This document shows positions 1 through 64,000 of a stretch of 64,000 bases of DNA, piece by piece (the first letter of the stretch is position 1; every line of letters starts with the position of its first letter). Below the pieces are notes generated by a model, which ran no database searches, had not been told where the DNA came from, and saw nothing but the letters and a program-made list of their open reading frames with translations. The stretch is from Acidimicrobiia bacterium (lineage in GTDB: Bacteria; Actinomycetota; Acidimicrobiia; Spongiisociales; UBA5794): contig JAWKJB010000003.1 of NCBI GenBank assembly GCA_041393965.1, forward strand, positions 261,676-325,675. The letters are read 5' to 3'. Both the position numbers and the translations under genes were made by a program.

Positions 1-2
1 TG

Positions 3-1781
3 TCGAACGGCCACGGGTCGATGCTCCTGTACGCCCTGTTGCACCTTTCGGGGTTCCCCCTGACGATGGACGACATCCGCGCCTTCCGCCAATGGGGCTC
101 GGAAACGGCCGGTCATCCCGAGGCCAACCACGCGATCGGCATCGAGACGACCACCGGCCCACTCGGGCAGGGAATCGGTACGGCCGTGGGCATGGCGATC
201 GCCGAGGAGCACCTGAGGGCGATCCACGGCTCGGATCTGGTTGACCACCGCACTTGGGTCTTCGCCGGAGATGGCGACCTCATGGAGGGTGTCTCCTCGG
301 AGGCTGCCTCCCTCGCCGGCCACCTCGGCTTGGGGAAGCTGACCATCCTGTACGACGACAACTCGATCACCATCGACGGGGCGACCGACCTGTCGTTCTC
401 GGAGGATGTCCCGGCTCGATTCGGTGCATACGGCTGGCACACCCTCGCCGTCGACGGGCACGACCGGGCTGCCGTCGCGGATGCCATCGACGCCGCGATT
501 GCCGAACCCGGGCGGCCAACCATGATCGCATGCAAGACCCACATTGGCTTCGGAGCGCCGACCAAGGCCGACACGGCGGCGGCTCACGGTTCCCCGCTCG
601 GACCGGATGAGATCACTGCCACCAAGGAGGCGATGGGTTGGACCCTTCCGGAGTTCGATGTGCCCCAGGAGGTCCATGAGCATTTTGCACGCGCCATGGC
701 GCGCGGCGCAGCGCAGCACCGCTCATGGAGATCGCGACGCGACGCGCTCGACGGCGAGGCACGCTCGGCGTGGGACGCATCGTGGCAGCCGGGGCCCGTC
801 AGCCTCCACGCGCCGGATTCTGAGCCCGGCACCTCGGTTGCGACGCGCAAGCTCTCCCACGCGGTGATCCAGGATCTCGGGAAGAAGCGTCCGGACCTGA
901 TGAGCATCTCCGGGGATCTTGCTCCTTCCACGAACAGCCTGTTCGACGATTCGTCGGACTTCTCGGTGACGAACCGTATCGGCCGCAACATCCGTGCAGG
1001 CATTCGCGAACATGCAATGGGTGCTGCCATCAACGGGCTGACGCAACACGGCGGCGTCAGGCCCTTCGGTGGGACCTTTCTGACCTTCAGCGACTACATG
1101 CGGCCCGCGGTTCGCCTTGCTGCGTTGATGGGCCTCCCTTCGGTGTTCGTGTGGACGCACGACTCGATTTTTCTCGGTGAGGACGGCCCGACCCACCAGC
1201 CGATCGAGCACCTTGCGGCGCTCCGTGCGATGCCGGGGCTGTTCGTGTGGCGGCCGGCGGACCCGACCGAGACCGCGGTAGCGTGGCAGGAGGCGATCAA
1301 TCGGACGGATGGGCCGACCGCGATCGTCCTCACGAGGCAGGGAATCGAGGTTCCCGCAGATCCGTCGGATCCGGCCGCGGCGGCGCGCGGTGGCCACATT
1401 CGTCGTGTCGGCGACGACCTCGTGCTGGTCGCCACGGGATCCGAGGTGCCTCTTGCCGTCGCGACGGCCGACCTGCTCGCCGCAGACGACCTGTCGGTTC
1501 GTGTGGTGTCGATGCCGTGTGTCGAACGATTCCTTCGCCAGCCCGACACCTACCGCGCCGAGGTGCTTGGTGAGGGCCTTCCGGTCTTCACGCTTGAGGC
1601 GGCAGCCACATTGGGCTGGGACCGATTCGTTGCCAACGGCGGAACTTCGATCGGTATCGACTCGTATGGGGCGTCGGCGCCCGCAGCCGTCCTCGCCGAC
1701 AAGTTCGGCTTCACGCCGGAGAGGGTTGCCGCCACGATTCGGGCGGCGCAAACGGAGATTCAAGCAAAGGAGCCACGATGA
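3..1781 (+). CDS. tkt: Transketolase (5'-truncated by window edge)
   Basis: Frame is open from base 3 ([10 protein letters not shown]). Contains TTGPLGQG, the TPP-binding motif GDGDLMEG...[16 protein letters not shown] and [11 protein letters not shown]. Confidence 0.97.
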
Positions 1782-3205
1782 TCGACATTGCCCACGCGAG
1801 CGAGCTGGACACCACGGTTGATGTGGCGGTGGTCCCGGTTCTGGCCGGTGTGGTGCCCATCGACGGTGATCCGTTCGTCCCGGATCTCGGAGCCCTCGGT
1901 TCCATGCTCGAGGCGCGGGACTTCACCGGGAAGGCAGGTCAGTGCGTCTTCGTTCCGAGCGGTACGGCGGCGCCAGAGACCCTGCTCGTCGGATTGGGCG
2001 ACGATGTGGACCTCGAAACACTCCGCAGGGCAGCGGGATCGGCGGCGAAGGCCATCGGCGGCTATACGACCTGTGTTACGACCATGCATCGGGTAGGCCT
2101 TGATGGGGCGGCGGGGGCCGTCGCGATGGGCTTCTGGCTGGGTGCGTACTCGTTCGACGAGTACAAGTCGGAGCCGAAGGCCCGTGCCCTCGCGCGGATC
2201 ACGCTTGTCGGCGGCGACGATGTCACCGACGAACTGATGCACGCCAAGGTGGTCTCCGAAGGTGTCGTGCTCGCACGAGATCTGGTGAATCGTCCCGCAA
2301 TCGACAAGGCTCCTGCGGTACTCGCCGACATCGCAACCGGGCTGGCAGACAACATCACGGTGACGGTCCACGACGAGGAGGCGATCGCCGAAGCCGGTTT
2401 CGGCGGTCTGATAGGGGTCAATCGGGGAGCGGATCGACCTGCCCGGATGGTGGTGATGGAGTATCGCCCGCAGCATGCGGCAAAGACGGTCGCCTTCGTC
2501 GGGAAGGGAATCGTCTTCGACTCGGGCGGGCTTTCGATCAAGACCGCAGCGGGCATGGAGACCATGAAGACCGACATGGCGGGTGCAGCAGCCGTCTTCG
2601 GGGCGATTCGTGCGATCGCCCGCATGGGGCTGCCGGTCAATGTCGTGGGGATCACACCCCTCACGGAGAACCTCACGGGGGGGTCCGCCCAGCGTCCCGG
2701 CGATGTGCTGACTGCCTACAACGGTAAGACGATCGAAGTGCTCAACACTGACGCCGAAGGGCGGCTCGTCCTCGCCGATGGCCTCTCGCTTGCAGCCGAG
2801 ATGGGGCCCGATCTCATCGTCGACATCGCGACCCTGACAGGTGCGTGCAAGGTGGCGCTCGGCCCGACGATCGGGGGCTTCCTCACCGACGACGAGGAGG
2901 CCGCGAACACCGTGGCCGCCGCGGCACAGGCAGCGGGGGAGAAGCTGTGGCGGCTCCCCCTCGAGTCCGAGTACGCCGCGTTGATCGAAAGCGATGTCGC
3001 CGACATGAAGAACACGGGAGGACGATGGGGCGGGACGATCACCGCCGCGCTGTTGCTGCGCGAGTTCACGGGCGAGGTTCCGTGGGTGCACCTCGATGTC
3101 GCAGGACCGGCGAGGGCCGACAAAGCCGAGCACTATGTCTCCAAGGGAGGCTCCGGCTTCGGCGTCCGCACCCTCGTCGCGATTGCGGAAGGGCTCGCTC
3201 GCTGA
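1778..3205 (+). CDS. pepA: Leucyl aminopeptidase (M17)
   Basis: [18 protein letters not shown] and [12 protein letters not shown] motifs. ATGA overlap with the tkt stop. Confidence 0.96.
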
Positions 3206-3490
3206 GTCCAGTGGTCGAGCGACCAGATTTCGGCTTCGATTCCCGATCCTGTTCTTCCAACGAGCGGAGAGTGTCCGTTCATCGTGGTCACCTTTCCACT
3301 TCCGTGGATCCGACTCACCCAGCGGGTGGACCACGATCCGGAGCTGATGGCAACTGCAACTTCGGCACGCGCGGCTCGCAGATCACGATGATCGTTGGGT
3401 GAAGTCGAATCGGGCACCGGTGTTAATCGCGAATTTGAAGAATTCCTCCGTACTGCGTATTCCACCCCAAATGACCACGCCGGGCATGCG
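3205..3490 (-). pseudogene. Possible degraded SnoaL/NTF2-like (ester cyclase-like) fragment
   Basis: Two minus frames read PGVVIWGGIRSTEEFFKFA and DLRAARAEVAVAISSGSWSTRWVSRIH-GKVTTMNGHS-GIEAEIWSLD, which resemble the SnoaL fold pattern. No intact ORF. Resemblance by eye only. Confidence 0.2.
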
Positions 3491-3628
3491 GGTTGGTTTG
3501 GAGAGTGATCCCGGATGCCCGGATCGGCGCGGCGGGGCTTGACAGGGGGGGGTCCTTGAGAGAATGGAGCGCGGCCCTGCTGTCTTGGCCCGATGCGCGT
3601 CAAGGTGCAGCGGAAGGAGGACCGTCGT

Positions 3629-4699
3629 GTGATGGGTTGGAGCGTTGCGACTCGCAGATTCATGATTCTGGCCATAGCGATTCTGTTGACAAGCAGCGGG
3701 CTGGTGGCGCCCGCGGCGGCCAATCATCGGGAGAACCAGCGCCATTGGCCACTCCTGCAATACAACCACCGCGGCGAGGATGTTGTGGCCGCCCAGCATC
3801 TTCTCAACGGGTGGTCGAGTTCGCCGATCACCGTCGATGGCGTGTTCGGAAGCAACACACAAAACTCCGTCTCCGGCTTTCAAGCATCGCGGGGCCTCAC
3901 TGCATCTGGTCGCATCGATGCCGCGACATGGGGTCGTCTCGCACCGACGATGTCACAGGGGTACCCAATAGCGGCACATGTGAAGGCACTTCAGCACCTG
4001 CTGAACAAGAAGCGCGGTGCCGGCTTGACTGTTGACGGAGTGTTCGGACCAGCCACCCGATCGTCCGTACTCGCATTTCAGCAGCATACTGGTCTCGTCC
4101 AAGATGGGATTGTTGGAGACAACACCTGGAAGGCCCTTGCATGGCACTACATCCAGATGCAGGGCTCGATGCCGAACCTCTGCGAGATCGGATCTCAAGA
4201 CAGCCAAGAGTGGGGGCACGCATCCACGGTGGGTGCCGTGGTCAAGGCCGCTTACTACTTCGACCTCGAGTTCTTCGAGGAACTGCCATTCTGGGACACC
4301 TCGGTGGAGCACGGCTACGAGATTTCCGGGCACAGCAGCCACGAGGTCGGTCTCGATGTGGATATCGGCATCATCCTCGACAGCGGAGAGCATTGCACCG
4401 GAGGAAACCCCGGACGCGGTACGGGGTACACAAGCGGATGGTACAACCTCACTGGAATGGCAGAGCTCATCGACGCCCTCAAACGCGGAGCCGACTTCGG
4501 ATCCAATGGGATGATCTCCGTGATGTACTTCAATGACCCGTTCTTCTATCAGAGTGATCCGCTCGTGCGATACGCAACCAGCCACCACCACCATGTCCAT
4601 GTGCGCTACTGTATGACAACCGACACAACGACCCAGCGACCCCACCATCACTCGGCCAACTGGGACTCGGGAAACCCGCAGTATGGAGGATGCAGCTGA
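3629..4699 (+). CDS. Secreted peptidoglycan hydrolase: two PG-binding domains plus a C-terminal MepA-like (LAS) Zn peptidase
   Basis: AAGGAGG RBS at 3614-3620 before a GTG. Signal peptide ending PAAA. Two 'VDGVFG-T-V-FQ-GL-G--TW' repeats. SHEVGLDVD (H-x6-D) and HVH Zn-ligand motifs. Confidence 0.75.
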   Translation: MMGWSVATRRFMILAIAILLTSSGLVAPAAANHRENQRHWPLLQYNHRGEDVVAAQHLLNGWSSSPITVDGVFGSNTQNSVSGFQASRGLTASGRIDAATWGRLAPTMSQGYPIAAHVKALQHLLNKKRGAGLTVDGVFGPATRSSVLAFQQHTGLVQDGIVGDNTWKALAWHYIQMQGSMPNLCEIGSQDSQEWGHASTVGAVVKAAYYFDLEFFEELPFWDTSVEHGYEISGHSSHEVGLDVDIGIILDSGEHCTGGNPGRGTGYTSGWYNLTGMAELIDALKRGADFGSNGMISVMYFNDPFFYQSDPLVRYATSHHHHVHVRYCMTTDTTTQRPHHHSANWDSGNPQYGGCS

Positions 4700-5838
4700 T
4701 GCGTGTCTCCATCCGATTCGCCGCCATCGCCCCTCTGCTGGCTTTCGCCGTTGTTGCATCTGGGTGCGGTGCACAATCGGATACCCAACAGGCCACCACG
4801 GATCCGTCCGCAACGGTGACGGTCGGGGAAAGCATCGTCTCCACTACGACGACAGCGCCGCTCCCGATGACTCCACGCCTGAAGGGAGATTCGCACCGAG
4901 ACCGCGTGAGCGGGTTCGTTTCATCGGGTGTGGAATCGGAGGAAGGCATCGTGAGTCTGCTGATCTCAGACGACGGAGATATTCGAGTGATGGAGTTCGC
5001 GCGAGATGATGCATTCCATGTCCTCTACGACGCCCAGGCTCTCCGCCTTGAGTCATCAAGCGAGCTCGGCATTGTTGTCAATACGGGCGCCCTCCCGGGT
5101 GGCCCGGACCGACCCAACCCATTCCTGCGCGAACAGCGGTATGCCCAGTCGGTCGCCGCCCTCGCTATCGAGCGTGGGGATGGAGAAATGGTCAAAGGCG
5201 ATACGGCGGTGCGGGTGGTCACGATGCTGCCTCAGGATCCGGAAACGGGGTTGACAACGATTCGGGACATGGTCGTCGATGTCGGCAACGGCATGGTGCT
5301 GCGATTCGTTGAGTATCAACCGGGAATGGACCCGCCGGTTGGTATGGGCTCGGCTGCCCGAACCAAGGACATCTCCACTTCGGAGTTCGCGACGACTGCG
5401 GCACCCACCTCGGAGCTCGATCTCGGTTTCGAGCTCGTGGACTCGATCGACGAGGCTGCTACCAGGGCGGGGTTCTCGGTTGAGATTCCTGATCTCCCAT
5501 CGGGGTTCGACCTTGTGCAGGTCGCGTTTGCACCGGCACCCGTATCCGATGTGTCCGGGAGCAAGAATGTGGTTGCACTCGTCTTCAGGAAGGCAGCTTG
5601 GGAGATCGTCGTGACATATCGGGACGCAGCAACACGCGGGGTGTGGACGGATCCCTACCCGTGGGACGGCTATGGGACGCATATCGAGCGACATGGTTCC
5701 TTTGAGGTGGTCACCGGTGGAGCTGTGAACCATGCTTGGGGGGTTGTCGGCGACCGGGTCGTCACGATTGGTGGAGGCGTCGGCGTACCAGATCTTGTGC
5801 GCGCCATACAGAGCCTGGATGAGGAACCAGGGGCGTAG
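4699..5838 (+). CDS. Lipoprotein of unknown function (LolA/RseB-like N-part, DUF4367-like C-part)
   Basis: Lipobox VASG|C and a Thr-rich tether. TGATG overlap with the upstream peptidase stop, with GGAGG at 4685-4689. Domain calls are by resemblance only. Confidence 0.6.
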   Translation: MRVSIRFAAIAPLLAFAVVASGCGAQSDTQQATTDPSATVTVGESIVSTTTTAPLPMTPRLKGDSHRDRVSGFVSSGVESEEGIVSLLISDDGDIRVMEFARDDAFHVLYDAQALRLESSSELGIVVNTGALPGGPDRPNPFLREQRYAQSVAALAIERGDGEMVKGDTAVRVVTMLPQDPETGLTTIRDMVVDVGNGMVLRFVEYQPGMDPPVGMGSAARTKDISTSEFATTAAPTSELDLGFELVDSIDEAATRAGFSVEIPDLPSGFDLVQVAFAPAPVSDVSGSKNVVALVFRKAAWEIVVTYRDAATRGVWTDPYPWDGYGTHIERHGSFEVVTGGAVNHAWGVVGDRVVTIGGGVGVPDLVRAIQSLDEEPGA

Positions 5839-5943
5839 CTCTCAGAATCACGAGTCCTCAGGTGAGGAATCGCTCAGGGTATCCGCGTCTAGGCCCGATA
5901 CAGAGAGAAGTCAATCAACTGCTTTCTGTAAGGGGTCTTCTCG

Positions 5944-6672
5944 ATGCGGGCTGCACGCCGATCGGTCGTTCTCGCCACGGTCACGGCCATGTTCGTCGCC
6001 ATCATGGCGATACCGGCTGTGGCGGGATCGGCGGGTCAGTTCCTTTCCAAGATCAACGCTTCTCGGTCTGCAGCGGGGCTGGCGCCGCTCGAGGGCTACT
6101 GGGATCTCGCCGATGATGCACGGGCCCATTCGAACCTGATGGCCGACCGGGGCGAGCTCTTCCACAGCTCGAACCTCGGGAGTGTGACGACCGGCTGGGA
6201 GCGGCTCGGGGAGAATGTAGGTGTCGGACTCGATGTGGCGTCCCTCCACGATGCGTTCATGGCCTCGTCTGGCCACCGCAAGAACATCCTCGGTGACTAC
6301 AACTACGCCGGTGTCGGAGTGACCGTCGACGACGAGGGGTTCATGTGGGTCACCGTGATCTTCATGAAGGCCGCACCCGGATTGAACGATCCCGAGGAGA
6401 CGACGACCACGACGGCGCCACCGGCAACGACCACGACGACGACCACGACGACGGCGCCACCGGCAACGACCACGACAACGGCGCCACCGGCAACGACCAC
6501 GACAACGGCGCCACCGGCAACGACCACGACCACAACGCAACCCCCGACGACCACCACGGTGTATCGCAGCGCTGACGGTGTTCCCGGCGAGGATGCGATG
6601 GCTGCACAGCTCGAACTCATCGCTCGCTACCCGAGATTCGGCAATCCGTCCCCCGTCGCCCTGATCGATTGA
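5944..6672 (+). CDS. Secreted CAP (SCP) domain protein with Thr/Pro-rich repeat tail
   Basis: Signal peptide. INASRSAAGLAPL, GENVG and SSGHRKNIL-YNYAGVGV are CAP motifs. Confidence 0.88.
   Translation: MRAARRSVVLATVTAMFVAIMAIPAVAGSAGQFLSKINASRSAAGLAPLEGYWDLADDARAHSNLMADRGELFHSSNLGSVTTGWERLGENVGVGLDVASLHDAFMASSGHRKNILGDYNYAGVGVTVDDEGFMWVTVIFMKAAPGLNDPEETTTTTAPPATTTTTTTTTAPPATTTTTAPPATTTTTAPPATTTTTTQPPTTTTVYRSADGVPGEDAMAAQLELIARYPRFGNPSPVALID
6412..6531 (+). repeat. Coding tandem repeat, four copies of ACGGCGCCACCGGCAACGACCACG (TAPPATT)
   Basis: Copies start at 6412, 6451, 6478 and 6505 (spacing 39, 27, 27). Confidence 0.9.
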
Positions 6673-6684
6673 TGGTTCCTCGCG

Positions 6685-7746
6685 CTATGAGCGCCCGGAA
6701 CAGTCGATGCAGTCAGATCGCTTGGCAACCGAGACGCGATCGAAGCGTCCGGTCCGTGCGTCGTACATGGTGAGGGACCCGAAAAGCCTGTGGTCGACGC
6801 CCGCAGCGATCTGGAGTGCCGCGGCCGCTTGGAGAGATCCGATCACCCCGGTCACCGCCCCGAGGATCCCAACGGTCGAGCAGTCCAGCACCGAGTCGGG
6901 GCTTGGGCCGAAGGGAAACAGGCAGCGGTAACACGGGCCGGTCGACGCGTCGAAGGCCGCGAACTGGCCCTCAAAGGCATATACCGAGCCGTAGATCAGT
7001 GGGATCCCGTTCCGTGCGGTGGCACGGTTCAGCGCATACCGCACGGCGAAGTTGTCCGTTGCGTCGATGATCACATCGCTGCCACCGATGATCTCGTCGG
7101 CATTGTCGCCAGAGACGAGCTCGCGCATCGTCGAGATGGTGACGAGCGGATTGAGATGGGACAGAGCCGTCGCAGCAGCGTCGACCTTCGCGGTTCCGAC
7201 ATCGGCACTTGTGTACAGCGGCTGGCGTTGCAGATTCGACAGCTCGACGACATCGTGATCGACGATGGTCACCGCACCGACTCCTGCCGTCACCAGATAG
7301 CTCAACGCAGGACACCCCAACCCTCCGGCACCGACAACGGTGACGGTCGCTGCACCGAGCGCCCGCTGTCCATCGACTCCGAACCCGGTCAGACGGATCT
7401 GGCGGTCGAAGCGTTCGATCGCCTCCTGCGAGAGTCCGGCAGGGCCCGCTGCGGCGCGAAGACGCCGCAGCTCGTCGGCACCGCCCGCGAGCGATGTCGC
7501 CGTGACGCCGTTTGAGCGTAGGGCGGCCACCGCAACCCTCGATCGCACGCCGATGTCACACACGACGAGAACCCGCTGAAGGGGTTGCACGAACGAGAGC
7601 GGATCAGCGGTCAGGTCGTCGAGATCGATGATCTCGGCTGCGGGGAATGCGGGGTCATTGTCGCGCCCGTGCCGGATGTCGAAGATGCGGTCGTACCCAT
7701 CCGGGTTGACATCCGCCGCTGCGATCTCGATCGGCACATCCGTCAT
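6685..7746 (-). CDS. moeB: ThiF/MoeB adenylyltransferase with N-terminal rhodanese domain
   Basis: VCDIGVRS rhodanese loop. RFDRQIRL, VGAGGLG, D-D-VELSNLQRQ, and CYRC plus CIDC Zn motifs. Confidence 0.85.
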   Translation of the reverse strand: MTDVPIEIAAADVNPDGYDRIFDIRHGRDNDPAFPAAEIIDLDDLTADPLSFVQPLQRVLVVCDIGVRSRVAVAALRSNGVTATSLAGGADELRRLRAAAGPAGLSQEAIERFDRQIRLTGFGVDGQRALGAATVTVVGAGGLGCPALSYLVTAGVGAVTIVDHDVVELSNLQRQPLYTSADVGTAKVDAAATALSHLNPLVTISTMRELVSGDNADEIIGGSDVIIDATDNFAVRYALNRATARNGIPLIYGSVYAFEGQFAAFDASTGPCYRCLFPFGPSPDSVLDCSTVGILGAVTGVIGSLQAAAALQIAAGVDHRLFGSLTMYDARTGRFDRVSVAKRSDCIDCSGRS

Positions 7747-7758
7747 GTCGATCGGAGG

Positions 7759-8220
7759 CTAACGGGCCGCGAACCCCTTCCCGGAGGTTGTGCCGACGAG
7801 CTCGCGGCGCAGCGCAGGGGCGAGGCGCGCCGCGAGCGGCGCAGGAATCGGCGGGATGCGATCCGGCACCGAGATCCTGCCTGAGGTGATCCGAACGAGG
7901 CGCTCCCGCAGCAATGAGGGCAGGTAGACCGGCAGTGGGAGGGGACGGCCGCGTTGTGCAGCAGCGGCGAGTCGGAGCAGGTCGGCGACCGCCCCCGGAC
8001 CGAGCACAGCAACCCAATACCGTCTGACATACGGGTCGGTGAGTGGGTACCACGACGGATCGCCGATCTCGGTGACGGGACGCACGAGGGGCCGCAAGCG
8101 GGCGGTCCGTCGTGGAAGGTCCGAGACGCCCGGGAGCGGTGATCGTTTCCCGTCGCAGGGAGGACGGACTCGACGGGGCGAATTCCCGGACGCCTTCGGA
8201 CTGATCGTGCTGCGGTCCAT
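7759..8220 (-). CDS. Hypothetical protein (YVRRYWVAVLGPGA motif, possible winged helix)
   Basis: 153-aa ORF ending 12 nt before the moeB start on the same strand, with an AT-rich promoter-like region upstream. Confidence 0.6.
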   Translation of the reverse strand: MDRSTISPKASGNSPRRVRPPCDGKRSPLPGVSDLPRRTARLRPLVRPVTEIGDPSWYPLTDPYVRRYWVAVLGPGAVADLLRLAAAAQRGRPLPLPVYLPSLLRERLVRITSGRISVPDRIPPIPAPLAARLAPALRRELVGTTSGKGFAAR

Positions 8221-8226
8221 ACCCTA

Positions 8227-8236
8227 TTGATATCAA
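8227..8236. promoter_or_regulatory. Perfect palindrome TTGATATCAA, putative operator
   Basis: Lies in an AT-rich stretch 6 nt upstream of the 8220 start codon. Confidence 0.45.
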
Positions 8237-8300
8237 ATACACATAACTGAGCACAAGTAGCATCAGAAAGATGCGCGAAAAGTCCCGATGTCCGAGCCCG

Positions 8301-10106
8301 TCAGGTCGGGTGGTCCGTCGCCAACTCGGCACCGGTTTGCACGGCCCACAGCGTTGCGTAGATACCCCCGGCGTTCACGAGCTCGGTGTGGGTTCCAACC
8401 TCGGCGATCGAACCGCCGTCGAGGACATAGATGCGGTCGGCGTTGCGGATCGTCGATAGGCGATGCGCGATGACGAGCATGGTCCGCTGGTGGCTGATGC
8501 GAGCAAGGGATCGCTGGATCGCTGCTTCGGTCTCGTTGTCGACTGCCGAGGTGGCCTCGTCGAGGATGAGGATGGGGGAATCCGTGAGGAGGGCCCGCGC
8601 GATCGACAGACGCTGGCGTTGACCGCCTGACAGCTTCTGCCCGCGTTCGCCGACGATCGTGTCGTATCCGTTCGGGAGCAGCTGGATGAACTGATGCGCT
8701 TCGGCCATCTCGGCGGCTGTGACGACCTCGTCGCGGGTGGCGTTCGCGACGCCGTACGCGATGTTCTCCGCAACGGTGCCGTGAAAGAGGAACACATCCT
8801 GGCTCACCAATGCCATCGATTGGCGCAGATGCGCGCGCTCAAGGGTGCGGAGGTCGTTCCCGTCGAGCGTGATGGTCCCGGCGTCGGGATCGTAGAACCG
8901 AAGCAGGAGCTTGACAATCGTCGTCTTTCCCGAACCCGTCGCCCCGACAAAGGCCGTGGTCTCGGTTGGGTCCACGCTGAGCGTGAGACCCGACAACACC
9001 GGAAATCCCTCGTCGTAGCTGAAGGTCACATCATCGAACTCGATGCGCCCCTTGGTGTCGGAGGGGTCGATCCGGACGGGCCCGTCGACGATGGTCGGCT
9101 CGGTATGGAGGACATCGAAGATGCGGTTGGTTGACGCCATTGCCCGCTGATACAGATCGACCGTCTGGCCGAGCCGGGTGAGGGGCCACAGCAGCCTCTG
9201 TGTCAGGAAGACCATCACCGAGTAGAGGCCCACATTGAGCTGACCGTCGAGTGCGAGGAAGCCACCCCACACGAGCGTCGCGCTGAATCCCACGAGGATT
9301 GCAACGCGAATGAGCGGGGTGAATGCCGATGACAAGCGGATGGCCGCCCGGTTGGCAACCCGATATTCCTCGGATGCTCCGGCGATGCGTTCGACTTCAC
9401 GCGCCTCTGCCGTGAAGGCCTTGATCGTGGTGATACCCCCGATGTTGTTCGCAAGCTGACTGTTGATGTCGGCCGCCTTTTCGCGGACGGTGGCATAGCG
9501 GGGTTCGATGCGTTCCTGGAACTTGAACGACCCCCACAGGATGACCGGGACCGGAAGGAAGGCGAGCCACGCGACGGACGGCGCGATGATGAAGAAGCTC
9601 AAACCGATGAGCACAACGGTGGTCAGGAGCTGGATGACCTCGTTGGCACCGATGTCGAGGAAGCGTTCGAGCTGGTTGACATCGTCGTTGAGGACCGCCA
9701 TGAGATCGCCGGTCGATCGATCCTCGAAGAAGGCAACATCGAGTTCCTGCATGTGGCTGTATGCGTCGATGCGAAGATCGTGCTGGATCGACTGTGCGAG
9801 GTTGCGCCACTCGATGCCAAGCAAGTACTCGAAGATCGACTCAAGCCCCCAAACGACGAAGGTCACGACCGCAATCGCGATGATCTGGTTCCGCTGCTCG
9901 GTGATCCCGAGGCGCCCCATCAGCGAGTCCGACCCGTTCACCACGACATCGATTGCCATACCGATGAGGAACGGTGGGGCGATGTCGACCGCCTTGTTCA
10001 GGAAGGACCACACGGTCGCGAGCACAATCCGCTTTCGGTACCCGGCGGCGTAGCGCCATAGACGGCGTAGCGGGGGTGCCGGTGTGGTCGCCGTCGTCAT
10101 CACCAA
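8301..10106 (-). CDS. ABC exporter, fused permease/ATPase (MsbA-like)
   Basis: Six-TM N-domain, Walker A GATGSGKT, signature [22 protein letters not shown]. Confidence 0.95.
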
Positions 10107-10175
10107 AGCGTAGGCAGAGGACAGGGACCATGGGGCGGTGCTCCGAGACGGGCCACGGATCGCACGGACCGCGGC

Positions 10176-12680
10176 TCAGGGCGCGGGCACGCCGATCCGA
10201 ACCGAGATGATGGCACCATTGCTCACGGCGGCTCCCGGCGCAGGGTTCGTGCTGATGACGATGCCGTGGAGCTCTGCATTCGATGTTGGGATTTCCACGA
10301 GACTCCAACCGAGCGAGATACCGGTCTCTGCCGCGAACTCCGACAGCTTCGCCGTCACCTCGAGTTGGGTGAGGCCTCGCAGGTCGACAAGGCCGACGGT
10401 CTCGGCAACACCCGACGACACCTGCACCTCGACCCTCGACCCTTGGCGCACCAGGGTGCCGGAGACGGGAACCGTTTCGAGGAAGGTGCCTTGTGGGAGA
10501 AGCGAGGGAATCTCGACGACATCGGCGTACAGACCCGCTGCGTACAGATCGGAGATGACCGTCTTGGTCGACAGTCCGGGCTCGGGTACCGCGGTGAACG
10601 GGGTCTGGCGGTAGATGTCCGTACCGGCGGGTTCGGGCGGGAAGTCGATGGTCGGGATTCCGAGTGTTGCGAACTCCATGAATTCGCGCCACACGGGGGC
10701 CGCGAGCGTTCCACCGGCGGCACTGCGGTAATACTGCTCGGTCTGTTCGAGGTCGTTGAAGACGGTGAAGTCCTTGAGCGGAACACGGCCGTCTGCGTCC
10801 CCGATCCAGACAACGGTTGTCATCTGGGGAATGAACCCTGCGAACCACACATCGGCGTTGTCGGTCGAGGTGCCGGTCTTTCCTGCCTGTGGACGGTCGA
10901 TGTCAGCGCGCCGGCCGGTCCCGGAGGTCACCACCTTCTTGAGGGACCCGACGACGGCTGCGGCCACCTGTCCGTTGAGCACCGAGCGCGGCTGGGGTGT
11001 GTGCTCGTAGATGACGGTGCCATCTGCCGCGGTGATGCGTTCGATGAGATACGGCTCGTGGTATTCGCCGTAATTCGCGAGCGTCGAGTACACGACCGCG
11101 ACATCCTCCGGGCGGACATCTTGGGCCCCGAGCGTGATCGACAGATGTTCCGCGAGCGGCGTTCTGATACCGAGTCTCGTTGCCATCTCGACCACGGACG
11201 CGGGACCGATCTGCTCGACGAGGCGCGCGTAGACCGCGTTGACCGAGTTATAGGTCGCCGAATCGAGGGTCCGCAGGTCGTTGCCCGAGCTTCCACCTGC
11301 GTTGTCGACCGTCCAAACATCATTCTCACAGTTTGCGGACGGGTCGCACGGAATGAGCGCCGGGCTCGCATCGTTCCAGTACGAGCCGAGCGTTATGGGT
11401 ATGCCGTCCCGGGTACCCGAATCGAGCGCTGCGGCAAGTGTGATCGGCTTGAAGACGGAACCGGCATGACGGGCGCCTCCCGATGCAAGGTCGTATGGCC
11501 GCTGGCCGGCTTCGATGTCATCCCCGAAGTCGAGACCGGATGCCATCACCCGAATCGCTCCCGTCGCGTTGTCGATCGTCGAGATCGCCCCCGTCGGCCC
11601 ATCGAGGCCGGGCCGGAACCAGGCGCGGAGGATCCGATTCGCTTCGGTCTGGAGTCGGTTGTTGACCGTGATGTCGATGCGCAGACCCCCGCCGCCGTCG
11701 CAGTCGGTCACCGAGGCCGGACATCCGAACACGGCACGCTTGCGTTCCTCGTAGGTTTCACCCAATCCGAATTCGTTGGTATCGAGCAAGGTGCGATTGA
11801 CCCGCGACATGATGGCTTGGGGTGTCGAGATCTCCTTCGTCTCGTTTGGGATGACACCGAGCGGTTTGGCCTTCGCCGCTGCGGCCTCATCGCGCGTGAT
11901 GTAGTTGTTGACGACCATGCGGTCGATGGTTCGGTTCCTTGCCGCGAGGGCGTTGTCTGCTCCCGAACGCGGGTGGTAGTAGGTGGGGTTCCGGATCGGG
12001 ACGGGAAGGAGGGCGGCCTCTTCGAGGGTGAGATCGTCGAGGGACTTACCGAAATACTCCTCGGCGGCGGCATTGATTCCGTAGGCGTTCGAGCCGAAAT
12101 AGACCGAGTTGGCCCAGAATTCGAGGATCTGATCCTTGCTGTAGCGATGCTCGAGCTCGGCGGCAAGCACCGCTTCGCACAGCTTGCGTTCGATGGTCTG
12201 GTCAGACGAGAGGAAGTTCTGTTTGACGACCTGTTGGGTGATCGTCGAACCACCACCGGAAGGGGAGTTGACGAGGCGTCCGATCATGGCGCGTCCGATC
12301 GCGGAGAAGTCGATGCCCTCGTGCTGGTAGAAGGATTTGTCCTCCGCGGAAAGGAGCGCAGCGACGACGAGGTCTGGCATCTCGTCGAGGCTGATGGGCT
12401 GGGAGTTGCGCTCCGTCAGCTGCCCCATCTTGACGCGGTCCTGGGAATAGACCGTTGAGAGTCGCGACAGGTCGGGGAATGCGAGATCGATCTCGGAGGT
12501 GTCACACAGGTATTCCTCCTGGAGCGAATCAGCTGCGCCATATGCCGTGTTCGCCGACAAGAACCCGAAGAATCCGACCCATGTGGCCCCCGCGATGACG
12601 AAAACCCCCAATCCGACGAGGGCGGGAAGACGCCTGCGGTATCGCTCCATACGCTCGATCTGTCGAATCGGAGGTTCCAT
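10176..12680 (-). CDS. ponA: Class A penicillin-binding protein (transglycosylase/transpeptidase) with C-terminal PASTA-like repeats
   Basis: EDKSFYQHEG and GGSTITQQVVK (GT51). SVFK, SVN and KTG transpeptidase motifs. Confidence 0.92.
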   Translation of the reverse strand: MEPPIRQIERMERYRRRLPALVGLGVFVIAGATWVGFFGFLSANTAYGAADSLQEEYLCDTSEIDLAFPDLSRLSTVYSQDRVKMGQLTERNSQPISLDEMPDLVVAALLSAEDKSFYQHEGIDFSAIGRAMIGRLVNSPSGGGSTITQQVVKQNFLSSDQTIERKLCEAVLAAELEHRYSKDQILEFWANSVYFGSNAYGINAAAEEYFGKSLDDLTLEEAALLPVPIRNPTYYHPRSGADNALAARNRTIDRMVVNNYITRDEAAAAKAKPLGVIPNETKEISTPQAIMSRVNRTLLDTNEFGLGETYEERKRAVFGCPASVTDCDGGGGLRIDITVNNRLQTEANRILRAWFRPGLDGPTGAISTIDNATGAIRVMASGLDFGDDIEAGQRPYDLASGGARHAGSVFKPITLAAALDSGTRDGIPITLGSYWNDASPALIPCDPSANCENDVWTVDNAGGSSGNDLRTLDSATYNSVNAVYARLVEQIGPASVVEMATRLGIRTPLAEHLSITLGAQDVRPEDVAVVYSTLANYGEYHEPYLIERITAADGTVIYEHTPQPRSVLNGQVAAAVVGSLKKVVTSGTGRRADIDRPQAGKTGTSTDNADVWFAGFIPQMTTVVWIGDADGRVPLKDFTVFNDLEQTEQYYRSAAGGTLAAPVWREFMEFATLGIPTIDFPPEPAGTDIYRQTPFTAVPEPGLSTKTVISDLYAAGLYADVVEIPSLLPQGTFLETVPVSGTLVRQGSRVEVQVSSGVAETVGLVDLRGLTQLEVTAKLSEFAAETGISLGWSLVEIPTSNAELHGIVISTNPAPGAAVSNGAIISVRIGVPAP

Positions 12681-12803
12681 GGTCCTGCCTGTCGAGCCGA
12701 AGCGGCACGATGCGCGCCAGCCCGGCCCTTGGTCGTGATGCTGCAGCGTGCAGCGGTACTATCGGCACCGATTCCGAGCATAGGTACCGACCCCGGATAG
12801 GCG

Positions 12804-14366
12804 ATGCATCCCGAACCAGGCGACAAGCATGTGTATGGACCGTCCGATCTCGCCGGGTGGGACGCAGACCAAAGACTCGGGGAACCGGGCGTATTCCCGT
12901 TCACGCGCGGCCCGTATCCCACCATGTATGTGGGAAGGCCGTGGACGATGCGCCAGTACGCCGGGTTCGGGAGCGCACGGGAGACCAACGAGCGGTTCAA
13001 GGCACTTCTCGCTGCGGGCCAGACGGGACTTTCGGTCGCGTTCGACCTCCCCACCCAGATGGGGCTGGACTCCGACGCAGACCTCGCGGAAGGCGAGGTA
13101 GGAAAGGTCGGGGTTGCCATCGATTCGGTGGACGATATGCGCACCCTGTTCGACGGCATCCCCCTCGCCGAGGTATCGACCTCGATGACGATCAACTCGA
13201 CCGCAGCGATGTTGCTCCTCATGTACGAGATCGTTGCCGAGGAACAGGGAGCCGTAGCCGATGAGCTTCGTGGCACGATCCAAAACGATGTGCTCAAGGA
13301 ATACATCGCTCGGGGTACCTACATCTTTCCCGCCGCGCCGTCGCTTCGTCTCACCACCGACATCTTCGCCTATTGCGCAGCCGAACTGCCGAAATGGAAC
13401 CCGATCTCCATCTCGGGATATCACATCCGGGAGGCAGGATCGACCGCGGCACAGGAGGTCGCATTCACGATTGCCAACGGGCTTGCCTATGTGGAAGCCG
13501 CCGCGGCGGCAGGGATCGAGGTCGATTCCCTCGCGCCGCGTCTCTCCTTCTTCTGGAACGCCCACAACGGCCTGTTCGAAGAGGCCGGGAAGTACCGGGC
13601 CGCACGCCGTCTGTGGGCTCACCTGATGCGTGACCGGGTGGGGGCGAAGGACCCTGCCTCTTGGCGCATGCGTTTCCACACCCAGACCGCTGGGTCGTCG
13701 CTCACGGCCCAACAACCCCTCAACAATGTGGTGCGCACCGCCTATCAGGGGCTCTCGGCGGTCCTCGGCGGCACCCAGTCGCTGCACACGAACGCATTCG
13801 ACGAGGCGCTCGGACTTCCGACCAACGAGTCGGCGCTCGTGGCGCTTCGGACCCAGCAGATCCTCGCGGGCGAAACCGGTGTGTGTGATGTCGTCGATCC
13901 CCTTGCTGGCAGCTACTTCGTCGAGTCGCTCACCGACCGGATCGAGGACGAGGCAAGGGCACTCATCGGGAGGATCGACGAACTCGGAGGGGCCGTAGCG
14001 GCGATCGATGCCGGGTTTCAGCAAGGCGAGATCGAACGCGCGGCATACGATCACGCCCGTGCCGTCGATGCCGGGACCTCAGCGGTGGTGGGGGTCAACC
14101 GCTTCGTGACCACGAACCACGAGGAACCCGAGATCCTCGCCCTCGATCCACAACTCGAGAAGGATCAGATTGCGTCCCTCGAGCGCCACCGGTCCGAACG
14201 CGACGACGAAGCGGTGACATCGTTGCTGGCCGAGGTCGAGTCGACCGCCCGCGGCGGCGACAACCTGCTCAAGCCGATGAAGGCCGCGTTGATGGTCGGT
14301 GCGACGATCGGAGAGATCACGACGGCACTGCTCCCGGTCTTCGGTCGCTACCGTCCGGCAAGCTGA
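12804..14366 (+). CDS. Methylmalonyl-CoA mutase, N-terminal catalytic subunit (split type, no B12-binding domain)
   Basis: [54 protein letters not shown]. Confidence 0.95.
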
Positions 14367-14376
14367 TCCGGAGTCG

Positions 14377-15747
14377 ATGATGTTCAACCCAGAAGTACCG
14401 ACCCGTGTCGTGGTGATCGGCGGGGGTCCCGGTGGTCAGGCAGCGGCAACCACGGCGGCCCGATTCGGCGCCAAGGTGACGCTCGTCGAAGACCAGATCG
14501 TTGGCGGCGCGGCCCATCTGTGGGACTGCATTCCGTCCAAGGCGATGGTGTCGAGCTCGATCCGTATGCGGACCATCAGAAACGCAGCGAACCTCGGTTT
14601 GTCCGATCCGGGCGAAGTGACCGTCGACATGGGGCGACTGTCGGATCGTGCGGATCGCATCGCCAACACGATCGCCGCGTCGGTGACGGACCTCCTCGAC
14701 TCCCAGGGGGTCACGATTGTCCGCGGCCGGGCACGGTTCGCGAGCGCTACGAGCGTTGTTGCCGAGACCGATGGCGGACAGATCGAGATCCAATTCGATC
14801 ATGCGGTGATAGCGACCGGGTCACGGCCACGGATTCCTGACTGGGCTCCGATCGACGGGGAGCGTGTGCTCACCACGCGCCATGCGTATCGCCTCGGTGA
14901 GCTCCCGACCCGGATGGTGATCGTTGGTTCCGGTGTGACGGGTGTCGAGATGACCCACATCTTCTCGTCACTCGGGTCGTCCGTGGCTCTCCTCGTGAGC
15001 CGACACCATGTGTTGCCACATCGCGATGCCGAGGTCGCAACGGTGCTCGAAGAGGACTTCCTTGCGCGAGGTGTCGAACTGCTGAAGGGTTCGAGGGCGA
15101 CGAGAATCGATCGCAACGGGAACGAGGTGTCGGTCAGGACCGAAGACGGCAGGGTCGTGAAGGGTTCCCATGCCCTCCTCGCCGTAGGATCGGTCCCCAA
15201 CAGCGGCGATCTCGGACTCGAGCTCGCCGGTGTCACCCACACGGGGGGATTCATCGATGTGGATCCGTTCCAACGCACCTCGGCTCCCCATATCTATGCG
15301 GCAGGTGATGTGACCGGCCAGATGCTGCTGTCGTCGGTCGCGACGATGCAAGGCACCAAGATCGCGAGGCACATCCTCGGACACGAGGTCCATCCGATCG
15401 ACTACCGCAAGGTCGCCCAGGCCGTTTTCACCGAGCCCGAGATCGCCTCGGTGGGGCTCGAGGAGGTCGATGCTGCTGCCGAAGGGCGCAAGGTCAGGAT
15501 CACGAAGGTACCGCTCGCTCCCAACGCCAGGGCGCTCATCCAGGGGGATACGAAGGGTTTCGTCAAGCTCGTCTCGGACCCCGCGACCAGGATCGTCCTC
15601 GGCGGCACGGTTGTCGGCCACCACGCCTCGGAACTCATCGGATCGATCGCGGTCGCCACCAACGCAAGGCTGAGTGTTGACATCCTCGTCGAGACGCTGA
15701 TGGTGCATCCTTCCCTGACCGAATCCATCGCCGAAGCAGCGGAGTAG
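14377..15747 (+). CDS. lpdA: NAD(P)H-quinone dehydrogenase (LpdA-type flavoprotein disulfide reductase)
   Basis: GGGPGG FAD motif. GGAAHLWDCIPSK has only one Cys of the redox pair, as in mycobacterial LpdA. HPSLTES C-terminus. Confidence 0.85.
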   Translation: MMFNPEVPTRVVVIGGGPGGQAAATTAARFGAKVTLVEDQIVGGAAHLWDCIPSKAMVSSSIRMRTIRNAANLGLSDPGEVTVDMGRLSDRADRIANTIAASVTDLLDSQGVTIVRGRARFASATSVVAETDGGQIEIQFDHAVIATGSRPRIPDWAPIDGERVLTTRHAYRLGELPTRMVIVGSGVTGVEMTHIFSSLGSSVALLVSRHHVLPHRDAEVATVLEEDFLARGVELLKGSRATRIDRNGNEVSVRTEDGRVVKGSHALLAVGSVPNSGDLGLELAGVTHTGGFIDVDPFQRTSAPHIYAAGDVTGQMLLSSVATMQGTKIARHILGHEVHPIDYRKVAQAVFTEPEIASVGLEEVDAAAEGRKVRITKVPLAPNARALIQGDTKGFVKLVSDPATRIVLGGTVVGHHASELIGSIAVATNARLSVDILVETLMVHPSLTESIAEAAE

Positions 15748-15754
15748 ATGCCGC

Positions 15755-16129
15755 GTGAGTGCCGGTACCACTGTCACCATCAGCCGTGTCTACGCCACCG
15801 ACCGAGCCAAGGGATATCGGGTGTTGGTGGATCGGCTCTGGCCCCGTGGTGTGTCGAAGATCGATGCTGCCCTGGATGAGTGGCTCAAGGATGCGGCGCC
15901 GAGTACGGACCTTCGTCGCTGGTATGGACATCAGCCTGAGCTCTTCGACGAGTTCGCACAACGCTACGAGACGGAACTCGAGGGCTCACCAATCGCCCGT
16001 GATGCTGTGATGCACCTGTTGGAGATCGCGCGCACGCGGGATGTCGTGCTGGTCACCGCGACGAAGGATGTGGAGCATTCGGGCGCTCGGGTGCTCCTCG
16101 ACCACCTCACGAGGCTGCGGATGCAGTGA
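15755..16129 (+). CDS. DUF488/YeaO family protein
   Basis: RVLVDRLWPRGVSK, APSTDLRRWYGH. Confidence 0.9.
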   Translation: MSAGTTVTISRVYATDRAKGYRVLVDRLWPRGVSKIDAALDEWLKDAAPSTDLRRWYGHQPELFDEFAQRYETELEGSPIARDAVMHLLEIARTRDVVLVTATKDVEHSGARVLLDHLTRLRMQ

Positions 16130-16224
16130 GACACGATCGCCAACCTGCCGAATGGGCCTTCACGCCATCCCGAGTGGCACCTACGGCGGCATGCTCTGCG
16201 CGATCTCTTCGGGTCGTTCGGAAC

Positions 16225-16647
16225 ACCGCCTCGTGGACGGCGAACTCGACTCGATGGCGTCGCCGTGCCTGATTCAGGAGACGAACAGCCTACCGGTGCG
16301 ACTGCACCGGTAGCGGCGGCGTCGGCGACCTCCGGCATTGCCGCAAGACCCCGTGCCGTGCGGACCATCGTTGATGCTGCCGACGAGGTGAGCCGTAGCG
16401 CGCCCTTCAACCAACTGACCAACCAACTGACCGTTGACACCAGATGTCGCAACGGCCCCAGCGCACGCCGGTCGTACTCGGCAACCCGAGCCAACAGGCA
16501 TGCCTGTTGGGCATCGATGCGCTGCTTCAATTCGATGATCGATGCTTCCAGATCATCGTCTTTCATGAGAGCGAGTTCCTCGGCCAGCACCGTGGTGCTG
16601 CCGTCCTCTCCGAAGATCCCGCCCGCCGTGGGGGTCGGTGCCTTCAT
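16225..16647 (-). pseudogene. DUF222 (13E12-repeat/HNH-associated) N-terminal remnant, frameshifted and truncated
   Basis: LLARVAEYDRR-WL-ARGLAAMPEVADA. After a 1-nt shift near 16290 it continues AVRLLNQARRRH-EFAVHEAV, then similarity is lost. No HNH domain follows. A 12-bp tandem duplication AACCAACTGACC lies at about 16409-16432. Confidence 0.75.
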
Positions 16648-16654
16648 GGTGCCC

Positions 16655-16683
16655 ATCGTATCGAACATATGTTCGATTGCCAA
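16655..16683 (-). promoter_or_regulatory. Sigma-70-type promoter TTGGCA-N17-TACGAT with a LexA SOS box filling the spacer
   Basis: The perfect palindrome ATCGAACATATGTTCGAT (16660-16677) matches the actinobacterial LexA consensus TCGAAC-N4-GTTCGA. The ATG at 16647 lies 7 nt after the -10 (leaderless). Confidence 0.85.
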
Positions 16684-16757
16684 GAGGTTATGCTGTCGTC
16701 TGTCAGGTCACGCAGCAGCCCACACCCGGACAGGCACTCGGAAGGCAAGGAGCTGGT

Positions 16758-17177
16758 TTGGAATCGACGCAGGTCATCCTGTTTGTCGCCGATCAACAGC
16801 GTGCACGCGACTTCTACCGGACCGTGCTTGGAGCCGAGCCATCACTCGATGTGGTGGGAATGACGGAGTTTCCGTTGCCGGGTGGCTCGAAGCTCGGGCT
16901 GATGCCCATCGACGGGATACGGACCCTCCTTCCGAACCTACCCGATCCAAGGGAATCCCGGGCGCCGCGGTGCGAGCTGTATCTCTTGGTGACCGATCCG
17001 GCTGTCATGCATGCACGGGCACTCCGTGCCGGAGCCACCGAGGTGGCGCCGTTGACCGCGAGGGACTGGGGCGACGATGCTGCGTATTCACTCGACCGTG
17101 ACGGTCACCTGATCGCGTTTGCCCGACCCAGGAGTCCTACGGCAGATTCGGAGCCGCACCCTCAACGACTGCGATGA
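16758..17177 (+). CDS. VOC/glyoxalase family protein
   Basis: TTG start after AAGGAG. ILFVADQQRARDFY-LG and RDWGD-AY-D-DGH motifs. Confidence 0.85.
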   Translation: MESTQVILFVADQQRARDFYRTVLGAEPSLDVVGMTEFPLPGGSKLGLMPIDGIRTLLPNLPDPRESRAPRCELYLLVTDPAVMHARALRAGATEVAPLTARDWGDDAAYSLDRDGHLIAFARPRSPTADSEPHPQRLR

Positions 17178-17691
17178 GCGCCTGCTTGGCATCTGCGACA
17201 TCCGCGTAGAGAATGGCGAACAGTGAGATCCGATCATCGAAGCAGACGGCGATCTCTGGTATGTCGCCGCTCTTGAACTTGGCGTCGGTTCCGAGGCCGT
17301 CAACAGGTTCCTCATCGTCGAATCCGCCGACGCTGAACACGAGCTCGCAACCCACTTCGGTGACATCCTGGAAGAGGAGTTCGATGCCACCACTGCCCGG
17401 ATCGTCGGTAGGGGAATAGGCGCACAGGCCGTTGCCCAGCTTCTCGGAAGCTACTGCTTTGCCAAGGATCGTGCCCATCGAATCGTCATCAACGAACTCG
17501 CACGGGGTATCGAACGCGATCGGGCCTGATGGGGCCGTGGCAGTCGATGTCGTCGTTTCCGGCTGCGATTGTGGGGTGGTCGTCGTCGAACCCTCATCGG
17601 GAACCGAGCTCGATGTCAGTGGATCGTCGCCGCCGCCACACGCCGCCACGAAGACCAGGATCAAGACCGATATCAGAATCGTGCGTTTCAC
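17137..17691 (-). CDS. Lipoprotein with Thr-rich tether and four-Cys C-terminal domain (DUF3558-like)
   Basis: GGAGG RBS, lipobox FVAA|C, TTTT linker, PCEFV motif. Confidence 0.7.
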   Translation of the reverse strand: MKRTILISVLILVFVAACGGGDDPLTSSSVPDEGSTTTTPQSQPETTTSTATAPSGPIAFDTPCEFVDDDSMGTILGKAVASEKLGNGLCAYSPTDDPGSGGIELLFQDVTEVGCELVFSVGGFDDEEPVDGLGTDAKFKSGDIPEIAVCFDDRISLFAILYADVADAKQALIAVVEGAAPNLP

Positions 17692-17779
17692 GAGCGCTTC
17701 CTCCGGTTCCGTGACCCGGTCGGGTTCGACGAGTCAAGCATCATTGCCGAGTCTGTCAAGGCACGCGGAGCAAGGGCCG

Positions 17780-19525
17780 CTACCTGATCACCATCAGGAC
17801 CGCACCTGCCGAGACGGTGTCGCCCACCTGGGCCTTGAGATCCACGATCTCCCCACCGGTCGGCGCCTTGATCTCGTTCTCCATCTTCATGGCCTCAAGC
17901 ACGCAGACGGCTTCGCCCGCTTCGACATGTTCGCCAGCCTTGTGGTGGATCTTGACGATCGTGCCCTGCATCGGGGCGACCACCGCCCCCTCGCCGCCAC
18001 CGGTGTCCGCCTGCTTCGCCAGCTTTGGGGCCTTGCGCCTTGGGGCCACACGCGTGCCCGACCCGGGAGCGGTCAGCACCGCCGCCCAGTACTTGACCGT
18101 GAACCGTCTGCCACCGACCTCGACCGTCATCGAACGCTCCGCCAGTTCCTCTTCCTCCGGGAGGGACGGGGCCGTGGGCCGCTCGAGGTCCGAGAAGTCG
18201 ATCGAGTCCTCGATGAGCCTCGTGCTCACATCGCCGTTGAGGAACGCCTCATTGTCGAGCACCCGAAGATGGGCGCCGATCGTGGTGTCGACGCCCCCGA
18301 CCTCGAACTCCGTCAGCGCCCTTCGCGCCCGACGAATTGCCTCGTCGCGGGAGGCTCCCTTCACGATGAGCTTGGCGATCATGTTGTCGTAGTACTGGCT
18401 GATCGTCGACCCTTGGACAACGCCCGAATCGATCCGGATGCCGGGGCCAGCAGGCTCGTGATACCGGACGAGGGTCCCAGGCGTCGGCAAGAAACCCCGG
18501 GAGGGATCTTCTGCATTGATACGGAACTCGATCGCGTGCCCGACCGGATCGAGCGACCGCGGAGGCGTGAGCGTCTCTCCCATGGCGATCCTGATCTGGT
18601 CGGCAACGAGGTCGACGCCGAAGACCTCCTCGGTCACGGTGTGTTCGACCTGGATCCGTGTGTTCATCTCGAGGAAGTAGAACTCGCCATCGGCGAAGAG
18701 GAACTCGACGGTTCCGGCCGACTGGTAGCCCGCCGCGTGCCCGAGCGCCAAGGCCAGCTCACCGAGACGAGTCCGCAGCTCGGTGGTGAAACCCGGTGCA
18801 GGCGCCTCCTCGACGAGCTTTTGGTGTCGGCGCTGCAACGAGCAGTCCCGCTCACCGAAGAAGAACCCGTTGCCGTGGTGATCGAACAGCACCTGAGCCT
18901 CGATGTGTCGCGCCGCTTCGAGGTACCGTTCGACATAGACGGCCGGATTGCCGAACCACGACGCTGCCTCACGGCCAGCCGACTCGAACGCCTCCGCCAG
19001 TCCTTCTGCGGATCGTACGACCTTGAGTCCGCGACCTCCACCACCGGCAGCCGCCTTGATGGCGACCGGGAAGCCGTGCTCGGCGGCGAACGCCCCTACC
19101 TGGTCTGCGGTGGTGAGTGGTTCGAGCGTTCCCGGTACGCCGGGGACACCGGCTCTTTCGGCCGCAACGCGGGACTCGATCTTGTCACCCATCATCGCGA
19201 TGGCACTCGGGGGTGGTCCGATCCAGGTCAGGCCGGCGTCGATGACGGCCTGAGCGAAGGTCGCGTTCTCGGCGAGAAAACCGTATCCGGGGTGGACGGC
19301 GGAGGCCTTCGACTTCCTTGCGATCTCGAGAATCCGCTCGATGTTGAGGTAGGAGTCCGATGCCGGTGCCGTCCCGACATTCCAGGCCTCGTCCGCCATT
19401 TCCGTATGGACGGCGTCACGGTCGAGTTCGGAGTAGATCGCGATGGTCCTGAGCCCGAGGTCCCGTGCCGCCCGTATGACACGGACCGCGATCTCGCCCC
19501 GGTTTGCGATAAGGATGGATTCCAC
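17780..19525 (-). CDS. accA: Acetyl/propionyl-CoA carboxylase alpha subunit (biotin carboxylase plus BCCP)
   Basis: LIANRGEIA, HPGYGFLAEN, RDCSLQRRHQK, FLEMNTRIQVEH, EAMKM. GTG start 7 nt after TAGGAT. Confidence 0.95.
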   Translation of the reverse strand: MESILIANRGEIAVRVIRAARDLGLRTIAIYSELDRDAVHTEMADEAWNVGTAPASDSYLNIERILEIARKSKASAVHPGYGFLAENATFAQAVIDAGLTWIGPPPSAIAMMGDKIESRVAAERAGVPGVPGTLEPLTTADQVGAFAAEHGFPVAIKAAAGGGGRGLKVVRSAEGLAEAFESAGREAASWFGNPAVYVERYLEAARHIEAQVLFDHHGNGFFFGERDCSLQRRHQKLVEEAPAPGFTTELRTRLGELALALGHAAGYQSAGTVEFLFADGEFYFLEMNTRIQVEHTVTEEVFGVDLVADQIRIAMGETLTPPRSLDPVGHAIEFRINAEDPSRGFLPTPGTLVRYHEPAGPGIRIDSGVVQGSTISQYYDNMIAKLIVKGASRDEAIRRARRALTEFEVGGVDTTIGAHLRVLDNEAFLNGDVSTRLIEDSIDFSDLERPTAPSLPEEEELAERSMTVEVGGRRFTVKYWAAVLTAPGSGTRVAPRRKAPKLAKQADTGGGEGAVVAPMQGTIVKIHHKAGEHVEAGEAVCVLEAMKMENEIKAPTGGEIVDLKAQVGDTVSAGAVLMVIR

Positions 19526-19598
19526 GGCCTGCATCCTACGGTGCTCCGCTTCCCTCACGGCAGGGGAGGATTGGTGGGCCCTTCATCTCCCTTGATCG

Positions 19599-21149
19599 TC
19601 ACAGGGGGATGTTCCCATGCTTCTTCGGGGGGAGGGCCTCACGCTTGTTCCGGAGCATCTCCATTGCACGGATCAGCCGCGGCCTTGTCTCGCGGGGTTC
19701 GATCACATCATCGACCAGCCCGCGTTCGGCCGCTACATACGGATTGTTGAACTGCTCCTCATACTGGGCGACGAGACCACTGCGCGTCGCGTCGGGGTCG
19801 GCGGCGCCGGCGAGCTCCCTGCGGTAGATGACATTCACCGCCCCTTGGGCACCCATCACGGCGATCTCGGCCGTGGGCCATGCGAACACGAAATCCGCCC
19901 GCACCGCTCTGGAGTTCATGACGAGGTAGGCGCCTCCATAGGCTTTTCGGAGAATCACGGTGACCCGGGGCACCGTCGCTTCGGAGAACGCGTACAGCAG
20001 CTTTGCCCCGTGGCGGATGATGCCTCGATGCTCCTGATCGACCCCGGGGAGGAATCCGGGCACATCGACGAGTGTGACAAGCGGGATGTTGAACGCATCG
20101 CAGAAGCGCACGAAGCGAGCCCCTTTCACCGACGCGTCGATGTCGAGCGTTCCCGCGAGGACGGCCGGCTGGTTCGCCACGATGCCGACCGTGTACCCGT
20201 CGAGCCTTGCGAATCCGACCACGATGTTGCCGGCCCAGTGTTCGTGGACTTCGAAGAACTCGCCGTTGTCGACGATGCTCTCGATGACATCGACGACATC
20301 GTATGGCTGATTCGCCGAGTCGGGGATGATTGTGGTCAGTTCCTCGTCGGTTCGATCGGGTGCATCGGTCGGTGTGAAGAACGGTGCGACCTCCATGTTG
20401 TTCGATGGCAGAAGCGACAACAGGAACCTGATCTCCTCCAGCGCTTCTCGGTCGTCGCCGACGACGAAGTGCGTGACGCCGGACTTCGAAGCATGGGCAT
20501 GCGCACCGCCGAGTTCGTCCATCGTGACTTCCTCGCCGGTGACGGTCTTGATCACATCGGGACCGGTGATGAACAGGTGAGATGTGCCCTCGACCTGGAA
20601 GATGAAGTCGGTCAGGACAGGCGAATACACGGCGCCGCCTGCACACGGGCCCATGATCACCGAGATCTGGGGAATCACCCCCGATGCGCGGACATTGCGT
20701 TCGAAGATACGACCGTAACCGTCGAGCCCGACGACGCCTTCCTGGATCCGGGCACCTCCTGAGTCCTTCAGGCCGATGACCGGTGTCCCGGTATCGAGTG
20801 CGAGGTCGAGCAGCTTGCAGATCTTGTCCGCGACGACTTCACCGAGGGATCCTCCGAACCTCGTGAAATCCTCCGCGAACACCATCACGGTCCGTCCGTC
20901 GATCGTCCCCCAGCCGGTCACGACGGCATCTCCCAGCGGTCGTTTTTCCTCTAGGCCGAATCCCTGGGTCTTGTGTCGGACGAACGGGTCGATCTCCTGG
21001 AACGAACCCTTGTCGACGAGGATCTCGATCCGCTCGCGTGCGGTCAGTTTTCCTGCGTCGTGCTGACGGTCGACGGCGCGCTGGTTGTCCGGCCGCACCG
21101 ACGCTTCACGAAGCGCCCGGAGCTTCTCAATTCGTTCTTCCGTACTCAC
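19599..21149 (-). CDS. pccB: Acyl-CoA (propionyl-CoA) carboxylase beta/carboxyltransferase subunit
   Basis: GKLTARERI, DSGGARIQEG, GPCAGGAVYSP, RKAYGGAY, KKHGNIPL. GGAGGA RBS before the GTG. Confidence 0.95.
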   Translation of the reverse strand: MSTEERIEKLRALREASVRPDNQRAVDRQHDAGKLTARERIEILVDKGSFQEIDPFVRHKTQGFGLEEKRPLGDAVVTGWGTIDGRTVMVFAEDFTRFGGSLGEVVADKICKLLDLALDTGTPVIGLKDSGGARIQEGVVGLDGYGRIFERNVRASGVIPQISVIMGPCAGGAVYSPVLTDFIFQVEGTSHLFITGPDVIKTVTGEEVTMDELGGAHAHASKSGVTHFVVGDDREALEEIRFLLSLLPSNNMEVAPFFTPTDAPDRTDEELTTIIPDSANQPYDVVDVIESIVDNGEFFEVHEHWAGNIVVGFARLDGYTVGIVANQPAVLAGTLDIDASVKGARFVRFCDAFNIPLVTLVDVPGFLPGVDQEHRGIIRHGAKLLYAFSEATVPRVTVILRKAYGGAYLVMNSRAVRADFVFAWPTAEIAVMGAQGAVNVIYRRELAGAADPDATRSGLVAQYEEQFNNPYVAAERGLVDDVIEPRETRPRLIRAMEMLRNKREALPPKKHGNIPL

Positions 21150-21206
21150 CGGTCCTCCCGGTAGGCTCGCCTCGGCCACAGTGACTTCGACTTGCCCGGA
21201 TCGGTT

Positions 21207-21896
21207 ATGGCTACACACTACGACATCGTGCACCTCTCCGAGGTGGGAACCACCCAGGATGAAGCGGCCTTGCGCCACGCCGCAACGGGACGCCCGACCC
21301 TGGTCGTTGCCGACCGCCAAGTAGCCGGAAGGGGCCGCCAGGGCAGGTTGTGGGAGCAGCCCGACCGGGCCTTGTTCTCATCGGTCGCCTTCCGGACCCG
21401 GTGGGACCCCGAACATCGAACGCTCATTCCTCTGACGGCGGGTCTCGTGATGTGCGGCGCCCTCGAAGAACGCGGGTTCGGCGGTGTTCAGCTCAAGTGG
21501 CCGAACGATCTCGTCGTTGCCGGGAGGAAAGTTGGGGGTGTTCTGGTCGAACTCGACGGTGACACGGTGACGGTTGGCTGCGGTGTCAATCTGTTCTGGC
21601 GCAATCCCGTCGTCGGCGCAGCCTTTTTGTACGACGAGGACCCCGGGCCAGCCGTCGCCCCGGACCTCGCGAATCGCTGGGCTGCCTTGCTGCTTGCGGC
21701 GATGGAGGCCCCATCCGGGCAGTGGCAGGAGGAGGAGTACCGATCACGATCTGCGACGCTCGGCCGTGACATTGTGTGGGATGAAGGATCGGGTCGTGCA
21801 AGGGATCTCGGTATCGATGGCGCCCTCGTCGTGGAGACACCTGATGGCATGATCACCCTCCACGCGGGAGATGTCCACCTTCGCGGGCACCGCTAG
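21207..21896 (+). CDS. birA: Biotin-[acetyl-CoA carboxylase] ligase (no N-terminal HTH)
   Basis: QVAGRGRQGRLW, LKWPND, RKVGGVL. Divergent from the carboxylase genes. Confidence 0.92.
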   Translation: MATHYDIVHLSEVGTTQDEAALRHAATGRPTLVVADRQVAGRGRQGRLWEQPDRALFSSVAFRTRWDPEHRTLIPLTAGLVMCGALEERGFGGVQLKWPNDLVVAGRKVGGVLVELDGDTVTVGCGVNLFWRNPVVGAAFLYDEDPGPAVAPDLANRWAALLLAAMEAPSGQWQEEEYRSRSATLGRDIVWDEGSGRARDLGIDGALVVETPDGMITLHAGDVHLRGHR

Positions 21897-21919
21897 CCTG
21901 CGCCCGGAAGGAGGGACCT

Positions 21920-22591
21920 TTGGCCGTCCAGACAGGCGAAGGCATCATCGACATCATCTACGGCACCACCAGCGTGCCGGCGGGACCACGCGTCTTTGGA
22001 GGCTATCTCGCACGGCCCGACGGAGCGGGGGAGTGGCCAACGGTGCTCATCTACGGGCCCGCACCCCTGCCGACGAGCACGATCAAGGACATCTGCAGGG
22101 TTCTCGCCCGGCACGGCATCGCTGCCCTCGCCCTCGATCTCACCGACTCCCGGGAACACAATCGCTCAGTCTCGCGAGCTGCTGCCGCGTTTGTCGGTGA
22201 TCCATCGGGCGAGTGGTCCAACGGCCAACTGGGTTACGGCGTTCTCGCCTTCGGAGCGGGCATTGGCGACCTCGTGGAACTCGCGCACGCGGACCCACGG
22301 TGCGTCGCGGCTGCGATCGTCGCAGCGACCATCGATGGCGCCGACGCAGAGCTCCTGCATAGCGCCGGGATCGATGCGTTGGCGATCCTGTCGCGAAAGG
22401 ACGCCTCCGTCGATCTCGAAGCCACGCGCGACGCGCAAGCCGACAACCCCCACCTTGCCATGGTCATCTATGCGTCGGGGGAGGAGGGCTTCTGGGATGC
22501 GGGCACGGATGCCTTCGACGATGCCCGATACCGCGACACCATCGATCGCGTAATCGCCTTTTTCACCGAGCAGCTGCCTCCGAGGGTCTGA
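21920..22591 (+). CDS. Dienelactone hydrolase-like protein, catalytic residues apparently absent
   Basis: GYLARPDG-WP-VL N-terminus and alpha/beta-hydrolase layout. The elbow reads AFGAG and the His site reads EEGF. Confidence 0.65.
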   Translation: MAVQTGEGIIDIIYGTTSVPAGPRVFGGYLARPDGAGEWPTVLIYGPAPLPTSTIKDICRVLARHGIAALALDLTDSREHNRSVSRAAAAFVGDPSGEWSNGQLGYGVLAFGAGIGDLVELAHADPRCVAAAIVAATIDGADAELLHSAGIDALAILSRKDASVDLEATRDAQADNPHLAMVIYASGEEGFWDAGTDAFDDARYRDTIDRVIAFFTEQLPPRV

Positions 22592-22592
22592 G

Positions 22593-23531
22593 ATGAACAA
22601 GTCCGTGGTGACGGGAGGCGCCGGGTTCATCGGCTCGAACCTCGTCGACCTGCTCGTCGACGAGGGTCACGAGGTGCTCGTGCTCGACGATCTGTCGTCC
22701 GGTTCGATCGCGAACCTCTCGTACGCCCGTGACAGCGGTCGGACCAAGCTTCACCAGATCGACATCGGCTCGGCTGAAGTCATCGATCTCGTTCGGTCGT
22801 TCCAGCCCGACACAATCTTTCATCTCGCCGCCCAGATCGATGTTCGATACTCCGTCGCCGATCCCGTTGCGGATGCACGCAGCAATGTGCTCGGAACGGT
22901 CAACATGCTCGAAGCGGCGAGGCACAGCAACACCGAGCGGTTTGTGTTCGCCTCATCGGGTGGTGCGGTGTTCGGGGACACCTTCAACCTCCCGACTCCC
23001 GAGACCCAGGAGCGCAAGCCGGAGTCACCGTACGGTGTCTCCAAGAGCGTCGCCGATCAGTACCTCGCCTACTATGACCGCACGCACGGCATCGACTGCA
23101 TGTCGCTCGGCTTTGCGAATGTCTACGGCCCGAGACAGGATCCCCACGGCGAGGCGGGTGTCGTCGCTATCTTCATCGGATCGCTGCTCGAGCACACAAC
23201 GCCGACGATCTTCGGGGATGGTCTCCAGACGAGAGATTTCGTGTTCGTCGAAGATGTCGCCGATGCGATGCTCCGGGCATCCCGGATCGGCGGGTCCCGC
23301 TTCCTGAACATTGGCACCGGCATCGAGACCTCGATCCTGAGCCTCTACGATGCCATCGCGGGCGCGACCGGCGTCGATGTGGCGCCGGTGATGGCTGCCC
23401 CGAAGCGCGGGGAGCAGCTCCGATCGTGTCTCGATCCGTCGCTTGCCCAAGCCCACCTCGGATGGGAACCGTGGACGAGCCTCGCCGACGGCATCGCCCA
23501 AACCGTGGCATGGGCCAGATCTGCGAGGTAG
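22593..23531 (+). CDS. galE: NAD-dependent epimerase/dehydratase (UDP-glucose 4-epimerase-like)
   Basis: TGGAGFIGS, SSGG, YGVSK, NVYGPRQ, RDFVFVED. Confidence 0.88.
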   Translation: MNKSVVTGGAGFIGSNLVDLLVDEGHEVLVLDDLSSGSIANLSYARDSGRTKLHQIDIGSAEVIDLVRSFQPDTIFHLAAQIDVRYSVADPVADARSNVLGTVNMLEAARHSNTERFVFASSGGAVFGDTFNLPTPETQERKPESPYGVSKSVADQYLAYYDRTHGIDCMSLGFANVYGPRQDPHGEAGVVAIFIGSLLEHTTPTIFGDGLQTRDFVFVEDVADAMLRASRIGGSRFLNIGTGIETSILSLYDAIAGATGVDVAPVMAAPKRGEQLRSCLDPSLAQAHLGWEPWTSLADGIAQTVAWARSAR

Positions 23532-23560
23532 CCAGTTCGTCGTGACCGCTGTGGCGGCGT

Positions 23561-24433
23561 TCAGCTCTCGGCTGCGTGCCTCGGCCAGTCGTCCCTGAGT
23601 AGGCGTGACAGAGCCCGATCTGCGAGGATCCGGCCCTCGGTCTGACAGGTGGGGCAGTAATTCGTCTCGCGATCCTTCGCGACGATGCGCTGGATCGTCG
23701 CTCCGCACGCCGGGCAGGGCTCGCCGAACTTGCCGTGCACGGCCATGTCCGGATGGAATGCCGTCACCTTGGCGGGGAACCCGCTTCCGGTCTCGGCGAT
23801 GCGCTTGTCGGTCCATTCGCTGAGAACCATCCGGCAGGCGTCGAACAGCGTCGTAATCTCCTCGTCGGTGAGGTTGGTGTTGATCTGGGTCGGGGACAGT
23901 CGGGCGCGGTGGAGGATCTCGTCGGAGAACGACCCACCGATACCCGAGAAGTATCTGGCGTCCGTGAGCGCTCGCTTGAGCGTGTGCCGATTCGTAAGGA
24001 GAGCAGCCGCGAACTCGGACCGGGTGGCATCGGCGATCTCGATACCACCGGGATCGATGTCGTCGGTGTTGCGCAGAACCGCAAGCGAGGCGCGCCGCTT
24101 TGTGCCCGCCTCGGTGAGGACAAGCGTCCCGGTCGAGAAGTCGAAGGCGGCCAGGGTGCCCCGTTTGGGCTTCGAAGGGCGGGTCTCGAACCACCCGAGA
24201 CGACCCGCGACCATCAGGTGGATCACGAGATTCAGCGCATTGTCGAGATCGATGGAGATGCGCTTGCCGATCCTGCGCACACGCTCGACGACCCTGCCCT
24301 CGGTCTCCTCGATCGATGGTTCGACCGTCTTGAGGAGTGAGAACGACACGATCCGGACCTGTTCGAGAACCGCGCCCACGATGCGGTGACGCAACGCGTG
24401 GAGGTACGCCTCGATCTCGGGGAGTTCAGGCAT
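23561..24433 (-). CDS. Fpg/Nei family DNA glycosylase
   Basis: MPELPE N-terminus, HLMVAGR, H2TH GIG, CPAC-CPTC zinc finger. Confidence 0.92.
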   Translation of the reverse strand: MPELPEIEAYLHALRHRIVGAVLEQVRIVSFSLLKTVEPSIEETEGRVVERVRRIGKRISIDLDNALNLVIHLMVAGRLGWFETRPSKPKRGTLAAFDFSTGTLVLTEAGTKRRASLAVLRNTDDIDPGGIEIADATRSEFAAALLTNRHTLKRALTDARYFSGIGGSFSDEILHRARLSPTQINTNLTDEEITTLFDACRMVLSEWTDKRIAETGSGFPAKVTAFHPDMAVHGKFGEPCPACGATIQRIVAKDRETNYCPTCQTEGRILADRALSRLLRDDWPRHAAES

Positions 24434-24436
24434 CGG

Positions 24437-25147
24437 TCACCTGAAGAAGTCTTCGTCGGCTGGCCGCACCAGGTCCGTCACTCGCCCGTCCCCTGCGAGC
24501 ACGAGACCCCGCACCAACGCGGCGGGGACTGCTGCAGCCTTGCCCATCACAAGATCGGCAGCCGACGCAATCTCATCCACGGCAGCAACTTCGGTGACCC
24601 GCAGCGTGTTCCCGTGCGAGTCCGTCGTGCCGCGCAGATCGACAAGCGAGGGCAGGCCGGAGATGCCGATCGCGACATCGGTGAGGCCGCGCCGCCACGG
24701 CCGACCGAAGGTGTCGGTGATGATGACCCCGATGCGTTTCCCCGTTGCGCGCTCGATGCGGATCCGGATGCGGTGGGCGGAACGGTCCGGATCCACGGGG
24801 AGCAGCACGGCGTAGCCATGGGCAACATTCGACCGATCGACCGCCGCGTTCGCGCAGATGAATCCGTGGCGTGTCTGGGCGATGACGGTGTCGCCTCGGC
24901 GGCGGAGGATTCGGACGGACTCCGCTTCGACGAGCTGTCGGTAGGTCGCCTCGTCGGGAATCTGGCGGATCCGGCCCTCCGCCTTCGAGACGACCTTGTG
25001 CGTGATGACCACGATGTCGTCCTCCGCGATCGGCGTTCCGTTGGCTTCCGTGGCGTCGACCACCATCTCGGCGAGGTTGTCGCCATGCTGTATCTCGCCG
25101 ATTCCAACGACGGGCCAGATCATCAGCGGCGCCGGGGGATGCGTCAT
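24437..25147 (-). CDS. cofE: Coenzyme F420-0:L-glutamate ligase
   Basis: VVITHKVVSKAEGR, ANAAVDRSN, LLPVDPD-SA, DTFGRPWR-G, DEIASAADL. Confidence 0.93.
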   Translation of the reverse strand: MTHPPAPLMIWPVVGIGEIQHGDNLAEMVVDATEANGTPIAEDDIVVITHKVVSKAEGRIRQIPDEATYRQLVEAESVRILRRRGDTVIAQTRHGFICANAAVDRSNVAHGYAVLLPVDPDRSAHRIRIRIERATGKRIGVIITDTFGRPWRRGLTDVAIGISGLPSLVDLRGTTDSHGNTLRVTEVAAVDEIASAADLVMGKAAAVPAALVRGLVLAGDGRVTDLVRPADEDFFR

Positions 25148-26064
25148 GACACCATCAGGGTCAGGATGGTTGCGGCGACCTCCGGGCCTCCGACCGGATC
25201 GAGGCGGGTATTCACCGCGTGGACGGTGACCCCCCGATCGTGGCCGAGCACCGTGTCGGCTGCGTCGTCGATGTCCACAAAGAGCGCGTCGATGAGCCCA
25301 TCGTACGCGTCGAGAACGCCCTCCGTGCTCGGGGCAAGGCCGAGGCCGGCCATGACGGCATCGGCGGGTCCCTTGAGGGGCTTGCCACCGAACAGGGGAC
25401 TCACCGCTGCCGTGTTCGGATGTGCCGCAACCGCAACGCTGATCGGCTCGATGGCCGAGATGGGCCAGATCGAAAGGGGCGGATTCGAAGGGGCGATGAT
25501 CACGAGATCCGCTTCCGCGATGGCCTCGAGCACACCTGGCGCGGGTCGAGCCTCGACGGAGCCGATGTAGGCGACCGCGGTCACGGCGTCGCGGTGGCGT
25601 CGGTCCACGAAGTAGGTCTGGAAGTCGAGCCACGCGCCGCCGGCGATCTGCACACTTGTCGCGACGGGATCGTCGCTCGCGGGAAGCAGCGTCACATCGT
25701 CGATTCCGAAATGGCGACCGAGGTCAGTCGTGATCACCGACAGTGGAACGCCCTCGTGGAGTCGAGCGGTACGATACGCGCACAGTGCGAAGTCCTTGTC
25801 GCCGAGTCGCATGGTGGTGTCGACCCCAAGGGTGCCGAGTTCGTCCATGATCCGGAAGGTGTCGTTCTCCCGACCCCAGCCATCGGGACCAACGACGCCA
25901 GCCAGGGTGTAGAGGATGGTGTCGGGGTCGGCAGCGATCGTCACGCCGTATCGTTCGACATTGTCCCCGACATTGGCAATCACCGTGAGAAGGCCGGGTC
26001 CGAGGACCGACCGGAGTGCTCGGGCCATGCGCGCCCCACCGACACCGCCGGCGAGGAGAACCAC
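25144..26064 (-). CDS. cofD: 2-phospho-L-lactate transferase
   Basis: LAGGVGGAR, NVGD, DPDTILYTL, LGDKD, APSNP-SI-PI, VSPL-GG-KGPA. Start position is approximate. Confidence 0.92.
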   Translation of the reverse strand: MVLLAGGVGGARMARALRSVLGPGLLTVIANVGDNVERYGVTIAADPDTILYTLAGVVGPDGWGRENDTFRIMDELGTLGVDTTMRLGDKDFALCAYRTARLHEGVPLSVITTDLGRHFGIDDVTLLPASDDPVATSVQIAGGAWLDFQTYFVDRRHRDAVTAVAYIGSVEARPAPGVLEAIAEADLVIIAPSNPPLSIWPISAIEPISVAVAAHPNTAAVSPLFGGKPLKGPADAVMAGLGLAPSTEGVLDAYDGLIDALFVDIDDAADTVLGHDRGVTVHAVNTRLDPVGGPEVAATILTLMVS

Positions 26065-26109
26065 CCGATGATTGAAGTAGGGCCGCTTCGACTCCAGAAT
26101 GCACCTCAC

Positions 26110-28905
26110 ATGCCCATGACATCCACACGCCACGCCGCGGTTGCGACCGTGGTGCTCGCCGATCCCGACGGTGGAATCGAAGCGACGCTTCATGCGCTCG
26201 ATGCGCAAGTGTACGAGCAGGTCGGAGTCGTGGTTGTCGGGGATTCGGCAGTTCCCGACGCCACCGTCAGTGGTCGACGGGTGGTGAGCCGGCCGACGAT
26301 CGCCGAGGTCATGTCCCGTCTCCCCGCCGGTGTCACCCATGTGTGGTTCGTGCGTGAGGGAGCGGTTCCCCGCCCTGACGCAATGTCGTCCCTGATCGCC
26401 GACATGGAGCGAACCGACGCTTCGATCGGTGGATCCAAAGTGGTCGGTGGCGTCAATCATCAGCTGCTGTCGGTCGGGCTCGTCACCGACGCATTCTGCG
26501 TCCCGTATACCGGCATGGACACCGAGGAACGGGATCAGGGCCAATACGATGTTGTTCGGGATGTCGCGGCGGTGGCGGGCATCTCGATGATGGTGCGGCG
26601 AGATCTGCTCGCGGGTCTCGGCGGCGTCGACGAAGCACTCGAGCCGTTCGAGGCCGCCGTCGACCTGTCGCAGCGTGCACGGCTCAAGGGAGCCAGAACG
26701 ATCATCAGTCCGGCGTCAGTGGTCGACTACGCGGGGACGAGGAGGGGTGGCAACCGATGGCGGGCTGAGGCGTCGAGGATTCGCGCGATGCTCAAGGTGT
26801 ACGGACCCCTGACGCTGGCGTGGGCGATTCCCCTCGACTTCCTGATCGGCATCGTTGAGGCGGTCGTCTCGGTGTTCCTCGGTCGTTGGCTGGTGTTCGA
26901 CTTCGTGAGGGCATGGGGCTGGAACCTCATGAAGGCCCCGAGCACCATCGCCGCGCGGCGGGTCGCCCGCAGGGGCCGGACCGGCGGCGATCCGGAGTTG
27001 TTTCGGTTCCAGCGCAGGGGCAGCGTCAAGATGGCCAACCTCGCGCAGGCGGTGGCATCGGCACTGCGGAGGCGTCTCCCCGGCGACGACCGGCTCACGG
27101 TCGAATCGATCGGCGCAGACATTCGACAGCCGGCCTTTGTCGTTGGTGGCCTTGCGGTGGTGTTCGTTCTGCTTGCCGCGAGGAACATCTGGTCCGACGG
27201 TCTGCCGACCGTCGGTTACACGATGCCGTTCCCTGTCAGCGGTTGGGACGCCGTTGCGGGATACGCCGGTGGGTGGAATCCCGCCGGGTTGGGAAGCGCA
27301 GAGGCGCTTCGACCCCTGCTCCTGCTGGTCGGCCTTGCGAGGATCCTCACGCTTCACATCGGCAACCTCGCCGAGTACCTGCTGACGGCAGGTTCCCTGC
27401 TCGCCGGACTGTGGGGGATGACGCGGCTCCTTCGGACCTGGTCCATCCCCGCCGCACCGGCGCTGGTCGGCGGCATCGTCTATGTGGCAGGGCCCGCGGC
27501 GCAGGGGATCGCGAACAACACCCACATCGGGACGCTGATCGCCGTCGGCCTTGTTCCGTGGGCACTCCGCTTGTGCCTTGCGTCGCTCCGTGACGGCGTG
27601 TGGGCCGGCGTCGGGCGGGTCGCCGGTGTCGGGCTCGTCTTCGGTGTCGTCGGTGGGTTGTCGCCGCTGTTCCTGCTCGTCCTTGCCCCCGCCATTGGGG
27701 TGTACGCCTTCTTGCGGATGAATGATTCCGGAGCGTGGATGGGGGCCATCCTCGCCCTCGCCGGGACCGCCATCGCCGGCCTGATGCTCTCGCCGTGGAT
27801 CTGGCAGGTCGATCTCGTCGCCATCGCGAGGGTCGGCTTCTCGTATTGGGAAGTGTCGCCGGTGTTCGGCGTCGCCGGCGTGGTCGTTGCCGTCGCTGCC
27901 GTGGGCGGGGCGAGGTCCGAGCTCCGCGTCGTCACCGGGTGGGCGGCCCTCATTGCCGCGGTCGGATTTCTTGGATCACGAGCAGGCGACTTCGGCTGGG
28001 GCGTCGAAACTGAGTCGGTTTCGCTCGCGATCGTCGGACTGGGTGCTGCGATTCTGATCGCAGCGATATTCGAGAGGGTCCTTGCATCCGGTATCGGCTC
28101 GATGCGCCGGGTCCTTCTCGGCATCGGTGCGGTCGCATCGATCCTCCTCGTGGTGGCATCGTTGACGATCGTCCTCGGCGGAAGGGTTGGCCTCCCCGGC
28201 GATGTGTACGCCGACGCTCTCGGATTCACGAGGGCGAACGAGGGTGAGGCCGAAACGAGCCGTGTCCTTCTCGTCGGCGATGCGCAGGACCTCCCGGGTG
28301 ACCATCGGTCGATCAAGGGGGGTGCGTACCGTGTTGTCTCAGCGACGGGCCCCGACCTCGGGGAGACCTACCTCGCGCCGCGGGGAGCGTTCGACGATCT
28401 CCTTGAGGAGAAGCTGGCGTCGATCATCAACGGGGAGACCCGCAGAGCTGGCGGCGAGCTTGCCGCGTTCGGCATTCGATGGATTGTGGTCATGCGGGGG
28501 AGTTCGGGAGTCCACACGCCGGGGGCAGCCGAGGCGTGGCGGAGCGTGTTCGCAGGCCAACTCGACCTGCTTCCGCTCTCGTCGAGTCCCGGGAATGCGG
28601 TCTTCGTGGCTGATGTCACCCCGATCGGGCGGGCGCTGACCTCGAACTCGGAGTCGTGGGCCCGGACGGGCTGGTCGTACCGCGGCGAAGCCGCCGATGG
28701 AGCGCGGGTGTTTGTCGCTGAGAACCCCGATGTCCGTTGGGGGCCCGACCCGAGCCAGATCGTCGGCGACATGAACGAGGTCTCGGCAGCCGAAGGTGTT
28801 GTCACCTTCGATGCCGATGGCGGGCGCAGACTCCAAGTGCTCATCGTGCTCGGGGTGGCGATCCTGCTCGGATCACTCGGACTCGTGGCGAGGCGGCGAC
28901 GATGA
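26110..28905 (+). CDS. Large membrane glycosyltransferase family 2-like protein (GT-A-like N-domain plus multi-TM domain)
   Basis: EERDQGQYD-VAAV-G motif and many TM segments. Upstream of a DUF5719-like gene, as in the conserved actinobacterial locus. The ORF-track extension to 25219 is antisense to cofD. Confidence 0.8.
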   Translation: MPMTSTRHAAVATVVLADPDGGIEATLHALDAQVYEQVGVVVVGDSAVPDATVSGRRVVSRPTIAEVMSRLPAGVTHVWFVREGAVPRPDAMSSLIADMERTDASIGGSKVVGGVNHQLLSVGLVTDAFCVPYTGMDTEERDQGQYDVVRDVAAVAGISMMVRRDLLAGLGGVDEALEPFEAAVDLSQRARLKGARTIISPASVVDYAGTRRGGNRWRAEASRIRAMLKVYGPLTLAWAIPLDFLIGIVEAVVSVFLGRWLVFDFVRAWGWNLMKAPSTIAARRVARRGRTGGDPELFRFQRRGSVKMANLAQAVASALRRRLPGDDRLTVESIGADIRQPAFVVGGLAVVFVLLAARNIWSDGLPTVGYTMPFPVSGWDAVAGYAGGWNPAGLGSAEALRPLLLLVGLARILTLHIGNLAEYLLTAGSLLAGLWGMTRLLRTWSIPAAPALVGGIVYVAGPAAQGIANNTHIGTLIAVGLVPWALRLCLASLRDGVWAGVGRVAGVGLVFGVVGGLSPLFLLVLAPAIGVYAFLRMNDSGAWMGAILALAGTAIAGLMLSPWIWQVDLVAIARVGFSYWEVSPVFGVAGVVVAVAAVGGARSELRVVTGWAALIAAVGFLGSRAGDFGWGVETESVSLAIVGLGAAILIAAIFERVLASGIGSMRRVLLGIGAVASILLVVASLTIVLGGRVGLPGDVYADALGFTRANEGEAETSRVLLVGDAQDLPGDHRSIKGGAYRVVSATGPDLGETYLAPRGAFDDLLEEKLASIINGETRRAGGELAAFGIRWIVVMRGSSGVHTPGAAEAWRSVFAGQLDLLPLSSSPGNAVFVADVTPIGRALTSNSESWARTGWSYRGEAADGARVFVAENPDVRWGPDPSQIVGDMNEVSAAEGVVTFDADGGRRLQVLIVLGVAILLGSLGLVARRRR

Positions 28906-30314
28906 GGGGTATTGCGCTGCTGGCGCTCGCCGTGATCATCGGTGTGGTGGGGATCGTCCAGACGGGTCCGACCGCGGCGCCACCACCCGACTTCGGCTCG
29001 ACCGACACGACCGATGGGGACGGTGCGGCCGCAAGTCCGAGCGTGTGGTACTGCCCGTGGGTTGAAGCCGGTGATGTCGCCGATACCGATGTCGTGGTCG
29101 CATCCGATCCGTCGGCCGATGTTTCGCTGACCCTGCTCGACCCGATCTCGAACACCGAACCGACCGTCTTCGATTTCGACATCGTGGGTCCCGGTGCCAC
29201 GGCAATCGATGTCGGAGGAGTCGTACGGCGGGGCGAGTCCCCTGCCACCGTCGAGGTGTCGGACGGGCCCGCCGCCGTCGCGACGCTCCAACACGCAGAC
29301 GGATTTCTTGCAGGCGATCGTTGTGCCGTTTCGGTGCCAAAGGTGTGGTACCTCACGGGCGGTTCCACCAAGACCGGCACCTACACCGAGATCCGCCTTT
29401 TCAACCCATTCGCCGACAACGCCGAAGTCACCGTGACGGCCTACTCGGAGTTCAACCTCGACCTCGTCGCCGACCTCGAATCGATCGATGTCGCGGGCCG
29501 ATCGTGGACGACGATCGATCTCGAGCCGTTCCTTCCGTTCCGTGACGAACTTGCGTTCACGGTCGAGACCGCGAGTGGGCTCGTGATACCCGCCCTCATC
29601 CGCTCGGACGATCGGGGAGTAGCCATGTGGCCAGGGGCCGCCCCGTCCCAGACATGGGACTTCCCAATCGTGACACCCGGTCGGCTCGAGCCGTTCCTCG
29701 CGGTGATGTCCGCAGGTGACGATGAGGTCACCGTCACCGTTGATGTCATCACCGAGAACGGGCCCATCGTTGCCGCACGGGAGATCGTCATCGACGGATC
29801 CGCTCCCGCGCTGATCCCGCTGTCGGATATCGCCGCGCCGCCATACGGGGCTCGAGTCCGTGCGTCGAGCCCCATCGCGGCCTCCGTCGTTGCCACCGTG
29901 CCGGTTCCGGATGAGGACGATGCGGGTGAACCCGGTGATGGTCAGGGCACCTCCCAACCCTCGGACGAGACGGCGACAACCGAGTTCATCAGGGGACTTG
30001 CAGGCATGGTCGGGCTTCGGGAGTCATCGACGACCTGGATGGTGCCGCTCGACACGCTGCTCGACGCCTCCACCATCGTTTGGGTGATGAACCCGGCCGA
30101 CACACCAACCACGGCCACCCTTCTCCCGTTGTCCGACACCGACGGTGACCCTGCCGTTGTGACCATCCCCGCGGGTTCAACGATTGGGATCGAGGTCGAT
30201 GTCGGGATCGGCATCTCCGGCTACTCGGTGCGGGCCGACTCACCGGTCACCGTTGCATGGGAGATCAGCGGGGAGCGGGGGGTCGCCCTCACCGCCGGTA
30301 TCGCTGGCCTATGA
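28902..30314 (+). CDS. DUF5719-like secreted/anchored protein
   Basis: ATGA overlap with the GT stop, N-terminal hydrophobic segment, WYCP motif, LFNPF-A-V. Confidence 0.7.
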   Translation: MRGIALLALAVIIGVVGIVQTGPTAAPPPDFGSTDTTDGDGAAASPSVWYCPWVEAGDVADTDVVVASDPSADVSLTLLDPISNTEPTVFDFDIVGPGATAIDVGGVVRRGESPATVEVSDGPAAVATLQHADGFLAGDRCAVSVPKVWYLTGGSTKTGTYTEIRLFNPFADNAEVTVTAYSEFNLDLVADLESIDVAGRSWTTIDLEPFLPFRDELAFTVETASGLVIPALIRSDDRGVAMWPGAAPSQTWDFPIVTPGRLEPFLAVMSAGDDEVTVTVDVITENGPIVAAREIVIDGSAPALIPLSDIAAPPYGARVRASSPIAASVVATVPVPDEDDAGEPGDGQGTSQPSDETATTEFIRGLAGMVGLRESSTTWMVPLDTLLDASTIVWVMNPADTPTTATLLPLSDTDGDPAVVTIPAGSTIGIEVDVGIGISGYSVRADSPVTVAWEISGERGVALTAGIAGL

Positions 30315-30691
30315 GCGACCCATTGGCAAGGATCTTGGTCGTGGCCGCGATCATCGCCGCTGCATTGGTGATCGCCCATCTCGCCAACCGGTTGCGCAAG
30401 CCGTTGCATCCGGCGGTCGTCGTCGGCGATCTCGGGGATCGGCCCGGGGTCGTGCTGTTCACCTCAACGGACTGCCGGACCTGCAAGGAAGCGATCGCTT
30501 CGCTCAAGGACGCCGGACTCCGATATCGGGAAGTCACCTACGACCTCGAACCGTCGCGCTTCGACGAGTGGCGTGTCGTTGCGGTTCCGCTGACCGTGTT
30601 CATCGATGCCGAATCGGACCCGGTTGCGGTCCTCACGGGGGTTCCGACCCGGCGAGCGCTTTCGAGGGCGCGCGCCAAAGCGGGGCTGTGA
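30311..30691 (+). CDS. Membrane-anchored thioredoxin/glutaredoxin-fold protein
   Basis: N-terminal TM, VVLFTS-CRTC, V-AVP cis-Pro loop. ATGA overlap. Confidence 0.8.
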   Translation: MSDPLARILVVAAIIAAALVIAHLANRLRKPLHPAVVVGDLGDRPGVVLFTSTDCRTCKEAIASLKDAGLRYREVTYDLEPSRFDEWRVVAVPLTVFIDAESDPVAVLTGVPTRRALSRARAKAGL

Positions 30692-30795
30692 CCGGGTGGT
30701 GAGGTCCTTGGAGTGCGGACACCCGAGCTCTACCTTGCCAACCCCATGATCACGAAATTGCAGGCCTGTGTGCGCTTGGTTCGGAGCGTTGGCTG

Positions 30796-31086
30796 ATGGC
30801 CATCGACCGGGATGTCATCGACGCCGTCCGCGAGATGGACGAACCCGAACTCCGACGCCTACTGATGCTCACGAGGGCGAGACTGGAGTCACAGGGCCAC
30901 TCCTTTCCGGCAACAGGACCCGATGTCAGGGTCCGCAGCCAGATGGTGCGCTGCGGAAAGGACTCGTGCACGACCTGCCCCCACGGGCCGTACTACTACG
31001 CGTACTGGACCGAAGACGGGAAGCGGCGATCCAAGTATCTCGGGAGAAGCGTCGACATTCCCGAGATGTCGGAATCCTCGGATTAG
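30796..31086 (+). CDS. Small Cys-rich protein, DUF6788-like C-terminus
   Basis: RCGKDSCTTCPHGPYYYAYW-GKRRSKYLG. GC3-rich codons. Confidence 0.7.
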   Translation: MAIDRDVIDAVREMDEPELRRLLMLTRARLESQGHSFPATGPDVRVRSQMVRCGKDSCTTCPHGPYYYAYWTEDGKRRSKYLGRSVDIPEMSESSD

Positions 31087-31147
31087 AGGAGTCAGACTGG
31101 CATACTTGCCCCGTCGTTGGGCGACGGCGCAGATGCATGGAGGGCAT

Positions 31148-31339
31148 GTGGACAACGCACCCGGTAGTGGCTTGACCTGCACATCGTGCGGCTCGAATTC
31201 CGTGATCCAGATCGAGATGTCGCTTCCGGACGGAACCGAAGTCCTGTTCTGCTCCTGCCACATCTGCGAGGCTCGCTGGTGGGATCGCGATGGCGAAACG
31301 GTGGATGTCAGTGGGATCATCGGCCGAGTCGGGGACTGA
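31148..31339 (+). CDS. Small zinc-ribbon protein
   Basis: GGAGG RBS before a GTG. CTSC-CSCHIC-RWW. Confidence 0.7.
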   Translation: MDNAPGSGLTCTSCGSNSVIQIEMSLPDGTEVLFCSCHICEARWWDRDGETVDVSGIIGRVGD

Positions 31340-31394
31340 ACCGGACCCGTACGCTTCGCGGCCGGTGTCGGAATGCCCCGCCTAACCTGCCACC

Positions 31395-33674
31395 GTGACC
31401 GTTGACGCACCCCCTTCCCCTCCGATTGTCGTCGAGGATTCGGTCGAACCGCCATCGAGCAAGCGGGCGGTTCCGAAATGGTTCGTGGTTGCCGGCATCG
31501 CAGCCCCGACCGCGCTCATCCTCCTCACGATGTCTGGCATGCTCGGACCGTTTGGCCAAGGGACGAGTTCGCTCCTTCGGGTGCCATACCTCCTCGTCGC
31601 GAATACCCCGACCGGCGGTGATATGGGTGCCCATGTGCTCCTCCCGAAGGTCCTGCTCGAAGATGTGCTGCCATCGGGGCGAATTCTCGGATGGAGCATG
31701 GACTGGTACGCGGGCTTTCCGGCCCTGTACTTCTACTTTCCTCTCCCGGCGCTGACCACCGTCCTGCTGGACCTCATCTTGCCGTACGGCGTCGCATTCA
31801 AAGTCGTCACCATCGCTGGTCTCGTCGCTCTCCCCACCTGTGCGTACTTCTTCGTGAAGATGCAGGGCTTCACGCGATACATCGCGGTGATCGGAGGCGT
31901 GGCCGGGTCGCTCTTTGTCTTCATGGAGAGCTACTCGATCTTTGGGGCGAACATCAAGTCGACGCTTGCAGGCGAGTTCTCGTTCTCGTGGTCGTTCGCC
32001 CTTTCGATCCTGTTCGTCGGGATGGCCGTACGAAACTACCGGAGGGGGACCGTCTTCGATCCGTGGGCAGGCGTCGTCCTCGGACTCACGGCGCTATCGC
32101 ATGTGATCACCACCATCGTCGTCGTGTTTGCGACCATCCCGATGCTCGCCGGACCTCTTGCCGCGCTGATCACCAACCGCGACCGGGTCCGCGCTACAGC
32201 AAGGGGAGCCGTTGGGCTTGCAATGAGCTATGCGGTCGGCTTCGGGCTCTCGGCATTCTGGAGCCTCGCGCTCGGTGTCAGGGTCTTCGGCGGGATGACA
32301 TCAGACATGGGATGGGCTCCTGTCGAGAATGTGGTCGGAGACACAAGCCCCGGGTCGCCGATTCCGGGCGAGTTCGTTCCGATCCTCGTCATCGGTGTGA
32401 TCGGCATGCTGTGGACCGTCTTTCGCCGCGACGGTGTCGGCACGATGGTCTGGCTCACGATCGGCCCGTTGCTCGGATACTTCGCCATCGCCGAGCTGCA
32501 TCTCACGGTCCTGTACAACGCCCGCCTTCTCCCGTACTGGTACTTCGGTATGTTCGTCTTCGCCGGGATCGCGATTGCCCTGACCGGCGCCAGCGTTGCG
32601 AGACGGTTCTCGGATCGCCGAAAGGCAGCCCTCGTCATGGGAGGGCTTGCAATTGTCCTGATGGTCGGGGCGGCGGGGGCATCGATGCATGACCTCCCGG
32701 GGTGGGTGAAGTGGAACTACGAGGGGTACGAGGGGAAGACCGACTGGCCGGAGTACGAGGCGTTGATGCAGACCGTCGATGGGCTCGACGATGGTCGCAT
32801 CATGTGGGAGGCGAACTCGGACATGAACCGCTACGGGACGCCGATGGCGCTGATGCTTCTCGGCTACTGGTCCGACGGCCATCCGTCGATGGAGGGCCTG
32901 TTCTTCGAGAGCTCCCTCACCACTCCATTCCACTTCCTGAACGCGGCTGAGGTCAGCGAACGCCCGTCGAATCCCGTGAGAGGTTTGCGGTACCACCACC
33001 TCGACCGACCCCTCGATCCGCAGAATCCCGAGCCTTTCGGCTTCGATCGGGCGGTGCCCCACCTCGGGTTGTACGATGTCGCCTACTACATCTCGTTCAC
33101 CGAGGCGGGTCATGACGCTGCGGTCGCGTATGGCCTCCCGATCATCGCCGAGTCCCCGCCGTGGACCATCTTCGAGTTGCCGGAGACGGATCTCGTTGAG
33201 ATCGCACGATATGAACCGGTCGTGTGGGCAGGCGAGGGCGACTTCGTCGATGCTGCCCTCGAGTGGTACGACGATGTCGAGAACCTCGATGTGTGGCTTG
33301 TTGCCGACGGGCCACCCCAGTGGCGCCGCGTCACCACCGTGGATGAGCGCTTGACGGCCCTCAAGCCGTACGCGGTGGATGGATCGGTGGATGTCACGAC
33401 CTTCGACGATCACTCGATCGGCTTTTCGACGGATGCCGTTGGTGTCCCGCACATGGTGAAGGTGTCGTATTTCCCGAATTGGAGCGTCGAGGGTGCCGAC
33501 GCCGTCTACCGCGTCGCTCCATCGACGATGCTCGTCGTTCCCACACAGGAGGATGTCAGCCTTCAGTTCGCGAACACTTGGGTCGAAAACATCGGCATGG
33601 CGCTCACCGTTGTCACGGTCGCCGGACTGATCGTGTTTGCCGTTGTTCGCAGACGGAAGAAGAGAGCATCGTGA
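31395..33674 (+). CDS. Multi-TM protein of the PTPS-related/YfhO-like (GT-C-like) family
   Basis: GGDMGAH, W-WYAGFP-YFP, about 12 TM segments, a large extracytoplasmic domain, KVSYFPNW, and a C-terminal TM. Confidence 0.75.
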   Translation: MTVDAPPSPPIVVEDSVEPPSSKRAVPKWFVVAGIAAPTALILLTMSGMLGPFGQGTSSLLRVPYLLVANTPTGGDMGAHVLLPKVLLEDVLPSGRILGWSMDWYAGFPALYFYFPLPALTTVLLDLILPYGVAFKVVTIAGLVALPTCAYFFVKMQGFTRYIAVIGGVAGSLFVFMESYSIFGANIKSTLAGEFSFSWSFALSILFVGMAVRNYRRGTVFDPWAGVVLGLTALSHVITTIVVVFATIPMLAGPLAALITNRDRVRATARGAVGLAMSYAVGFGLSAFWSLALGVRVFGGMTSDMGWAPVENVVGDTSPGSPIPGEFVPILVIGVIGMLWTVFRRDGVGTMVWLTIGPLLGYFAIAELHLTVLYNARLLPYWYFGMFVFAGIAIALTGASVARRFSDRRKAALVMGGLAIVLMVGAAGASMHDLPGWVKWNYEGYEGKTDWPEYEALMQTVDGLDDGRIMWEANSDMNRYGTPMALMLLGYWSDGHPSMEGLFFESSLTTPFHFLNAAEVSERPSNPVRGLRYHHLDRPLDPQNPEPFGFDRAVPHLGLYDVAYYISFTEAGHDAAVAYGLPIIAESPPWTIFELPETDLVEIARYEPVVWAGEGDFVDAALEWYDDVENLDVWLVADGPPQWRRVTTVDERLTALKPYAVDGSVDVTTFDDHSIGFSTDAVGVPHMVKVSYFPNWSVEGADAVYRVAPSTMLVVPTQEDVSLQFANTWVENIGMALTVVTVAGLIVFAVVRRRKKRAS

Positions 33675-34156
33675 AGCAGTACCTGGGCTCGTTCGCCAAT
33701 CGCGAGTCGTTCGTGCAAGCCGTCAAAATCGGTCTCGTCGGTGTGTTCAACACGGTTGTGTCGCTCGGGCTTTTCAATGTGTTCCTCGTCGTCGGCCTCG
33801 GATGGTTCCCCGCCTTTTCGCTCGCGTTCGCCATCACAACCTTCCTTTCGTACCTCATCAACCGCCGCTGGACCTTCGCGCTCAAGGACGGCAAGGTCTC
33901 GGGGCACGAGACGGCGAAGTTCTTCGGTATCAATATCGCTGCCTACCTGGCGTCGAGCCTCATCGTGTGGGTGGCCGATTCGCTCTTCGGTCCGCTCTCG
34001 ACGCTCGGCTACAACGCCGCGCTGATCTTCGCTGCCGTCGTACTGATCCTTCCGAAGCTCGCCAGCTATCGCGATGTGGTGTTTTCGCACGCCCTGAGCG
34101 CACCAGCCGCGCCGAGCCCCGATGTACGGTCCGAGAGCCAGCCGATCGGGGATTGA
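33671..34156 (+). CDS. GtrA family (lipid-linked sugar flippase-like) protein
   Basis: Four TM, VGVFNTVV, SYLINRRWTF. GTGA overlap with the upstream stop. Confidence 0.88.
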   Translation: MKQYLGSFANRESFVQAVKIGLVGVFNTVVSLGLFNVFLVVGLGWFPAFSLAFAITTFLSYLINRRWTFALKDGKVSGHETAKFFGINIAAYLASSLIVWVADSLFGPLSTLGYNAALIFAAVVLILPKLASYRDVVFSHALSAPAAPSPDVRSESQPIGD

Positions 34157-34177
34157 TGCGTCGTCGGTTGTCGGCCG

Positions 34178-34903
34178 CTACCGGCCGACCGACCCATCAG
34201 ATCGCAGTGCCCGGCGAATCCGCCAGACGCCAACGAGGGTCCTCGGCACGCGTTTGAGCAGGCTCGACCCGGAATCGCGTTGTTCAACGACCGACGCGGG
34301 CAGTTCGAGGATCCGGTAACCGGCCCGCTCGGCGCGCACGACGAGTTCCGTGTCGAAGAGATCGACCGTCGAGATGACGCTCGGTGCGATCTGGGCAACG
34401 ACGGTCGACCGCACCAGCTTCATGCCATGGGTGTCGGACACACTCGAGCGCAGGACGAATCGAAGGATGAGATTGAAGGTCCATGTCGCCAACCGGCGAA
34501 GGGCGGTCCGTTGATCGTCTGAACCGGCTGCTCGCTTGGACGCAAGGACGATGTCGGCTCGATCGGCAAGCGCAAGGGCCTCGTTGAGGAACTCCCCCGA
34601 GAAGTAGTCGATGTCGAAGTTCACAACCCACTCGGTTTCTGCACGAAGGAAGCCGTCGCGCATCGCCGCGCCGTAGTCGGGATCCGGGAGTTGGAGCAAC
34701 TGGAGCTCCGGATGAGAGGCCATCGACTCCCGTACGAGATCGGCCGATGCGTCGGTGGAGCCGTTTTCGGCAATCACGATCGTCACCTCGGCATCGACCG
34801 CTTCCATCTCGGCCAGCAGCTGTGGTAGGGCAACCGGCAAGAATGCAGCTTCATTGTGGACGGGTATGACCACGGTGACCGACGGTTGGGGGGACGGGGA
34901 CAT
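34178..34903 (-). CDS. GT2 polyprenol-phosphate glycosyltransferase (DPM1-like)
   Basis: VVIPVHNE, ENGSTD, DIDY (DxD), ASKR, DTHGMKL, FDTELVVRA. Confidence 0.88.
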   Translation of the reverse strand: MSPSPQPSVTVVIPVHNEAAFLPVALPQLLAEMEAVDAEVTIVIAENGSTDASADLVRESMASHPELQLLQLPDPDYGAAMRDGFLRAETEWVVNFDIDYFSGEFLNEALALADRADIVLASKRAAGSDDQRTALRRLATWTFNLILRFVLRSSVSDTHGMKLVRSTVVAQIAPSVISTVDLFDTELVVRAERAGYRILELPASVVEQRDSGSSLLKRVPRTLVGVWRIRRALRSDGSVGR

Positions 34904-34965
34904 CGGGCGAGTGTAGGGATCGCGGTCCCGAACCAGCCGTCATCGCGGCCGTAGAATCGGCCGTC

Positions 34966-36303
34966 ATGGACCTGTCAAACATCGTCAAGGCATACGATGT
35001 GCGCGGTGTTGTGCCCACCGAGCTCGATGCCTCGATCACCCGACGCCTCGGCGCTGCGTTCGCTGCTTTCGCCGGAGGGGATCGGATCATCGTCGGCCAC
35101 GATTGCCGCGTGTCCTCCCCGGACCTTCGAGATGCCTTGATCGATGGGATCATCTCCCAGGGGGTCGATGTCCTTGCCATCGGGGAGGTGCCGACGGATC
35201 TGCTCTATTACGCATCGGGAACACGGGCACTTCCCGGGGTCGTGATCACCGCGAGCCACAACCCCGGCCAGTACAACGGCCTCAAGTTCTGCGGTCCCGG
35301 GGCAGCTCCCATCGGTCAGGACACCGGTCTCGCCGAGATCCGATCGCTGGCCGAGCGAGGGCTCGAACCTGCCGCAACTCGGGGAACCGTCGCCAGCGCC
35401 GACCTGCGTGACGGATACATCGACCATGTCACCGATGCCACCGGCGCGTCTGCCATCGGTCAGCTTCGGGTTGTGATCGATGGCGGCAACGGCATGGCAG
35501 GTGCAGTGCTGCCGCAAGTGTTCGCAAGGATCAACGCCGAGATGATTCCGCTGTACCTTGAGCCCGACGGGACCTTCCCGAATCATCCCGCCGACCCACT
35601 CCGGCCGGAGAACCTCGCGGACCTGGTCGACCTGGTGCAATCCGAAGCGGCGGACCTCGGGGTCGCGTTCGACGGCGACGCCGACCGGGCCTTCTTCATC
35701 GACGATCAGGCCGTTCCCATGCCGGGCAGCACGGCAACCGCCATGATCGCCGAGTGGTTCCTCGACAAGCATCCCGGGTCCCGGATCGTGCACAACCTCA
35801 TCTGCTCCAAGGCGGTTCCCGAGATCGTCCGCCGCTCGGGTGGCGAGCCGATCCGCACGAAGGTCGGACATTCATTCATCAAGCAGGTCATGGCCGAATC
35901 GAATGCGGTCTTCGGCGGCGAACACTCGGGGCACTACTACTTCAGGGACAACTTCCGCGCCGATTCGGGCATCATGGCAATGCTCGTTCTCCTGCGGGTG
36001 GTGTCCGACGCGGGACAGCCACTGTCGCGGCTGCGCGCACCGTACGAACCGTACGCACAGTCCGGTGAGATCAACTTCGAGGTGGATGATGTGACTGCGA
36101 CAACCGAAGCAGTGGCGGGAGCTTTTCCCGAGGCCGCAACGGACCGGCTCGACGGCCTGACGGTTGACTTCGGGGACCGGTGGTTCAATGTGCGACCATC
36201 GAACACCGAACCCGTGCTTCGACTGAATGTGGAAGCCCCGGATGCAGGGGCGGTCCGGACGCTCGTCCAACAGGTCGGAGCCATCATCGAGGAGGCAGGC
36301 TGA
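34966..36303 (+). CDS. manB: Phosphomannomutase/phosphoglucomutase
   Basis: KAYDVRG, TASHNP, FDGDADR, GGEHSGH, RPSNTEP. Confidence 0.95.
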   Translation: MDLSNIVKAYDVRGVVPTELDASITRRLGAAFAAFAGGDRIIVGHDCRVSSPDLRDALIDGIISQGVDVLAIGEVPTDLLYYASGTRALPGVVITASHNPGQYNGLKFCGPGAAPIGQDTGLAEIRSLAERGLEPAATRGTVASADLRDGYIDHVTDATGASAIGQLRVVIDGGNGMAGAVLPQVFARINAEMIPLYLEPDGTFPNHPADPLRPENLADLVDLVQSEAADLGVAFDGDADRAFFIDDQAVPMPGSTATAMIAEWFLDKHPGSRIVHNLICSKAVPEIVRRSGGEPIRTKVGHSFIKQVMAESNAVFGGEHSGHYYFRDNFRADSGIMAMLVLLRVVSDAGQPLSRLRAPYEPYAQSGEINFEVDDVTATTEAVAGAFPEAATDRLDGLTVDFGDRWFNVRPSNTEPVLRLNVEAPDAGAVRTLVQQVGAIIEEAG

Positions 36304-36491
36304 TGGATCACGAACCACTCATCGCCCCGCGGCTCCTTGCCATCATGCAATGCCCCGCGTGCACCGGTGCGCTTCACGAACGCCCTGAGCCCCCGGCGTT
36401 GGTGTGCGATGACTGTTCAATGGCGTACGCCGTCACCGACGGCGTGCCCAACATGATCGTCGCCGAGGCAGAGACCCCCTTGGGGGAGTAG
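36303..36491 (+). CDS. Trm112 family protein
   Basis: LLAIMQCPAC-LVC-C-YAVTDGVPNM. Follows manB as in other actinobacteria. Confidence 0.9.
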   Translation: MDHEPLIAPRLLAIMQCPACTGALHERPEPPALVCDDCSMAYAVTDGVPNMIVAEAETPLGE

Positions 36492-38839
36492 TGCCGAAGC
36501 CAACAGGACTCACCTCGTCCCAGGTTGCCGATCGCCGGGCCAAAGGGCAGGTCAACACCACCGAACACCGGACCTCGCGAACGGTCGCCGCCATTGTGCG
36601 AGCCAATGTGCTCACCCGCTTCAACGCGATCATCTCGGGGCTGTTGGTTGTCATCCTCATCTACGGTGAGCCACCCGACGCCCTCTTCGGTCTCGTCATG
36701 GTCGTGAATTCGGGAATCGGCATCGTGCAGGAGATCCGTGCAAAACGCACGCTCGACTCCCTACGGCACCGCATCGCGCCAACGGCAACCGTCATCCGTG
36801 ACGGAACCGAGATGACGATCCCTGCCACCGAGATCGTTCTCGGGGAGCTGGTCGCTGTCCGTACCGGGGATGCCGTGCCCGTCGATGGCCGGATCGTGCA
36901 GTCGGACGGACTCGAGATCGACGAGTCGTCCCTGACAGGGGAATCCGATCCGGTCGCGAAGAGCGTTGACGATGAGGTTCGGTCATCGAGTGCCGTCGTG
37001 GCCGGCTCCGGTCTCGTCACGGCGACCGCAGTCGGCGCCGATGCGTGGGCGCACCAACTCACGAGCAAGGCCCGCGAGTTCTCACTCACCGAATCGGGGC
37101 TCCGCAAGGACATCGACCGGCTCCTCGGATGGATTATGTGGGTGATCGTCCCTGTCGGTGTCCTGTTGTTCGCAACGCAGATGTCGAACGCACCAGATGT
37201 GGCGTCGGGTCTCGTGAGCACCGTGTCCGGGATGGTTGCGATGATCCCACAAGGACTCGTGCTCTTGGTGTCGTTGTCGTTTGCGGTCGCGGCGTTGCGC
37301 CTCTCCGAACGCAATGTCGTCGTTCAGGAGCTCGCCGCAGTCGAAGGGCTCGCACGCGTCGATGTGGTGTGCCTCGACAAGACCGGCACGCTCACGACCG
37401 GCACGCTTGAGGTTGAGTCGATCTCCTGCCTCGGCGATGAACAGACCGTGCTGGCAGGGCTCGCGGTGCTTGCGAAGTCCGATCGCAACCCCACCGCCAC
37501 ACTTGCGGTGGTGGCAAGGACGCTCCCCGCCGCCGAGTCGTGGGTTTCGACGGCGACCGTGCCCTTCTCATCTGCGAGGAAATGGAGCGCCGCATCCTTC
37601 GACGGATTCGGGACATGGGTGGTCGGTGCTCCTGAGGTCCTCCTCGACGCCATGGAAGCAAGTCCGACCGTCGAGGCGCTGCGGGAACAGGTCGCCTCGT
37701 TGGCGAAGCGGGGTCGACGCCTGCTCTTGGTCGGTCGCACCGAGGTAGATCTCGACGATCGTGTCGTGCTCCCCTCCCATCTCACACCGGCTGCCATCGT
37801 GGTGATTCGAGAGGAGTTGCGCCCAGATGCCGCCGAGACCCTTCGCTATCTGCGGTCCCAAGGCGTCGCCGTCAAGGTGATCTCCGGCGACCATCCCCAG
37901 ACCGTGTCGGCGGTCGCGACGGAGCTCGGACTCCCTGATGCCGATCGAGCCGTTGACATGCGACGCGAATCCGATCTCACGGCGATCGCTCCCGATGTTG
38001 TGGTGTTCGGTCGGGTCCTCCCCGAGCAAAAACGAGGGCTGCTCGCGCAGCTCCAGGAGCGAGGCCACACGGTTGCCATGACGGGGGACGGTGTCAACGA
38101 TGTCCTCGCGCTCAAGCAGGCAGATATCGGGATCGCCATGGACACGGCAAGCTCGGCGACGAAGGCCGTCTCCCAGTTTGTGCTGCTCGACGGTCGATAC
38201 GATCGTCTCCCCACGATCGTCGGCGAGGGCCGTCGCGTCATCGCGAACATGGAGCGCGCATCGGCGTTGTTCCTCACCAAGACCGTCTATGCCGTGCTGC
38301 TCGCGGTGTGGGTCAGCCTTGCCGGGATCGCGTTTCCGTTCCTGCCCCGACATCTCACCTTGGTCGGAGCGCTCACGATCGGCATCCCCGCTTTCGTGCT
38401 GAGCTTCTGGCCGTCGAACCGTCCAGCAAGGCCCGGCTATCTCGAAAGGACGCTCCATTTCGCCATCCCTGCGGGACTCACCGCCGCCATCATGACTTTC
38501 GCGGTGTACGCGACCGTCCACACCTGGGTCGGCGCGTCCGTGGAGGAGGCCCAGACCGCTGCGACGCTGACCCTCGCGCTCGTGGGCTTCTGGATCCTGT
38601 ATCGACTCATCCGGCCACTCGGCCGTGGTGAAACCGTTCTTATCACGATGCTGATGGCTGGCCTCGTGGCGGCGTTCCTCTTGCCGCCATCTGCTGAGTT
38701 CTTCGCGCTCGAGTTCCCGTCAACGGCGGTAGCTCTTTCCGTGACCGCTGCCACCATCGTCAACATCGTGGCCCTTGAGCTGATTGTGGCGCTCGCGGAG
38801 CGGCACGGTGAGCACATCCGCTGGCTCACAGCACGATGA
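36491..38839 (+). CDS. Cation-translocating P-type ATPase (CtpE-like)
   Basis: DESSLTGES, DKTGT, FSSARKWS, TGDGVND. M4 reads IPQGL. Confidence 0.92.
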   Translation: MPKPTGLTSSQVADRRAKGQVNTTEHRTSRTVAAIVRANVLTRFNAIISGLLVVILIYGEPPDALFGLVMVVNSGIGIVQEIRAKRTLDSLRHRIAPTATVIRDGTEMTIPATEIVLGELVAVRTGDAVPVDGRIVQSDGLEIDESSLTGESDPVAKSVDDEVRSSSAVVAGSGLVTATAVGADAWAHQLTSKAREFSLTESGLRKDIDRLLGWIMWVIVPVGVLLFATQMSNAPDVASGLVSTVSGMVAMIPQGLVLLVSLSFAVAALRLSERNVVVQELAAVEGLARVDVVCLDKTGTLTTGTLEVESISCLGDEQTVLAGLAVLAKSDRNPTATLAVVARTLPAAESWVSTATVPFSSARKWSAASFDGFGTWVVGAPEVLLDAMEASPTVEALREQVASLAKRGRRLLLVGRTEVDLDDRVVLPSHLTPAAIVVIREELRPDAAETLRYLRSQGVAVKVISGDHPQTVSAVATELGLPDADRAVDMRRESDLTAIAPDVVVFGRVLPEQKRGLLAQLQERGHTVAMTGDGVNDVLALKQADIGIAMDTASSATKAVSQFVLLDGRYDRLPTIVGEGRRVIANMERASALFLTKTVYAVLLAVWVSLAGIAFPFLPRHLTLVGALTIGIPAFVLSFWPSNRPARPGYLERTLHFAIPAGLTAAIMTFAVYATVHTWVGASVEEAQTAATLTLALVGFWILYRLIRPLGRGETVLITMLMAGLVAAFLLPPSAEFFALEFPSTAVALSVTAATIVNIVALELIVALAERHGEHIRWLTAR

Positions 38840-38845
38840 CTCGCC

Positions 38846-39208
38846 TCAGGGAGCGGTGGTCCCCTCACGGTTGTAGTCGTCTGCGAGGCGGACCACATCG
38901 TCGAGGTGTGGAGTGGAGACCTCGATGAGGTCGACCGGCCCCGATTCGGGAGCTTCGAAGCGGTGGACCTGCCTCGGGGGGATATCGGCGGATTCCCCCT
39001 CGCGTAGTTGCACGACCCGAGCGTCGTCACCCTCGCCGAGGTTGAGGAGAAGCGTGCCGGACACAACCAGGATCGATTCCTCCTTGGTCTCGTGGAATTG
39101 GAGACTGAGCCGCTTCCCTGCATCGATGTGGATGATCTTGCCTGCGTAGTGGTCGGTCAGGGTCCAGAGGAGCTCATGGCCCCACGGCTTGTCCGTGCGT
39201 GGATGCAT
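38846..39208 (-). CDS. Cupin (mannose-6-phosphate isomerase type II C-terminal-like)
   Basis: KPWGHE, LSLQFHE-K-E, HRF, IEVST-DDVVRL-D-Y-R. Confidence 0.88.
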   Translation of the reverse strand: MHPRTDKPWGHELLWTLTDHYAGKIIHIDAGKRLSLQFHETKEESILVVSGTLLLNLGEGDDARVVQLREGESADIPPRQVHRFEAPESGPVDLIEVSTPHLDDVVRLADDYNREGTTAP

Positions 39209-39317
39209 AGGCCGAGCCTACCCGGCCGGGTCGCAACACCGCCGCCCGTGTCCAAGGGGTCGGGAACGAGACTCGCTGCCACTACCGTATCGGATCATCG
39301 ACCACATGGGGCGCAGC

Positions 39318-40565
39318 ATGGATTTCGACATCGCGAACATCGATCTTGCCGATCGGGGTGATCTTCGAATCGAATGGGCTGCTCGCCGCATGCCGGTGCT
39401 TGCGGCCATCAGGGACCGGTTCGAACGCGACCAACCGCTCGCCGGCTACCGGATCGGCGCGTGCATGCATGTCACGACCGAAACCGCAAACCTGCTTCAT
39501 ACCCTGGTTGCGGGGGGCGCCGAGGTGGCGCTGTGTGCATCGAATCCCCTCTCGACCCAGGACGATGTCGCCGCTGCACTTGTCCGAAGCGGCATCGCCA
39601 CCTTTGCCGTGCGCGGCGAGACCGCCGACGACTTCTATCGCCACATCAACGCAGTGCTCGACACGAATCCGCACCTCGTGTTCGACGATGGCGCCGACAT
39701 GACAACGGTCCTTCACAAGGAGCGCGCCGACCAGCAGGTGCTTGGCGGCATGGAGGAGACGACCACGGGCGTCATCCGGCTCAGGGCGATGGCCGAAGAC
39801 GGTGTGCTGCGATACCCGGTTGTTGCCGTCAACGATTCCGAGACGAAGCACCTGTTCGACAACCGGCACGGCACCGGCCAGTCCTCGCTCGATGGCGTCC
39901 TTCGCGCATCCAACATCCTTTTCGCCGGGCGGCGGGTGGTGGTTGCCGGCTACGGGGATTGTGGCTGGGGCATCGCGACGAGGGCGAAGGGTCTTGGTGC
40001 CGATGTGATCGTGACGGAGGTGAATCCCGTTCGTGCGGTTGCTGCTGCGATGGAAGGGCATCGCGTGATGTCAGGCACCAAGGCGGCGGCCGTCGGCGAT
40101 GTGTTCATCACCGCGACGGGCAACATCCATGTGTTTGGTGCCGGGCACTTCGCGTTGATGCGCGACGGGGCGATTCTCGCCAACGCAGGGCATTTCGATG
40201 TGGAGCTCGACCTCGTTGCGCTCGACGAGATGGCCGTATCTCGGCGGGTGGTCCGCGACAACCTCGAGGAGTTCATGATGCCGGACGGCCGTCGGATCCT
40301 GGTCGTGGCGGAGGGGCGGCTGGTGAATCTCGGCGCCGCTGAAGGACATCCGGCCGATGTGATGGACATGTCGTTCGCGGATCAGGCGCTTGCTGCCGAG
40401 TGGCTCATCGAGTCCGGGTCGGAGCTGGGCCCCGGTGTACACCGCCTACCCGAGGAACTCGACCGGGAGGTTGCCCGGCTCAAGCTGCTCGCACTCGGTG
40501 GCTCCCTCGAGGAGCTCACCCCCGAGCAGGCGAGCTATCTCGAGTCATGGCAACACGGAACCTGA
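39318..40565 (+). CDS. ahcY: Adenosylhomocysteinase
   Basis: MPVL, SNPLSTQD, EETTTG, K-FDNRHGTGQS, GYG-CG-G, EGRLVNL-EGHP. Confidence 0.97.
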   Translation: MDFDIANIDLADRGDLRIEWAARRMPVLAAIRDRFERDQPLAGYRIGACMHVTTETANLLHTLVAGGAEVALCASNPLSTQDDVAAALVRSGIATFAVRGETADDFYRHINAVLDTNPHLVFDDGADMTTVLHKERADQQVLGGMEETTTGVIRLRAMAEDGVLRYPVVAVNDSETKHLFDNRHGTGQSSLDGVLRASNILFAGRRVVVAGYGDCGWGIATRAKGLGADVIVTEVNPVRAVAAAMEGHRVMSGTKAAAVGDVFITATGNIHVFGAGHFALMRDGAILANAGHFDVELDLVALDEMAVSRRVVRDNLEEFMMPDGRRILVVAEGRLVNLGAAEGHPADVMDMSFADQALAAEWLIESGSELGPGVHRLPEELDREVARLKLLALGGSLEELTPEQASYLESWQHGT

Positions 40566-40607
40566 TACCACGGCGTTGTGTCACATCCTCGAGATACCGT
40601 CTGAGAG

Positions 40608-41213
40608 GTGTTCTGTCTCGCGTGTTCGATGGTTGGCTGGCCACTGTGTGACGAGTGTGGTCGAACGCTGATCCGTGCGCCGGTTCGCACGGTCGGCTCG
40701 GAGTGTTCCGACGGCTCGGTGCGGGTCGAGGTCATCCCTGTGTACCGGCATTCGGGCGCCGCGGTACGCCTCGTTCACCAACTCAAGTACCGAGGTTCGG
40801 TCGGAGCGGGCCGGTTGCTCGCGCGATCCATGATCGAGCAGTTGCCTCCTGCCACCGGCGCGCTGGTTCCAATTCCGCGTGTGTTCGCGCGGCGCGTCGT
40901 TACCGGCATCGATCAAACTGCAATGCTTGCGTCGCTCATCGCCGAGCACTCCGGCATTCCCGTCGTGTCGGATCTGCGCGCCGGGGTGTGGTCGCCCCGT
41001 TCGGCGGGCCGCGACCGTCGTCGGCGAACTCCGGGACGCTTTCGGTGGACGGGGCGCGAACTCTCGAGCCCGCTGCTCGTGGACGATGTGTGCACGACCG
41101 GAACGACGCTGGTCGCCGCCGCCGTGGCAATGGGGCTTCAGCGAGCCGTGGGGCTCGTGGCGACCTCGGCAATCCCTCGATTGGCATCAGGAACCGAACC
41201 CGTCTTCGGTTGA
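40608..41213 (+). CDS. comF: ComF family phosphoribosyltransferase-like protein
   Basis: N-terminal CxxC-CxxC, LKYRG, LLVDDVCTTGTT. Confidence 0.88.
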   Translation: MFCLACSMVGWPLCDECGRTLIRAPVRTVGSECSDGSVRVEVIPVYRHSGAAVRLVHQLKYRGSVGAGRLLARSMIEQLPPATGALVPIPRVFARRVVTGIDQTAMLASLIAEHSGIPVVSDLRAGVWSPRSAGRDRRRRTPGRFRWTGRELSSPLLVDDVCTTGTTLVAAAVAMGLQRAVGLVATSAIPRLASGTEPVFG

Positions 41214-41238
41214 CCTTGACTGGAGCCTTCGGGCCGGA

Positions 41239-41859
41239 TTACTTGTCCTTCGGCTTCTTGACCTTCACCTTGGTCTTGAGGTCACCCTTTTTGGTCACCC
41301 AACCATCGATCAGGATTTGCTCACCGGTCTCTTCATCGGTGAACTCGAGCTTGATCTTGTTGTCCTTCTCGCTCACGGTCTCCATGTCCCATCCGGCATG
41401 ATCCGCTTTGACGAGGGTGACCTTGTCATCCACGAAGCCGAAGGTGACGAGAACCTTGCCCTTGACCCCGTCGGTCACCGTCGGATAGTCGGGGACAGTG
41501 GTCGTCGTGGTCGTCGTCGGAGGAATCGTCGTCGTGGTCGTCGTGGTGCCGAGGCCGCCGCCGCCTGTTCCGCCTCCGCCGCCACCGGCGGTGGTCGTGG
41601 TGGTCGATGTCGGAGCGATCGTCGTGGTCGGTGCGCCTTCACCGGTCGTGGTCGGTGTCGAGCCAGATCCACCGCCCTGGGATGAGTATGACGCTGCCAC
41701 GGTCTCGAAGTTGTCAGTTGCGGCGTTGCCAACGGCGCTGACCGACACGGATGCGACCATGGCGATGAGTCCAGCCATCAGAGCGTATTCGACGATGCCC
41801 GCCCCGCGTTCATCGCGGATCGCCGTGCGCGCGACTCGGGTGATGTGTCGTGGTTTCAT
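41239..41859 (-). CDS. Flp/Tad-type prepilin N-terminus fused to a Thr/Gly linker and a C-terminal globular domain
   Basis: RDERG|AGIVEYALM class III signal peptide with the E5/Y6 Flp motif, a hydrophobic helix, poly-T/G, then a domain of about 85 aa. Confidence 0.75.
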   Translation of the reverse strand: MKPRHITRVARTAIRDERGAGIVEYALMAGLIAMVASVSVSAVGNAATDNFETVAASYSSQGGGSGSTPTTTGEGAPTTTIAPTSTTTTTAGGGGGGTGGGGLGTTTTTTTIPPTTTTTTTVPDYPTVTDGVKGKVLVTFGFVDDKVTLVKADHAGWDMETVSEKDNKIKLEFTDEETGEQILIDGWVTKKGDLKTKVKVKKPKDK

Positions 41860-41882
41860 ACAGCAGATGTCGGCAAGTTCGA

Positions 41883-41936
41883 TGCACCGGCTCGATAGGG
41901 CGATCGCCCTATTGCGCGGACTAGTCAGTCGGTGCA
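41883..41936. promoter_or_regulatory. Nested inverted-repeat element upstream of the pilin gene
   Basis: Perfect 18-bp palindrome ATAGGGCGATCGCCCTAT (41895-41912) inside TGCACCG/CGGTGCA arms, with an internal GACTAGTC. Confidence 0.55.
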
Positions 41937-42088
41937 CAAGCCCATGATCATTGAGGTTATGGTGAGTTGAGGCGGTGCGCTGGGCCGTCACCAAATCGCC
42001 GATCGACCCGGGGACTCACCCTTGCCGGTACAATGAATCCGAGGATCGACGATCTCACCCGTGGAGGTGAAGTGACGGACCGACCCGA

Positions 42089-42105
42089 GATGGTCAATGA
42101 CCATC
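42089..42105. promoter_or_regulatory. Inverted repeat GATGGTCA-A-TGACCATC upstream of hpf
   Basis: Perfect 8-bp arms, lying between a TACAAT -10-like hexamer (42029-42034) and the hpf start. Confidence 0.5.
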
Positions 42106-42157
42106 GTTGTGGTGCGTCGCCGGTCGTTCGATCCACGATCCCCAACCCATGGAGGGA

Positions 42158-42709
42158 GTGCAGGTGACCGTTCGCGTCCACGGCAGGAACATGCAGGTTT
42201 CCGAAGAGATCCGATCGGTCGCAGAGGACCGTGTCAAACATGCTGGCCGCATCTTCGACGACGGCGGCTATGTCGATGTCGAGTTCACCGAGAAGCAGAA
42301 CCCACGCCAGGCAAACGGGCGATACAAGGTTGAGATCACCTCGACAGCCGCGGGCAACATTGTGCGCATCGAAGCCGAAGCCGCCGAGGAACGAGCCGCG
42401 CTCGACCTGGCAACGGATCGTTTCGAGCGTCAGCTTCGCCGCCTCAAGGAGCGATTGATCCAGCGCAACCGCACGAGGAACAAAGATCTCAACCATGTCG
42501 AGGGGCCGTCCGATGTAGATCAGGACCGTGATCCCCAGATCGTCAGGACGAAGAGTTTCGAGATGAAGCCGATGACGCCAGTGGAAGCAACTCTGCAGAT
42601 GGAGATGCTCGGGCATGACTTCTTCTTCTTTCTGAACGGTGATTCCGGGAAACACTCGGTGGTGTACCACCGGCGCGACGGTCATGTAGGACTCATCGAA
42701 CCGGAGTGA
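42158..42709 (+). CDS. hpf: Ribosome hibernation promoting factor (long HPF)
   Basis: V-GRNMQVS, ALDLATDRFERQLRRLKER, C-terminal MTPVEA-QMEMLGHDFFFF-Y-RRDG. Confidence 0.95.
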   Translation: MQVTVRVHGRNMQVSEEIRSVAEDRVKHAGRIFDDGGYVDVEFTEKQNPRQANGRYKVEITSTAAGNIVRIEAEAAEERAALDLATDRFERQLRRLKERLIQRNRTRNKDLNHVEGPSDVDQDRDPQIVRTKSFEMKPMTPVEATLQMEMLGHDFFFFLNGDSGKHSVVYHRRDGHVGLIEPE

Positions 42710-42721
42710 GCCGGAGCCGCA

Positions 42722-43369
42722 ATGAAGAGACTGCTCGTCGTCGACGATGTTCCACTGTTCCGCGCGGGGCTGACTTCAGCGCTTCGTGGTGCCGGATACG
42801 ATGTCGTCGGGGAGGCCGCTGACGGCGAGTCGGCGGTTGCGATCGCCGAGACGGAACAGCCCGACATCGTTCTCCTCGATGTCCTGATGCCGGGTATTTC
42901 CGGTATCGATGCGATCGACAAGATCCACGCCGTTGCGCCCGAGGCGGCACTCGTCGTGCTCACCGGATCCGAATCCGACGAGGATCTGATCACCGCGATC
43001 AAGCTCGGTGCGCGGGGGTACATCGTCAAGAACATGCCGTTCGAACAGCTCATTGTGTCGATCGACAGCGTGGCCGCGGGTGGCGCGGCCCTGTCGCCGG
43101 TGATGGCAGGGAAGCTGTTCGACATCACGAGGCAGCTCGTCCTGCACCAAGACCTCGTCGGTGCAAGGAAGCCGACGCTCACGGCTCGTGAGATCGAGGT
43201 GCTCGAGATGGTGGCCGATGGCAAGACGAGTCGCCAGATCGGGGACTTGCTGTTCATCTCCGAGAACACGGTCAAGAACCACATCCGCAACATCCTCGAC
43301 AAGCTCGGTCTCCATTCGCGCAACGAAGCGGTCCTGTACGCGGTTCGGGAGAACCTGATCGAGCTGTAG
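42722..43369 (+). CDS. Orphan NarL/LuxR response regulator
   Basis: VVDD, LLDVLMPG, GARGYIVK, LTAREIEVL-TVKNHIRNILDKL. No adjacent kinase. Confidence 0.93.
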   Translation: MKRLLVVDDVPLFRAGLTSALRGAGYDVVGEAADGESAVAIAETEQPDIVLLDVLMPGISGIDAIDKIHAVAPEAALVVLTGSESDEDLITAIKLGARGYIVKNMPFEQLIVSIDSVAAGGAALSPVMAGKLFDITRQLVLHQDLVGARKPTLTAREIEVLEMVADGKTSRQIGDLLFISENTVKNHIRNILDKLGLHSRNEAVLYAVRENLIEL

Positions 43370-43444
43370 CGGCACCGAACGCCCGGTATCGGGGGGATGC
43401 AGCGGGGTTCAACCAAAGGGCTCGGACCCGTACACTTGTCAACG

Positions 43445-46105
<2,661 letters not shown>

Positions 46106-46171
46106 AGTCGCGCCGAGCAATCGGAGGACCGCATCGGAACCCGGCAGCGCATCAGGTCGGTCGCGAACGGA

Positions 46172-48175
46172 GTGACGCTCGCGGCGGCGGTTCGGCGTTC
46201 CGTCCAATGGGCGAACCCCGTCACCGGTTCACCCGCGGCGTCGATCGAGACGGTCGCGTTCCTCGAGTCGTTCGGCCCGTCGTTGATGCCTCACACCTCG
46301 ACGCAGCAGGGTGTGGTTGCAGGGCTGTCGGTGCTCGCGGCCCGTGGCACGATGGCGGTGGTCGTGACCCTCACTTCAGCCATCGTGAACGAGGACGATC
46401 CGCTCACGCACCAACTCGGGATGCGTGGGCTCCTCGGTCTCGTTGGCGGGTCCTTCGCTGGCCTCCCTGTTCGGGAAGGCGAATCCCTCAAGAGGGCCGG
46501 TGCCCGGACGGCGGGCCGCCTGCTTCGAACCGGTGCGATGGGCGGGGCGCTCTATGACATCGGACGGTGGGTTCAGCGGCGGTATCCGGCCGCGACGGTG
46601 ACCCGCCCGTTGCTTGTGTCTGCCGCGGCAACAACCGGTGTGCTCGTCTGGGCGAAGAATCGGCTCGACGAACGCGAACGCGACATCGAACGCTGGCCGA
46701 TTCCCCAAGCGAATGAGTTCCTTCCCGGGGTGGCAGTTGGGTACGCGGTGACCGGGATCGGAACCCTTGGAGCAAAGGGATTCCTGTGGTCACGGGCAGG
46801 ATGGATGTCGTTTATGGGTGACTCGTTCCTGCGGCGCCGTCTCGCCGGGGTTGCCAACGCAGCGATGTGGGCTGCGGGCCTTGCCTTTCTCTACAACTCG
46901 GGAGTCGGCTACATCGGGCGAGCCAATGAGAAGATCGAACCCGGCTACGCCCAGATCCCCCCATCGCCGTTCGTGTCCGGCAGCAGCGCAAGCCTCTCCC
47001 CGTTCATCGACCTCGGCCAGCAGGGCCGCCGGTTCGTCACCGATGTCCTCACGCCCGACTTCATCAACGCGACGATGGGCGAGACCGGTGCGATCCATCC
47101 GATCCGGGTGTTCATCGGATACAACTCCGAGCCGCTGTACCCGACCGGTCGGGCGGAGATGGCCCTTGACGAGATGGAACGCGCAGGGGCGTTCGAACGC
47201 GAGTACCTCTTGCTCGTGTCACCGACCGGTACGGGTTGGGTCGACCAAACGATGATCGAGTCGGCGGAGCTGTTCACCCGCGGGGACATCGCATCGGTGT
47301 GCATCCAGTATGGGAAGTTCCCGTCGTTCCTTTCGGTGCAGAAGGTCGCGCTCGGCAGGTCCCAGTTCAGGCTGCTGTTGTGGGGCGTCAAGCAACGACT
47401 CGAGGGGATCCCCGAGCGTGATCGACCCAAGGTTCTCGTCTTCGGCGAGAGCCTCGGCGCGTGGACTTCCAGCGATGTGGTCATGTTCAATGGCATCGAC
47501 GGCTTCGACCACTACGGCATCGACAAGGCGCTGTGGGTAGGGCTCCCCTGGCTCGCGAAGTGGTCAAGAAGCGGTATGACCCGCGGTGCGAGCGACCTTG
47601 TTCCCGTCGGCACCGTCGGAGTATTCGACCACCCGGACGAATACGAGGCGATCGGCGCCGAGGCACGCAAGGCACTGCGGGCCGTTGTGCTGTCTCATGA
47701 CAACGACCCCATCGCCGTGATGGGTCCGGATCTCGCCATCCAGGAGCCCGAATGGCTCCGAGGCGAACGGGGGAGAGGCGTACCTCCCTCAATGCGGTGG
47801 TCCCCGATCGTGACCTTCATCTCGGTCCTGCTCGATGCGGCGAATGCCATGGTCACGGTGCCGGGACACTTCGGGTCGTTCGGCCACGACTACCGGGCAG
47901 ACATGGCACGGTTCGTTCTCGGGGGACTCGACCTCCCGCACGCGACCGAGTCGCAGGTCGTACGGGTGGAATCGGCGTTGGTCGCCCTCGAGATGGAGCG
48001 GTCCGAGCGCATCAACGCGGAGAGCATCGATGCCGCACCACCGCCACCGTCACAGATCTCCCACGGAAACCGTGTGATCAGCGGTGTCCCCCTTCGGGGC
48101 AAGCGCGCCCCTCGGTCCGGGGTGATTCGCGACCTGCTGAAGCGAACGGGCGTCCCTGTGGGAGATGTGCAGTAA
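46172..48175 (+). CDS. Membrane alpha/beta-hydrolase (Abhydrolase_9-like)
   Basis: LGQQGRRFV, PTGTGWVD, QY-PS-LS, GESLG, HDNDPI, GHDY. Confidence 0.8.
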   Translation: MTLAAAVRRSVQWANPVTGSPAASIETVAFLESFGPSLMPHTSTQQGVVAGLSVLAARGTMAVVVTLTSAIVNEDDPLTHQLGMRGLLGLVGGSFAGLPVREGESLKRAGARTAGRLLRTGAMGGALYDIGRWVQRRYPAATVTRPLLVSAAATTGVLVWAKNRLDERERDIERWPIPQANEFLPGVAVGYAVTGIGTLGAKGFLWSRAGWMSFMGDSFLRRRLAGVANAAMWAAGLAFLYNSGVGYIGRANEKIEPGYAQIPPSPFVSGSSASLSPFIDLGQQGRRFVTDVLTPDFINATMGETGAIHPIRVFIGYNSEPLYPTGRAEMALDEMERAGAFEREYLLLVSPTGTGWVDQTMIESAELFTRGDIASVCIQYGKFPSFLSVQKVALGRSQFRLLLWGVKQRLEGIPERDRPKVLVFGESLGAWTSSDVVMFNGIDGFDHYGIDKALWVGLPWLAKWSRSGMTRGASDLVPVGTVGVFDHPDEYEAIGAEARKALRAVVLSHDNDPIAVMGPDLAIQEPEWLRGERGRGVPPSMRWSPIVTFISVLLDAANAMVTVPGHFGSFGHDYRADMARFVLGGLDLPHATESQVVRVESALVALEMERSERINAESIDAAPPPPSQISHGNRVISGVPLRGKRAPRSGVIRDLLKRTGVPVGDVQ

Positions 48176-48247
48176 GGAGATGCACCGGAGGGTGATGGAC
48201 GGGAGCGCTTCCCGTTTTTCGATCCTCCGCTCCCTACTCTGATCGAC

Positions 48248-49360
48248 ATGGAACCCGTCGAGCTTCGCGCAATCGTCGCTGATCTCTCGGAGCGCCTTGC
48301 CGATGCTCGATCGTTTCTCGATGTCGACGGCAAGGAAGCCGAGTTGGGCGAGTTGCGTCGGCTGGCGTCGGCACCGGACCTGTGGAACGACAAGGACCGA
48401 GCCCGCGAGGTGACCCGAAAGCTCGCACGATTCGAACGAATCATCGGCCATGTCACCGATCTGGATCGCTCGGTCGAAGATCTCAGCGTCCTCCTCGAAC
48501 TCGCAGTCGACGAGGAGGACGCCGGAGCTCTCGCTGAGGTCGAACAGGAACTCGACGGCCTCGGCAAGGAGGTCGCGACCCTTGAGCGTGAATCGCTGTT
48601 CTTTGGCGAGTACGACGATCGTCCCGCCATCGTGTCGATCTCCGCCGGTGCCGGTGGCGTCGATGCCCAGGACTGGGCCGACATGCTCGTTCGGATGTAT
48701 CACCGGTACCTCGAACGATCGTCGTTCAGCTTCGTGGTCGATGAATACCAGGAAGGGGAGGAGGCAGGGATCAAGTCGGTCACCCTCACGATCACCGGCG
48801 ACAACGCATATGGCACCTTCGAATCCGAACGAGGGACGCACCGGCTCGTGCGGATCAGCCCGTTCGACTCCCAGGCACGGCGCCACACGGCGTTCGCCGG
48901 TGTCGATGTGATCCCGGAAGTCGAAGTCGAGGACCTCGAAATCGATCCGGAGGATCTCCGTATCGACACCTACCGGGCTTCTGGCGCTGGTGGCCAGCAT
49001 GTCAACAAGACGGATTCGGCGGTTCGGATCACCCATCTTCCAACGGGTGTGGTGGTGTCGTGCCAGGCCGAACGGTCCCAGATGCAGAACAAGGCGAGAG
49101 CGATGCAGCTTCTCGCTGCGAGGCTTGCGGAGCGGGCGCGTGAGGAGCAAGCCGAGACAGTCGCTTCGATCCGCGGGGAGCAGCACGAAGCGGGATGGGG
49201 GAGACAGATCCGCTCCTATGTGCTCCAGCCCTACCAGATGGTGAAGGACCTCAGAACGAACTTCGAAGTGGGCGATGTCCAAGGGGTGCTCGACGGTGAC
49301 ATCGATGGACTGATCGATTCCTATCTCCAATGGCGTCGGGCCGAACAGTACGAGGCGTAG
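48248..49360 (+). CDS. prfB: Peptide chain release factor 2 (continuous ORF)
   Basis: SPF recognition loop, GGQ, QIRSYV. No internal frameshift is needed. Confidence 0.97.
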   Translation: MEPVELRAIVADLSERLADARSFLDVDGKEAELGELRRLASAPDLWNDKDRAREVTRKLARFERIIGHVTDLDRSVEDLSVLLELAVDEEDAGALAEVEQELDGLGKEVATLERESLFFGEYDDRPAIVSISAGAGGVDAQDWADMLVRMYHRYLERSSFSFVVDEYQEGEEAGIKSVTLTITGDNAYGTFESERGTHRLVRISPFDSQARRHTAFAGVDVIPEVEVEDLEIDPEDLRIDTYRASGAGGQHVNKTDSAVRITHLPTGVVVSCQAERSQMQNKARAMQLLAARLAERAREEQAETVASIRGEQHEAGWGRQIRSYVLQPYQMVKDLRTNFEVGDVQGVLDGDIDGLIDSYLQWRRAEQYEA

Positions 49361-49385
49361 GAAGCGCCAGCACGGCTGGCGCTTC
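49361..49385 (+). terminator. Perfect 11-bp hairpin after the prfB stop
   Basis: GAAGCGCCAGC-ACG-GCTGGCGCTTC. Confidence 0.65.
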
Positions 49386-49392
49386 AGTTCAC

Positions 49393-49487
49393 TTCACAGT
49401 TCACAGTTGACTGTTCACTGTTGACGGTTCACTGTCGACTGTTGTCTGTTGTCTGTTGTCTGTTGTCTGTTGTCTGTTGACTGTTGA
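49393..49487. repeat. Heptamer tandem array 1 (13 units plus a partial, TTCACAG then TTGACTG/TTGTCTG)
   Basis: Exact 7-nt period. Five consecutive TTGTCTG units at 49442-49476. Confidence 0.92.
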
Positions 49488-49577
49488 TGCAATACCTCGC
49501 GTTGTTGGGATGCACCGCTACCCTCGCCGGTGGCTGCGGAATGGGCCACACGCGTACAGCCATCCCCGAGTTTCTTC

Positions 49578-50477
49578 ATGATCAAACTTGACAATGTCAC
49601 CAAGGTGTACCCCGGCGGCACCGTCGCGGTCAAAGACGCTTCATTCGAGGTGCTCAAGGGCGAGTTCGTCTTTCTCGTCGGAGCGTCCGGATCCGGGAAG
49701 TCCACCCTGATTCGACTGATCATGCGAGAGGAACGCCCGACCAACGGCGACCTCTGGGTCGCGGGAAAGCACGCGTCCGACCTTCCGAATTGGAAGGTGC
49801 CCCACCTGCGTCGCTCGATCGGAACGGTCTTTCAGGACTTCAAGCTCCTCCGGAACAAGACGGTGTACGAGAATGTGGCGTTCGCGATGGAGGTCACCGG
49901 CAAGCATCGTTCGGTGATCCGCAACCAGGTCCCCCAGGTACTCAAGTTGGTCGGCCTCTCGTCGAAGACGGATCGCCTACCCCGACAGCTCTCCGGCGGT
50001 GAGCAGCAGCGAGTCGCCATCGCTCGCGCGTTCGTCAACCGGCCACTGATTCTGCTCGCCGACGAGCCGACAGGGAACCTCGACCCCGCAACATCTGTTG
50101 GCATCATGCGGATCCTTGATCGCATCAACCGAACCGGCACGACGGTCGTGATGGCGACGCACGACCACGCCATCGTCGATGCGATGCGCCGGCGTGTGAT
50201 CGAGATCGATCGGGGAAGGATCAGCAGAGACGAGTCACGAGGCATCTACGAGACCGCCGTCCAGTCGACGGTGCCGATGACCACGGAAGTCGAGGCCGAG
50301 ATACCTGTCGATATGTCTGGGCCCGTCGATGAGGATCCGGTTGTCTTCACGATGGACGACGAGATGCCGCTCGGTGGGCCCGCCGACGATGGGCTTCCCG
50401 AGGGGGAGATCGTTGCCGCCGTGGAACCCGACTCCGCCGAAAGCGTCTCCGACGACGATGCGAGGGACTCTGCGTGA
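49578..50477 (+). CDS. ftsE: Cell division ATP-binding protein FtsE with acidic C-terminal extension
   Basis: [38 protein letters not shown]. Upstream of ftsX. Confidence 0.96.
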
Positions 50478-51364
50478 CCCGGATCGGCTACATGTTCAAG
50501 GAGGCGATCTCCAACCTCGGGCGGAACGCGCTCGTGGTCCTCGGCGCCGTCCTTGCCGTTTTCATCTCGCTGACGCTGACCTTCGGGACCCTTGTCTTTG
50601 GCGAGGTCGTCCGCGTCAACACCCTGCGTTGGGCTGAGGATGTCCGCGTCATCGCGTTTCTCCAAGACGACATGACCGCCCAGGACACGGCCGCCCTGCA
50701 AGCCGAGGTGGCCACATGGCCACAGGTTGCCGATGTGTTCTATGTGTCGAAAGCCGACGCCTTCGACGAAGCACAGATCCTGTTCGCGAACAACGAAGCG
50801 ATGTTGTCCGTCCTCGAGCAGAATCCGGATCTCCTCCCGGCATCGCTTCGGGTGCAGCCGACCGATCCCGACGACTACGACATCCTCGTCACCCGCCTTG
50901 GATCGACGCCGGGAGTCGACAAGGTCCAGAGCGCCGATGCTGCCATCGACGCGATGATCGCCCTGCGAGATGGACTCCAGCTGATGTTCTGGATTCTCGC
51001 TGTTGCGCTCGGAGCTGCCGCGGTGGCGTTGATTGCGAACACAATCCATATGGCGATCTACGCGCGGCGCGACGAGATCGAGATCATGCAGCTCGTCGGC
51101 GCGAGCAACTGGTTCGTCCGAACCCCATTCCTCATCGAGGGAGCGCTCGAAGGGTTCTTCGGTGGGGCGCTGGCGGTTGCTTTCGTCGTCACCGCACAAC
51201 AGTTGGCGGTTGACCGTCTCCAGGATCTGCCCGATTGGATCAATCTGGCGATCGACAACGACTTCCTCCTCAAGCAGGGTGTGCTGGTCCTGCTGTTTGG
51301 TGTAGCTGCCGGCCTCGTCGGCAGCTCCTTGAGCCTTGCAGTCCACCGCACCCTGCGTTCATGA
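50474..51364 (+). CDS. ftsX: Cell division permease FtsX
   Basis: Four [32 protein letters not shown]. Confidence 0.95.
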
Positions 51365-52548
51365 TTCGCCGCGCCCTTCTCGTCACCGTTGCTGTTTCCC
51401 TCCTGATCGGTGCTGCGCCTGCCACCGCAGGTGATCTCGACGATGATCTCGCAGCGGTGCGGGCACGAATCACATCGTTGCGTTCGCAGCTGTCGGATCA
51501 ACAGGGGGTTCGGACGCCGATCGTTGAAGAGGTCCTCGCGGCCCAGACGCTTGTCGATTCCGCAGCAGCAGATCTGGCCACTGCAACAACCGCGTACAAC
51601 GACGCCGTCACCGCGGAGGCGGCAGCACGCACGCGGCTGGATGTCGTTCGCGAGGAGCTTGCGGTGCGGTTTGCGCACCTCGCCGCGCTGCGATCCGATG
51701 TCGACGCGGCGCGGACGGAGGCCAAGGCGTGGGCTCGCGAGGCGTACACAAGGGGTGGCATGGCCGAACCTGCCATCGCCTTTTCGGTGCCTGCGCTCGC
51801 CGACATCGCGGTCGGGGTCGCCTATCTCGATGTTCTGACCGGTGTCTCGTCCGATGCCGCCGATCGATTCCAGCTTCTCGTCGACGCCGAGGCGATCGAG
51901 GAGGCCAAGGTCAAGGCCGTCGAGGCCGAACTCGAGCACCAGATCGCGGCCCTGGAACTGTCCCAGTCCGACCTCGCGACGGCGATCTCTGCCCTTGATG
52001 CCCATCGAGCCACCCTTCAGACGGCTGCCGACGCGCAGCAGGCGCGTCTCGATGAGATCGACGCAAGGATTGACGAGTTCGAATCGGAGATCTCGGCGCT
52101 CGCCCGTGAGGAGTCCTCCATCAAGGCCGCGATCTACGCGGCGTCACATCCGACGCCGAGTTCGTCTGGGGCTCTCATCCGGCCGGTGCCGGGCGCCATC
52201 TCCTCGGGGTTCGGCAAGAGGGTGCATCCCATCACCGGAGGCATCAAGATGCACAACGGTGTCGATATGAACGCCCACCACGGCGATCCCATCCGCGCAG
52301 CGGGGGATGGTGTGGTGATCCTGTCGGGCGTCAAGGGCGGCTACGGCAACACGGTGATGATCGACCACGGGGGTGGGATGGTGACGCTCTACGCGCATCA
52401 GTCCAAGCTTGGTGTGTCGGTCGGCCAGCATGTCTCACAGGGGCAGGTGATCGGGTGGGTGGGCTCGACCGGTCAATCGACCGGTCCCCATCTGCACTTC
52501 GAGGTCCGGATCAACGGAACACCCAGAAACCCGGTCAACTACTGGTGA
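51361..52548 (+). CDS. Coiled-coil plus M23 peptidase (EnvC/RipC-like FtsEX partner)
   Basis: Signal peptide, long coiled coil, [24 protein letters not shown]. Confidence 0.93.
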
Positions 52549-52550
52549 GC

Positions 52551-52808
52551 AGATAGCAGATATCAGATATCAGATATCAGATATCAGACATGAGATACCA
52601 GACATCAGATATCAGACATCTGGCATCTGAGATCTGAGATCTGGCATCTGGCATCTGGCATCTGGCATCTGGCATCTGGCATCTGGCATCTGGCTTCTGG
52701 CTTCTGGCTTCTGGCTTCTGGCATCTGGCATCTGGGATCTGAGATCTGAGATCTGGCTTCTGGCATCTGACATCTGGCTTCTGGCATCTGGCATCTGACA
52801 TCTGGCAC
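52551..52808. repeat. Heptamer tandem array 2, inverted two-arm structure
   Basis: 10 units of AGA(T/C)ATC-type (52551-52620), then 26 units of TGGCATC/TGGCTTC/TGAGATC/TGACATC-type (52621-52802) plus a partial. The arms are complementary through CAGA(T)/(A)TCTG. Confidence 0.95.
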
Positions 52809-52821
52809 TAGCCTCCGGGTG

Positions 52822-53277
52822 ATGGGTGGGCGCAAGGTCGTTGCAACGAATCGTCAGGCGCGGTTCAACTACGAGATTCTCGATACCTTCGAGGCCGGTA
52901 TGGTCTTGAGGGGCTCGGAGGTCAAGTCGCTGCGTGCTGGCCAGGCCCAGTTGAAGGACTCCTACGCCGACATCCGCGACGGCGAGGTGTGGCTCGTCGG
53001 AGCGCACATCTCTCCGTACAAGTTCGCGGACAACGGAGGACATGACCCGGAACGCCAACGCAAGTTGCTCTTGCACCGCCGCGAGATCGATCGCCTCTTC
53101 GGCCGCATCCGCGAGGAGGGACTGACCTTGGTTCCGACCCAGATCTACTTTGCTGAAGGTCGAGCCAAGGTTGAGCTCGCGCTCGGCAAGGGGAAGCGGC
53201 GCCATGACAAGCGCAGAACGATCGTCGAGCGACAACAACAACGGGAGATGGACCGCGCTCGGAGCCACCGACGATAG
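52822..53277 (+). CDS. smpB: SsrA-binding protein
   Basis: ATNRQARFNY, EAGMVLRGSEVKSLR, R-RKLLLH, LGKGKRRHDKR. TAGCCT lies 7 nt before the ATG. Confidence 0.97.
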   Translation: MGGRKVVATNRQARFNYEILDTFEAGMVLRGSEVKSLRAGQAQLKDSYADIRDGEVWLVGAHISPYKFADNGGHDPERQRKLLLHRREIDRLFGRIREEGLTLVPTQIYFAEGRAKVELALGKGKRRHDKRRTIVERQQQREMDRARSHRR

Positions 53278-53294
53278 ACGCCGCAAGCAGCGCG

Positions 53295-54185
53295 CTATGC
53301 GCCGATGTTCTCGACCTGCTCGAAGAGTTCCTCGATATGATCGGTTTGGAGCAGCCCTGGGGCACGGAGGAGGACCTCGCCGCTGCCGCTGGTCACGACC
53401 CAGAACGGGAAGGCGGAGACCCCCATCTTGGCCGCCATTCGATTCGATGCATCGACCACGATCGGAAACGGGAAGTCACCGTTGTCGAGATACGCGTCAA
53501 GCGGATTCCCACGGGATGGATCGATGCTCGTCGTCACGGTCACGAGTTCGGTCTCGTACCGTTCTGACGCTTCCGGGTACCAGTCCGAGAGCAGCGGGAT
53601 CTCCTGTTGGCAGTACGGGCACCAATGCGCCCAGACCATCCAGACGCGCCGTGTTCCGTCGGCCGGATCGATCGAAACCGGTTGATCCGTGTAGGCGTCG
53701 GTGCCTTCGATTGTGCCCATCGTCATGCCGAGGGCTTGATCCGGCGCGTCGCGTTCGAAGCGGGGGAGGTATCCGGCCGGCACGGACGCTGCTGGTGGTT
53801 CGATGGTGCTTGCCCCACCGGCCTCGGCTTGCGGGGCGAGGACGAGCGCTTGCACGCTTGTGCCGAGATCGGCGATGTCCTTCGCAAGTCCATTGATCTC
53901 GTCGCCGATCGACTCGACCTGTCCGGCCAAGGTCTCGTTGAGTGATTCGATTCCTGCTCGGTTCTCGTTGAGGGCGTTGAGCGTGAGGATCTGTGCGGTG
54001 ATGAGTCCCGCGACGACGAGCGCGGCGACCGCGATGACTCCGATCATCCACCTGGGGAGTGTGCTCGAACCCGTGTCTCGTACCGAGGCGGCGGCGATGT
54101 CTCTTGCAACCGTCCCTTCCTGGGAGTCAGGGTCGTGCTTGGCTGTGCCGTCGGACGCGTCGGGTTCGCTCGGAGTCTCGTGCAT
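53295..54185 (-). CDS. Membrane-anchored TlpA-like thioredoxin
   Basis: Single TM, coiled coil, WAHWCPYC, FPFWVV. Confidence 0.82.
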   Translation of the reverse strand: MHETPSEPDASDGTAKHDPDSQEGTVARDIAAASVRDTGSSTLPRWMIGVIAVAALVVAGLITAQILTLNALNENRAGIESLNETLAGQVESIGDEINGLAKDIADLGTSVQALVLAPQAEAGGASTIEPPAASVPAGYLPRFERDAPDQALGMTMGTIEGTDAYTDQPVSIDPADGTRRVWMVWAHWCPYCQQEIPLLSDWYPEASERYETELVTVTTSIDPSRGNPLDAYLDNGDFPFPIVVDASNRMAAKMGVSAFPFWVVTSGSGEVLLRAPGLLQTDHIEELFEQVENIGA

Positions 54186-54300
54186 CGCTCAAGGATATCG
54201 GCGCCTCGGGTGACAGTTCCGGGATCGAGAACCGTGGAGGCAGGCGTCGGGAAGGGGTATCCTCCGGAATGTGGATGTGCACCAACACATCTCCCGATTC

Positions 54301-54656
54301 GGGGGTGACATGGTTTCGACCGTGAGCGTTGATGCGTCGGAAGCGAGCCGAGGTTGCCGGAGTCCTCGTAAAAGAGCCGGTATCAACATAAGTGCAGACA
54401 ACGAAAGTTACGCACTGGCAGCGTAGATAAACGCTCCTGTCCGACCGGAGGGCTCCCACCTCGCCGGGCCCGGGCATTGCAATGTGGGATGCCCCCACCG
54501 GGGTTCCGTGACCGGTGGGGAAAGACGATTGCGGATAGGGCATGGGGTTGCTTGCCGGCAGGGTCCCCGTGGTCCGAACGCTCGCTGCTGGCTGCGCTCG
54601 GAGATGCCGACGCTGAAATCTTGCGGGACGGGGGTTCGATTCCCCCCACCTCCACC
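54301..54656 (+). ncRNA. ssrA: tmRNA
   Basis: 5' GGGGGTGACATGGTTTCGAC. Acceptor stem GGGGGTG/CACCTCC with G3-U70. T-arm GGGGTTCGATTCCCC. Internal tag ORF. About 1 kb from smpB. Confidence 0.97.
54394..54426 (+). other. tmRNA tag reading frame (A)ADNESYALAA*
   Basis: GCA resume codon after ATAAGT. Ends in YALAA then TAG. Confidence 0.9.
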
Positions 54657-54660
54657 CACC

Positions 54661-54702
54661 AAGAGAGCCATCCGGCCCTCTTGCGCGTACGCGTGTACGC
54701 GC
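54661..54702. terminator. Two tandem hairpins between ssrA and the convergent tetR
   Basis: AAGAGAGCC-ATCC-GGCCCTCTT (one mismatch) and GCGCGTAC-GCGT-GTACGCGC. Confidence 0.55.
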
Positions 54703-54710
54703 GTGCAACA

Positions 54711-55295
54711 TCAGGGGGTGAGTCCCCGAAGGAGTTCATCGACGATGGTGGTGCTCCAGTCGTCGGGGGCTGCATCGAGTCTCCCGGTCATCTTTCGGAT
54801 GATGACCGGTCCGGTGAGCAGGTCGACGACGGTGTCGGTGTCGATATCGGTCCGAACCTCGCCGCGGGACCGAGCAGATTCGACGAGCTGACCGATCGCA
54901 GCCCGCCGGGGGCCCACCACGGTGCGGAAGTACAGCAACCCGATCTCGCTTCGCTTCGCCATCTCTGCGGCGAGCCACGGTAGGAGCTCTCCCGCCCTCG
55001 AATCGGACACCAATGACCGCAGCCCGTCGAGGGCACGGACGAGGTCGGCTCGCAGATTGCCGGTGGCCGCGACGGTCACCTGCGCCGCAATGGTGCCGAT
55101 CGCGGCAACGATGATCTCATCCTTCGATGACCAGCGCCGGTAGATCGATGACTTGCTGACGCCGGCTCGGAGTGCGATCGACTCGATCGTGAGCGACGAA
55201 GGGCCTTCGTCTGCGAGCAGCGACATCGTGGCGTCGATGACCCGACGGTCCACCGACTCGTCGCGCGGTCTACCGGGTGGCGGCGTCGATGTCAT
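54711..55295 (-). CDS. TetR/AcrR family regulator
   Basis: PGRPRD, TIESIALRAGVSKSSIYRRWSSK. Overlaps the MFS stop. Confidence 0.93.
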   Translation of the reverse strand: MTSTPPPGRPRDESVDRRVIDATMSLLADEGPSSLTIESIALRAGVSKSSIYRRWSSKDEIIVAAIGTIAAQVTVAATGNLRADLVRALDGLRSLVSDSRAGELLPWLAAEMAKRSEIGLLYFRTVVGPRRAAIGQLVESARSRGEVRTDIDTDTVVDLLTGPVIIRKMTGRLDAAPDDWSTTIVDELLRGLTP

Positions 55296-56857
55296 GACGG
55301 ATCGGTGCGAGGGGATGGGCCGTCGGCGGCAAGGTCGGCTGCTGCGGCACTGCCCTCGATGTTGCGCGGCCTCGCTGGAAGAAACAGGGCCGTCACGACC
55401 GCACCGAGAAAGGCGATACCCGCCGCAACCCACACCGACGCGGCCATGCCGTCGACAAAGGCCCTGCTGGCAGCGTCGATCAGCGGCTCGCCCGCAGGTC
55501 CCAGTTCGGCGGCCACGCGGAACGCGCCCCCGATCGAGTCCTGTGCGATCTGGTCAACCTCCGCCGGAAGCGCGCTGACCGCTGAACCCATCGCCGACGA
55601 GTACACCGACGCGAGAATGCTCCCGAGGATGGCCACGCCGAGGGCACCACCCACCATCCGGGTGGTGTCGTTCATCGCCGATCCGACGCCTGCTTTGGCG
55701 AGGGGGAGTGAGCCCATGATCGAGTCGGTCGCGGGTGCCATCGCCGTTCCCATCCCGATACCCAGGAGGGCGAGTGTGACGGCGACATGCGCGTAGCCCG
55801 AGTCGATGGTGGTGGTGGCCAACCACGCCATGGAACCGGCCACGACCGCGAGCCCGGAGGTGACGACGATCTTGGTGCCGATGCGTTCGACGATCCGTGC
55901 CGAGAGCGGGGCAGCGACGATCATCGTCGCGATCGGCATCACTCGGATGCCGGCCTCAAGAGGCGAGTAGCCGAGAACGAACTGGAGGTACTGCGTCAAC
56001 AGGAAGATGGTGCCGAACATGGCGAAGAACACGAGGGTGATTGCCCCGCTTGCAGCACTGAATCGAGGGTTCTCGAAGAACTCGAGCCGAAGCATCGGAT
56101 AGGTCGCTCGGTTCTCCCAATACAGGAAGCCGACGATGAAGACGGCCGATGTGAGGAATCCGGTGACGACGAGTGGGTCCGTCCAGCCGAGACTTGGTGC
56201 CTCGATGATCGCGTACACGAGGGTCCCGAGGCCCGCGATGGATAGAACGGCTCCGAGTGGATCGAGCGGTGTGGCATCGGGGTCCTTGGACTCGGGCACG
56301 AGGAAGGAGCCAAGCACGATCGCGACACCTGCCACGAACACATTGATCAGGAAGACCGATCCCCACCAGAACTGCTCGAGGAGCCAGCCACCGAGCGCAG
56401 GGCCGATGACGATCCCGAGCCCCGCAACGGCGGCCCATGCCGCGATGGCACGGCCTCGTTCCGTTCCCTTGAAGATGTTGGTGACGATCGACAGCGTCGA
56501 TGGCATGATCAGGGCGCCGCCGACACCCATGACGGCGCGAGTCACGATCAACATGTCTGCGCTCGTGGAGAACGCCGCGAACAGCGACGCCGCACCGAAG
56601 ATGATGAGGCCGGCGTTGAGGGCGAGCTTCCGCCCGAACCGGTCCCCGAGCGCCCCCATCGTGAGCAGGATGCCGGCGAACACCAGCACATATGAGTCGA
56701 CCATCCACTGCAACTGACTCGCCGATGCGTCGAGCTCGTGCACGAGGGTGGGAAGGGCGACATTGAGAATGGTGTTGTCGAGTCCGATGATCAGGAGGCT
56801 CAGCGACAGCACGCCGAGCGTCAGCCACCGTCTGCGATGAATGGTTGTTTGGTCCAT
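55292..56857 (-). CDS. MFS efflux pump, DHA2 (EmrB/QacA) family
   Basis: LDNTILNVALP, LQWMVDSY, GDRFGRK, about 14 TM, WGSVFLINV. Confidence 0.94.
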   Translation of the reverse strand: MDQTTIHRRRWLTLGVLSLSLLIIGLDNTILNVALPTLVHELDASASQLQWMVDSYVLVFAGILLTMGALGDRFGRKLALNAGLIIFGAASLFAAFSTSADMLIVTRAVMGVGGALIMPSTLSIVTNIFKGTERGRAIAAWAAVAGLGIVIGPALGGWLLEQFWWGSVFLINVFVAGVAIVLGSFLVPESKDPDATPLDPLGAVLSIAGLGTLVYAIIEAPSLGWTDPLVVTGFLTSAVFIVGFLYWENRATYPMLRLEFFENPRFSAASGAITLVFFAMFGTIFLLTQYLQFVLGYSPLEAGIRVMPIATMIVAAPLSARIVERIGTKIVVTSGLAVVAGSMAWLATTTIDSGYAHVAVTLALLGIGMGTAMAPATDSIMGSLPLAKAGVGSAMNDTTRMVGGALGVAILGSILASVYSSAMGSAVSALPAEVDQIAQDSIGGAFRVAAELGPAGEPLIDAASRAFVDGMAASVWVAAGIAFLGAVVTALFLPARPRNIEGSAAAADLAADGPSPRTDPS

Positions 56858-56879
56858 GGGGTTCCTCATCCAGTATTAC

Positions 56880-56900
56880 GATACGGTACGGTTCCGTTTC
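56880..56900. promoter_or_regulatory. Imperfect palindrome GATACGGTACGGTTCCGTTTC, likely TetR operator
   Basis: 16 of 21 positions are symmetric. Lies 23 nt upstream of the MFS ATG. Confidence 0.6.
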
Positions 56901-56948
56901 GGAATAAACGGTACCACTGGACGGGGCCAATCATGTTCGGCTCGCAGC

Positions 56949-58067
56949 CTACGAAGCGATGCCGAGTGCAACGCGGGGGTCGACGAACTCGGCGTTGAGG
57001 GCGTGGGCGACAGCTTCGTTCGTGATGGCGCCCGCAACGACGCTCACCCCGCCCCCGAGCTCCGGGAGGCGTTCCACAGCCGTTGGGACACCGTCGGCGA
57101 GGGCCCGCACATAGGGCAGGGTCACATTCGACAGCGCCCTCGACGCGGTGACCGGAACCGATCCGGGGATGTTCCCGACCGCGTAGTGGACCACACCGTC
57201 GACGACATAGGTCGGCTCGTGGTGGGTGGTCTCCCGGCTGGTCTCGAAGCATCCTCCCTGGTCGATCGAGATGTCGACGAGCACCGAACCGTCGTGCATG
57301 TCGCCAAGCATGTCCTTCGTCACCACAACCGGCGCCCGGTCACCGGCAACCAGTACGGCTCCGATCACGAGGTCGGCCTGGCTCACCCACTCGTTGACCG
57401 ACGATCGGGTCGAATAGTCCGTTGACACCCGTGATCCCCAGTGGTCGATCACGCGCTCGAGCGCCTGGAGGTTGACATCGAGGACCGTCACCTGGGCACC
57501 AAGACCAACGGCGACATCGATGGCGTTGAGGCCAGCGGAACCGGCGCCGATCACAACGACGCGACCCCTCGGTACGCCAGCATGCCCGCCGAGGAGCACG
57601 CCGCGCCCACCGTGTGGTGCCATCAGATGGTGGGCGCCGACCTGGGTCGACAACCTGCCAGCGATGTGGCTCATCGGTGCGAGCAGGGGGAGCGATCCTC
57701 GGACCTCAACGGTCTCATAGGCAATGGCGGTCGCTCCCGACGCGCGCAGCCCGTCCGCAACCTGCGGGTACGCCGCGAGATGCAAGAAGGTGAACACGAT
57801 GTGATCGGAGGTCAGCAGCTCGAGTTCCGTGGGCTGGGGTTCCTTGACATGCACGATGAGTCGTGCCGCGTCGAACACGGCCTCCGCGGTGTCAACGAGG
57901 ATCGCGCCTGCGGCCGTATACGCCTCGTCGGGTGCCCCTGCGCCGCTTCCCGCCCCGGCCTGGACAAACACCGAGTGGCCACGCAGGACGAGGTCGTGGG
58001 CTGCTCCCGGCTGGAGTGCCACCCGCCGCTCATCCGGCTTGATCTCTGTCACGACGCCGATATTCAT
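56949..58067 (-). CDS. ald: Alanine dehydrogenase
   Basis: E-K-ERRVAL-P, HVKEP, FTFLHLAA, LLAPMS-IAGR, DISIDQGGC, YAVGNIPG. Confidence 0.95.
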   Translation of the reverse strand: MNIGVVTEIKPDERRVALQPGAAHDLVLRGHSVFVQAGAGSGAGAPDEAYTAAGAILVDTAEAVFDAARLIVHVKEPQPTELELLTSDHIVFTFLHLAAYPQVADGLRASGATAIAYETVEVRGSLPLLAPMSHIAGRLSTQVGAHHLMAPHGGRGVLLGGHAGVPRGRVVVIGAGSAGLNAIDVAVGLGAQVTVLDVNLQALERVIDHWGSRVSTDYSTRSSVNEWVSQADLVIGAVLVAGDRAPVVVTKDMLGDMHDGSVLVDISIDQGGCFETSRETTHHEPTYVVDGVVHYAVGNIPGSVPVTASRALSNVTLPYVRALADGVPTAVERLPELGGGVSVVAGAITNEAVAHALNAEFVDPRVALGIAS

Positions 58068-59428
58068 CGGATTCCTCCGTTGTCGGTGGGTTCCGGCCAC
58101 ATTCTTCCGCGTGCTGCTTGCGCGATATGGCCGATGATCTCCCTCGCTTGTTCCGTGTAGGTACTCGTGGTGACCCGCACATGTCGGCCCTGCTCGCCGC
58201 GCAGTTGGAATGGCTTGCCCCGTGCGACTCCGATGCCGTGTGCCGCGAGCATCGGCACCGCGAAGGCCTCGTCGTCCACAGGCACCCACGCGTTGAGTCC
58301 GTCTCCGTCGTCGACCTCGATTCCATGGGCGGCAAGATCCTCGACGAAGGTGGCGCGGCGCTGCGCATACTCAGAGGCGGCGTGTTCGATCGAGCGGTTG
58401 ACCTCTTCGGAGGCCAGCATCGCCGCGAGGATGCGTTGCAATAGTCGGGACGACCACGACGGGCCGAGACTTCGCCTGCGTTCGACGGCGATGATCGGTT
58501 CGGCCGGTCCACCGACCGCAGCGAGCCGAAGGTCGGGCCCATGGGACTTCGAGAAGCTGTGGATGTGCAGCACACGATCCGGAAGGGCATCTCCGAAGCT
58601 CACAAGCGGAGCCCCGGCCACCATGCCGGAATGGTCGTCTTCGATCACGAGGACTCCCGATCGCTCGAGGATGGGGAGGAGCTCGTCTCGGCGTCGAGGT
58701 GTCATGCTCGCGCCTGTCGGGTTGTGACCGCGAGGTTGGACGAACAAAATGCCGATGCCGGCGTCGACCGCCCCGGCGACCGAGTCGGGAAGGAGCCCCT
58801 CACCGTCGAGATCGATCGGGTACGGCACGGCGCCAGCCGTTTCGATCATGTCGAAGATCGGCGGAAAGCCGGGGTCGCTCACACCGATGAGGTCCCCCAC
58901 CTGTGCGGTCACCCCGAGGATGCGGTCCATGGCATCCATGGCCCCATTGAGCACCGTCATTCGTGCCGGGGCGAAGGGCCAGATGCGGAGAAGCTCTCCT
59001 TCGAGTTCCTCGGCGACCGGCGCCTCGACATAGGACGACACCGACGGCGTGCTGTCGAGCTCGGCGAGGATGTCGTGGGGGTTCGGGAGCAGGGACGCAT
59101 CCGGAATCCCGCTTGACAGGTCGTAGCTGATCGCGTCGCCCCTCACGGGCACCTGCCAATACCGCGTCGTTGGTCCACCGGTACGGTCGCGTATGAACGA
59201 GCCGCGCCGGCCATCGGTCTCGATGACCTTGTGTCTTCGGAGGATCTGCCACGCTTCGCCAACGGTCGATGGGCTCACCGCGAGCGCACCGGCGAGGTCG
59301 CGCACCGTCGGAAGCCGGGTCCCGGCAGCGAGCGCACCCGACGACACGCACACACCGATCGCCTTTGCGATTCCGTCGGGTGTTGCTTCGACAACCGCGG
59401 CGACGATGCGACTCTCTGCGGACGGCAT
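58064..59428 (-). CDS. MocR/GabR family regulator (GntR wHTH plus PLP aminotransferase domain)
   Basis: GTRLPTVRDLA-VS-TV-AW HTH, IEDD, SFSKS-P-LR. Confidence 0.92.
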   Translation of the reverse strand: MPSAESRIVAAVVEATPDGIAKAIGVCVSSGALAAGTRLPTVRDLAGALAVSPSTVGEAWQILRRHKVIETDGRRGSFIRDRTGGPTTRYWQVPVRGDAISYDLSSGIPDASLLPNPHDILAELDSTPSVSSYVEAPVAEELEGELLRIWPFAPARMTVLNGAMDAMDRILGVTAQVGDLIGVSDPGFPPIFDMIETAGAVPYPIDLDGEGLLPDSVAGAVDAGIGILFVQPRGHNPTGASMTPRRRDELLPILERSGVLVIEDDHSGMVAGAPLVSFGDALPDRVLHIHSFSKSHGPDLRLAAVGGPAEPIIAVERRRSLGPSWSSRLLQRILAAMLASEEVNRSIEHAASEYAQRRATFVEDLAAHGIEVDDGDGLNAWVPVDDEAFAVPMLAAHGIGVARGKPFQLRGEQGRHVRVTTSTYTEQAREIIGHIAQAARGRMWPEPTDNGGIR

Positions 59429-59435
59429 GACAACC

Positions 59436-59487
59436 TTTGTCTGGTACGAATCGGCGTTTGTACAACTCTATCGAATCTTTGTATGGT
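59436..59487. promoter_or_regulatory. Three TTTGT-headed repeats at exact 21-bp spacing, probable MocR operator
   Basis: TTTGTCTGGT at 59436, TTTGTACAAC at 59457 and TTTGTATGGT at 59478, in the divergent intergenic region. Confidence 0.6.
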
Positions 59488-59552
59488 GTGCAGGTGGCGG
59501 AGCAGCGCCCCGCAGAAGAAGTGCCGAACGAACGGACACCAAGGAGCCACCG

Positions 59553-60395
59553 ATGAGTCGTGTCGTACGCGCAGCCATCCTCCAAACCGAGTGGACCGGC
59601 GACAAGGAATCGATGATCGAACTCCACGAGGAGTACGCAAGGAAGGCAGCAGCCGACGGCGCCAAGGTGATTTGCTTCCAGGAGCTGTTCTACGGCCCGT
59701 ATTTCTGCCAGGTGCAGGACATCGAGTACTACGGGTACGCCGAGGCGATCCCGGACGGACCCACCACGCAACGATTCCAGAAGATCGCCGCCGAGCTCGG
59801 CCTTGTCATGGTGCTCCCAATGTATGAACGGGAGATGGCGGGCTTCTTGTATAACACGGCGGCGGTCATCGATGCAGACGGCACCTATCTCGGCAAGTAC
59901 CGCAAGCATCACATCCCCCATGTCGGTGGCTTCTGGGAGAAGTTCTACTTCCGTCCGGGCAACAGCGACTTTCCCGTGTTCGACACGGCCGTCGGGAAGG
60001 TCGGCGTCTACATCTGCTACGACCGCCACTTCCCTGAAGGATGGCGGGCCCTCGGCCTCAACGGGGCCGAGATCGTCTTCAATCCGTCAGCGACGAGCCG
60101 GGGCCTCTCGTCGTATCTGTGGCAACTCGAGCAGCCCGCATCGGCGGTAGCAAACATGTACTTCGTCGGGGCGATCAACCGAGTCGGTGTCGAGGACCTC
60201 GGTGACAACGACTTCTACGGCACCTCGTACTTCGTCGATCCGCGCGGCCAGTTCGTCGGCGATGTCGCAAGCGACAAGGACGCAGAGCTCGTGGTGCGCG
60301 ACCTCGATCTCGACAAGATCGAGGAGGTTCGCAACACATGGGCCTTCTACCGCGACCGGCGTCCCGACGCATACGATCCACTGGTTCAGGCCTGA
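59553..60395 (+). CDS. Beta-ureidopropionase (nitrilase superfamily)
   Basis: E-K-C triad (FQELF, YRKHHIP, YICYDRH), FWEKFYF, and linkage to dihydropyrimidinase. Confidence 0.88.
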   Translation: MSRVVRAAILQTEWTGDKESMIELHEEYARKAAADGAKVICFQELFYGPYFCQVQDIEYYGYAEAIPDGPTTQRFQKIAAELGLVMVLPMYEREMAGFLYNTAAVIDADGTYLGKYRKHHIPHVGGFWEKFYFRPGNSDFPVFDTAVGKVGVYICYDRHFPEGWRALGLNGAEIVFNPSATSRGLSSYLWQLEQPASAVANMYFVGAINRVGVEDLGDNDFYGTSYFVDPRGQFVGDVASDKDAELVVRDLDLDKIEEVRNTWAFYRDRRPDAYDPLVQA

Positions 60396-60400
60396 TCCCG

Positions 60401-61690
60401 ATGGGTGTCCACGCCGAACTCACCGAACGCACGAGGGCGGTGATGCCGTCGTGGCTCGCTTTGTACTACGACGAGCCGATTGCGATCGATCGCGGCGATG
60501 GCCGGACCGTGTGGGACCTCGAAGGGAACGAGTACCTCGACTTCTTCGGCGGCATCCTCACCACGATGACGGCCTACGCACTCCCCGAGGTGACCGCTGC
60601 GATCAACGAGCAGGCGGCCAAGGTCCTCCACACCTCGACGCTGTACCTCAACCGACCGATGGTCGAGCTCGCAGAAATGGTCGCGGAGCTGTCAGGGATC
60701 CCCGATGCTCGTGTCTTTTTCACCCCATCAGGAACCGAGGCGAACGATGCAGCCATGTTGCTTGCGACCTCGTTCCGGCGATCGAATCAGGTGCTTGCCC
60801 TTCGCAACAGCTACCACGGGCGGAGCTTCACGGCCGTGGCACTCACCAGCCACCGTTCGTGGTCGCCAACGAGCTACTCGGGGCTCCAGGTCCATTATGT
60901 CCAAGGGCCGTACAAGGCGCGGAGCCCGTATGCCCACCTCGACGACGACGCATTCACCGCTGCGGCAGCGAGCGACCTCCAGCAGGTCATCGACATGATG
61001 ACATCGGGGGATGTCGCCGCCATGATCGCAGAGCCGATCCAAGGCGTCGGCGGCTTCGCAACCCCTCCCGACGGGTTCTTCGCCCGCTTCAAGGAGATCC
61101 TCGACGAGTACGGCATCCTGTTCGTCGCCGATGAGGTCCAAACCGGGTGGGGACGCACCGGCGAGTACTTCTGGGGCTACCAGGCCCACGACATCACGCC
61201 GGACATCATGACCTTCGCCAAAGGGATCGGGAACGGGCTGTCGATCGGCGGGGTTGTCGCTCGAGCCGACATCATGAACTGCATCGGTGCAAACTCCATC
61301 TCGACCTTCGGCGGCAACCCTCTGGTGTGTGCCGGCGCACTTGCCAACCTGCGGTATCTCCTCGAGCATGATCTCCAGGGAAACAGCCTCAAGCAGGGAA
61401 CCCGCCTGTACGAACGGTTGTATCCGATCTCGCAAGACACACCGTGGATCTTCGAGCTTCGGGGCAAAGGCTTGATGCTCGCGATCGAAACCGCCCACCC
61501 CGGTTCGGGGGACCCGGACGCCGGGCGCGCGAGCCGCCTCCTCGAGGAATGCAGACAGCGAGGGCTCCTGGTTGGGAAAGGGGGCTTGTACGGGAATGTG
61601 CTGCGCATCGCCCCACCCCTGTCGGTGACCCAACACGAAATCGATACGGCCGCCGACATCATCGCCTCGGCCGTGTCAGCGATCGACTGA
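60401..61690 (+). CDS. Class III aminotransferase, probable beta-alanine:pyruvate transaminase
   Basis: YLDFFGGI, SYHGR, DEVQTGWGRTG, TFAKG, STFGGNP. The substrate is inferred from context. Confidence 0.85.
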   Translation: MGVHAELTERTRAVMPSWLALYYDEPIAIDRGDGRTVWDLEGNEYLDFFGGILTTMTAYALPEVTAAINEQAAKVLHTSTLYLNRPMVELAEMVAELSGIPDARVFFTPSGTEANDAAMLLATSFRRSNQVLALRNSYHGRSFTAVALTSHRSWSPTSYSGLQVHYVQGPYKARSPYAHLDDDAFTAAAASDLQQVIDMMTSGDVAAMIAEPIQGVGGFATPPDGFFARFKEILDEYGILFVADEVQTGWGRTGEYFWGYQAHDITPDIMTFAKGIGNGLSIGGVVARADIMNCIGANSISTFGGNPLVCAGALANLRYLLEHDLQGNSLKQGTRLYERLYPISQDTPWIFELRGKGLMLAIETAHPGSGDPDAGRASRLLEECRQRGLLVGKGGLYGNVLRIAPPLSVTQHEIDTAADIIASAVSAID

Positions 61691-61704
61691 AGAGGAGGAT
61701 CGGC

Positions 61705-63129
61705 ATGAAGACCATCATCTCGGGAGGAACCGTCATCACCGCCGTGGACATCATGGCCGCGGATGTGCTCATCGTCGATGAGACCGTCGCTGCGCTCGCC
61801 TCGCCCGGTTCGCACGATTGGGCCGATGATGCCGCCACCGTGATCGACGCCACCGGGAAGTATGTCATCCCGGGTGGCATCGATCCGCACACGCACATGG
61901 AACTCCCTTTCGGCGGAACGGCCGCATCGGACACCTTCGAGACCGGGACCAGAGCCGCGGCGTGGGGTGGTACCACGACGATCATCGACTTCGCTGTCCA
62001 GACCAAGGGTGAGAGCCTTGTCGGCGGGTTCGACAACTGGATGGAGCGCGCAAGCGGCAACTGTGCCATCGACTACGGCTTCCACATGATCGCGGGTGAC
62101 ATCAACGAGACATCCCTCAAGGAGATGGAGGTCCTGATCGACCGGGGCTGCACCTCCTTCAAGCTGTTCATGGCCTATCCGGGGGTGTTCTACTCCGACG
62201 ACGGCGACATCTTGCGTGCCATGCAAAAGGCAGCCGACACCGGGACCTTGATCATGATGCATGCCGAAAACGGGATGGCGATCGATGTCCTTCGCGAACA
62301 GGCGCTCCAGCGCGGCGAGACCGACCCGAAGTACCACGGGTTGACGCGTCCACCGATCACCGAAAGCGAGGCGACGCATCGCGCCATCAAGCTTGCCGAA
62401 CTGACAGGGGCGCATCTGTATGTGGTGCACATGTCGGCCAAAGAAGCCGTTGCCGAGGTCGCGAAGGCCCGGGACGAAGGCCTCCCCATCTTCGGTGAGA
62501 CCTGTCCACAGTACTTGTTCCTCACCCACGAGGAGCACCTGAGTGCACCCGGGTTCGAAGGCGCCAAGTATGTCTGCTCGACCCCGATCCGGAAACAATC
62601 GGAGGGCCATCAAGATGCCCTGTGGCGGTACCTCGCAACCAACGACCTCCAGGTCATCTCGACCGACCACTGTCCGTTCTGCATGGACGACCATCCCGTC
62701 CTCGGGACGCAGAAGAAGCTCGGGCTCGGCGACTTCACGGCGATTCCGAACGGGCTCCCTGGTGTCGAGGACCGCTACCAGCTGATCTACCACGGTGGTG
62801 TGGTCGGAGGCAGGATCAACCTCAACCGATGGATCGAGCTGTGCGCCACCGCACCCGCCAAGCTGTTCGGCCTTTTCCCGAAGAAGGGCACCATTGCGGT
62901 TGGCTCCGATGCCGACATCGTGGTGTTCGATCCCGGTGTCTCGTGGACCAAGTCGGTTGATCAGCACCACATGGATGTCGATTACTCCGCCTACGAAGGC
63001 ATGGAGGTCGAAGGACGCGTCGAGACGGTGCTGCTGCGTGGCAAGGTGATCATCGACAACAACTCGTATGTCGGAGTCAAAGGCGACGGTCAGTATCTCC
63101 CACGCGACAAAATGTCCATTCACCACTAG
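61705..63129 (+). CDS. hydA: Dihydropyrimidinase
   Basis: [40 protein letters not shown]. Confidence 0.95.
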
Positions 63130-63152
63130 GCCCCAGAGGCACCGGAGCACAC

Positions 63153-64000
63153 ATGAAGCAGATCAACCACATCATCGGGGGCGCCGAGTTCGTCTCGACT
63201 TCGGGTCGGACGAGCACCGTCTACAACCCAGCGACAGGCGAAGCCGCCGCCACGGTCGGCCTCGCCTCGGTGGACGAGGTCGATCACGCCGTGGCCGTTG
63301 CCAAGGCGGCGTTCGAATCGTGGGCAAGGACTTCGGTCGCCAAACGAACCGCGATCATGTACCGCTTTCGGGACCTCGTTGACCACCACGCGAACGACTT
63401 CGCCGCCCTGCTCACGGCCGAGCACGGCAAAGTGCTGTCGGACTCCCTCGGCGAGTTGCAGCGCGGCCTTGAGAACATCGAATACGCATGCGGCTTGTCC
63501 GAACACCTCAAAGGCGGGTTCTCCCAGCAGGCGTCAACGGACATCGATGTCTATTCGGTGCGCCAGCCCCTTGGTGTGGTTGCCGGCATCACGCCGTTCA
63601 ACTTCCCCGCGATGGTGCCGATGTGGATGTACCCCAATGCCATTGCGGCAGGCAACTCGTTCATTCTGAAGCCTTCAGAGAAGGACCCGAGCGTGAATCT
63701 CCTCGCGGCCGACCTCCTCGCCGAAGCTGGCCTTCCGGACGGTGTGTTCAACATCGTGCAAGGCGACAAGATCGCGGTGGATCGGCTCCTCGAACACCCC
63801 GACATCCAGGCAGTCTCGTTCGTCGGTTCGACACCGATTGCCCGATATGTCTACACCACCGGGACCAACAACGGAAAGCGGGTCCAGGCACTTGGCGGGG
63901 CAAAGAACCACATGATCGTCCTCCCCGACGCAGATGTCGGTGTTGCGGCGGACGCAGCGATCAGCGCAGGCTACGGGTCTGCTGGAGAACGCTGCATGGC
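63153..64000 (+). CDS. mmsA: CoA-acylating (methyl)malonate-semialdehyde dehydrogenase (3'-truncated, absent from the ORF track)
   Basis: My translation shows [42 protein letters not shown] and GSAGERCM. Confidence 0.95.

Follow-up and report, generated by a model that had tools for sequence, protein, structure and literature searches.

Results

The window, by which we mean the whole 64,000-base stretch of DNA that was analyzed, is core chromosome of an uncultured wastewater Acidimicrobiia bacterium with 64% GC. Its gene content includes secA, prfB, smpB, a tmRNA gene, and genes for transketolase, PBP1A, and propionyl-CoA metabolism. The marker gene secA (43397..46105, + strand), identified by its NCBIfam SecA match, was compared with its orthologs in L161, L162, and L163, and prfB (48248..49360, + strand), encoding release factor 2, recurs with exactly the same protein on an independent Logan contig (L164). 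The tmRNA gene (54301..54657, + strand), called by both Rfam and ARAGORN, specifies the tag ADNESYALAA. Within the 64 kb, no gene could be assigned clearly to an accessory set, and the best candidate for less-core DNA is the segment of lowest GC (0.61; 3206..6684, + strand), which encodes secreted peptidoglycan-binding and CAP-domain proteins recognized by Pfam matches. Searches of every sizeable open reading frame of the window against NCBIfam, Pfam, PADLOC, and PDB gave no match to a methyltransferase, nuclease, or defense gene, the products being housekeeping or unknown, in agreement with a preliminary description of this DNA that had placed the responsible enzyme elsewhere in the genome.

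Direct counting returned no ACGT on either strand, confirming the absence reported in the preliminary description. About 200 to 285 copies were expected across models: 213 from base composition, 212 from a second-order Markov model, and 285 ± 15 in dinucleotide-preserving shuffles, so that the earlier rough figure of 200 was of the right size. A codon-aware model predicted 168 sites in coding DNA, based on amino-acid pairs and codon usage, and 27 in non-coding DNA (9.1 kb according to our gene calls), and neither compartment contained any. The density in the closest relatives predicted 190 to 316. Even at the smallest expectation, the Poisson probability of finding none is approximately e^-200, and the observed/expected ratio of 0 has a 95% upper bound of about 0.014. 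The low-GC segment, with 11 sites expected locally, likewise contained none.

The absence is complete and word-specific. The same k-mer comparison found the other palindromes at normal levels (observed/expected: GTAC, 171/197; AGCT, 170/164; TGCA, 177/214; TCGA, 856/859; GATC, 718/780), and these, together with CGCG, GCGC, CCGG, and GGCC, lay at 0.83 to 1.04 times expectation. The sole low comparison palindrome was CTAG (7/30), a word that is scarce across bacteria generally. Among 5-mers and 6-mers lacking ACGT, none deviated beyond |z| = 5.2. A broader or different target motif was ruled out, as no other 4-, 5-, or 6-mer was similarly depleted and the ACGN and NCGT neighbors were enriched rather than depleted.

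The removal of ACGT is visible codon by codon. In Asp/Asn/His/Tyr-Val codon pairs, the first codon ended in T in 167 of 167 cases, with C-ending codons falling from 71% in other contexts to 0%, exactly the forced switch before Val that had been noted from the sequence earlier. The threonine codon ACG never preceded a T-starting codon (0/110, against 41% elsewhere), and the arginine codon CGT never followed an A-ending codon (0/216, against 14% elsewhere), leaving the A|CGT frame with 0 sites where 14 to 17 were expected. The word was missing from genes of both orientations and from three reading frames. Replacement was synonymous in all three frames, and the proteins are unaffected: at 144 sites carrying ACGT in relatives, the amino-acid pair was kept in 64%, equal to the background (0.785 squared), with 0 Thr-to-Met and 0 Arg-to-Cys/His changes. 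In secA, for example, ACGT sites of the relatives correspond here to synonymous pairs (GAC GTC to GAT GTC, GCA CGT to GCG CGC, ACG TAC to ACC TAC), and, at prfB, three NAC|GTN sites of a 79% identical JGI contig (L172) read NAT|GTN in the window. One cost is visible, as the Asp, Asn, His, or Tyr codon before Val is always the rarer synonym. An alignment of the tmRNA gene with that of the relative L163 showed ACGC at 54610-54613 in place of ACGT. The involvement of three frames, both orientations, non-coding DNA, and this tmRNA position indicates that the pressure acts on DNA rather than on protein or translation. An effect of translation or codon pairing was ruled out, since the three frames, the non-coding DNA, and the tmRNA gene were all free of ACGT.

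The loss is restricted to this lineage, as judged from sequence comparison with relatives. We examined 172 related loci, including 80 GTDB genome and 80 metagenome SecA-linked loci and nine contigs of the closest relatives, and the search for relatives also covered 5.8 billion proteins with eight contig look-ups and one member of the 90%-identity cluster of prfB. All of these loci carried ACGT at 0.5 to 1.5 of expectation, and none shared the loss. In the closest relatives, which are syntenic and whose SecA is 82 to 87% identical, the ratio was 0.67 to 0.97, so that the purge is confined to this lineage. Above 87% SecA identity, the searched sets yielded no match except the organism's own Logan contigs. 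The comparison with sister genomes proposed in the preliminary description thus separates the window from its relatives, and it contradicts the suggestion made there that foreign genes had arrived from relatives under the same pressure. The depletion follows the lineage, although the presence of a restriction system in it is not thereby demonstrated. A search for a phage of this clade, with the tmRNA 3' end taken as a putative attachment site, gave a single, uninformative IMG/VR contig with a normal ACGT content.

The window lies on a 446.8-kb contig assembled from a metagenome, probably with long reads, and methylated motifs are known to mislead long-read base calling systematically (C/T and G/A errors). 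Base-calling or consensus errors induced by methylation, the misreading of a modified base, or assembly or polishing might have erased the word, an origin to which we give hardly any credence. Such errors ignore the reading frame, yet the replacements were all synonymous and included transversions (ACG to ACC, A|CGT to G|CGC), and amino-acid changes were not in excess at the 144 orthologous sites. Moreover, k-mer contigs built independently in Logan from three public wastewater runs (X1-X3) were identical to the window over the parts that they covered, and the same runs hold ACGT in sequences of other organisms. Contig L164 (3,494 bp) also contained no ACGT, against 11 expected. With frame-aware synonymous replacement, identical independent contigs, and intact ACGT in other organisms, an artifact is rejected; the absence does not stem from sequencing or assembly.

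The pressure against ACGT is recent or still acting. In the window, 578 synonymous and 522 non-coding single substitutions could each create the word, giving roughly 1,100 neutral one-step routes. None has been taken, which means that the pressure was acting no further back than about 1% of neutral divergence. The wastewater runs showed only eight strain variants, too few for a test, and none of them created ACGT.

The preliminary description had offered selection and mutational erosion as alternatives. Under erosion alone, a 5-methylcytosine methyltransferase specific for ACGT, either an orphan or belonging to a restriction-modification system, would make the C hypermutable, and loss to ATGT and ACAT would outpace the formation of new sites with no nuclease-driven selection, as proposed for the main driver in Helicobacter pylori; we regard this as an improbable sole cause. 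The largest site class, NAC|GTN to NAT|GTN, is the exact synonymous deamination product, and the fall to about 53 ACGT per Mb in hpEastAsia strains of H. pylori is attributed largely to deamination (PMC10423294). NAT is, however, the sole synonymous escape at NAC|GTN, and its use is therefore uninformative about the route. To reach 0 of 167 at NAY|GTN, when C is used in 71% of other contexts, C-to-T change would have to outrun the reverse change more than 100-fold. ATGT and ACAT were enriched 1.22-fold, no more than NCGT and ACGN (1.16- to 1.21-fold), and the special excess that the preliminary description had put forward as a test of deamination was not seen. Where a choice existed, the deamination product was not preferred, with threonine codons before T-starting codons distributed as ACC 63, ACA 15, and ACT 10 and orthologous sites as ACCT 10 versus ACAT 3. 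Divergence from the relatives is saturated, and the original mutational path is therefore not recoverable. Deamination in A|CGT always changes the arginine, yet sites whose deamination products are non-synonymous do not persist (0 remaining, against 14 to 17). If deamination at the site were extremely frequent and the population very large, A|CGT could come under indirect selection, so that this frame argument weakens a methyltransferase-only cause without eliminating it. Overall, the loss of A|CGT and the preference for ACC over ACA favor selection on ACGT itself over decay of methylated cytosine alone, and of the two processes originally proposed it is selection that the sequence data support.

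Discussion

We think it somewhat probable that this lineage cleared ACGT by purifying selection and that the likeliest agent is an ACGT-specific restriction, or restriction-modification, activity encoded outside the window. The word suits restriction, because a 4-bp palindrome (palindromes make up 16 of the 256 4-mers) is the shape expected of a dimeric Type IIP target. The preliminary description had named ACGT as a MaeII/HpyCH4IV-type target with an m5C methyltransferase, and such systems are documented, namely MaeII (PMC10113651) and M.Hpy99XI (PMC10423294). The lineage would have removed every ACGT and would keep removing new ones, with selection acting on the double-stranded word. The candidate agent is a Type II restriction activity of the MaeII, HpyCH4IV, or TaiI kind, under which any ACGT site would carry a risk of self-cleavage whenever methylation was incomplete or absent. 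Alleles that lost ACGT by a protein-neutral change would then have been favored until no site was left, and deamination of methylated cytosine may have sped the loss at NAC|GTN. We infer that the agent is a nuclease or a restriction-modification system, that the host encodes it, and that the absence extends genome-wide; the zero counts themselves cover the 64 kb and one independent 3.5-kb contig.

Methyl-protected restriction-modification systems usually lead to partial depletion rather than zero, which counts against the restriction explanation. So do the lack of any methyltransferase, nuclease, or defense gene in the 64 kb and the pandoravirus precedent described below, in which the loss of a word could not be linked to a restriction-modification system. 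Restriction without modification, in which an unguarded ACGT-cutting nuclease is tolerated solely through a genome cleared of its sites, is a tentative variant that we hold to be rather unlikely. It has a counterpart in PacI, an enzyme of Pseudomonas alcaligenes that has no partner methyltransferase and whose nuclease-bearing host survives through site absence (PMC3488263); here too, the host would be protected by having zero sites. The PacI site, however, comprises 8 bp of A and T only, and chance alone keeps it scarce in a GC-rich genome, whereas the 4-bp ACGT is expected every ~250 to 300 bp, so that thousands of active removals would have been needed here, and the solitary nuclease in our case is hypothetical.

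An agent other than restriction could make ACGT, or ACGU, harmful, for example a sequence-specific endoribonuclease toxin, a DNA-binding protein or signal whose site must be unique, or self-protection against a DNA-binding small molecule preferring ACGT or CpG. We judge this unlikely. The window contains no restriction-modification gene, and, because the word is palindromic, transcribed DNA would show the same pattern if the pressure were on ACGU in RNA. Non-coding DNA, however, was cleared as fully as coding DNA, the word is a well-documented restriction target as well as a palindrome, and the window shows no positive sign of any such agent. The unexplained loss of AGCT from clade-A pandoraviruses (Poirot et al., 10.1101/712018) is a parallel to such a case, sharing with the window the complete absence of a palindromic 4-mer, the confinement to one clade, undirected synonymous replacement, and the lack of any enzyme tied to it. 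Those are giant viruses of amoebae that lack another word and for which restriction-modification was experimentally excluded (10.1101/712018), whereas this is a cellular genome in which restriction-modification is the candidate.

The pressure might also come from outside, if DNA of the lineage often met the ACGT-cutting enzyme of another organism through DNA exchange or intimate association and evolved in a phage-like manner. Phages and plasmids that face host restriction typically lose short sites altogether (PMC6286503, PMC10359461). We nevertheless consider such an origin very improbable, as the window is ordinary core chromosome of a free-living organism with no hint of a parasitic or mobile lifestyle, and relatives from similar habitats are unaffected.

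Restriction in the lineage itself, our preferred reading, can be set against several known systems. The recognition word of the Type IIP enzymes MaeII, HpyCH4IV, and TaiI is the missing word, a 4-bp palindrome with m5C protection (MaeII: PMC10113651). One such system, with the HpyCH4IV-type, m5C-forming M.Hpy99XI, accompanies ACGT depletion in H. pylori; there too the depletion is very strong, varies between lineages, concerns the same word, and involves the synonymous change from NAC|GTN to NAT|GTN (PMC10423294). H. pylori differs in that each genome still holds tens to hundreds of sites, and in that its losses, attributed to deamination, are skewed to ATGT and ACAT (PMC10423294). At the hpEastAsia density, 3.4 sites would be expected in 64 kb, against 0 here (P(0) = 0.03), and frames without a silent deamination route were cleared here as well. 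The present organism, moreover, is an environmental actinobacterium with 64% GC whose nearest relatives are unaffected, and no such enzyme was found in the window. The general avoidance of palindromes in prokaryotes also places short restriction palindromes below Markov expectation (PMC4687349, PMC6286503), but it is usually a partial under-representation, in contrast to the observed/expected ratio of 0 here. Most likely, the window adds a new and extreme case to the known instances of restriction-site avoidance.

We found no report in the literature of a bacterium free of ACGT. Should the whole genome prove free of ACGT, it would to our knowledge be the first cellular genome reported without a four-letter word that is expected thousands of times, and it would show that a free-living, high-GC bacterium can carry restriction-site avoidance through to the end. 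The absence of ACGT would also serve as a sharp binning marker for contigs, plasmids, and phages of this organism in metagenomes. The case opens to testing the per-site fitness cost of self-restriction, the dispensability of a protective methyltransferase, and the degree to which such a barrier shuts a lineage off from phages and transferred genes. Should restriction without modification prove true, incoming DNA would be cut every ~250 to 300 bp, with no methylation for phages to acquire or mimic, and the lineage would be almost closed to phages and horizontal gene transfer.

Absence of ACGT from the window

Direct counting and an independent pattern search both returned no ACGT in the 64,000 bases, on either strand. 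The number expected depended on the model, being 213 from base composition, 212 from a second-order Markov model, 285 ± 15 from dinucleotide-preserving shuffles, 195 from a codon-aware model of coding DNA plus a Markov model of non-coding DNA (168 + 27), and 190–316 from the density in the closest relatives (3.0–4.9 per kb). Under a Poisson model a zero count has a probability of about e^-200, and the observed/expected ratio has a 95% upper bound of about 0.014. The preliminary description had claimed this absence for the whole window, and the counts (0 against 212–285 expected) bear it out. Comparable palindromes left the claim standing, as GTAC, AGCT, and TGCA, together with TCGA, GATC, CGCG, GCGC, CCGG, and GGCC, occurred at 0.83–1.04 of expectation. 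The sole low comparison palindrome was CTAG (7 against 30 expected), which is also low in the relatives; CTAG is scarce in bacteria generally, and its scarcity here reflects this general avoidance and is unrelated to the loss of ACGT. No strongly depleted 5-mers or 6-mers lacking an internal ACGT were found in the window. Every one-letter neighbour of ACGT was slightly enriched (1.02–1.22) and none was depleted, so the avoided word is exactly ACGT.

The window holds 3,782 4-mers one substitution short of ACGT, of which 578 could reach it by a synonymous change and 522 others lie in non-coding DNA, giving about 1,100 effectively neutral routes of one specific change each. Fewer than three new sites would be expected only with less than about 1% neutral divergence since the pressure ended. 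Because no ACGT was found despite these routes, the pressure is ongoing or lasted until very recently.

Synonymous replacement and the question of artefact

The replacement of ACGT respected the reading frame (hyphens mark codon boundaries). All 167 Asp/Asn/His/Tyr-Val pairs in the window read NAT-GTN, although NAC makes up 71% elsewhere, so the T-ending codon before Val that had been noticed by eye proved exact. The Thr codon ACG preceded a T-starting codon in 0 of 110 cases (41% elsewhere), and the Arg codon CGT followed an A-ending codon in 0 of 216 (14% elsewhere). Of 144 in-gene positions with ACGT in the syntenic relatives L161, L162, and L163, 92 (64%) kept both amino acids, as often as background identity predicts (0.785 squared, or 0.62), and where both were kept the window carries a synonymous codon pair: ATGT at 52 of 52 NAC-GTN sites; ACCT (10), ACAT (3), or ACTT (3) at ACG-T sites; and GCGC, GCGG, ACGG, and similar words at A-CGT sites. 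None of the 144 positions showed a Thr-to-Met or Arg-to-Cys/His change.

Such frame-respecting replacement rules out base-calling errors or a misread modified base, and we give almost no credence to the idea that ACGT was lost in sequencing, base calling, or assembly. Contigs built from k-mers of three public runs matched the window over multi-kilobase pieces with zero differences at about 7x depth, and one of these contigs (3,494 bp) itself lacks ACGT (0 against 11 expected). Sequences of other organisms in the same runs (loose-end consensus sequences partly overlapping conserved genes) contain ACGT, so the platform does not drop the word. With independent contigs, same-run control, frame-aware avoidance, and orthologs in agreement, an artefact was rejected. 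In one contig from the first of these runs, six single bases within a 140-bp stretch of the ABC-exporter gene (9228–9366) differ from the window, a sign that the sample also holds a second strain or that the patch has recombined; no ACGT arises from any of the six.

The avoidance was seen in each of the three frames and in genes of either orientation. By our own GC3-based gene calls about 86% of the window is coding, and the 9.1 kb outside these calls contains no ACGT against 27 expected. In the tmRNA gene (54301–54657, tag ADNESYALAA), positions 54610–54613 read ACGC where the relative L163 has ACGT. Since all frames, both orientations, non-coding DNA, and tmRNA are affected, the pressure works on DNA or any transcript of it, not on translation.

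Genomic setting and relatives

The window is ordinary bacterial core chromosome, and exact protein matches place it on a 446,824-bp contig of an NCBI assembly. Its genes include those for transketolase, leucyl aminopeptidase, the ABC exporter, a PBP1A with PASTA domains, methylmalonyl-CoA mutase, acyl-CoA carboxylase subunits, an Fpg/Nei glycosylase, phosphoglucomutase, a P-type ATPase, and AdoHcy hydrolase, as well as hpf, secA, prfB, ftsEX, an M23 peptidase gene, and smpB, among others. A scan of the 64 kb, including ORFs of unknown function, found no methyltransferase, nuclease, transposase, or defence gene, in keeping with the earlier suggestion that the responsible gene lies elsewhere. 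Two large ORFs, 25219–28905 (+; 1,228 aa) and 31395–33674 (+; 759 aa), had no sequence matches in Pfam, NCBIfam, PADLOC, or PDB. The only DNA-repair-flavoured genes encode a DUF488 protein (15755–16129, +; inactive N3 subclade by Pfam) and the Fpg/Nei-type DNA glycosylase (23561–24433, −), neither tied to ACGT. The P-type ATPase gene (36491–38839, +) occupies a variable slot; it is also present in L161 and L163, while the slot holds malic enzyme and cupin genes in L165 and only a cupin gene in L167 and L168. The mechanical ORFs for a class-III aminotransferase (60338–61690, +) and an amidohydrolase (61444–63129, +) overlap by about 250 bp, and the true start of the latter is probably further downstream than 61444.

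SecA relatives assign the window to Acidimicrobiia (Actinomycetota), and its organism is present in three wastewater metagenome runs, all of one study. In actinobacteria, the 16S rRNA sequence around position 530 usually contains TACGTAGG. Among 80 loci around secA, with each GTDB species represented by one genome (best SecA identity 77%), ACGT stood at 0.58–1.53 of expectation; among 80 metagenome loci (best identity 75%) it ranged from 0.53 upward, the 25 lowest spanning 0.53–0.95. A large protein database held no SecA closer than 87% identity. The nine contigs with the closest SecA (82–87%), from at least seven assemblies and syntenic with positions 31–56 kb of the window, had ACGT at 0.67–0.97, and a JGI fragment with a 79% identical prfB has three NAC-GTN sites where the window reads NAT-GTN. 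Among the loci compared, the loss was thus found only in the window's lineage, and since the relatives carry ACGT, it came after the lineage parted from relatives whose proteins are about 78% identical.

The closest relatives' contigs (L161–L170) are mildly but consistently ACGT-poor (pooled observed/expected about 0.86). Acidimicrobiia and Actinomycetota further away lie mostly near 1.0–1.2; the clade may have been exposed to ACGT-targeting systems earlier. The window's GC content (63.8%) is 3–5 points above that of most of the closest relatives among L161–L169 (58.5–61%), although L170 is at 67%. A 51.6-kb viral contig (IMGVR_UViG_3300033074_001449) carries the exact 32-nt tmRNA 3′ end of the window's clade, a match that likely marks an attachment site. 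With 10 ACGT in 3.5 kb, where 12 are expected, its count is normal, and for this reason the host of this phage is probably a relative.

Selection versus deamination

In Helicobacter pylori, the m5C methyltransferase M.Hpy99XI acts on ACGT, and East Asian strains are down to about 53 of these sites per Mb, with losses skewed to ATGT/ACAT and put down to deamination (PMC10423294). Decay of methylated sites without any restriction is an unlikely account of the window, even though selection can act against a strongly hypermutable site itself where the population is very large. At A-CGT sites any loss of C or G by deamination turns Arg into Cys or His, and yet this frame holds none of the 14–17 sites expected. 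Thr codons that precede T offer a silent choice, and there ACC greatly outnumbers the deamination product ACA. ATGT/ACAT, the words that erosion would leave behind, are enriched (1.22) to no greater degree than the other neighbours NCGT/ACGN. NAT before GTN is uninformative on the route, being the sole silent escape in that frame, although keeping C-ending codons out of all 167 pairs, when 71% end in C elsewhere, would require C-to-T change to run more than 100 times faster than its reversal. The first three of these observations speak against deamination as the whole cause; of the two routes offered in the preliminary description, selection or mutational erosion, it is selection that they favour.

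Candidate agent and known parallels

MaeII, HpyCH4IV, and TaiI are Type IIP systems that recognise ACGT. As the lost word is a known Type IIP 4-bp palindrome purged by selection on DNA in one lineage, the likeliest cause of the pattern is a restriction activity specific to ACGT and carried by the lineage itself; a MaeII system with an m5C methyltransferase has been described (PMC10113651). That the pressure came from another organism's ACGT enzyme seems very improbable. An agent unrelated to restriction, such as an ACGU-specific RNase or an ACGT-preferring small molecule, is rather unlikely, though it has a precedent in the unexplained loss of AGCT from pandoraviruses, for which restriction-modification was tested and excluded (10.1101/712018); that pattern is alike, but the window's genome is cellular.

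Under such an inferred resident restriction activity, each ACGT site would pose a risk of self-cutting whenever protection lapses. The cost would rise with site number, so that selection for loss would continue undiminished as sites vanish, and in a long-lived system with a large population the loss could reach completion. Once no sites were left, the protective methyltransferase might become dispensable, as in the PacI host, which has neither methyltransferase nor sites (PMC3488263); unlike PacI, the frequent 4-bp site of the window needed active removal.

Our literature search found no report of an ACGT-free bacterium. At the East Asian H. pylori density, a 64-kb stretch should hold 3.4 sites, with a probability of 0.03 of finding none; hence these 64 kb of a genome of probably several Mb, while not proving genome-wide absence, show a depletion that matches or exceeds the strongest known case. 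Compared with H. pylori, the loss is more complete, extends to frames without a silent deamination route, and occurs in another phylum at another GC content, with near relatives unaffected. The loss of ACGT in this lineage works like restriction-site avoidance, as an extreme new case.

Follow-up and report, generated by a model that had tools for sequence, protein, structure and literature searches.

The analysed stretch of DNA, referred to below as the window, comprises 64,000 nt (64 kb) of a genome of an Acidimicrobiia bacterium. The genes of interest run in the order prfB, ftsE, ftsX, M23 peptidase gene and smpB, with the tmRNA gene about 1 kb beyond (Table 1). The closest homologues of SmpB were 89% identical and all belonged to Acidimicrobiia MAGs; the nearest homologue of the M23 peptidase was 70% identical. 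Two arrays of tandem 7-nt units are present in the window, array 1 in the prfB-ftsE gap and array 2 in the gap between the M23 peptidase gene and smpB. The pattern TCNGNNNTCNGNNNTCNG was matched 40 times in the window against 1.96 matches expected, and all but 3 of these lay within the two arrays, which have a G+C content of 49.6% compared to 63.8% for the window. A search of the whole window against Rfam 15 at gathering thresholds returned the tmRNA as sole match. At E<=1, only chance matches to miRNA hairpins were added, with 21-24 bits compared to gathering scores of 48-109.

Table 1. Features of the window in the region from prfB to the tmRNA gene.
Feature	Coordinates	Strand	Basis and remarks
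prfB (peptide chain release factor 2)	48248-49360	+	Pfam PCRF and RF-1
Perfect 11-bp GC-rich hairpin, GAAGCGCCAGC-ACG-GCTGGCGCTTC	49361-49385	+	Terminator-like, directly after the prfB stop
Array 1	49386-49487		About 14.5 units of AGTTCAC, TGTTGAC and TGTTGTC types; TRF period 7
ftsE upstream block (GCAATACCTCG..., TACCCT at 49519-49524, leader)	49488-49578	+	Conserved
ftsE (ABC ATPase)	49579-50477	+	Pfam ABC_tran; putative ATG start, from sequence and relatives
ftsX	50474-51364	+	Pfam FtsX_ECD and FtsX
M23 peptidase (EnvC/NlpD-like), 395 aa	51361-52548	+	Pfam Peptidase_M23, translation, homologues
Array 2, CAG-type half	52549-52618		10 units (TCAGATA, TCAGACA and variants)
Array 2, CTG-type half	52619-52807		27 units, block-wise; 3' 115 nt matched in Logan contig L001
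Toggle base	52621		T replaces the A of every preceding unit; ACATCAG to ACATCTG
smpB -10 hexamer TAGCCT	52809-52814	+	7 nt before ATG; predicted function, from conservation
smpB	52822-53277	+	Pfam SmpB; exact product found in a public assembly
tmRNA (ssrA), tag ADNESYALAA	54301-54657	+	Rfam RF00023, 168 bits; ARAGORN

Array 2 measures 259 bp (52549-52807) and consists of 37 phased 7-nt units, of which the first 10 are of the TCAGAYA type and the following 27 of the TCTGRNW type, without a break in phase. When the sequence was cut into 7-mers from position 52549, the CAG half yielded GCAGATA (2 copies), TCAGATA (4), TCAGACA (2), TGAGATA and CCAGACA. The CTG half is made up of TCTGGCA (15 copies), TCTGGCT (5), TCTGAGA (4), TCTGACA (2) and TCTGGGA (1). 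If the units TCTGGCA, TCTGAGA, TCTGGCT, TCTGGGA and TCTGACA are coded as A, B, C, D and E, respectively, their order is A B B A7 C4 A2 D B B C A E C A A E A. Tandem Repeats Finder (TRF) reported period 7 for 52550-52620 (10.1 copies) and for 52617-52807 (27.3 copies, 90% matches, score 263), and the longest perfect run is 49 nt. The stop codon TGA of the M23 gene occupies 52546-52548, and the array begins on the very next base. At the other end, the last unit is followed by a single C, the hexamer TAGCCT, 7 nt and the smpB start codon. The distance from the M23 stop to the smpB ATG is 273 bp, 259 bp of which are array.

An earlier note on this DNA had described a heptamer array of 258 bp with 26 second-half units, starting 2 nt after the stop and ending directly at TAGCCT. 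The coordinates, period, phase and block-wise variation were reproduced by TRF and by 7-mer cutting; the number of second-half units had to be corrected to 27. Minus-strand open reading frames extend across the array at 52577-52801, 52605-52835 and 52612-53286; they were regarded as side products of a repeat that lacks stop codons and of the antisense strand of smpB.

Independent support for the sequence was obtained from the Logan assembly of SRR28338160, in which a contig of 1048 nt (L001) was 100% identical to window positions 52693-53740. This contig covers the 3' 115 nt of array 2 including the irregular unit order, and breaks where identical units follow one another at length. Only the TCTGGCA x7 run has a provisional copy number. 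Look-up of the exact SmpB product in public assemblies returned one short contig only, the exact M23 product gave no record, and a metagenome scan with the exact right flank of array 2 gave no match. Repeats of this kind break short-read assemblies, and the stop of the Logan contig inside the array would fit a repeat that had been collapsed, expanded or chimerically joined. Such an artefact is nevertheless extremely improbable, given an independent assembly that is identical throughout its 1048 nt and covers the final 115 nt of the array, a longest perfect run of just 49 nt, and comparable arrays in many independent assemblies.

The two halves of array 2 are not inverted copies of each other. 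ACATCAG (52602-52608) and ACATCTG (52616-52622) differ solely at base 52621, and in the frame NNATC(A/T)G the whole array reads as one repeat, whose "flip" is one A-to-T change. Since TCAGA and TCTGA are mutual reverse complements, this change makes the halves partly complementary and leaves the 7-nt phase intact. The switch at 52620/52621 had thus been located accurately in the earlier note. Its description as an abrupt change to complementary-sense units, in the sense of an inverted arm, gives way to a single central change in a quasi-palindromic unit. Among Acidimicrobiia arrays that were not selected by pattern, the centre of CNG was the most variable site, with 23 of 94 single-site changes. 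A mutational bias toward the CAG-to-CTG toggle was rejected, as this change made up only 3 of the 94. A fixed polarity with the CAG half always first was also rejected: in arrays not selected by pattern, reverse-order junctions were at least as common (13 compared to 6).

Metagenome contigs were scanned for the same architecture, defined as (TCAGNNN)3(TCTGNNN)3 in phase, for which a chance expectation of about 0.01 matches was estimated by us. Such arrays were found on at least 120 contigs, with a GC content from 33% to 73% among the matches listed. A phage origin was rejected after a scan of viral contigs for the (TCAG)3(TCTG)3 architecture had come back empty. In 80 retrieved contigs, the three variable positions agreed between the two halves in 42, 38 and 42 cases, and were complementary in only 24 and 26, with 20 expected; at these positions, identity amounted to about 50% and complementarity to about 31%, compared to an expectation of 25%. 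Many halves differ at the central base alone, for example TCAGTCT x7 followed by TCTGTCT x6. The lengths of the arms were uncorrelated (rho 0.08, 80 contigs). The excess of identity over complementarity and the uncorrelated arm lengths argue against selection for structure. As a class, these arrays look like mosaics of unit variants and not like designed hairpins, and the relation between their halves is one of descent, not of inversion. True inversion as the source of the arms was accordingly rejected at class level in favour of descent plus toggle, with the exception of one relative, L017, which is described below. By a crude ORF model, the metagenome arrays occupy tandem, convergent (11) and divergent (7) gaps; by the same model, the array was nearer to the stop than to the start codon in 18 of 27 tandem gaps, which is a weak tendency.

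At the downstream border of array 2, a hexamer of the form TANNNT was found 6-8 nt upstream of the smpB start in 28 of 31 related loci, and TAGCCT itself in 22 of 31. No Shine-Dalgarno sequence was found before smpB in these 31 loci. Promoters consisting of a -10 element only, with leaderless transcripts, are established in Actinobacteria. The conserved TANNNT close to the ATG and the lack of a Shine-Dalgarno sequence indicate that smpB is probably leaderless, with TAGCCT-N7-ATG as its predicted promoter. The earlier assignment of TAGCCT as the -10 hexamer of smpB is thus backed by conservation.

The gap between the M23 gene and smpB was compared in 28 Acidimicrobiia relatives from genome collections (L011-L038), 26 of which carry the M23 gene directly upstream of smpB. 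The gap was 21-23 bp long in 12 of the 26, and in the closest relative it reads GGCGGCTTG-TAGCCT-CCGCGCC-ATG. The ancestral gap is 22 bp; it was expanded in some lineages only, and by differing repeats. Gaps of more than 150 bp were restricted to the window (273 bp), L017 (234 bp), L014 (175 bp), L023 (167 bp) and L022 (342 bp). Both empty and filled sites, as expected in the earlier note, were therefore found among relatives (21-23 bp compared to 167-342 bp). The gap of L014 contains a G6/C6 hairpin followed by GTCTGAA x3 and ATCGGTC x3, that of L023 arrays of period 7 and period 8, and that of L022 and L215 (342 bp) G6/C6 hairpin elements. In L021, a gap of 62 bp holds a GC hairpin followed by TTCTGAC x2 and GTCAG. 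The gap of L017 carries 14 TTCAGTC units facing 13 CTGAGAA/CTGACAA units, and this array is truly inverted and two-armed with a phase shift of 1 nt (-96 kcal/mol, z -13). L017 is a more distant relative, and its array looks like convergence on a hairpin in the same gap. A strong hairpin of some kind is present in every strongly expanded gap of the clade. Array 2 is absent from most relatives, in which the gap has stayed at 22 bp, and therefore has no conserved role.

In 417 kb of related DNA, period 7 was more frequent than any other tandem-repeat period (19 of 68 TRF clusters). A period-7 scan of the clade loci revealed a TCNG core in 22 of 26 heptamer arrays, compared to 19% expected. Two heptamer arrays are present in the 64-kb window; L014 and L021 carry 3-6 per 20 kb. 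The assemblies L008, L009 and L010 represent one strain.

A second period-7 array with a flip, about 3 kb upstream, had also been noted and was confirmed as array 1. Like array 2, it shows an in-phase CAG-to-CTG switch, at 49405/49412, which a junction scan places at 49397, and it folds weakly (-28.6 kcal/mol, z -1.7). Hairpins rich in GC, comparable to that directly after the prfB stop of the window, are present in the prfB-ftsE gap of relatives, and the same gap of L008 contains a small two-armed heptamer array. The ftsE upstream block is common to L008, L211, L213 and L215, and array 1 ends where this conservation starts; no Rfam family was found for the block. Both arrays stop exactly at the onset of conserved promoter sequence.

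One rival idea is a DNA-level lattice, in which the phased units (CTGACA and CTGGCA in array 2, TTGACT in array 1) would be bound by a protein such as region 4 of a sigma factor, a response regulator or a nucleoid protein. The lattice would tune the smpB and ftsE promoters, with the number of units serving as a heritable dial, as at contingency loci. Besides the adjoining promoters, the resemblance of the units to the -35 hexamer TTGACA, the lower G+C content of the arrays and the TCNG core common to 22 of 26 clade arrays point in this direction. There are also precedents: tandem heptamers of Geobacter with the consensus MTYCTGA are proposed regulator sites (PMC2700814), and expression of hmw in Haemophilus is set by heptamer number (PMC12721329). 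However, the -35-like hexamers lie 1, 8, 15 or 22 nt from the -10 hexamer and never 16-18 nt, and a promoter scan of the array 2 region found no sigma-70 promoter. Moreover, a change in unit number alters no spacing downstream of the array, the unit sequences at the smpB promoter are wholly different in relatives, and there is no candidate binding protein. A lattice is hence quite unlikely.

The sister genomes suggest another origin, namely the insertion of a dispersed and possibly mobile intergenic element whose hairpin core was lost later. Their TCTGAC-type heptamers flank a repeated element of 130-200 nt made of G6/C6 hairpins. In both L021 and L014, copies of the form CGTCCCCCCG...CGGGGGGACG-GGGTTTGAACC-(TCTGAC)n lie next to the heptamers, and two copies of 128 nt share 89% identity. 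The element is present in the M23-smpB gaps of L014 and L022, and in the gap of L021 a hairpin is followed by GGGTTTCTGAC and TTCTGAC. The G6/C6 core is absent from the window, however, where 11 one-mismatch matches were found compared to a chance expectation of 20, and the window contains no dispersed repeat family. Neither array is flanked by target-site duplications or terminal inverted repeats, and no transposase is encoded by the five genes flanking the arrays. Array 2 also differs from REP- and MITE-type insertions in that it belongs to no dispersed family and replaces the empty site GGCGGCTTG without duplication. Descent from such an element is improbable; it would account at most for the seed and not for the expansion to 37 units, and is to this extent compatible with growth of the repeat in place.

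Folding energies were compared to those of shuffled sequences. The symmetric part of array 2 (52549-52690) reached -62.1 kcal/mol as sense RNA (z -5.2) and -70.5 kcal/mol as antisense RNA (z -6.2) relative to dinucleotide shuffles; as DNA, it reached only a marginal -27 kcal/mol (z -1.7). The whole region of 291 nt (52540-52830) folded as RNA with -108.7 kcal/mol (z -0.54, dinucleotide shuffles), and the whole array (52549-52808) with -95.6 kcal/mol (z -4.4 relative to mononucleotide shuffles). The complementarity that remains is poor: of the two variable positions in the unit, one can form a G-U pair in RNA, and the other stays unpaired throughout. The long RNA hairpin proposed earlier therefore holds for the symmetric part but not for the 291-nt region as a whole. 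A DNA cruciform, which had been proposed as well, was rejected as unlikely in view of the weak DNA fold and a mismatch in every heptad. Strand-specific RNA structure based on G-U asymmetry was also rejected: sense and antisense fold about equally in array 2, L017, L008 and L014, which leaves structure of the transcribed strand without support. No terminator-like site and no T-run were found in array 2 (52549-52814), which is thus not recognisable as an intrinsic (Rho-independent) terminator.

These values bear on the proposal that selection keeps the arms because the sense ftsEX-M23 mRNA must form a long hairpin where it ends on its 3' side. Such a structure could serve as a terminator lacking a U-tract, as a barrier to 3' exonucleases or as a target of RNase III. 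The upstream message would be protected by it, and the leaderless smpB promoter would be spared occlusion by polymerases that read through. The z values of the symmetric part on both strands are in favour of this proposal, as are the independent and strongly paired two-armed array of L017 in the same gap and the other hairpins that stand right after the M23 stop in L021, L014, L022 and L023. The weak bias of similar metagenome arrays toward stop codons fits as well, and precedents exist in cyanobacterial STRR hairpins, for which transcript stabilisation was proposed (PMC2670836), and in the RNase III-processed heptamer hairpin of Haemophilus hmw (PMC12721329). Yet 10 units face 27, which leaves 17 units unpaired, and the full region does not exceed its dinucleotide shuffles in stability. 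In each heptad one variable position stays unpaired, sense and antisense show no asymmetry, and neither a T-run nor a terminator-like site accompanies the hairpin. At class level, arms are not complementary beyond the core and do not correlate in length. Many relatives have a 22-bp gap in which the hairpin is absent, and array 1 folds weakly and sits behind a separate, perfect terminator-like hairpin. Selection for the hairpin is therefore unlikely, though deserving of consideration, and the hairpin is more probably an incidental consequence of the array than the reason for it.

Heptamer repeats have been described in several bacterial groups, and the suggestion in the earlier note that array 2 represents an uncharacterised, structure-defined class is not supported; STRR, LSSR, TAACTGA and hmw repeats are all known. 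The units of cyanobacterial STRR include CCCCAGT, TTGGTCA and CAACAGT. Array 1 contains ACTGTTG, the complement of the last of these. TCGGTCA units were observed in relatives of the window. STRR are hairpin-forming 7-bp units in intergenic or promoter positions (hupS-hupL, hoxW promoter) for which stabilisation of transcripts was proposed (PMC2670836). Array 2 resembles them in its 7-nt unit, intergenic position and hairpin potential, but differs in its units (TCAGATA/TCTGGCA) and in its host, which belongs to the Acidimicrobiia and not to the cyanobacteria.

According to two summaries of the work on long simple-sequence repeats (LSSR), heptanucleotide repeats are the most abundant LSSR in most bacterial genomes, and their dominance is attributed to polymerase slippage (Mrazek 2007; PMC4679880, PMC4692102). 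LSSR of this kind are head-to-tail, intergenic heptamers exceeding chance expectation that occur sporadically among lineages including Actinobacteria and vary between relatives (Mrazek, Guo and Shah 2007; PMC4679880, PMC4692102). Array 2 likewise is a tandem head-to-tail run beyond chance in a non-coding location. Unlike the LSSR described, it joins two near-complementary unit types. No description of heptamer repeats in Acidimicrobiia was found in the literature.

In Haemophilus influenzae, the left arm of a hairpin in the 5' UTR of hmw1A and hmw2A is made up of ten ATCTTTC units; the hairpin is cleaved by RNase III, and repeat number affects expression (PMC12721329). Array 2 is similar in being a heptamer repeat beside a promoter. 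The hmw repeat, however, is part of the 5' UTR, and its pairing partner is a G-rich arm that is not a repeat (PMC12721329), whereas both arms of array 2 are repeats and the array is predicted to lie outside the smpB mRNA because it is upstream of the -10 hexamer of a probably leaderless gene. Array 2 ends 1 nt before this hexamer, with no -35-like hexamer at 16-18 nt and only 7 nt between the -10 hexamer and the ATG, and thus does not qualify as a contingency locus of the hmw type; nor is a phase-variable surface protein involved.

Direct TAACTGA repeats occur in Beggiatoaceae, Cyanobacteria and Bacteroidetes (PMC4679880), and MTYCTGA x5 sites in Geobacter metallireducens (PMC2700814); translational roles or binding of a global regulator were proposed for these repeats (PMC4679880, PMC2700814). 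They share with array 2 an intergenic position, a CTGA core, mixed heptamers, indels of 7 nt and absence from the corresponding gap of close relatives, but most have 2-6 copies, stand directly before start codons and keep one orientation (PMC4679880, PMC2700814). The Xanthomonas GGGAATC and Nostoc GGGGAYT heptamers form intergenic arrays of 2-26 units whose length and sequence vary between related genomes, some as inverted pairs capable of forming stem-loops (PMC4692102). They are G-rich and quadruplex-forming (PMC4692102), whereas the units of array 2 contain no G-runs.

In REP elements, a single conserved palindrome of 20-40 nt occurs in dispersed copies. Like REP/BIME palindromes, array 2 is extragenic, capable of forming a hairpin and situated after a stop codon. 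Unlike them, it has no dispersed copy and is built of tandem 7-mers.

Taken together, array 2 is best explained as a heptanucleotide repeat of the LSSR/STRR kind that was grown in situ by slippage and fills the unconstrained spacer between the M23 gene and smpB; we assign this reading a probability of roughly 60%. Among the options listed in the earlier note, the footprint of a repeat-generating process comes closest to the evidence. Array 2 contains runs of one and the same unit as well as recurring multi-unit motifs (A B B ... D B B; C A E / C A A E), a pattern typical of slippage. The turnover of repeats in this gap between species lends slippage indirect support. The seed may have been a short TCTGAC-type sequence, as is still seen at this position in sister genomes, and would have grown in place by replication slippage. 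The expansion would have taken up the sole stretch free of constraint between the M23 stop and the conserved TAGCCT-N7-ATG. A single central A/T change, if spread by slippage, would render one block partly complementary to the other with the 7-nt phase kept. A transcript reading through from ftsEX-M23 could then adopt a long imperfect hairpin with 5-6 pairs per heptad. This hairpin may act as a barrier to 3' exonucleases or as a site for a double-strand RNase, and may separate the upstream unit from the smpB promoter.

A bolder proposal is that a dedicated, sequence-aware system common to several phyla uses TC-N-G heptamer arrays as its substrate or generates them as its product. Such a system could be a unit-adding enzyme, or a protein or ribonucleoprotein with one unit bound every 7 nt. 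The uncontacted central base would then be free to toggle, and hairpin-capable CAG/CTG mosaics would be functional insulators between transcription units. We consider this a long shot, kept open by the TCNG core in 22 of 26 clade arrays, the variable CNG centre (23 of 94 changes), the architecture on at least 120 contigs and the L017 array.

If the reading of array 2 as a repeat grown in place by slippage is true, a two-armed repeat can arise without inversion or structural selection, as one central substitution in a quasi-palindromic unit and subsequent slippage are enough. This would be useful to bear in mind in the scoring of arrays of this type as candidates for structured RNA. The heptanucleotide-repeat phenomenon is extended to uncultured Acidimicrobiia, and in-phase CAG/CTG mosaics are common in environmental genomes. 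For annotation, the conserved TAGCCT-N7-ATG provides a predicted leaderless promoter of smpB. With an empty, a seeded and an expanded gap beside a fixed leaderless promoter, this lineage represents a compact comparative system.

The gap between prfB and ftsE is ordered as a terminator-like hairpin, the heptamers of array 1 and a putative promoter. The sequence block upstream of ftsE is common to the window and the comparison loci L008, L211, L213 and L215. It consists of GCAATACCTCG..., TACCCT (49519-49524) and GGCTGCGGAATGGGCC...CAGCC, followed by the ATG at 49579. No Rfam family was assigned to this block, which may represent a promoter with a structured leader. In the window, L211 and L213, secA and prfB flank an Abhydrolase_9 gene; L002, L004 and L008 lack it at this position.

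Many heptamer units resemble the -35 hexamer TTGACA (TTGACT, TTGACG, CTGACA), and exact TTGACA also occurs. The distance of these units to the closest -10 hexamer is inconsistent. The periods of the tandem repeats in two regions elsewhere in the window, which are 27, 39 and 54 nt (GAC/CAC/GGC-rich) and 9 nt (GTC/GTG), suggest coding repeats; the two regions are partially reverse complementary to each other.

Coordinates of repeats, genes and associated elements in the window and in comparison loci
Feature	Position	Remark
Tandem repeats	window 6399-6558, 41498-41587	periods are multiples of three
Alpha/beta-hydrolase gene (Abhydrolase_9)	window 46172-48175; L211 2988-5036; L213 4808-6841	
Perfect 11-bp GC-rich hairpin	window 49361-49385	directly 3' of prfB stop, directly 5' of array 1
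Conserved block upstream of ftsE	window 49488-49578	
-35-like units	window arrays 1 and 2; L019 10452-10485; L025 7464-7491	
G6/C6 element	L021 (=L008) 219-520, 2640-2860, 10480-10730; L014 9860-9920; M23-smpB gaps of L022 and L215	
Mixed repeats	L023 3610-3778	M23-smpB gap
TTTTAGC array, 13.6 copies	L073 9817-9911	Pseudanabaenaceae MAG
Heptamer array cluster	L051 11938-13440	MAG 'bacterium bin582'
Heptamer array cluster	L044 19777-20175	Acidobacteria MAG

The G6/C6 element, 130-200 nt long, occurs dispersed in intergenic regions of sister genomes. It is composed of G6/C6 hairpins (CGTCCCCCCG...CGGGGGGACG) followed by GGGTTTGAACC, and is flanked by TCTGAC-type heptamers. In one pair of copies, each 128 nt long, identity was 89%. 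The element had no Rfam match and is not present in the window.

In the M23-smpB gap of the related locus L023, the heptamers CCAGATT and TCCGATC adjoin a period-8 array (CCCTTTGT, five copies), so tandem repeats in the clade are not restricted to period 7. A cyanobacterium (L073) likewise has a heptamer array approximately 90 nt 5' of smpB; the adjoining gene is the same as in the window, but phylum and repeat unit differ. Several unlike heptamer arrays are grouped within 1.5 kb in each of two MAGs of unrelated phyla (L051 and L044), clusters that came to notice only through the presence of smpB on these loci.

TAGCCT (TANNNT) is positioned 6-8 nt upstream of the smpB ATG in the window (52809-52821), and equivalently in 28 of 31 related loci. 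This arrangement is kept even with an M23-smpB gap of just 22 bp. A Shine-Dalgarno sequence is absent before smpB in this Acidimicrobiia clade. Judged from sequence, smpB appears to be leaderless across the whole clade.
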